25,291 nucleotides of DNA, from the NCBI GenBank assembly GCA_036495445.1, contig DASXMX010000445.1:1-25291 (forward strand). The letters are read 5' to 3'. The stretch is from Tepidisphaeraceae bacterium. Lineage in GTDB: Bacteria; Planctomycetota; Phycisphaerae; Tepidisphaerales; Tepidisphaeraceae. Under the pieces are notes generated by a model. The model was not told where the DNA came from. It searched no databases and worked only from the letters and a program-made list of their open reading frames with translations. A program made the position numbers and the translations under genes. Every line of letters begins with the position of its first letter. Within the stretch, counting starts at the first letter, position 1. Positions 1 to 25,291 of this stretch are shown here, piece after piece.

Positions 1-8
1 AGGCTCCC

Positions 9-44
9 GCCGAGCCGCGAATTGCGAGCGAGTCTCGGCTCGGC
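9..44. other. stem-loop (9-bp stem gccgagccg / cggctcggc, 18-nt loop), possible terminator of an upstream gene outside the window
   Basis: Inverted repeat at 9-17 and 36-44 read directly from the sequence. Confidence 0.2.
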
Positions 45-98
45 AGGCGCCTCGCCCTCCGACAAAGATCCGGTCGCCGTGCCGGAAATGACTTGATA

Positions 99-116
99 TA
101 TTCCAGATTGGGAATA
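99..116. promoter_or_regulatory. candidate ArsR-type operator: palindrome TATTCC-N6-GGAATA overlapping an AT-rich -10-like TATATT (97-102)
   Basis: Perfect 6-bp inverted repeat lying between a -10-like hexamer and the ArsR start. ArsR/SmtB repressors typically autoregulate through an inverted repeat overlapping their own promoter. Confidence 0.3.
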
Positions 117-128
117 CCATTCCCCACC

Positions 129-497
129 ATGGCCCGAGCCCCCGTGACGTCTGACGTGTTCAACGCGATCGCCGACCCCAAGCGCCGCGAGATCATTGAT
201 CTCCTGGCCGGCTCGGGGGAGCAGGCGGTCGGCGACCTGGTCCGCACGCTGCGGATCGCGCAGCCGCGGGTGTCGAAGCACCTGCGGGTGCTTCGGACGG
301 TCCGGCTGGTGTCGGTCGCCCGCCGCGGCCGTAGCCGGGTCTATCGGCTCAACGCCGACCGGCTCAAGCCCGTCCACGACTGGGTCAAAGCCTACGAGCG
401 GTTCTGGAGCAACCAGTTCGATCGCATCAAGGCCCGGGCGGAGCAAAAAGCGCAAGAACGTAAGAACCAACCGAGCAATCCAACCCAGGAGGATTAG
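129..497 (+). CDS. ArsR/SmtB family HTH transcriptional regulator
   Basis: The translation PKRREIIDLLAGSGEQAVGDLVRTLRIAQPRVSKHLRVLRTVRLVSVARRGRSRVYRL matches the ArsR winged-helix signature. ATG at 129 (MARAPV) is preferred over the TTG at 93 given in the track. Stop TAG at 495-497, 2 nt before the next start. Confidence 0.8.
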   Translation: MARAPVTSDVFNAIADPKRREIIDLLAGSGEQAVGDLVRTLRIAQPRVSKHLRVLRTVRLVSVARRGRSRVYRLNADRLKPVHDWVKAYERFWSNQFDRIKARAEQKAQERKNQPSNPTQED

Positions 498-499
498 CC

Positions 500-979
500 A
501 TGCCCGTTGCAGAATTGGAGCAACCGATTCCCACGTTCGAGTTCGTGCGGGAGGAGCTCATCGACGCGCCGATCGACGTCGTGTTCGAATCGGTCCTCGA
601 CGAGATCGGCCCCGAGTCCCAGATGATGGACGGCAAGCCGTTCCCGATGCGGGTCGAGCCGTGGCCCGGCGGACGGTGGTTCCGCGACCTGGGGAACGGC
701 GCCGGCCACTTCTGGGGCCACGTCCAGGTCATCAAGCCGCCCCGGCTGCTGGAAATCTGCGGCCCGTTCTTCATGTCGACCCCCGCGATCAACCACCTGC
801 AGTACCGCCTCACGCCCGAAGGCGACGGCACCCGCCTCGCGCTGGTCCACAAATCCATCGGCCTGATCCCCAAGGAGCACCGCGACGGCATGCAAGCCGG
901 CTGGACTTACAAGCTCAATCGTATCCGCGACCTGGCCGCACGCCGCAAAAACACCGTGAAGAAGGAGACCCCGCGATGA
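500..979 (+). CDS. SRPBCC superfamily protein (AHSA1/Aha1-like activator of Hsp90 ATPase homolog domain)
   Basis: 159 aa, typical of the SRPBCC/AHSA1 proteins that partner ArsR regulators. Translationally coupled to both neighbours; its stop overlaps the next ATG (ATGA at 976-979). Confidence 0.7.
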   Translation: MPVAELEQPIPTFEFVREELIDAPIDVVFESVLDEIGPESQMMDGKPFPMRVEPWPGGRWFRDLGNGAGHFWGHVQVIKPPRLLEICGPFFMSTPAINHLQYRLTPEGDGTRLALVHKSIGLIPKEHRDGMQAGWTYKLNRIRDLAARRKNTVKKETPR

Positions 980-1488
980 AAGCGATCGACGTCATTCGCA
1001 GCGCCATGCAGCTCGCCGACCAGGCAACGATGAAACTGATCGAGGACATGCGCGACGCCGCACTCACCCAGCCGACCTCCCGCGGCGGGAACCATCCGCT
1101 GTGGGTCCTCGGGCACATCACGCTGACCGAGGGAAACATCCCCCACGTGATCTTCGGCGAGCCGAACCCCGTCGCCCACTGGGCCCCGCTGTTCGCCCCC
1201 GGCACCGAACCGAGGGCCGACGCCGGCGCCTACCCGCCCTTCGAGGAGATCCTCCGCACCTACCGCGACCTGCGGGCGCGGAACCTGCAGACCCTCGAGG
1301 AACTCGGCGACGAGGGTCTCGACCGCAAGTCCACCGCGCCGCCGAAGGGTTTGGAACACGTGCTCGGCACCGTGGGTTCCGCGTATCTGACCATCGCGAT
1401 GCACCAGATGAACCACCGCGGCCAGGTCGCCGACTGCCGCCGCGTCGCCGGGCGCGAGCCCGTGTTTACGCCGACGTTCGACTACTGA
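976..1488 (+). CDS. DinB-family (DinB_2/DUF664-like) metal-dependent protein
   Basis: In-frame ATG at 976 within the long 196..1488 ORF. His-containing motifs NHPLWVLGHI and HQMNHRGQV are characteristic of the DinB/YfiT four-helix-bundle family. ATGA overlap with the upstream gene. Confidence 0.7.
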   Translation: MKAIDVIRSAMQLADQATMKLIEDMRDAALTQPTSRGGNHPLWVLGHITLTEGNIPHVIFGEPNPVAHWAPLFAPGTEPRADAGAYPPFEEILRTYRDLRARNLQTLEELGDEGLDRKSTAPPKGLEHVLGTVGSAYLTIAMHQMNHRGQVADCRRVAGREPVFTPTFDY

Positions 1489-1596
1489 GCTGCAGCCGCG
1501 GCTATCGAGATCCGGCGTGAACTGATTTCATGACTGGGAAGGTGACGATGTCTTCAACACCCCGCCCACGGACGGCGCGGGAAGGAGCAAATTGAA

Positions 1597-2754
1597 ATGA
1601 GCCAGGTACGAGTCCTCGTCGGCACGCGCAAGGGCGCGTTCATCCTCACCTCCGACGGCAACCGCCAGAAGTGGGACGTGAGCGGCCCGCACTTCGCCGG
1701 GTGGGAGATCTATCACATGAAGGGGTCGGCGGCCGACCCGAACCGGATCTACGCCTCCCAGTCCAGCAGTTGGTTCGGGCAGATCATCCAGCGCTCCAAC
1801 GACGGCGGCAAAACGTGGGAAACGCCGGGCGGCGGGATGACCCAAAGCCCCGAGGGCATGCCCAAGGGCGAAAGCAACAAGTTCGTCTACGAGGGCAACC
1901 CCGGCACCCACCAGTGGTACGACGGCAAGCCCCACCCGTGGGAGTTCAAGCGCGTCTGGCACCTGGAGCCGTCGCTGTCGGATCCCGACACCGTCTTCGC
2001 CGGCGTCGAAGACGCCGCCATTTTCAAGACCACCAACGGCGGGCAGACGTGGAACGAATTGCCCGGCCTGCGCAACGCCCAGGGCCCCAAGTGGCAGCCG
2101 GGCGCCGGCGGGATGTGCCTCCACACGATCCTGCTCGACCCGACCAACCCCGACCGCATCTTCATCGCCATCTCCGCGGCCGGCGCGTTCCGCACCGACG
2201 ACGGGGGCAAAACTTGGAAGCCGATCAACCGCGGCCTCCGCTCGCCTTACATTCCCGACCCCAACGCCGAGATCGGCCACTGCGTCCACCGCATCGCCCT
2301 GCACCGCTCCCGGCCTGACACGCTGTTTATGCAGAAGCACTGGGACGTGATGCGCAGCGACAACGCCGGGGACGAGTGGCGCGAGGTCAGCGGCAACCTG
2401 CCAACCGACTTCGGCTTCGTGATCGACGTCCACGCGCATGAGCCCGAGACGATCTACGTCGTGCCGATCAAGAGCGACTCCGAGCACTACCCGCTCGAGG
2501 GCAAGCTCCGCGTCTTCCGCAGCCGCACCGGCGGGAACGAGTGGGAGCCGCTGACCACGGGGCTGCCGCAGGAGAACTGCTTCGTCAACGTCCTCCGCGA
2601 CGCGATGGCCGTCGACTCGATGGACGACTGCGGGATCTACTTCGGCACCACCGGCGGGCAGGTCTATTGCTCGCCGGATGCCGGAGATAATTGGGCGCCC
2701 ATCGTCCGCGATCTTCCGGCGGTGCTTTCGGTGGAGGTGCAAACGATCCCATGA
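1597..2754 (+). CDS. BNR/Asp-box repeat beta-propeller protein (sialidase-like fold, function unknown)
   Basis: Multiple S-x-D-x-G-x-T-W Asp-box motifs ([31 protein letters not shown]). AAGGAG Shine-Dalgarno 8 nt upstream of ATG 1597. GC3-rich codons. Confidence 0.75.
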
Positions 2755-3047
2755 TCCACGTCATTCTCCCCCATCATCTTCGCGTTTTGGCGAACGTCGG
2801 CCGGGAAGTCACGGTCGACGTCGCCGGGCCGGTCACGCAGCGGACGGTTCTCGGCGCACTGGAGGCCAAATACCCCGTCCTCCGCGGCACGATCCGCGAG
2901 CACGGCACGCTCGAACGGCGGAAGCTCGTGCGGTTCTTCGCCTGCGAGGAAGACCTGTCGCACGAATCGCCCGATGTGCCGTTGCCCGAAAAGGTTGCAT
3001 CCGGCGTGGAACCCTTCGTCATCATCGGGGCGATCGCGGGCGGATAG
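2751..3047 (+). CDS. MoaD/ThiS-family beta-grasp sulfur-carrier-like small protein (C-terminal Gly-Gly)
   Basis: 98 aa ending ...IIGAIAGG then stop. Sequence is MoaD-like ([28 protein letters not shown]). ATG 2751 overlaps the BNR gene stop (ATGA), indicating translational coupling. Confidence 0.65.
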
Positions 3048-3061
3048 CCCTCCTTCTCCTT

Positions 3062-3079
3062 CTCCCGGTACTCCGGGAG
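3062..3079. terminator. hairpin ctcccgg-tact-ccgggag, 15 nt after the MoaD stop
   Basis: 7-bp perfect stem with 4-nt loop. No T-tract, which is common in high-GC genomes. Confidence 0.25.
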
Positions 3080-3151
3080 AGGGCTGGGATGAGGGTTCAC
3101 CGCGCGATGCTCGCTCCCAGGTTCAGTTCCGACCTGAGGAACCAATCAGAG

Positions 3152-3170
3152 CCGGACCGTGTCGGTCCGG
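3152..3170. terminator. hairpin ccggaccg-tgt-cggtccgg
   Basis: 8-bp perfect stem with 3-nt loop, located between convergent ORFs. Confidence 0.25.
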
Positions 3171-3189
3171 ACTGGACCAACGTCCAGAT

Positions 3190-3426
3190 CTAACGTCCAC
3201 GTGTTGAATCGCGCCACTCGCTGAAAGGCTCGTCGTGCAGCCCGAAATGTTCGAGGAACGGCCGGTTCACTTTTACAAACCGGCTGAGCCGGTCTTGCGC
3301 ATAGAATGACACGTTCGGCAGGGCATCAAAGAGCCCCATCACCTGCTCTGCCAAGGGGTAACGCTTGAAGAAGGCCGCCTGGAACTCCAGCGGATCGATA
3401 TGCGGCCCATGGTTAAATCGTACCAA
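3190..3426 (-). pseudogene. short ORF resembling the N-terminal part of a PAS-fold sensor (…FYAQDRLSRFVKVNRPFLEHFGL…); probably a truncated remnant
   Basis: 78 aa, ending where a PAS domain would continue. No downstream continuation in any frame. Weak, motif-level similarity only. Confidence 0.25.
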
Positions 3427-3482
3427 GCGTCAACGCGGGCCGTGCGAGATAATTAAGCAAGATCAGAGTGAAATACCGAGCC

Positions 3483-6215
3483 ATGTCGATCGGGTCCCGC
3501 TTACGTTCGGCCGATTCTTCCCCCTGCGTCGGTTCTTCGACGGTGGGGGCGTACGGCCGTACGCCCAGGGCACACGGCCGTGTGCCCCTACTCCTCGCCC
3601 TCATGGGCCTCGCAATGGGGCTGCTCGCTCCGTCCGCGCGGGGGGTGATGCCGCCGTTGCCGAAGCCGGTGAGCTACAACCGCGACGTGCGGCCGATCCT
3701 GGCGGAGAACTGTTTCTACTGTCACGGGCAGGACCCCAACCATCGCAAGAAAAACCTGCGGCTCGACCAGGCGGATTCCGCTTATACGAAGGCGATCGTC
3801 CCAGGCGACGCGGACGAGAGCGCGCTGGTCGAGCGGATCTTCATCGACAAGTCGGACGAGCAGATGCCGCCGCCCGATTCGCACCGGCATCTGTCGCCCG
3901 AACAGAAGCAGGTGCTGAAGCGATGGGTGGCGGAGGGCGCGCAATACGAACAACATTGGGCCTACGTCGCGCCGGCCCGGCCGGCGTTGCCGCACGTCGA
4001 TCGCAAGGGTTGGGTGCGCAATCCGATCGACGCATTCGTGCTGGCCAAGCTCGAAACCGAGGGGCTTTCGCCCTCGCCCGAGGCGGACCCGATTACGCTG
4101 ATGCGCCGCGTGACGCTCGACCTGACGGGGCTTCCGCCGACGCCGGCTGAGGTGGACGCGTACCTGGCGGATTCCAAGAAGCCCGGCGCGTACGAGCGGC
4201 TCGTGGACCGTCTGCTCGCCTCGCCCGCGTACGGAGAGCGGATGGCGCTGCCGTGGCTCGACGCCGCCCGATACGCCGACAGCAACGGCTTCCAGCAGGA
4301 CGGCGACACGTACCAATGGGTCTGGCGCGACTGGGTCGTCCGCGCGCTCAACGCGGACATGCCGTTCGACGAATTTTCCACCGACCAACTCGCCGGCGAC
4401 CTGCTCCCCAACGCGACGACCGACCAGAAGATCGCCTCCGCCTTCAACCGCAACCACCTGCTCAACGGCGAGGGCGGCGCCATCGCCGAGGAACAGCGGA
4501 ACATCATCCTCTTCGACCGGGTTGACACGACCGCCACGACTTGGCTCGCGCTCACCGTCGCGTGCGCGCAATGCCACGATCACAAGTTCGACCCGATCAC
4601 CCAGCGGGACTACTACAGCCTGATGGCGGCGTTCAACCAGGTCCCCGAAACGGGCGTGCCGGGCGGCGGGCCCGGGCGGATCCGCGTCGCCGCCCCGTAT
4701 ATCGAACTGCCCACCGACGAGAACAAGGCGACGATCGCCCGGCTCGAAGCGGAGCTGAAATCCGCGGACAAAGAGGCTGACGCGACCAAGCGGTTCGAGG
4801 CCGAGCTGGTCAAATGGGAGCCTACCGTCACCCCGGAGACGCCCGACATCGATCGCGCGCTGCTGCCGATCCTGCGCGAGAAGCCCGAAGAGCGGACGAA
4901 GGCCGAGGCGGCCCAGCTTAAGAATGGGCTGCGGAAGCATTTTGAGAAGAAGGTCTGGCCGAAGATCGCGGCCAAGGACCCCGCGCTCAAGCGGGCGAAC
5001 GAACTGAAGGACCAGCTCGCGCGATACAAGAACGAGGAAGTGCCGCGCGTCATGATCATGTCGGACGCAAAGCACCGCGATACACACATCCTCGATCGCG
5101 GCAACTACGAGACCCCGAAGGAGAAGGTCTCGTTCGCGACGCCCGCGTTCCTGCCGCCGATGCCCAAGGACGCGCCCAAGAACCGCCTCGGCCTGGCCCG
5201 CTGGCTCTTCATGCCCGAGAACCCGCTCACCGCCCGCGTGCAGGCGAACCGGTATTGGCAGGACTTCTTCGGCGTCGGTTTGGTGAAGACGAGCGAGGAC
5301 CTTGGCGTGCAGAGCGAGATGCCGGTCCACCAGGACCTGCTGGACTGGCTCGCCGTCGAGTTTCGCCAGCCGTCGATTCCGGATTCGGACGACTGCAAAT
5401 CTGAAATCTCAAATCTGAAATCTGAAATCTCAGAGTCCGGCGATTGCTGCTCCGGTCTGCCACACGCCTGGAGCATGAAGCACATTCACCGCCTGATCGT
5501 CACCAGCGCGACCTACCGACAGAGCAGCCGGGTGACGCCGGCGTTGCTCGCGCGCGACCCGGAAAATCGCCTGCTCGCTCGCGGCGGGCGGTTCCGCATG
5601 CCGGCGATGGTCCTCCGCGACGTCGCCCTCGCCACCAGCGGCCTGCTCGACCGCCGCATCGGCGGCAAGCCCGTCTACCCCTATCAGCCCGAAGGCATCT
5701 GGGATTCGCTGGCGATCACCAAGGAGCGCGACTTTACCTACCCGCAAAGCCACGGCGCGGATCTATATCGCCGGAGCCTCTACACGTTCTGGCGGCGGAC
5801 GGTGGCCCCGGCCGACGTGTTCGACAATTCCAACCGCCAGACCTGCCGCGTGCGGCTGGCCGTCACCTGCACGCCGCTGCACGCGCTGACGACGCTGAAC
5901 GACCCCACCTGGGTCGAAGCCGCCCGCGTCCTGGCGGCCCATGCGATGGAATCGAGCCCGGACACCGACGCCCGGCTCACGTTCGCCTTCCGCCAGGTGC
6001 TGGCCCGCGAGCCGCACGAGACGGAACTGAAGATCCTGCGTCACATGTTCGACCGCCAGCGATCGTTCTACGCCGACGTCCGCAAGGCGGCCGAGGCCGC
6101 GACGAGCGTCGGCGACAGCCCGCCGGCCAAGGACCTCGACGTCACCGACCACGCGGCGCTCTCCGCCGTGTGCCTCGCGATCCTGAACTTGGACGAGGCG
6201 CTGACGCACGAATGA
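3483..6215 (+). CDS. PSCyt1/PSCyt2/PSD1 (DUF1549/DUF1553) planctomycete cytochrome-c-like secreted protein
   Basis: CxxCH-like motif NCFYCHGQDPNHRKKNLRLD (PSCyt1) near the N-terminus, a long DUF1549/DUF1553 body, and conserved C-terminal WSMKHIHRLIVTSATYRQSS. ATG 3483 preferred (GTG 3468 also possible). A hydrophobic signal-like segment follows. Confidence 0.85.
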   Translation: MSIGSRLRSADSSPCVGSSTVGAYGRTPRAHGRVPLLLALMGLAMGLLAPSARGVMPPLPKPVSYNRDVRPILAENCFYCHGQDPNHRKKNLRLDQADSAYTKAIVPGDADESALVERIFIDKSDEQMPPPDSHRHLSPEQKQVLKRWVAEGAQYEQHWAYVAPARPALPHVDRKGWVRNPIDAFVLAKLETEGLSPSPEADPITLMRRVTLDLTGLPPTPAEVDAYLADSKKPGAYERLVDRLLASPAYGERMALPWLDAARYADSNGFQQDGDTYQWVWRDWVVRALNADMPFDEFSTDQLAGDLLPNATTDQKIASAFNRNHLLNGEGGAIAEEQRNIILFDRVDTTATTWLALTVACAQCHDHKFDPITQRDYYSLMAAFNQVPETGVPGGGPGRIRVAAPYIELPTDENKATIARLEAELKSADKEADATKRFEAELVKWEPTVTPETPDIDRALLPILREKPEERTKAEAAQLKNGLRKHFEKKVWPKIAAKDPALKRANELKDQLARYKNEEVPRVMIMSDAKHRDTHILDRGNYETPKEKVSFATPAFLPPMPKDAPKNRLGLARWLFMPENPLTARVQANRYWQDFFGVGLVKTSEDLGVQSEMPVHQDLLDWLAVEFRQPSIPDSDDCKSEISNLKSEISESGDCCSGLPHAWSMKHIHRLIVTSATYRQSSRVTPALLARDPENRLLARGGRFRMPAMVLRDVALATSGLLDRRIGGKPVYPYQPEGIWDSLAITKERDFTYPQSHGADLYRRSLYTFWRRTVAPADVFDNSNRQTCRVRLAVTCTPLHALTTLNDPTWVEAARVLAAHAMESSPDTDARLTFAFRQVLAREPHETELKILRHMFDRQRSFYADVRKAAEAATSVGDSPPAKDLDVTDHAALSAVCLAILNLDEALTHE
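5395..5436. repeat. tandem octamer repeat (AAATCTGA / AAATCTCA) x about 5 inside the PSD1 CDS, matching the AT-rich core of the intergenic long-hairpin elements
   Basis: The repeat gcaaatctgaaatctcaaatctgaaatctgaaatctcag is in frame and encodes KSEISNLKSEISES. Local AT-richness contrasts with roughly 68% GC flanks. Confidence 0.6.
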
Positions 6216-6217
6216 AA

Positions 6218-6412
6218 TTGAACCACAGAGACACGGAGATCACGGAGAAAAGACGAGAAGAGTATTAGCCACAGATTCACACAGATGGACACAGATGGGA
6301 ATTCAAATTTGAGATCTCAAATTTCAAAACCGGATTTCATCTGTGTGCATCTGTGCCCCATCTGTGGCCTAAATGCATTTCTCTTCTCCGCGTTCTCTGC
6401 GTCTCTGCGGTG
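6218..6412. repeat. long-hairpin palindromic intergenic element, copy A (about 195 bp)
   Basis: Left arm of CACAGAG/CACGGAG heptamer repeats, then ccacagat…cacagatggg. AT-rich self-complementary core aattcaaatttgagatctcaaatttcaaaacc. Then catctgtg…ccccatctgtgg and aaatgcatttctc. Right arm of CTCTGCG/CTCCGCG repeats complementary to the left arm. Lies between PSCyt-PSD1 and DUF1501. Confidence 0.7.
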
Positions 6413-6432
6413 AATCTTTGAGGAAGTTCACA

Positions 6433-7911
6433 ATGCATCCCGAGCTTCTGACCAACTGGCAGCGCGTGACCCGGCGGCAACTGTTCGGGCGGGCGGCGCA
6501 GGGGATCGGCGCCGCGGCACTCGCGTGGCTGATGCAATCGGAAACGGCGCGCGCCGCCACCGCCTCGATGGCCCCGCGCGCGATCGCGGGCCAGCGCGGC
6601 TTGCCGAACCTGCCCCACTTTGCCCCCAAGGCCAAGCGCGTCGTCTGCTTCTGGCAAGGCGGCGGGCCGAGCCACGTCGACCTGTTCGATCACAAACCGC
6701 TGCTGGAGAAGCTCGCCGGGCAGGACATCCCCGAGAGCGTCCGCGGCATGACGCGACTCTCGACGATGTCCTCCGGCTACAAGCGGTGGCCGATCACGCC
6801 CGCGATCAAGCCGTTCCGAAAGTACGGCCAGTGCGGGATGGAATTGAGCGAATTGATCCCCCACACCGGCTCCATCGCCGACGACATCTGCCTCGTACGC
6901 ACGATGAACACCGAGGCGGTCAACCACGCGCCCGGCGTGACGTTCTTCATGACGGGCGCGCAGACGCCCGGCCGCCCGAGCATGGGCGCGTGGCTCAGCT
7001 ACGGCCTGGGCTGCGAGGCCAACGACCTGCCCGCGTTCGTCGTCATGACCTCCTCCGACAAGGGCAAGACCTGCGGCCAGCTCTTCTACGATTATTACTG
7101 GGGCAGCGGGTTCCTCCCCAGCCGCTACCAGGGCGTGCGGTTCCGCGGCGTGGGCGACCCGGTCCCCTACCTGAACAACCCGCCCGGCACCTCCCGCGAA
7201 AGCCGCCGGGCGATGCTCGACGATTTGGCCGCACTGAACGACGAGCACCTGAAGGAATACGGGGATCCGGAGATCGACACCCGGATCAACTCCTACGAGA
7301 TGGCGTTCAAGATGCAGGCGAGCGTGCCGGAACTGCTCGACTTCTCCAACGAGCCCAAGCACATCATTGAAATGTACGGCCCCGACGCGCTGACGAAGGG
7401 CACGTACGCCAACAACTGCCTGATCGCCCGCCGACTGATCGAACGCGGCGTGCGGTTCGTCCAGTTGATGCACAGCGGGTGGGACCAGCACAACAATCTG
7501 TTCACCCAGCTCGCCCAGCAGTGCCGCGACACCGACCAGCCCTCTGCGGCTTTGGTGAAGGACCTGAAACAGCGCGGGCTATTGGACGACACGCTGGTGA
7601 TCTGGGGCGGCGAGTTCGGCCGCACCCCCTTCGGCCAGGGCGACCCCGCCCACCCCGCCGGCCGCGACCACTTCGGCCGCGCCTACAGCATGTGGCTCGC
7701 CGGCGGCGGCGCCCGCGCCGGCACCGCATACGGCCAAACCGACGACTTCGCCTGGAACATCGTCTCCGACGGCGTCCACGTCCACGACATGCAAGCCACC
7801 CTCCTCCACCTGCTCGGCATCAACCACGAAGCCCTCACCTTCCGCTACCAGGGCCGCCAGTTCCGACTGACGGACGTGAGCGGGCAGGTGGTGAAGGGGC
7901 TGATGGCGTAA
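6433..7911 (+). CDS. DUF1501 family protein (sulfatase-like, Tat-secreted), canonical partner of PSCyt/PSD1 proteins
   Basis: Twin-arginine signal (TRRQLFGRAAQGIGAAALA). DUF1501 body. GAGGAAG RBS 8 nt upstream of ATG 6433. Start chosen downstream of the repeat element. Confidence 0.85.
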   Translation: MHPELLTNWQRVTRRQLFGRAAQGIGAAALAWLMQSETARAATASMAPRAIAGQRGLPNLPHFAPKAKRVVCFWQGGGPSHVDLFDHKPLLEKLAGQDIPESVRGMTRLSTMSSGYKRWPITPAIKPFRKYGQCGMELSELIPHTGSIADDICLVRTMNTEAVNHAPGVTFFMTGAQTPGRPSMGAWLSYGLGCEANDLPAFVVMTSSDKGKTCGQLFYDYYWGSGFLPSRYQGVRFRGVGDPVPYLNNPPGTSRESRRAMLDDLAALNDEHLKEYGDPEIDTRINSYEMAFKMQASVPELLDFSNEPKHIIEMYGPDALTKGTYANNCLIARRLIERGVRFVQLMHSGWDQHNNLFTQLAQQCRDTDQPSAALVKDLKQRGLLDDTLVIWGGEFGRTPFGQGDPAHPAGRDHFGRAYSMWLAGGGARAGTAYGQTDDFAWNIVSDGVHVHDMQATLLHLLGINHEALTFRYQGRQFRLTDVSGQVVKGLMA

Positions 7912-7952
7912 ACGGGAGCGAGGTGGACAGCCAGTTCGTGCATCGGTCGCGG

Positions 7953-8747
7953 CTATGGTTGCGAGCGATCGCCGAGAATGGTTTGCGCCCATTCCGCCTG
8001 TAAGGGATTGAGCGGGCATGAGGGCGCGCGTCGATAGTCCAAATCCAAGTCGTACCCGCCGACGTCGTACACTTGGTCGAACGCAGCCTGCAGATCCAAC
8101 GGAACGTCAGCATCCCCATTTCGCAACGGCACCCCAATCACCGGGAGACGTTCCCGAACAGGGACCGGCCAGACAAAGCCCCGTCGCGGCTTGCCCGCCC
8201 GCGACAGGTAAATCTGATATTCCGCCTCCCCGCTTGCCGCCACGTTGGCCGTTCTGGCACCGTCGCGCAGCAGGTCGATTTCCATCCAATGGGCATCGGT
8301 TCCGTAGACCTCGTTTCGCTTCTGGAGAAAGCTATCACGCCCGACCGATCGCGGCATCTTGTTGGTCGGACTACGCATCTCGATCACGGTCACAACCGAG
8401 CGATCCACCCGGTCAAGGATCTCCAGCCGGTGTTCGTGAATTTCGGGATCAATCATCTCCACGACGGGGAGCGGCGGCGCGATGACGAGACCGCCGGCCG
8501 CTCCTCCGCTCGTCGCGGGCGGCCGCTTGCGTGCCGCTTCGATCACCCGCACGTCTGGTACGATGAATCGATACGCCGGATCCTCTTTGTGCGCGACGTA
8601 GACGCGCTCGTCCACCCGCACGAAATACTTCGGCCTGACCGCCGGCCCGAGTCGTTCCTGCAGGGCGCTGAGAAAGGCATGGTGGAACCCGGACCAGATC
8701 GCCGGATCTTCCAGGTACGGATCCATTCCAGGAAACGGTGACGGCAT
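7953..8747 (-). CDS. DUF4058 family protein
   Basis: N-terminus MPSPFPGMDPYLEDPAIWSGFHH matches the hallmark DUF4058 start motif of cyanobacterial and planctomycete proteins. Internal M at 8747 preferred over the track start 8837. Confidence 0.6.
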   Translation of the reverse strand: MPSPFPGMDPYLEDPAIWSGFHHAFLSALQERLGPAVRPKYFVRVDERVYVAHKEDPAYRFIVPDVRVIEAARKRPPATSGGAAGGLVIAPPLPVVEMIDPEIHEHRLEILDRVDRSVVTVIEMRSPTNKMPRSVGRDSFLQKRNEVYGTDAHWMEIDLLRDGARTANVAASGEAEYQIYLSRAGKPRRGFVWPVPVRERLPVIGVPLRNGDADVPLDLQAAFDQVYDVGGYDLDLDYRRAPSCPLNPLQAEWAQTILGDRSQP

Positions 8748-8930
8748 TCGCGAATCTCTCCAACCGGAGTATACCGCGTCTCTTGACGTAATTCGTAACC
8801 TTTTCTCCCTTCCGGGGTTCGGATCAGGTATATTCACGCCCGGCCCTTATACACCTGCATCCCGGCTCGGGGGTTTATACTGCTCCCCAGTACGTGTGAG
8901 TCGTTGATCCCTCCAGAAAGGAGGCGGGCG

Positions 8931-9698
8931 ATGAACGCGGAATGGCTGCTTAATTGGTGGAACCTCATCTTCCTGCTGCCGTTCGGGCTGGCCCTGATGT
9001 ACCTGGGCCTCTACACCGTCAGTGGCCTCACCTTCGGCGACAGCGACGTCGATCACGATTTCGACGCCGAAGCGGACGCCGATGTTGATGCGGACGCGGA
9101 CGCGGATGCGGATGCGGATGCTGATGCGGATGCCGATCACGATCTTGACGCGGATCATGACGCCGATGCGGACTCGGATGCCGACAACGATGCCGATGGC
9201 GAGCAAGCCAGCGAGCATGGCTCGGCTTCGCTCGCCGCGCTCACCTGGCTGGGGCTGGGCAAAGTGCCCGTCAGCCTGTTGCTGATGGTCCTGCTGCTGA
9301 CTTGGGGCGTCGTGGGCTTCATCGCCAACGCGGCGATGCAGAGCCGCGGCGCGTCGGCCGCATTCGTCTCGATCCCGTTGGCCGCGGTGGTCAGCCTCCT
9401 GGCGACGCGGGGCGTCGTGATGATGATCGCGCGGTATTTGCCGCTCTATGAGACAACCGCCCGCCGGCGGCACGCGCTGCTCGGCGCCGAAGGCGAGGCG
9501 ATCTTTCCGATCGACCAGAAATTCGGAATGGTGTCGGTGCGCGACGAGACGGGCGACCTGTATCAAGTCGCCTGCCGGGCCGAGTCCGGGCAGGAACCGA
9601 TCGCCAAGGGGTCGCAAGTGAAGCTCGTCGCCTACAACGCCAAAGAAGGACTCTTCTACGTCACGCGCCGTCCGGTCACTTCGACGACGGCCGCGTGA
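8931..9698 (+). CDS. NfeD-like/YqiJ-type membrane protein with C-terminal OB-fold and an acidic (Asp-Ala)n low-complexity loop
   Basis: N-terminal TM helix, D/A-rich tract, 2-3 TM helices, then a C-terminal beta-rich domain (…[44 protein letters not shown]). GGAGG SD 8 nt upstream of ATG 8931. Immediately upstream of a flotillin gene (yqiJ-yqiK-like arrangement). Confidence 0.65.
9044..9202. repeat. hexanucleotide tandem repeat (GAYGCG)n inside the NfeD-like CDS, encoding [37 protein letters not shown]
   Basis: Direct reading. The antisense frame gives the [10 protein letters not shown] artefact ORF 8847..9881. Confidence 0.7.
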
Positions 9699-9720
9699 CC
9701 ACGCGAAAGCGAGGAATGCC

Positions 9721-11646
9721 ATGTTTGTGTTGGTGCTCTTCTTCCTGGTGGGGTGCGCGCTGATGATCGCGCCGTGGATGCCGTCGGTGATGCCGGGGGC
9801 GTCGGTGACCGCCCGCGCGGTGCCGACAACGATCGGCCTGGGCCTGGTCGTCCTCACCGGCGTCATGACGATGATCGCCAAGCTCTATCGCAAGGCGTCG
9901 GCGAACATGGCGTTCGTCCGCACCGGCATGGGCGGCGTCCGCGTCGTCCGCGACGGCGGCACCATCGTCCTCCCCGTCATCCACCACGTGATCCCCGTCT
10001 CGCTGGAGACGATGCGGCTCAACGTCGAGCGCCGCGGGCCGCACGCGCTGATCACGCGCGACAACCTGCGGGTCGATCTCTCCGCCGAGTTTTACATCAA
10101 GGTCGAGGCGAACTCGGATCACATCCTCCAGGCGGCCCGCTCGCTGGGCGGCAAAAACGTCCAGCCGGACGGCGTGAGCGAACTGGTTCAGGAGAAGCTC
10201 GTCAGCGCGCTGCGCACGGTGGCGGCGACGAAGGAACTGGTCGAGCTTCACGCGAAGCGCGACGAGTTCGCCAGCGCCGTGCAGGAGATCGTGACGCACG
10301 ATCTGGCCAGCAACGGGCTGACGCTCGAATCGGTCACGATCTCGTCGCTTGACCAGACCGACCCGAGCCAGCTTCAGGAGAAGAACGTCTTCGACGCGCA
10401 GGGCCTTCGCAAGATCGCCGAGATCACGCAGCGGGCCCGCGTCGAGCGGAACGAGATCGAGCAGGAATCGCAGCGGCAGGTCGTCGAGCGGAACGTCGCG
10501 ACGACCAAGAAGGTGCTGGACCTGCAGCGCGACCAGGCCGAGTTCGAGGCCGAGCAGAAGATGAAGGTGGCCAACGTCCGGGCGGCCCGCGAGCGGGAGG
10601 TGCAGGAGTTCAAGCTGGCGCAGGACGAGGCGATCTCGCGGCGGGACATCGAGAAGATGAAGAACATCGAGACCGCCGAGGTCGAGCGGACGCTGGTGGT
10701 CGAGCAGGCGCAGGTCGCCAAGAAGGTGGCGCTGGTCTCCAAGCTCAAGGAGCAGGAGACGGCCGAGATCCTCAAAAAGCAGACGCTCGAGGTGGCCGAG
10801 CGGAACAAGGAAGTGGCGGTGGCGGAGAAGGAGCGGGAGCGTGCGGAGGCGCAGGCCGCGGTGCTCGCCGCCGAGGCCGAGCGCGAGTCGGCCAAGCAGA
10901 AGGTGCTGACGGTGCAGGTCACCAGCGAGGCGGACCGCGAGGCCGGCAAGCAGTTGATCGCCGCCAAGCAGGTCATCGAGCAGAACAAGCTGCGCGAGCA
11001 GACGACGGCGGACGTGGCCGCGTACATGGCGGTGAAGAAGGCCGAGGCCGAGCGGCAGGCCGCCGAGGCGACCTACCAGGCGAAGCTGCGGCTGGCGGAG
11101 GGCGAGGCGCAAGCGCAAGCCAAGCGTGCCGAGGGTGATCGCGCGGTAAAGATGGTCGACGTGACGATCGGCCGCGAGCAGGTCGGCGTCGAGCAGGCCC
11201 GCGTCGAGGTCGAACGCCAGAGCCTGTCGAACAAGCAGGAGTTCGAGGCGGCCGCGCTGGGGTTCGAACTGGAGAAGCTGCGGATCGCCGCCGAGCGGGA
11301 GATCCGCATCGCGGCGGCCCAGGCGATGGGCAACATGATGGCCAAGGCGCAGATGCAGATCTTCGGCGACCCGACGACGATGGCCGCCATGGCCCAGCAG
11401 TTCATGCGGGCCGCGGGCCTGGGCCTCGCGACCGACGGGCTGATGAAGACGATGCCGGCCCAGGGCCAGGAACTGCTCACGCAAGTGGTCGGCGCCGTCG
11501 CCTCGCAGCTTCAGCCCAAGCCGACCGAACCCGCCGCACCCGCAACCGCAGGGAACGGCGCCACGATCGGATTGACCGGGACCGCCGCGCAGGTTACGCC
11601 GGCTGCGGCAGTGAAGGAAGTCCGCAAGGGCGAAGGTCGGAAGTAA
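9721..11646 (+). CDS. flotillin-like SPFH/band-7 domain protein (YqiK/FloA-like) with long coiled-coil C-terminus
   Basis: N-terminal membrane anchor, SPFH domain (…FVRTGMGGVRVVRDGGTIVLPVIHHVIPVSLETMRLNVER…), then E/A/K/Q-rich coiled coil. GAGG RBS upstream of ATG 9721. 22-bp gap after the NfeD-like gene. Confidence 0.85.
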   Translation: MFVLVLFFLVGCALMIAPWMPSVMPGASVTARAVPTTIGLGLVVLTGVMTMIAKLYRKASANMAFVRTGMGGVRVVRDGGTIVLPVIHHVIPVSLETMRLNVERRGPHALITRDNLRVDLSAEFYIKVEANSDHILQAARSLGGKNVQPDGVSELVQEKLVSALRTVAATKELVELHAKRDEFASAVQEIVTHDLASNGLTLESVTISSLDQTDPSQLQEKNVFDAQGLRKIAEITQRARVERNEIEQESQRQVVERNVATTKKVLDLQRDQAEFEAEQKMKVANVRAAREREVQEFKLAQDEAISRRDIEKMKNIETAEVERTLVVEQAQVAKKVALVSKLKEQETAEILKKQTLEVAERNKEVAVAEKERERAEAQAAVLAAEAERESAKQKVLTVQVTSEADREAGKQLIAAKQVIEQNKLREQTTADVAAYMAVKKAEAERQAAEATYQAKLRLAEGEAQAQAKRAEGDRAVKMVDVTIGREQVGVEQARVEVERQSLSNKQEFEAAALGFELEKLRIAAEREIRIAAAQAMGNMMAKAQMQIFGDPTTMAAMAQQFMRAAGLGLATDGLMKTMPAQGQELLTQVVGAVASQLQPKPTEPAAPATAGNGATIGLTGTAAQVTPAAAVKEVRKGEGRK

Positions 11647-11660
11647 TCGAATGGCTTTCG

Positions 11661-11689
11661 GGTGGCATGGGCATGTACCGATGCCCGTG
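11661..11689. repeat. REP-like half element (GGTGGCATGGGCATG-TACC-GATGCCCGTG) abutting long-hairpin element B
   Basis: Similar to half of the double-hairpin element at 13846 and 21075. Confidence 0.5.
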
Positions 11690-11704
11690 TCTCGCTCGAA
11701 AATG

Positions 11705-11916
11705 CAGTCACAGAGGGCACGGAGGACACAGAGAGCACAGAGGAGAAATGCATTCTGGCCACAGATGGGGCACAGATGCACGCAGATCAAATGCAGATCT
11801 GAGATTTCACATCTCAAATTTGAAATCCCAATCCGTGTCGATCTGTGCCTCATCTTTGGCGATCCATTCTTGTATTCTCTCTGTGCTCTCTGTGTTCTCT
11901 GTGTTCTCTGTGGTTA
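11705..11916. repeat. long-hairpin palindromic intergenic element, copy B (about 212 bp, inverted relative to A and C)
   Basis: CACAGAG x several, then gagaaatgcattctgg, then ccacagatggggcacagatgcacgcagat. Core tgagatttcacatctcaaatttgaaatccc. Then cgatctgtgcctcatct and CTCTGTG x5. Confidence 0.7.
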
Positions 11917-11947
11917 TGTTTTAACGGCTGTGGAACGGAATCGAGCC

Positions 11948-12418
11948 ATGACCTGGAAAGAGCAACTTAACGAGGGCCTCGCCGCGTTCGGGGTGCGGAT
12001 CCCGGACGAACTGCCGATCGACCAGTGGGCAACGAGGCTGGGCGATAACCCGTGCCGCAACACGGCGGCGCTGGTCACGCTTTCGAGCCTGCTGTTCTAT
12101 GCAGCCGAGCGGGACCACAATCCGAAGGTGAACGACGTCTTCGACGCCGCGGTCTATTGCTCGACGTGCCTGAGCGTCGGGTATGGGGATATCTTTGCGA
12201 GGACCCCGCTGGGGAAATTGTTGGGGACGGCGCTGATGACGATCGGGCCGTCGCTCTCCGGCGCGGCGCTGGACGGGCCGGCCGCGGAGCGGCGGGATGC
12301 GACGCAGGAGCAGATCCTCGCGACGCTCAAGCAGATCCTGGAACGATTGCCCGCGAATGGGGCGGAGAGCGGGGCAGATCAACCTGCCACCGTAACGGAT
12401 CAGACGGGCAGGGAATGA
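11948..12418 (+). CDS. minimal two-TM potassium channel (Ion_trans_2 / KcsA-like pore protein)
   Basis: Selectivity-filter signature CSTCLSVGYGDIF (T-x-G-Y-G-D) preceded by a pore helix and flanked by two hydrophobic helices. 157 aa, no gating domains. Start placed at the first ATG after the repeat element. Confidence 0.7.
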   Translation: MTWKEQLNEGLAAFGVRIPDELPIDQWATRLGDNPCRNTAALVTLSSLLFYAAERDHNPKVNDVFDAAVYCSTCLSVGYGDIFARTPLGKLLGTALMTIGPSLSGAALDGPAAERRDATQEQILATLKQILERLPANGAESGADQPATVTDQTGRE

Positions 12419-12596
12419 GGGCGGTGCCGTCGCGCCATCGATTACCCCCGATCGTCGCTTGCGTTGGGCGGGGCCGCCGGTGGGCGTTCCTTCGTTCGCG
12501 AAGCCGCAAGCGGCGGGACCGAACTGGCCTCCTGCTCCCATTTCTGCGAACATCTGGACGATCTGCGGATCAACCTTCGGCAGTTTCGGAGCGATC

Positions 12597-13556
12597 ATGA
12601 CGATGCCAATGAACCGACGAGACCTGATGAAGCTCGGCGCCGGCGCCAGCGTCGCTGCTCTCCTTAATCTCGGGGTGGACACCGGTCGGGCTCAGGACGT
12701 GTCTTCTTTGCCCCTTCGCGGGCATGAGCCAGATTTGATCGGCGGCACCAAGCGCGGATTCAAGAAAGCCGTCATGTGGGACATGATCAAGGGCGGCACC
12801 ACCGTCCTCGAGAAGTTCCAAATACTCAAGGAGGCCGGGTTCGACGGGGTCGAGATGAACAGCCCCGGCGGGCCGCCGAACGATGAGATCAAGCGCGCCT
12901 GCGAAAAGACCGGCCTGCTCGTTGAAGGCATGGTCGATTCGACCCACTGGAAAATCACGCTCTCCCACCCCAACCAAAGCGTGCGCGATCAGGGACTTCG
13001 GGACCTGGAACAGGCGCTGCGCGACTGCAAGGACCTGGGCGGCACCAGCGTGCTGCTGGTGCCGGGCGTCGTGAACGCCAACGTCACCTACGACCAGTGC
13101 TACGAGCGTTCGCAGGAACAGATCCGCAAGGCGCTGCCGCTGGCGCAGGAACTGGGCGTGCGGATCGCGGTGGAGGACGTGTGGAACGACTTTTTGCTCT
13201 CGCCGCTGGAAGCGGCCCGGTACGTCGACGAGTTCAACAACCCCGCCGCCATAGGCTGGCACATGGACATCGGCAACATCATGGCCTACGGCTACCCCGA
13301 GCAGTGGATCCACATCCTCGGCCGCCGCATCCTCAAGCTCCACGTGAAGGAGTTCAGCCGCTCGAAGATGGACAAGGAGGGGCGATGGAAGGGCTTCGAC
13401 GTGAAGCTCGGCGACGGGGACATCAACTGGAAGGCCGTCATGACCGCCCTCGACGCCATCAGCTATCACACCTGGATGTGCGCCGAAGTGCCCGGCGGCG
13501 ACCTCGACGCCCTCAAGGACATCGCCCGCCGGATGGACGGTATTCTAGCGTTGTGA
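12597..13556 (+). CDS. sugar phosphate isomerase/epimerase (xylose-isomerase-like TIM barrel) with Tat signal peptide
   Basis: Twin-arginine signal (MNRRDLMKLGAGASVAALL) on a xylose-isomerase-like TIM-barrel body (…HMDIGN…), a pattern common in Planctomycetes and Verrucomicrobia. GC3-rich. Confidence 0.75.
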   Translation: MTMPMNRRDLMKLGAGASVAALLNLGVDTGRAQDVSSLPLRGHEPDLIGGTKRGFKKAVMWDMIKGGTTVLEKFQILKEAGFDGVEMNSPGGPPNDEIKRACEKTGLLVEGMVDSTHWKITLSHPNQSVRDQGLRDLEQALRDCKDLGGTSVLLVPGVVNANVTYDQCYERSQEQIRKALPLAQELGVRIAVEDVWNDFLLSPLEAARYVDEFNNPAAIGWHMDIGNIMAYGYPEQWIHILGRRILKLHVKEFSRSKMDKEGRWKGFDVKLGDGDINWKAVMTALDAISYHTWMCAEVPGGDLDALKDIARRMDGILAL

Positions 13557-13697
13557 CCCCACCGCACCGTTGTCCGGCACCACCAGCGCCGATGACGTCG
13601 TCGATGCCGCCGACGCCTGCGCGGGCTGCTGCCCGCGGGTCGCCACGAACTCCGCCAGCGCGATCAGCAGGAAGATCATCAGTCGCCGTTTCCTCAT
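13545..13697 (-). CDS. small ORF (50 aa) with a classical signal peptide (MRKRRLMIFLLIALAEFVATRG…), hypothetical
   Basis: GGAGG 8 nt upstream of ATG 13697 on the minus strand. Overlaps the isomerase 3' end by 12 bp. Could be spurious. Confidence 0.25.
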   Translation of the reverse strand: MRKRRLMIFLLIALAEFVATRGQQPAQASAASTTSSALVVPDNGAVGSQR

Positions 13698-13845
13698 GAC
13701 ATTGGCCTCCAACTCGCCCGGGAGTTTCATCTAATAAAACGGCCGGGAAGGCCAATCGGCATACTTCCGCGGAATTCCCCAGACGTTTCCCGCAACGGGC
13801 AGGTCCGATAACCACGCCATGTTCACCCGTCGGTTGCCGATTCCG

Positions 13846-13925
13846 GGTGGCACGGACAAGTACCCTTGTCCGTGGGGGTCGCGCGCATCCGCTCACCACG
13901 GACATGGGTACATGTCCGTGCCACC
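13846..13925. repeat. REP-like double-hairpin palindromic element, copy 1 (GGTGGCACGGACAAGTAC-cc-TTGTCCGTGG … CCACGGACATG-ggta-CATGTCCGTGCCACC)
   Basis: Two adjacent hairpins whose outer halves are also mutually complementary. Near-identical copy at 21075-21150. Confidence 0.7.
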
Positions 13926-13973
13926 CGGCATGAATCCATTCTCGCGCAACGTGCCGGCAGGTAGGCTGATGAC

Positions 13974-14699
13974 ATGGGACCGAGTCCCCACAGTGTCACT
14001 CGTTCGATTCACGCGATCCCGGGCTCAGCCGACGCCGGCTTCGACCGAATCTGCGGTAACTGCAGCTACCTCCTCATCGGCCTGCCCGGCTCGGGCATCT
14101 GCCCCGAATGCGGCGAACCCTATCGCGAGGACGAGATCGTCCTCCGCGGCTGGGCGGATGGCGTTCATCAGACCGCGGCCACCGCGCCGCCTAAGCAGTT
14201 GTGGTGGTCGCTGCTCGGCTCGTTCGCGTGGGTGGTGGTCAACCTGGTGACGGACCTCGTTGCCGGCCATTGGAGGATCGCGACGTTCTGGTTCGCCCTG
14301 CTCGCGTGCGGGACCGCGTGGTTGCTCTACCGGCGGCATCGATTGCTCGACGACTTCGGCGGCGCCTGCCACCTGCGCCTCTCGCCCGCCGGCATCGGTC
14401 AGCGGGTTGGGTTCGGGCCAGTCAAGCTGATCCCATGGCTGCCGGGCCTCACGGTCGAGCTCAAACCCACGGATTCCGGCATGTATCGCCTGACGGCGTC
14501 CCGTCCGGGGCCCGGGAGCGGGTATCGCAGCGGGAAAATGCTCTGGCCGATCGACTTCGAATTCGAATGCTCGCACGAGCAAGCCGCGATGTTGCAGGAT
14601 AAGCTCGACCAGTTCCGTGGAATCGAAAGGACTGCGCAAGCCGAGATCGTCTCGTCCCGGCCTTCACAATTTCGACGACCGGAACGCGCCCAAGCGTAA
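13974..14699 (+). CDS. hypothetical membrane protein with N-terminal C4 zinc-ribbon (CGNC…CPEC) and two TM helices
   Basis: Cys-x2-Cys-x14-Cys-x2-Cys, then WWSLLGSFAWVVVNLV and FWFALLACGTAWLLY hydrophobic helices. GC3-rich after the first 10 codons. Start uncertain. Confidence 0.45.
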   Translation: MGPSPHSVTRSIHAIPGSADAGFDRICGNCSYLLIGLPGSGICPECGEPYREDEIVLRGWADGVHQTAATAPPKQLWWSLLGSFAWVVVNLVTDLVAGHWRIATFWFALLACGTAWLLYRRHRLLDDFGGACHLRLSPAGIGQRVGFGPVKLIPWLPGLTVELKPTDSGMYRLTASRPGPGSGYRSGKMLWPIDFEFECSHEQAAMLQDKLDQFRGIERTAQAEIVSSRPSQFRRPERAQA

Positions 14700-14784
14700 G
14701 GATGCCCATCGCCTCCGGTGGACCTTCGGACTTCGACGAGCTCAGTACGTGCCCATGCCGCCCGAAGGCCCGGATGCGCGACCG

Positions 14785-15324
14785 CTACCGCGTCAGCGCC
14801 GCGGTCGCGGTCGGGCCGGATTGGAATCGGCTGTTGAGGCCACAGCGGGCCAGGCAGCAGACGGCGATCTCCGCCAGCGGCTGGTCGCGGTGCTTGAGCA
14901 GCTCATCCCAGCTCGCGTACGACTCGCAGACGTCCGGCCAGATGCCGCTGCTGTGCGAGCCGACCACCGCCACCCCGTCCGCGGTCTGCCAGATCTGCAA
15001 ATCGATCCAGTAGGCGGTGTTCGCCACGTCGAGGTGGAACAGGATCGCCAATTCGTTGCCGTGCTGTTCCACCGTGACGCGGGAGGACCCGCCTTCCCAG
15101 AACCAGTACGGCTCGCCGAGCATCACCTCGGCGCCCGGCGACTGGGTGACGATGCGCCCCTGCTGCAGCACCACCGGCACCGCCGCGGCACCGCACGGCT
15201 CACACAGGAACAGGAGCGGGAGCAACCAGCACGCGCCGCCGGTGAGGCGGCTCGCGGTTTCGAACGACCTGCCGGCGAGGAATCCTTTCCTCGATCCGGC
15301 CCGAATAGGAAGAATGCTTTCCAT
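14785..15324 (-). CDS. hypothetical secreted protein (signal peptide; no recognisable domain)
   Basis: Minus-strand frame has near-uniform G/C third positions and realistic composition. The overlapping plus-strand ORF 14617..15342 is Arg-rich antisense-type. Confidence 0.45.
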   Translation of the reverse strand: MESILPIRAGSRKGFLAGRSFETASRLTGGACWLLPLLFLCEPCGAAAVPVVLQQGRIVTQSPGAEVMLGEPYWFWEGGSSRVTVEQHGNELAILFHLDVANTAYWIDLQIWQTADGVAVVGSHSSGIWPDVCESYASWDELLKHRDQPLAEIAVCCLARCGLNSRFQSGPTATAALTR

Positions 15325-15512
15325 AGCGCCGGTGCTCCATAGCTAACGCGGTGCCATGAGTGTCCGGTGCTCCAATTTCCCGAGGCCCGTTCCGCCGCCG
15401 CCCGCTCCTAAGCGGCTGTCCCAAAGCAATCTCGGGATTGACCTGACGCGCACGTCATGGCAAGCTACGCGACACAAAGGTTCGATAACCATTCATTTCT
15501 TCGGGGATTTCG

Positions 15513-16610
15513 ATGTCCGCGATGAAGCAAATTTCGAACGTGTTTTGCATCACTGTCGCTTTTCTGAGCATCCTTGCCGGCCTTGCCGCCGGTGCGGGCC
15601 GGCCGCCCAAGGAGATTATGGCCGAACTGCAGCAGGTGAGCGGCGAGATTTCACGATGGGGCCGCAGCGATCGGCTGATGGACCCGAAATACCGCCACTT
15701 CTTCAGCGAGAAGCTTTCCCCGACGCTGAAGAGGAAGGCCGACCTGCTCCACGAATTGGAAGCCGCCATGCCTTCGCGAAAGGCGGAAAACCAGTATGAA
15801 GAGGATCGGACGCTGGCGATGCTCAGCGTGTTGGGCGACGAGTCGGCGGGCAAGACGCTTGCGGATGCCGCCGCCGGCGCGGACGCAACCGCGGCACACA
15901 ACGCGAAGCTCGGCCTGGCCCTGCGCGACTGGTGGGCGGATCAGACGCCCGATCCGCAGCAAACGGTGCTCGACGGGCTCAAGCCGATGGTGAAGGCCAA
16001 GCCAATTGACGATCTGCTCGCGCTGACGCTCGTCACCATGGCCGACAGCCGCGCGTCGTCACCGGAGTTGGCCGACGAAGCGAGGACGATCGTGGAGAAG
16101 GAGCTGAAAGGCCCCTGGGCGATCCGCTACCGGTCCACGCCGAACCGGATCGGCCGGCCGCTGGTGGTCTCGGGAACGACGGCGCAAGGCAAGTCCGCCT
16201 CGACGCTCGCATGGAAGGGCAAAGTCGTCATGATCGATTTCTGGGCCACCTGGTGCCCGCCCTGCCGCGCGGAAATGCCGAAGGTGATCGAGCTCTATAA
16301 GAAGTACCACGATCAGGGCTTCGAGATCATGGGCGTCTCGAACGACTCGGACCGGCGGGAACTGCTTCAGTTCGTGAGGGACAACCCGGACATCAAATGG
16401 CCGCAACTCTTCGGCCCGGCGTCCACCGCCCCGCACTGGCACCAGCTTTCCGCCCGGTTTGACGTGAACGCGATCCCCACCGTGTACCTGATCGACCGCA
16501 ACGGGACCCTCCGCTCGATGACCGCCCGCGGGGAGCTCGAAACGCTCGTGCCCGAGTTGCTGGCGGAGAAACCGAGCGAGACGTCGGGCTCCGGGAAGAC
16601 CGCAGGGTAA
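15513..16610 (+). CDS. TlpA/ResA-like thiol-disulfide oxidoreductase (thioredoxin fold, WCPPC active site) with signal peptide and a novel N-terminal domain
   Basis: Thioredoxin-fold signature VVMIDFWATWCPPCRAEMP…GFEIMGVSND…IPTVYLIDRNGTL. N-terminal hydrophobic signal. Confidence 0.8.
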   Translation: MSAMKQISNVFCITVAFLSILAGLAAGAGRPPKEIMAELQQVSGEISRWGRSDRLMDPKYRHFFSEKLSPTLKRKADLLHELEAAMPSRKAENQYEEDRTLAMLSVLGDESAGKTLADAAAGADATAAHNAKLGLALRDWWADQTPDPQQTVLDGLKPMVKAKPIDDLLALTLVTMADSRASSPELADEARTIVEKELKGPWAIRYRSTPNRIGRPLVVSGTTAQGKSASTLAWKGKVVMIDFWATWCPPCRAEMPKVIELYKKYHDQGFEIMGVSNDSDRRELLQFVRDNPDIKWPQLFGPASTAPHWHQLSARFDVNAIPTVYLIDRNGTLRSMTARGELETLVPELLAEKPSETSGSGKTAG

Positions 16611-16635
16611 AGGCGCGTTCACTTCGCATCCGTAG

Positions 16636-16657
16636 GGGCAGGCCCCCGTGCCTGCCC
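16636..16657. terminator. bidirectional terminator-like hairpin GGGCAGGC-ccccgt-GCCTGCCC followed by tcttcttc
   Basis: 8-bp GC stem between convergent genes (thioredoxin ends 16610; reductase ends 16680). Confidence 0.45.
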
Positions 16658-16679
16658 TCTTCTTCTGCCCGCTGCTGCC

Positions 16680-17669
16680 CTACGAGTGCCCCAGCACCGG
16701 GTGCGGCTGATACGGTTCGGCCAGCGCGTGCAGTTCCTCTTCGGCCAGCCGCAACTCGAGGGCGGCGATCGCCTCGTCGAGGTGTTTCATCTTGCTCGCC
16801 CCCACGATGGGCGAGGTGACGCCGGGCTGCGCCAGCAGCCATGCCAGCGCGACCTGGGCGTTGGCGACGCCCCGCCGCCGGGCGATTTCGCTGACGCGGT
16901 CGACCACCGTGAAATCCGATTCCTGGTAGTAGAGCTTGTGCGCAAAGTCGTCGGTCCTGGCCCGCGACGTGTCGCCGAACCCCTGCTCGCGCCCCTTGCG
17001 GTTGCCGGCAAGGAACCCCCGGGCCAGCGGGCTCCAGGGGATGACGCCGATCCCCTGGTCGATGCAGAGCGGGATCATCTCCCGCTCCTCCTCGCGGTAG
17101 ACGAGGTTGTAATGGTTCTGCATCGTGGTGAACCGGCTCAGGCCAAGCCGGTCGGACGCGTGGAGCATTTTCGCGAACTGCCACGCGTACATCGACGACG
17201 CGCCGATGTAGAGCGCCTTGCCTGCCTTCACCACGTCGGTCAGCGCCTCGAGCGTCTCCTCGATCGGCGTGTGGGGGTCGAAGCGGTGAATCTGATAGAG
17301 GTCGACGTAATCGGTCCCGAGCCGCCGGAGGCTGTCGTCGATCGCGTGGTGGATGTGCTTGCGCGACAGGCCGCGTTGGTTGGGATCGTCGCCCATGACG
17401 CTGAAGACCTTGGTCGCGATCACGAACCGGTCGCGGGGCGCGCCCAGGTCCTTCACCGCCCGCCCGAGGATCTCCTCGCTGACGCCCAGCGAATAGACGT
17501 CGGCGGTGTCGTAAAAGTTAATCCCTGCGTCCCACGCCCGCCGGAAGAACGGCCGGCTCTCCTCCTCTTCCAACACCCATTCCCGCCATTTCTTGGAGCC
17601 GTAGGTCATGCACCCCAGGCAGATGCGGGAAACCTTGAGGCCGGTGGCGCCGAGATTCACGTATTGCAC
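16680..17669 (-). CDS. aldo/keto reductase family oxidoreductase
   Basis: AKR N-terminal and body motifs (…QYVNLGATGLKVSRICLGCMTYG… DTADVY …). GTG start at 17669 with AAGGA 7 nt upstream, preferred over the ATG at 17732. Confidence 0.85.
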   Translation of the reverse strand: MQYVNLGATGLKVSRICLGCMTYGSKKWREWVLEEEESRPFFRRAWDAGINFYDTADVYSLGVSEEILGRAVKDLGAPRDRFVIATKVFSVMGDDPNQRGLSRKHIHHAIDDSLRRLGTDYVDLYQIHRFDPHTPIEETLEALTDVVKAGKALYIGASSMYAWQFAKMLHASDRLGLSRFTTMQNHYNLVYREEEREMIPLCIDQGIGVIPWSPLARGFLAGNRKGREQGFGDTSRARTDDFAHKLYYQESDFTVVDRVSEIARRRGVANAQVALAWLLAQPGVTSPIVGASKMKHLDEAIAALELRLAEEELHALAEPYQPHPVLGHS

Positions 17670-17713
17670 GCGTCGATCCTTTCGTCGGTGAGATCCCGGA
17701 GATGCTAGGCCGG

Positions 17714-17926
17714 TTGAACCACAGATGCACAACGAACCCGGAGGAAAAGCCAGGAAGAATTAGCCACAGATCGACACAGATGCACACAGATGAAATGCAG
17801 ATTTGAAAGTTCAAATCTCGAATTTCAAATCTGAAATCCCCATCTGCGTGCATCTGTGCCCCATCTGTGGCAAAAAACGCATTTCCCTCTGTGTCCTCTG
17901 TGTTCTCGGTGCTCTCTGTGATTGCA
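17714..17926. repeat. long-hairpin palindromic intergenic element, copy C (about 213 bp, same orientation as A)
   Basis: ttgaaccacagatgcacaacg…attagccacagatcgacacagatgcacacagatg. Core ttgaaagttcaaatctcgaatttcaaatctgaaatcccc. Then atctgcgtgcatctgtgccccatctgtgg and ctctgtgtcctctgtgttctcggtgctctctgtg. Lies between the divergent AKR and TPR-GT9 genes. Confidence 0.7.
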
Positions 17927-17991
17927 TCTTGGGTGGACGCCGCGCGGCTGAGGCTTACAATGCCCCGCATCCCGGCAAGGAGGCCAGGGCG

Positions 17992-19674
17992 ATGTTGCAG
18001 CAGCAGTTCAGCACGGACGAGTCCCTCCAGTTTGCGCTGGCCCACCACCGCGACGGGCGGTTTGCCGAAGCCGAGGCGATCTACCGGCAGGTGCTCGCCG
18101 ACGATTCGAAGAATCCGCAGGCGTTGAACCTGATGGGCACGCTGGCGATGCAGACGGGCCGGCTGCCCCTCGCGGCCGACCTGCTCGGCCGGGCCGTCGT
18201 CGCCCGGCCCGAGATGGCCAGCTTCCATTGCAATCTCGGTGAAGCCTATCGACGGATGGAGCGTCTCGACGACGCGATCGCCCATTTCCGCCGGGCGATC
18301 GAACTCGACCCAAGCCTCTCGATGGCTCACAACAATCTGGGCCTGGCTCTGGGCGACCGGGCCGAATGGCAAGCGGCTGCCGAGGCGTTCCGCGCGGCCA
18401 TCCGCATTCAGCCCGGCTGCGCGCCGTTCCACAGCAATCTCGGAAATGTCCTGAGAGAAGCCGGCGAGTTCGACGCCGCCGTTGATGAATTGGGCAGGGC
18501 GGTCGAGTTGGATCCGAATTCCCCGGAGTCGCACAACAACCTCGGCGTCGCGCTGGCCGCACAGGATCGAGCCGAAGAGGCGATCGGGTCCTACCTGCGG
18601 GCGCTCCAATTGAATCCCCGCTATGGCGAGGCGTTCAGCAACCTGGGGAACGCGCTGTTCACCACCGGAGATTACGATCGGGCGGTGAAGGTCTGCCGGA
18701 CGGCGGTCTCGCTCGCGCCCGACTCCCCCGCCGCCCATTGGAACCTGGCCGTCGCGCTGCTGCGCACCGGCAACTTCGAAGCCGGCTGGCCCGAGCACGA
18801 ATGGCGGTTACGGACCAAGCTCAAGTTCCCCGTGCGGCCGTTCACGCAGCCCCAATGGCGCGGCGAGCCGCGGGAGGGCCGGACGATCCTCCTGCACGCC
18901 GAGCAGGGGTTCGGCGACGGGATCCAGTACGTCCGCTACGTCAAGTTCGTCGCCGACCGCGGCGGCCGCGTCGTCCTCGAATGCCATCCCGAGTTGCGCC
19001 GGCTCTTCGACGGTTTCCCGGGAACCGAGCAAGTGATCGCCCGCGGGGAGCCCCTGTCCGACTTCGACCTGCACTGCCCGCTGGCCAGCCTCCCGTTCGC
19101 CTGTCGAACGCGACTCGAAACGATTCCCGCCGACGTCCCCTACCTCTTCGCCCGGCCGAACCTGGCGCATTCGTGGTCGGCCAAACTCGGCCCGTCCGAT
19201 CGTCCGCGCGTCGGGATTGTCTGGGCCGGCAACCCCACGCATCCGAACGACCGGATCCGGTCCGTCCCCCTCAAGCGACTTGCCCCGCTCGCAAAGGCGA
19301 ACGTCGAGTTCCACGGCCTTCAGAAGGCGCCGTCAGCCGCCGCCCAGGCGTTCGACCCGGCAGTGGGCCTGCGCGTGATCGATCACCATCAAGAGCTGAC
19401 CGACTACATCGACACCGCCGCGTTGATCTCCTGCTGTGATCTGGTGATTGCGGTGGACACGTCGGTGGCCCACCTCGCCGGCGCGCTGGGCAAGCCGACG
19501 TGGGTGTTGATCCCGTTCGTCGCCGACTGTCGCTGGCTCGTCGGCCGCACCGACAGCCCCTGGTACCCCGCGATGCGCCTCTTCCGCCAACTGCGCCGCG
19601 ACCGCTGGGACGAGGCGATTGACGCGATGGCTCATGAACTGGCGAATTGGGCGAGCCGTTTCAGTCGCTCATAG
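17992..19674 (+). CDS. TPR-repeat protein with C-terminal glycosyltransferase family 9 (heptosyltransferase-like) domain
   Basis: At least 8 TPR units (…AEAIYRQVLADD…ALNLMGTLA…), then a GT9-like C-terminus (…VDTSVAHLAGALGKPTWVLIP…). AAGGAGG 9 nt upstream of ATG 17992. Confidence 0.75.
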   Translation: MLQQQFSTDESLQFALAHHRDGRFAEAEAIYRQVLADDSKNPQALNLMGTLAMQTGRLPLAADLLGRAVVARPEMASFHCNLGEAYRRMERLDDAIAHFRRAIELDPSLSMAHNNLGLALGDRAEWQAAAEAFRAAIRIQPGCAPFHSNLGNVLREAGEFDAAVDELGRAVELDPNSPESHNNLGVALAAQDRAEEAIGSYLRALQLNPRYGEAFSNLGNALFTTGDYDRAVKVCRTAVSLAPDSPAAHWNLAVALLRTGNFEAGWPEHEWRLRTKLKFPVRPFTQPQWRGEPREGRTILLHAEQGFGDGIQYVRYVKFVADRGGRVVLECHPELRRLFDGFPGTEQVIARGEPLSDFDLHCPLASLPFACRTRLETIPADVPYLFARPNLAHSWSAKLGPSDRPRVGIVWAGNPTHPNDRIRSVPLKRLAPLAKANVEFHGLQKAPSAAAQAFDPAVGLRVIDHHQELTDYIDTAALISCCDLVIAVDTSVAHLAGALGKPTWVLIPFVADCRWLVGRTDSPWYPAMRLFRQLRRDRWDEAIDAMAHELANWASRFSRS

Positions 19675-19698
19675 CTAAGGATGCTGGTTGAGCTGAAA

Positions 19699-19836
19699 GT
19701 GAACCGCGGATTACGCGGATGGCGCGGATAAGAAGAAAATGCCATTCTCCCATCCGCGCTATCCGCCTAATCCGCGGTTCTTTCTCTTTGGCCTTCTCTC
19801 TGTGTCCTCTGTGTTCTCCGTGCCCTCTGTGGTTGC
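19699..19836. repeat. long-hairpin element, variant copy D: arms built from CGCGGAT / ATCCGCG heptamers instead of CACAGAT / ATCTGTG, plus a CTCTGTG tail
   Basis: gaaccgcggattacgcggatggcgcggat, then aagaaaatgccattctcc, then catccgcgctatccgcctaatccgcgg, then ttctctctgtgtcctctgtgttctccgtgccctctgtggttgcat. Confidence 0.6.
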
Positions 19837-19850
19837 ATTTTCAAGCAACG

Positions 19851-19880
19851 CCACGGGCATGGGTACATGCCCATGCCACC
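19851..19880. repeat. REP-like half element (CCACGGGCATG-ggta-CATGCCCATGCCACC) abutting element D
   Basis: Homologous to the second hairpin of the 13846 and 21075 elements. Confidence 0.5.
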
Positions 19881-19896
19881 CCACCGCCAATTCGCG

Positions 19897-20913
19897 CTAC
19901 CGCGGCTCCTGCCAGTCGTGCTCGATGCGGTCGGGGAACGGCGGCTTCTCGACGCTGTCGAGCTTCGCCATCGCCTTGTCGTAGAGCCGCCGGGCGGCGG
20001 CCTCGTTGAGGATCGCCTGCTTGTAGTTGTTGTTGACCTCGCGGATCTCCACCGTTCCGTGGAGGGCCATGCCGTGCAGGTCGACGTAGCGGTCATGGGC
20101 CTGTTTGAGGGCGAGCTCGACGTGGTCGAGCGTCACGGCCGCCGCGTCCGCGTTCTCGGCGGCGGCCCGGTACTTCTTCCACTTCGTCTCGGCCTCCTCC
20201 TTCCCAATCCACTGCGTGCCCCACCGCGCCGTGTCGTCTCTTCGCTGCTCGTCCAGCTTCTTGTCGTATCCCTCGTAGTATTTCAGCGTTTCTTCGAACA
20301 GCGGAAGTTTCCGCGACTGGGCGTTGGCGTGGGTGAGGGCGATGCCCAGGTCGTTCTGGAGTTCCTCGTCCAGGACGTTGTTCTGTTCCATCGGCTCCAT
20401 CAGCCCGCGCAGCAGCTTGACCGCCCGCATCGGGTTGTCGGTCTCCACGTTGACGGCACAGTCGGCGATCACCAGTTGCCGCCCGATATGCCCGATCCCG
20501 CCCACATCGGCCAGCCGGTATGCCTTTTCGATGTCCCTGAACGCGGCCTTGTAATTCTTCAGTTCATACTCGCAGACGCCGCGACCCATCAGCGCGTTGG
20601 AGTCGGCCGGGTCCATCGCCGCGGCACGATCAAAAAGGGCCGTCGCCTGGCCATAATGCCGGCCGGCCACCGCATCCCACGCCTGGTGCAATAATTTCCC
20701 CTCGGCCATGCCCGCCCCGCGCGCCGGGCGCGGCGCATCGGCGTTGCCCGCGGCCGGCTGCGTCGCCGCGGGCGCATCGCTTTGCTTGCCCTCGGCCGCG
20801 GCACGCTGTTTCTGCTTTTCCTGCAGCTTCTGGTACGCCTCTTCCGGGCTGAGTTGCCCGGCCGCGACGACCGAAAACCCCAGCACAACCAACGCAACGC
20901 ATACAACCCGCAT
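19897..20913 (-). CDS. hypothetical periplasmic protein with signal peptide and TPR-like helical repeats
   Basis: Start placed at MRVVCVALVVLGFSVVAAGQ (signal peptide, ATG 20913) rather than the track start 21210, which reads through the REP element. GC3-rich. Confidence 0.5.
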   Translation of the reverse strand: MRVVCVALVVLGFSVVAAGQLSPEEAYQKLQEKQKQRAAAEGKQSDAPAATQPAAGNADAPRPARGAGMAEGKLLHQAWDAVAGRHYGQATALFDRAAAMDPADSNALMGRGVCEYELKNYKAAFRDIEKAYRLADVGGIGHIGRQLVIADCAVNVETDNPMRAVKLLRGLMEPMEQNNVLDEELQNDLGIALTHANAQSRKLPLFEETLKYYEGYDKKLDEQRRDDTARWGTQWIGKEEAETKWKKYRAAAENADAAAVTLDHVELALKQAHDRYVDLHGMALHGTVEIREVNNNYKQAILNEAAARRLYDKAMAKLDSVEKPPFPDRIEHDWQEPR

Positions 20914-21074
20914 GACTTTCCCCGTTGAAAGGACGTCTCGACCAATTCTCTCAATGAGCCGGACATGTGGCCCCACCGACGTCGCCCGCCCCGGAATCGG
21001 GGCATCGACGCGGACCAACATCATACCATCGCAGTCGCAGGCGGCCAGACTCAAAACATGAGTTGGCCGAACCG

Positions 21075-21150
21075 GGTGGCACGGACAAGTACTCTTGTCC
21101 GTGGCGTCGCGGCCGAAGACCACGGACATGAGTACATGTCCGGTGCCACC
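21075..21150. repeat. REP-like double-hairpin palindromic element, copy 2
   Basis: GGTGGCACGGACAAGTAC-tc-TTGTCCGTGG … CCACGGACATG-agta-CATGTCCGGTGCCACC. Same orientation as copy 1. Confidence 0.7.
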
Positions 21151-21251
21151 CCGCAATGCGATGGCCGCGAGATTGGATACCGGCGCCCTGCCTGCGTTAA
21201 ACTCCTCCAAACCGTCGATTATCGGAAACCCACAACGACCGAGTTATTCCG

Positions 21252-23030
21252 TTGCGATCCACCATCCCCTCGCCTGAACCCGACGTCCTCTCCTGTCAGG
21301 AACCCCAAGTCCGCAGCCGCTGGCAACGACTGGGTGGGTTGTTGACGGCATTACCTGCGGTGCTGGTCATCGGCGTCTGCAGCGCGCTGCCGATGATCTG
21401 GATGGTGGGCGCGGTGATCATGGCCTCGCCGCAGGTGCGGACGGAACTGCACGTCACGTCGTTCCGGGCCGAGCTGATGGCGCGGACGATCGGGTACAAC
21501 GGGCTGGCCGCGGTGATCGCCACACTGATGGGCCTGCCGGCGGCGTTCGTGCTTGGCCGGGGCCGCGGGCCGATCGCCAAGGCGATGTGGGTCATTCTGC
21601 CCGCCGCCCTGCTCATGCCGTCGCTGTCGTACGCGTACGGGTGGGCGCAATTCGTCCGGCTCGTCCGCGTCTCGCTGGCCAACCACTACGGAACGCCCTT
21701 CCTGCAGAAGTACGGCCTCACGTTCCCGCCGGGCGGCGTGGCCGATACGCTGCGGTGCATCTGGTCGCTGGCGGCGTGGCTCTGGGCGGTCCCCGCCGGA
21801 TTGATCGGCCTGGCATTGCGACGACTCGACACCAACATCCAGCAGCAGGCGCTGCTCGACGGCGCGCCGCGCCGAGTCGCGCTGCGGCAACTGATGCCGG
21901 CGATCATCGCGTCGATGGCCGTCGTCACCGTCCTGGCGACGCAGGAGTTCGCCGTCTACGAGCCGACCGGCATCAGCGTCGTGGCGACCGAAGTGCGGAT
22001 GGTCTTCGACACCGGCGCCTTCAGCTCCCCCGCCAACCCGATCGCCGGCCCGGTGATCCAAGGCTCCGGCGGGCACGAGGCGCACGGCCAGTCCGAACGC
22101 GCCGCGGCGGCCGTCGCCACCGCCTTCCCCCTCCTGCTGGTGTCGATCGCCTTGGCCGGCATCGTCGTCTGGGCCGCGGGCAGGACCAGCGCCGCCGAGG
22201 CGATCAGCATCGGGCAATGGCCGAGGGTACTGGATGCGTCGAAGGCGTCGATCATCACCACGCTGGTGCTACTGACGTTGAACGTGGGCGTGCCGGTTTG
22301 GGCGCTCGTGAAATCGCTGCGAAACCCGCACACGCCCTGGGGCGTGTTCAATGAGTTCGAGCCGCAGACGCTGGGCGCGGTGTTCGTCGCGCTGGTCGCG
22401 GCGAGCCTCGCGGGCGTCGCGGGCTTCTCGGCCGCGGGCCGCTGGCCGCGCGGCGCGCTGGTGCTGGCAGGGGCGTCGTTCCTGCTCGGCGGGCAACTGC
22501 TCGCGATCGCCGACATCCGCATCTACAACCGGCCGGGGCTCGTCTGGGCCTACGACAACTTCCCCGTCCCCGTCTTCGCCTACGTCGGCCGGTTCGGCTG
22601 GCTCGCCCTGGCCGCCGCCTGGGCAACGTATTCCCGCCCCTGGCGCGAGCTGCGCGACATGGCCTCCGTGGACGGCGCCGGCCCCTTCCGCACCGCCCTC
22701 GGCGTCGTCTGGCCCCTCGCCTGGCCCACGCTCCTGGCCGGCGGCCTGCTCGTCGGCGCGCTCTCGATGACCGAGGTCCCCGCCACGGTCCTGATCTTCC
22801 CGCAAAACCCGCAGGTCCTGACGCCGCAGCTCATGACCTGGGTCCACATGGCCCACTTCGACCCGATGATCGAGGCGTCGCTGCTGATGATGAGCGTGGT
22901 CCTGCTGCCGGCGCTGGCCGCGGTGGCGTTGGTTGGGCTTGGATTGACGATCGCCCGACGGGCGACCGGCCTGCCCCGGGCGGGGACTTTGGCCCCCACC
23001 GTTCACTTCCCCTCAAACCGCTCCCCGTGA
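21252..23030 (+). CDS. ABC transporter permease with duplicated transmembrane domains (FbpB/ThiP-like iron(III)/thiamine-type importer permease)
   Basis: Two EAA-like loops (QALLDGAPRRVALRQLMPAI and MASVDGAGPFRTALGVVWPLAWPTL) and about 12 predicted TM helices. The track start 21252 is TTG, so the true start is uncertain. Confidence 0.7.
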   Translation: MRSTIPSPEPDVLSCQEPQVRSRWQRLGGLLTALPAVLVIGVCSALPMIWMVGAVIMASPQVRTELHVTSFRAELMARTIGYNGLAAVIATLMGLPAAFVLGRGRGPIAKAMWVILPAALLMPSLSYAYGWAQFVRLVRVSLANHYGTPFLQKYGLTFPPGGVADTLRCIWSLAAWLWAVPAGLIGLALRRLDTNIQQQALLDGAPRRVALRQLMPAIIASMAVVTVLATQEFAVYEPTGISVVATEVRMVFDTGAFSSPANPIAGPVIQGSGGHEAHGQSERAAAAVATAFPLLLVSIALAGIVVWAAGRTSAAEAISIGQWPRVLDASKASIITTLVLLTLNVGVPVWALVKSLRNPHTPWGVFNEFEPQTLGAVFVALVAASLAGVAGFSAAGRWPRGALVLAGASFLLGGQLLAIADIRIYNRPGLVWAYDNFPVPVFAYVGRFGWLALAAAWATYSRPWRELRDMASVDGAGPFRTALGVVWPLAWPTLLAGGLLVGALSMTEVPATVLIFPQNPQVLTPQLMTWVHMAHFDPMIEASLLMMSVVLLPALAAVALVGLGLTIARRATGLPRAGTLAPTVHFPSNRSP

Positions 23031-23578
23031 GCCCAGTGCGCCTGGAAGTTCTCCTCGTAGGCGGACTGAAGCTTCGGCTGATCGTGCAGGATCAGCACGT
23101 TCTCCGCATTCTGATCCTCCGCTTCCGCGGTGAAATCGAAGCTGCCGGTGATCAGCGTGCGGTGATCGATCAGGATGACCTTGTTGTGAGCCAGCCCGTG
23201 CTTGCCATCCAGATAAACCGATGCCCCCGCCTCCCGAGCCCGAATCGCCTGACGCCGGTCGTCCCCGGTCGCCGCGGCGTCGAGCAGCAATCGCACATCC
23301 ACCCCCCGCCGGCGGGCTTGGATGAGGGCGGTCGCGATCGGCTCGGAGGTGAAGGAATACCCCTGTAATTCAATGGAATGCTGTGCCGCCGCGACCTCGG
23401 CGACCACCGCCGTGGTACACCCCCCGCGGGGCGAGAAGAAGCACCGCCCGGCCCGATCCGGGCCGACCTCGGCCCGGCTCCCCTGCCCCGCCGCCGGCGC
23501 ATGCCACGCCGCCATGTACCCCCCCGCAAACGCGATCACCGCAAAGACACAAGTCGCCAGCCACGACTGCTGCTGCAT
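23003..23578 (-). CDS. phospholipase-D-family endonuclease (Nuc-like HKD nuclease) with signal peptide
   Basis: HKD motif GLAHNKVILIDHRTLITGSFDFT. N-terminal hydrophobic signal (MQQQSWLATCVFAVIAFAGG). 190 aa, similar in size to periplasmic Nuc of conjugative plasmids. Convergent 28-bp overlap with the permease 3' end. Confidence 0.75.
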   Translation of the reverse strand: MQQQSWLATCVFAVIAFAGGYMAAWHAPAAGQGSRAEVGPDRAGRCFFSPRGGCTTAVVAEVAAAQHSIELQGYSFTSEPIATALIQARRRGVDVRLLLDAAATGDDRRQAIRAREAGASVYLDGKHGLAHNKVILIDHRTLITGSFDFTAEAEDQNAENVLILHDQPKLQSAYEENFQAHWAHGERFEGK

Positions 23579-23655
23579 GCCCCCGATCCTAAACCGGATC
23601 AAACCGGGAGCAAGCTACCCGCCGCGGAGGGGCCGGGCTCCCCCGCCCTCCCATC

Positions 23656-23690
23656 CACGCCGGTCAATGTCCCAAAATGTCCCATAATGT
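23656..23690. repeat. three tandem direct repeats AATGTCCCA / AAATGTCCCA / TAATGTCCCG upstream of the Nuc gene
   Basis: Direct reading. About 80-110 bp upstream of the minus-strand Nuc start, so iteron/operator-like. Confidence 0.5.
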
Positions 23691-23812
23691 CCCGTCCCGG
23701 CGAGATGTTTATCATGTTATTGCGTGAGACATTGCCCATCTTACCACCGCGACCCGTCCCACAGACCGCCGCTCTTCACAGAGGTGGGGTTCAGTGGCTG
23801 ATCCAGAACCCC

Positions 23813-23878
23813 GTGTAGCCGGGGAGCTCGCTCCCCGTATTCCCCTCTGAAACGGGGAGCAAGCTCCCCGGCTACACA
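23813..23878. repeat. large near-perfect palindrome: 26-bp stem (GTGTAGCCGGGGAGCTCGCTCCCCGT / ACGGGGAGCaAGCTCCCCGGCTACAC, 1 mismatch), 13-nt loop
   Basis: Direct reading. A related half-site cgggagcaagctacccg is at 23607-23623. Lies in the divergent intergenic region between Nuc and brnT. Confidence 0.7.
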
Positions 23879-23996
23879 GGTACTCAGCACTCAGTCCTCA
23901 GCTCAGCACTGTGGAAAATGCACCCATCTCATTCCGTCGGGACGCGGCCGGCGGTATAACCACCGCCGGGCCAAGGGTAACCCGCAAGGGGAATCG

Positions 23997-24267
23997 GTGA
24001 GCGACGCATTTCGCTGGAACGATTGGAATCGCGACCACATCGCCGACCACGGCGTGCTCCCCGAGGAGGCCGAATACGTGGTCAACCGCGCCGCCGCGCC
24101 CTATCCTGAGTTCATCGGCGACGGGAAGTGGCGGGTCCGCGGGGCAGACGTCCAGCGGCCGATTCCTTCAGGTCATCTTCGTGGTCGAGGATGACACCTA
24201 TTACGTCATCCACGCCCGCGGGCTGACCGACCGGGAAAAACGCCAGTTACGCCGAAGAAGGCGGTAA
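23997..24267 (+). pseudogene. brnT: BrnT-family (DUF497) type II toxin gene interrupted by a +1 frameshift in a GGGG run (about 24141-24144)
   Basis: Frame A (GTG 23997) gives MSDAFRWNDWNRDHIADHGVLPEEAEYVV…GDGKWRVRG, then stops at 24194. The +1 frame continues …QTSSGRFLQVIFVVEDDTYYVIHARGLTDREKRQLRRRRR, which is the conserved BrnT C-terminus. Stop at 24265-24267, 2 nt before brnA. Confidence 0.55.
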
Positions 24268-24269
24268 AC

Positions 24270-24557
24270 ATGAAACAGAAACGATGGTCCGAACTGAGCA
24301 CGGAAGAATTGGCCGCGGCCACCCGCGAGTTCGACGACCCGGCGTACAACCCGCCGGCGCGAAAGCCCTCGGCGCGCGAGTTGGCAGAGCTCCGCCGGGT
24401 CCAGCGGAAGGCCGCCAAGGACCGGTTCCGCGTCGCGATCGCGCTCGACGGGGACCTGATCGAGCAGGCCGACGACTACGCCGCCAGCCACGGCCTCACC
24501 TTTTCCGACGTCGTCGCCGACGCCCTGCGACGCCTGATCAAGCGGAAGTCCGCCTGA
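24270..24557 (+). CDS. brnA: BrnA-like antitoxin (RHH/CopG-type DNA-binding C-terminus)
   Basis: 95 aa, immediately downstream of brnT. C-terminal RFRVAIALDGDLIEQADDYAASHGLTFSDVVADALRRLI is a ribbon-helix-helix pattern. Confidence 0.55.
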   Translation: MKQKRWSELSTEELAAATREFDDPAYNPPARKPSARELAELRRVQRKAAKDRFRVAIALDGDLIEQADDYAASHGLTFSDVVADALRRLIKRKSA

Positions 24558-24622
24558 GCCTCGCTCAGCCCTCAGCCCTCAGGTCTGCCCGTCCCCCCAT
24601 CCCCCTTCGACTCCGCTCCGCT

Positions 24623-24790
24623 CCGCTCAGGGTCTTCAGCCACCACCGCTACGACGTCCTCCTGCTCATCAACGGCGTACCCGTCGTCCAGGTCGAGCTG
24701 AAGACGCTCGGCATCAATCCGCGCCGGGCGATCGAGCAGATCGTCGACTACAAGAACGACCCCGGGAACGGCTATCCTGCTCCCGATGAA
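24623..24790 (+). pseudogene. remnant of a type I restriction enzyme HsdR N-terminal (HSDR_N) domain
   Basis: HRYDVLLLINGVPVVQVELKTLGINPRRAIEQIVDYKND matches the HsdR N-terminal nuclease-domain motif (RPDYVLFVNGIPLVVIELK-type). It lacks upstream and downstream continuation. Upstream sequence is replaced by CTCAGC/CTCCGCT repeats. Confidence 0.4.
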
Positions 24791-24807
24791 CTCCGAAAAC
24801 GTCGGTT

Positions 24808-24960
24808 TACGCGTACGTCGATGATGAGGATCTGGACGCTGAGGCGCAGCTCTCCGGCACTCGTATCGGGCGTCTGAATTGCTGTCGCGACCGCGACCGG
24901 TTCAAGGTCGCGAACATCGAAGTTGAGGAAAGCGAACGCGGGAAAGGCATCGGCAGCGAG
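24808..24960 (+). pseudogene. possible GNAT acetyltransferase motif-A fragment (…RFKVANIEVEESERGKGIGS…)
   Basis: Start-less frame with an R-G-K-G-I-G-S motif preceded by a beta-strand-like segment. No intact N- or C-terminus. Confidence 0.2.
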
Positions 24961-25238
24961 CGGTCTCAGTCTCCGATTTGGCGGAGACAATACGCATGTG
25001 ACCGCTTGGGGGGTGTTCTTCCTTATTCCAATCAAAATCCGCAAACTCTTGATATTTCTTATTGCTCGTTTTCTGCGTGAGTGCTAGGATCATCCTTCCC
25101 GCCAACCGCGTCAAGGAAGATCGTCAATGCCTGATCGGAACAACAATGACCGACCTCTGACTTCGTAGCCGGAGAGGTCACTTCCGAACGTTTAATCTGT
25201 GATTGCCGCAAGCGATCACAAAGCGCAGGAGAACGACA

Positions 25239-25291
25239 ATGAAAATCCTCACGTGGCCGACGTCTCACGTTCTCGATGGCCGCCTGGTTAC
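25239..25291 (+). CDS. 5' end of an unidentified gene (MKILTWPTSHVLDGRLV…), continues beyond the window
   Basis: AGGAG 8 nt upstream of ATG 25239. Confidence 0.3.
   Translation, partial: MKILTWPTSHVLDGRLV

Follow-up and report, generated by a model that had tools for sequence, protein, structure and literature searches.

Nested palindromic repeats in a Tepidisphaeraceae genome and an arm motif found in many bacterial phyla and phage contigs

Palindromic elements at four intergenic loci

The window, by which we mean the entire stretch of 25,291 nucleotides of Tepidisphaeraceae DNA that was analysed, a single contig of a metagenome-assembled genome, contains palindromic elements in four intergenic regions. 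Copy A separates a PSCyt/PSD1 gene from a DUF1501 gene, copy B lies at the junction of a Band_7 gene and an ion-channel gene, copy C is located between divergent genes for an aldo-keto reductase and a TPR/GT9 protein, and locus D (19699-19839) is flanked by convergent stop codons. The PSCyt/PSD1 gene also carries an in-frame insertion. The features are as follows.

5373-5468, + strand: about 96 nt inserted in frame into the part of the PSCyt/PSD1 gene that encodes the PSD1 domain
6213-6215: stop codon of the PSCyt/PSD1 gene
6218-6415: copy A, nested palindrome (DNA fold -49 kcal/mol)
6224-6247: copy A outer left arm, CACAGAG followed by two CACGGAG
6270-6296: copy A inner left arm, three CACAGAT
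About 6297-6338: copy A A+T core
6339-6366: copy A inner right arm
6386-6409: copy A outer right arm, CGC-type units, reverse complement
6433: ATG of the DUF1501 gene
11646: stop codon of the Band_7 gene
11701-11920: copy B, nested palindrome (DNA fold -64 kcal/mol)
11709-11742: copy B outer left arm, four units
11760-11787: copy B inner left arm
About 11788-11830: copy B A+T core
About 11831-11862: copy B inner right arm, degenerate
11879-11912: copy B outer right arm, four CTCTGTG
11948: ATG of the ion-channel gene
17669, minus strand: start of the aldo-keto reductase gene
17714-17928: copy C, nested palindrome
17720-17750: copy C outer left arm, degenerate
17765-17791: copy C inner left arm
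About 17792-17841: copy C A+T core
17842-17869: copy C inner right arm
17887-17920: copy C outer right arm, four units
17934-17961: promoter-like site directly downstream of copy C
17992: ATG of the TPR/GT9 gene
19674 and 19897: convergent stop codons on either side of D
19699-19782: D hairpin, a separate 80-nt module type without an A+T heptamer core
19705-19729: D hairpin left arm, three CGCGGAT with a 9-nt period, preceded by a GTGAAC end
19752-19776: D hairpin right arm, three ATCCGCG-type units after a 22-nt loop; GGTTC comes next
19798-19839, + strand: D solo outer right arm without a left partner, with units CTCTGTG, CTCTGTG, CTCCGTG and CTCTGTG followed by GTTGCATT

An earlier sequence-only reading of this DNA had described the four loci as a dispersed, non-coding intergenic family of the MITE or BIME type with one shared architecture. 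All four loci are present and the family is supported. The architecture, however, is common only to copies A to C, which span 198 to 220 nt, have inverted arms, and are crossed by spurious ORFs only. Their arms consist of a TTxxCC-like end and three or four CRCRGAK heptamers spaced at 9-10 nt. Two inverted arms make up one layer, and one layer is nested in the loop of another around A+T-rich 7-nt repeats, giving two layers rather than one. The outer arms carry three or four CACAGAG or CACGGAG units with a 9-nt period, and the inner arms carry TTAGCC followed by three CACAGAT units with a 10-nt period. Copies A, B, and C can be aligned end to end at 78% column identity and have an identical module order at three unlinked sites. 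This alignment covers the whole length, including the non-repeat linkers; the three are true copies of one another.

Locus D had been taken for a variant of the whole element, but it is a separate hairpin, with 29-nt arms that are 93% complementary, next to a solo outer right arm that is 90% identical to the right arm of copy C. The pattern CTCTGTGNNCTCTGTGNNCTCNGTG, searched with a tolerance of up to three mismatches, matches arms at eight places in the window versus 0.01 expected. Single-stranded DNA folds of all four loci, a check that had been proposed earlier, give z-scores of -8.0 (A), -10.4 (B), -6.6 (C), and -6.5 (D), and none of 200 shuffles folds as well as any of them. We conclude that A to D represent a genuine non-coding dispersed intergenic repeat, in which A to C are homologous and the D hairpin is a different module.

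Several finer claims of the sequence-only reading can be refined. The palindromes end 17 nt (A), 27 nt (B), and 63 nt (C) before an ATG, so placement just 5′ of a start codon holds for these copies but not for D, which begins 24 nt after a stop codon; copy A also follows a stop codon, by 2 nt. The 3′ end of copy A does not supply the RBS of the DUF1501 gene, since the palindrome ends at 6415 and the GAGGAAG sequence lies at 6420-6426. The DUF1501 orthologue in L287 has AGGAAG at the same place, beside a different element. The (T)TGAACC terminus assigned to every copy is found in A, C, and D and missing from B, and the CTCTGTGGTTGCAT tail occurs in its exact form in D only.

The insertion in the PSCyt/PSD1 gene contains five AAATCTG or AAATCTC units at 5397-5430 (period 7, 4.9 copies), which are heptamers of the same kind as those of the element cores, and it encodes a peptide that includes KSEISNLKSEISE. 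The inserted DNA does not fold as a hairpin (z = -0.9). The insertion is shared with the 92% orthologue in L287 and is absent from the genes of L288 (85%) and L289, Humisphaera borealis (78%).

Orthologous sites in related genomes

Twelve arms are present in the 25-kb window versus two in 314 kb of DNA from relatives whose proteins are 41-92% identical, and thus the palindrome family is amplified in the Tepidisphaeraceae window. At the site of copy A, L287 (92% protein identity) retains the outer ends, with an interior built from other heptamers and a fold that is lost (z = -1.6), and the relatives at 85% and 78% have unrelated hairpins. At the site of copy B, many of approximately 30 relatives carry unrelated palindromes composed of units such as GGGTTCA, TTCAAGA, and CCGTTGTCAGT, and in a few (e.g. 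L135, L132, and L142) none stands out clearly. Orthologous bacterial sites therefore hold other palindromes or none, and no exact filled/empty pair is found among the relatives compared.

Conservation of sequence versus structure

The sequence-only reading had held that the heptamer unit changes between copies while arm complementarity is kept, and that the target of selection is a hairpin, not the primary sequence. Our results support neither statement. Most of the 56 pairs predicted for A to C are invariant, five have changed on both sides, and many are broken; the covariation term is unfavourable (+3.12), such that these three homologous copies, with the low power they afford, exhibit no net covariation. 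Mismatches in the arms comprise 22 G.T or T.G and 21 A.C or C.A, indicating that strand-specific wobble tolerance is absent, and G.T likewise equals A.C across phyla. The outer units of copy A (CACGGAG versus CTCCGCG), previously viewed as an intermediate pair that had been kept, have an A.C mismatch at unit position 2 in all three units. This uniform difference between arms reflects homogenization within each arm, and more generally an identical variant throughout the units of an arm indicates unit amplification and homogenization rather than paired point substitutions. Across phyla, the heptamer is nearly invariant, whereas the 2-nt spacers are Watson-Crick paired at only 47.5% of positions, which is the opposite of what conservation of structure rather than sequence would yield. 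Judged from these sequences, the conserved feature is the primary sequence of the arm, and the case for hairpin selection fails.

An arm motif across bacterial phyla and phages

The motif TTxxCC-(CACAGAG-N2)3 is found in more than 20 bacterial phyla and in phage contigs. Carriers include Planctomycetota, Bacteroidota, Cyanobacteria, Acidobacteriota, Chloroflexota, and several classes of Proteobacteria, and the consensus of the arm across these phyla is WTT[AC][AG]C-(CACAGAG-RR)3. This recurring arm of 26-33 nt has the same end and phase throughout, and three is the commonest unit number among partner arms, which were counted independently of the search. The distribution of the motif is patchy: multiple copies are present on replicons of Gemmatirosa, Bacteroides, Nostoc, and Anabaena as well as on phage contigs, and 5,426 E. 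coli genomes contain none. Nested layers also recur elsewhere (L025, L026, L092, and L097). In L097 the element separates consecutive ORFs of a single operon, and the final ORF has a lipoyl-type N-terminus.

Counts for genomes and viral contigs refer to the matches listed and are therefore lower bounds. On this basis, the motif occurs mostly as inverted pairs directly after stop codons, and among the matches listed the median distance from the preceding stop codon to the arm is 25 nt. An inverted partner accompanies 59% of the listed arms in genomes versus 0% of permuted-heptamer controls. Gene contexts among these matches are co-directional in 61 cases, convergent in 27, and divergent in 14. 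Of the listed matches, solo arms account for 52 of 180 from genomes and 129 of 196 from viral contigs. The sense strand of the listed solo arms reads CTCTGTG in 16 genomic cases versus 4, and CACAGAG in 42 viral cases versus 25. Among related phages, some carry the arm and others do not, and the number of units varies (two versus three). In one phage group, 10 contigs carry a solo arm at the same gene junction, where it begins at a gene's stop codon and (CTTAAAA)n fills the space between it and the next ATG. This arm is 96.8% pairwise identical compared to 67-78% for the flanking coding DNA, and its greater conservation fits a host or phage function better than pure selfishness.

Tests for mobility and for known RNA families

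A target-site duplication, a check that had been suggested with the original description, was not found in 42 strict pairs from many genomes at offsets of 0-8 and lengths of 2-4 when compared with shuffles; the only signal above shuffles was the GC at the edge of the arm, which is self-complementary. Loci A to D likewise have no visible direct repeats around them. We found no linked transposase or mobilizing gene and no protein family common to the neighbourhoods of 240 listed loci, and no RAYT (Y1 HUH transposase) gene in the 25-kb window or near these loci. Arms separated by more than 1 kb enclose ordinary genes. No Rfam family matches the elements; the only hits, far below threshold, are to plant miRNA-precursor models, which resemble generic long hairpins. 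Within the literature searched, no description of the palindrome family was found.

Interpretation and alternatives

We interpret copies A to C as non-autonomous, selfish mosaic palindromes of a REP/BIME/MITE-like kind with arms that are putative recognition sites, and we assign this reading a rough probability of 0.45. The arms would be candidate sequence-specific sites for a trans-acting protein, most likely the enzyme responsible for copying or moving the element, in the way that RAYT acts on REP sequences or a transposase on terminal inverted repeats. Lineage-specific bursts would have amplified the element into intergenic DNA with a preference for post-stop sites and resident palindromes; amplification, placement, and nesting are evident in the DNA, and insertion is the act proposed to underlie them. 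Arm complementarity would follow from the origin of the arms as inverted copies; template switching or gene conversion would refresh it, slippage would homogenize the units within an arm, and compensatory substitution for an RNA would not be its source. The pattern is visible in the arms, and the process is suggested by known template switching at quasipalindromes. Copies decay and are quickly replaced, as seen at the orthologous sites. Presumably, a transcript of either strand would form the same stem-loop with a purine arm and a pyrimidine arm, which could shield 3′ ends or separate cistrons as a side effect or through secondary recruitment. On the best reading, any RNA-hairpin effect is secondary.

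It is possible, but on balance doubtful, that TTxxCC-(CACAGAG-N2)3 is more broadly an undescribed, phage-carried cis-element read across phyla by a conserved putative factor. This factor may be a mobilizing enzyme of a new kind, one that does not duplicate its target, or a widespread DNA- or RNA-binding protein acting at gene boundaries. If so, the nested palindromes of Tepidisphaeraceae represent one lineage's amplification of a cross-phylum arm motif, and a 26-33-nt signal in many phyla and their phages has gone unnoticed.

We consider it unlikely that the heptamer arrays are instead candidate sites for a conserved protein, of host or phage origin, that binds DNA or RNA, and serve as a regulatory or architectural cis-element at gene boundaries, with palindromes formed of two inverted sites and spread by ordinary recombination without a dedicated mobilizing enzyme. 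The near-invariant heptamer with variable, weakly pairing spacers, the peak at exactly three units in partner arms, the abundance of solo arms, and the conserved phage arm at a stop codon are all consistent with such sites. However, no candidate protein emerges from the neighbourhoods of the 240 listed loci, the orientation of solo arms to genes is inconsistent between genomes and viral contigs, and a 9-bp period does not place the sites on one face of B-DNA. Moreover, arms are lacking at the same gene junctions in close relatives, which is unlike a required regulatory site.

Rather less likely is a local origin without transposition, in which slippage creates the arrays, template switching creates the inverted copies, and sites come to resemble each other by gene conversion or convergence. 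Heptanucleotide repeats are described as the commonest long simple repeats in prokaryotes and polymerase slippage is given as their cause (Mrazek et al. 2007, as summarized in PMC4679880), and template switching can generate hairpins and apparent compensatory changes in a single step (PMC8794818). Homogenized arm units, the differing unit numbers of related phages, and the quite different units of same-site hairpins in relatives agree with these processes. They do not readily account for the non-repeat linkers and module order shared by A, B, and C at unlinked sites, for the recurrence of one arm, unchanged in end and phase, across more than 20 phyla when permuted heptamers lack inverted partners, or for a unit number that peaks at three without a steady fall-off.

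Still less probable is selection for the hairpin itself, with the elements functioning as structured RNAs or DNA cruciforms, such as intercistronic processing or stabilizing stem-loops or attenuators. The folds are very stable, some copies occupy intercistronic positions in operons (PSD1/DUF1501, Band_7/ion channel, and L097), most relatives have some palindrome at the Band_7/ion-channel junction, and spacers and flanks are more complementary within than between elements (76 versus 58.6 and 111 versus 78). Against this stand the missing covariation, the equality of G.T and A.C in the window and across phyla, the fold lost in the closest orthologue, the lack of a clear hairpin at the B junction of a few relatives, a copy (C) between divergent promoters, and a half-copy (the D arm) that is solo. 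A terminator scan yielded nine sites in total compared to a shuffle mean of 10.0, and those within elements are two short, weak stems, one each in D and C. No U-tract is present: the 5′ flank is rich in T and the 3′ flank in A, opposite to the arrangement at an intrinsic terminator. In Bacteroides finegoldii, an element lies directly downstream of a canonical terminator.

Chance low-complexity sequence without a common origin, an outcome that the original description had also entertained, can be dismissed, since arrays of arbitrary heptamers with a 9-nt period are frequent in coding DNA (CCTTGGT at more than 120 viral loci) but lie inside long open frames in 76-90% of controls with 0% inverted partners, whereas the window combines eight arm matches against 0.01, folds at z = -6.5 to -10.4, and 78% identity over about 200 nt.

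Comparison with known repeat families

Copies A to C resemble the REP and BIME sequences of Enterobacteria and Pseudomonas and the REPINs mobilized by RAYT transposases, which are also extragenic, imperfect palindromes at high copy in some genomes. Further points in common are a mosaic of few modules, post-stop or intercistronic sites, the lack of target-site duplication, and a patchy distribution. A REP unit by itself forms an imperfect palindrome of 20-40 nt and has GTAG or CGTC as a conserved 5′ tag (PMC3733652), whereas the arms described here are tandem heptamer arrays rather than palindromes, carry no such tag, and have no RAYT gene in their 25-kb window. In addition, REP sequences are lineage-specific and this arm motif is common to many phyla. 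Enterobacterial BIMEs combine PU (REP) motifs with defined linkers, and the modular mosaic is comparable by analogy only.

Bacterial MITEs (Correia/NEMIS, ERIC, RUP, and Nezha) are similar in their size of 100-250 nt, terminal inverted repeats, A+T-rich interior, lack of ORFs, intergenic location, and lineage-specific amplification. The present elements differ in having no target-site duplication, common solo arms, and terminal repeats that are internally repetitive (three to four heptamers). Around the 240 listed loci, no insertion sequence sharing their ends came to light as a possible parent. Rickettsia palindromic elements (RPE) insert in frame into protein genes and are then retained. The in-frame PSD1-domain insertion may be analogous, but it is a heptamer array with flanks rather than a palindrome.

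STRR sequences are a cyanobacterial family of short tandem heptanucleotide repeats. Comparable families include the TAACTGA repeats of Beggiatoaceae, Cyanobacteria, and Bacteroidetes (PMC4679880) and the heptanucleotide repeat families of Geobacter metallireducens (PMC2700814). In contrast to their direct 7-nt repeats, the arms have a period of 9-10 nt, a defined end, and usually an inverted partner; only the A+T core and the intragenic array consist of 7-nt units repeated head to tail. The resemblance otherwise extends to arrays of two to six heptamers that are intergenic, often near start codons, and occasionally intragenic, and to the occurrence of one heptamer in unrelated phyla without a known vehicle. 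The heptamer runs found beside arms on phage contigs are of the same kind as these families.

Architecture and genomic setting of elements A to D

The window comprises 25.3 kb of an uncultured Tepidisphaeraceae bacterium (Phycisphaerae, Planctomycetota) with 65% G+C, and its genes were mapped by ORF composition and Pfam. The four intergenic loci proposed in the sequence-only reading were all found at their place. The claim that each forms a long hairpin also holds, with single-strand folding giving z = -8.0 (A), -10.4 (B), -6.6 (C), and -6.5 (D), and none of 200 shuffles folding as well for any of the four.

Genes (ORF composition and Pfam) and elements of the window
3468-6215, + strand, PSCyt1/PSCyt2/PSD1 gene
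6218-6415, copy A
6433-7911, + strand, DUF1501 gene
7953-8837, - strand, DUF4058 gene
8904-9698, + strand, YqiJ-like gene
9721-11646, + strand, Band_7 gene
11701-11920, copy B
11948-12418, + strand, ion channel gene
12459-13556, + strand, xylose-isomerase-like gene
16680-17669, - strand, aldo-keto reductase gene
17714-17928, copy C
17992-19674, + strand, TPR/GT9 gene
19699-19839, copy D
19897-21210, - strand, TPR protein gene

By this map, A and B lie between co-directional genes, C between divergent genes, and D between convergent genes. The sole sigma-70-like promoter match within 6000-20100 is at 17934-17961 (TGGACG, 16-nt spacer, TACAAT), between copy C, which it directly follows, and the TPR/GT9 start, and the total of such matches in this interval shows no excess over chance.

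Elements A, B, and C are genuine copies of one element. They align from end to end with 78% column identity, including the non-repeat linkers (for example, AGTATTAGCC opposite AGAATTAGCC), and A and C share a 36-nt stretch with 92% identity. Structurally, these three copies consist of two nested layers. The outer left arm begins with a TGAACC or ATGCAACC end followed by three to four CACAGAG/CACGGAG units with a 9-nt period, and is answered by an outer right arm of three to four CTCTGTG units. The inner left arm carries TTAGCC and then three CACAGAT units with a 10-nt period, and the inner right arm is formed by three CATCTGTG units plus GGC. At the centre, 7-nt units rich in A+T (such as GAAATCT and CAAATTT) follow one another in a run. 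Because inner and outer arms share the same design, an end plus three CRCRGAK units, the composite looks like one palindrome residing within the loop of another. The arm pattern matches the window eight times against 0.01 expected, and 12 CRCRGAK-type arms are present when both strands are counted. Element D, originally taken for a variant of this architecture, is instead an 80-nt hairpin of three CGCGGAT units (9-nt period, GAACC end, no A+T core) located beside a solo right outer arm.

Arm complementarity and the covariation claim

The sequence-only reading held that arm units change between copies while complementarity is kept, and took this as selection on structure. This claim is contradicted by the predicted base pairs, by the symmetry of mismatches, and by the units of copy A. 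With only three homologous copies, A to C, any covariation test has low power; on these, RNAalifold predicts 56 pairs, of which the majority are invariant and five are changed on both sides. Many pairs are disrupted in one of the copies, with an unfavourable covariation term (+3.12). A transcript of one strand under selection would tolerate G.U pairs and would not tolerate A.C pairs. Comparison of the left halves with the reverse complement of the right halves yields 22 G.T/T.G and 21 A.C/C.A mismatches, and this symmetry led us to reject strand-specific wobble as a mark of RNA-level selection.

Copy A had been described as an intermediate in which pairing is preserved, but its CAC-type units on the left face CGC-type units on the right. 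The resulting A.C mismatch recurs at the identical unit position in all three units, and the arms of A have been homogenised internally at the cost of pairing. For element D, two positions per unit differ from the CACAGAT arms, across three units and two arms. A path of twelve coordinated point changes is not plausible; it is plausible that a variant unit was amplified and the array then duplicated in inverted orientation. Quasipalindromes are an established setting in which template switching creates hairpins and apparent compensatory changes without selection (PMC8794818). Perfectly co-varying arms built from repeat units are the expected product of inverted duplication and homogenisation; this serves as a warning that they are not evidence of selected RNA structure.

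Orthologous sites in related genomes

A metagenome scan with the Band_7 protein yielded 45 loci (41-92% identity), more than 20 of which keep the YqiJ/Band_7/ion-channel synteny around the B site. The junction carries palindromes of quite different kinds in these relatives, including CCCTCTCCC...GGGAGAGGG types, GTGGCACGGGC types, and hairpins made from other units, such as GGGTTCA x4 (L126), TTCAAGA x3 (L157), and CCGTTGTCAGT (L151). A few relatives (L135, L132, L142) have no clear palindrome at this junction. Hairpins of unlike tandem heptamers (GGGTTCA/TGAACCC, TTCAAGA/TTGAATC, CTTCCGA) are found there in L126 (~2190-2270), L157 (~790-870), L151, and L152, which suggests that the clade tends generally to make palindromes from short repeat arrays.

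At the A site, the 92% orthologue (L287) retains outer ends (GAACCACGGAG... and ...CACTGCGGTTAAT) around an interior of CGAAATC-type units, and the fold is lost (z = -1.6). The orthologues in L288 (85%) and L289 (Humisphaera borealis, 78%) have hairpins of the GTGGCACGGGC type in place of the element. The proposal that the 3ˊ end of copy A supplies the DUF1501 RBS is not borne out, as the RBS, which is conserved (GAGGAAG in the window, AGGAAG in L287), lies outside the palindrome. Only two CRCRGAK-type arms occur in 314 kb of relatives versus 12 in the 25-kb window. The pattern is one of quick turnover and of amplification particular to this lineage.

A protein has also taken up repeat sequence: an in-frame insert of ~96 nt (5373-5468) splits the PSD1 domain, carries AAATCTG/AAATCTC x5, and encodes the peptide KSEISNLKSEISE. 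The insert is present in the window and in L287 (92%), is missing from L288 (85%) and L289 (78%), and forms no hairpin on folding.

Other repeats of the window and its relatives

A second, unrelated palindromic family has the form GGGTGGCAYGGRCA...GTAC...TGYCCRTGCCACCC, in which each half is a small hairpin, and looks REP/REPIN-like. It is found in the window at 11652-11689, 13840-13931 (a complete inverted pair with 36-nt arms, 92% complementary), 14742-14770, 19852-19889, and 21072-21104, with copies directly beside B and D, and elsewhere in L124, L288 (9925-9985), and L289 (9830-9950). In relatives, the sites orthologous to A and B hold related hairpins of the GTGGCACGGGC type. A third family, CCCTCTCCC-N-GGGAGAGGG with GGGTGAGGG-type flanks, resides at the Band_7/ion-channel junction of relatives (L122, L125, L128, L130, L133, L134, L136, L145, L149, L150, L156), where it is very common, and is absent from the window. 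A separate palindrome at 23810-23880 (29-nt arms, 93% complementary) contains GTAGCCGGGGAGC and may be a GTAG-tagged REP-like element. In addition, AATGTCCCAA is repeated 2.8 times in tandem at 23666-23693, in the long intergenic region before a gene with an HSDR_N domain, and ~11 imperfect GAYGCN hexamers at 9033-9198 encode a low-complexity stretch rich in Asp and Ala in the YqiJ-like ORF.

The arm motif in other bacterial phyla

A scan of one genome per species with the exact pattern CTCTGTGNNCTCTGTGNNCTCNGTG returned at least 120 loci with 180 arms, and the matches listed span more than 20 phyla. Carriers among them include Planctomycetota, Chlamydiota, Verrucomicrobiota, Acidobacteriota, Chloroflexota, Bacteroidota, Ignavibacteria, Calditrichota, Cyanobacteria, Firmicutes, Spirochaetota, Gemmatimonadota, several classes of Proteobacteria, and several candidate phyla. 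The 180 arms listed give the logo WTT[A/C][A/G]C-CACAGAG-RR-CACAGAG-RR-CACAGAG-AAA, and 371 of 385 intervals between units measure exactly 9 nt. An inverted partner lies within 400 nt of 121 of these arms (median loop 47 nt). Partner arms, which are not selected by the search pattern, peak at three units among the matches listed (68 cases, versus 40 with two and 10 with four). Variant units at these loci are CACGGAG, CACTGAG, CGCAGAG, CGCGGAG, and CGCAAAG. Nested layers recur in L025, L026, and L092, and L097 shares the outer-arm and A+T-core design of the window elements, between successive cistrons of an operon. By crude, heuristic gene calls, 61 elements lie between co-directional, 27 between convergent, and 14 between divergent genes, with medians of 25 nt after the stop codon upstream and 65 nt before the following start codon.

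The flanks of the arms lengthen the palindrome with a T-rich 5ˊ side and an A-rich 3ˊ side. This polarity is the reverse of that of a terminator and no U-tract is present; the elements are therefore not terminators. Spacers in 40 strict pairs are Watson-Crick at 76 of 160 positions compared with 58.6 in shuffled pairings, a value reached by 2 of 1000 shuffles, and G.T and A.C mismatches in cross-phylum strict pairs are equal at 32 each. The conserved feature is the heptamer sequence, not continuous pairing.

None of 5,426 complete E. coli genomes carries the motif. Replicons of Bacteroides finegoldii, B. ovatus, Pseudoalteromonas, Nostoc, and Anabaena do, as does Gemmatirosa kalamazoonensis at 13-16 places per ~1-Mb replicon, and in no case is it annotated. 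One full palindrome of B. finegoldii is flanked by convergent genes and directly follows a canonical terminator. In a Chitinophaga MAG (L099, 775-1020), CACAGAG-type elements repeat head to tail every ~110 nt, as a satellite-like array rather than as single insertions.

Solo arms in phage contigs and control patterns

Viral contigs, which may contain host DNA, hold at least 120 loci matching the CTCTGTG arm pattern, with up to six arms per contig among the matches listed. The inner-arm pattern with 2-nt spacers finds only three viral loci.

Arm pattern and control searches (percentages are of arms)
CTCTGTG, genomes: at least 120 loci; inverted partner 59%; inside long open frames 38%
CTCTGTG, viral contigs: at least 120 loci; inverted partner 17%; inside long open frames 49%
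CTGTCTG (permuted), viral contigs: 27 loci; inverted partner 0%; inside long open frames 76%
CCTTGGT (permuted), viral contigs: at least 120 loci; inverted partner 0%; inside long open frames 90%
ATCCGCG (D-type unit), viral contigs: 27 loci; inverted partner 0%; inside long open frames 81%

The CCTTGGT matches are repeats located in long open frames and probably code for collagen-like sequence. Since this control matches such repeats, raw match counts are uninformative, and the features that discriminate the arm pattern from control patterns are inverted partners and non-coding location. Viral contigs (L318-L397), giant-virus bins included, abound in CCTTGGT arrays of 9-nt period, which calls for caution with every count based on periodicity.

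In ten related phage contigs, a solo arm starts at the stop codon of a gene (TAA/TGA-CCACAGAG...) and is followed by (CTTAAAA)n as far as the next ATG. Its pairwise identity is 96.8%, compared with 67-78% in the flanking coding DNA. Related phages differ in the presence of arms and in unit number. With a 9-nt period, arms can be accommodated within coding sequence, as in a phage gene whose 3ˊ end includes a 27-nt CTCTGTG arm in frame (L172, 1502-1527; ...SSVPSVSSVVK*). This gene ends in an ATGA stop/start overlap, and of the relatives compared (L260, L283), one has two units rather than three, and no unit is present in a more distant one. Phage arms regularly adjoin runs of other 7-nt repeats, namely TATCCAG (more than 15 units), CGATTTG, and CTTAAAA (L209 at ~1490-1630 and 10840-10900; L191 at ~11860 and 13180; (CTTAAAA)n in the L234 group), and these runs parallel the A+T heptamers at the core of the window elements. 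A consistent orientation of solo arms relative to genes was rejected, with genomes and phages showing opposite trends.

Interpretation and comparison with known elements

The window elements are homologous, non-coding, nested palindromic repeats that are strongly amplified in this lineage. Decay and replacement at orthologous sites are fast, the copies show no compensatory evolution, and the arm motif is conserved in sequence and patchy across phyla and in phages. We infer that the arms would be recognition sites for a trans-acting factor, most simply an enzyme that propagates the element. Nesting would then reflect insertion into resident palindromes, complementarity would be kept by the manner in which arms are made, and any RNA stem-loop effect would be secondary.

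The main competing explanation holds that a conserved factor of host or phage binds the arms and acts at gene boundaries. Such a role would suit the phage solo arm, which is more conserved than the coding DNA around it, and fits poorly with the absence of arms from close relatives. Array synthesis by defence reverse transcriptases is attractive, as one of these enzymes (DRT10) makes 9-nt repeats, yet it shows no link to these loci. Arms resembling SD or anti-SD sequences, Rho loading sites, and CsrA or Hfq motifs were also considered, and none fits all units and both orientations. A DnaA-box array, suggested by the likeness of the first 9-mer TTAACCACA to TTATCCACA, was judged to be numerology, given that the other units share only CACA and that a 9-bp head-to-tail spacing is not known for the low-affinity DnaA sites in E. 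coli oriC.

Searches of Rfam gave no real match for the elements, and literature searches by sequence strings and topic found no description of CACAGAG-array palindromes; the sole literature match is a Bacteroides fragilis PCR primer that happens to overlie an arm. Their cores resemble tandem heptamer families of cyanobacteria, Beggiatoaceae, and Geobacter, which are likewise unexplained and likewise cross-phylum (PMC4679880, PMC2700814).

The initial suggestion of a MITE/BIME-like family stands in that the elements work like REP/BIME and MITEs, although they fail the defining tests of each. Unlike REPs, they lack a GTAG or CGTC tag and their arms are not palindromes by themselves. Unlike MITEs, they have no target-site duplication, with none at any offset among the motif loci, and no parent insertion sequence was found. 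Neither a linked transposase nor a common neighbour protein family was detected around the loci; the clusters recovered were of ordinary phage structural genes. Each family of intergenic palindromic repeats (REP, BIME, MITE) normally belongs to one lineage and one enzyme. Here, the same arm sequence is found in Bacteroides, Nostoc, Gemmatirosa, Planctomycetota, and uncultured phages, and is missing from E. coli and nearly so from close relatives of the source organism, a distribution that needs either a partner that travels horizontally or a motif-reading factor of wide conservation. The question is directly testable, since Bacteroides and Nostoc, among other carriers, are in culture and amenable to genetics. 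The significance of these elements lies in the cross-phylum motif, not in the hairpin co-variation first proposed.
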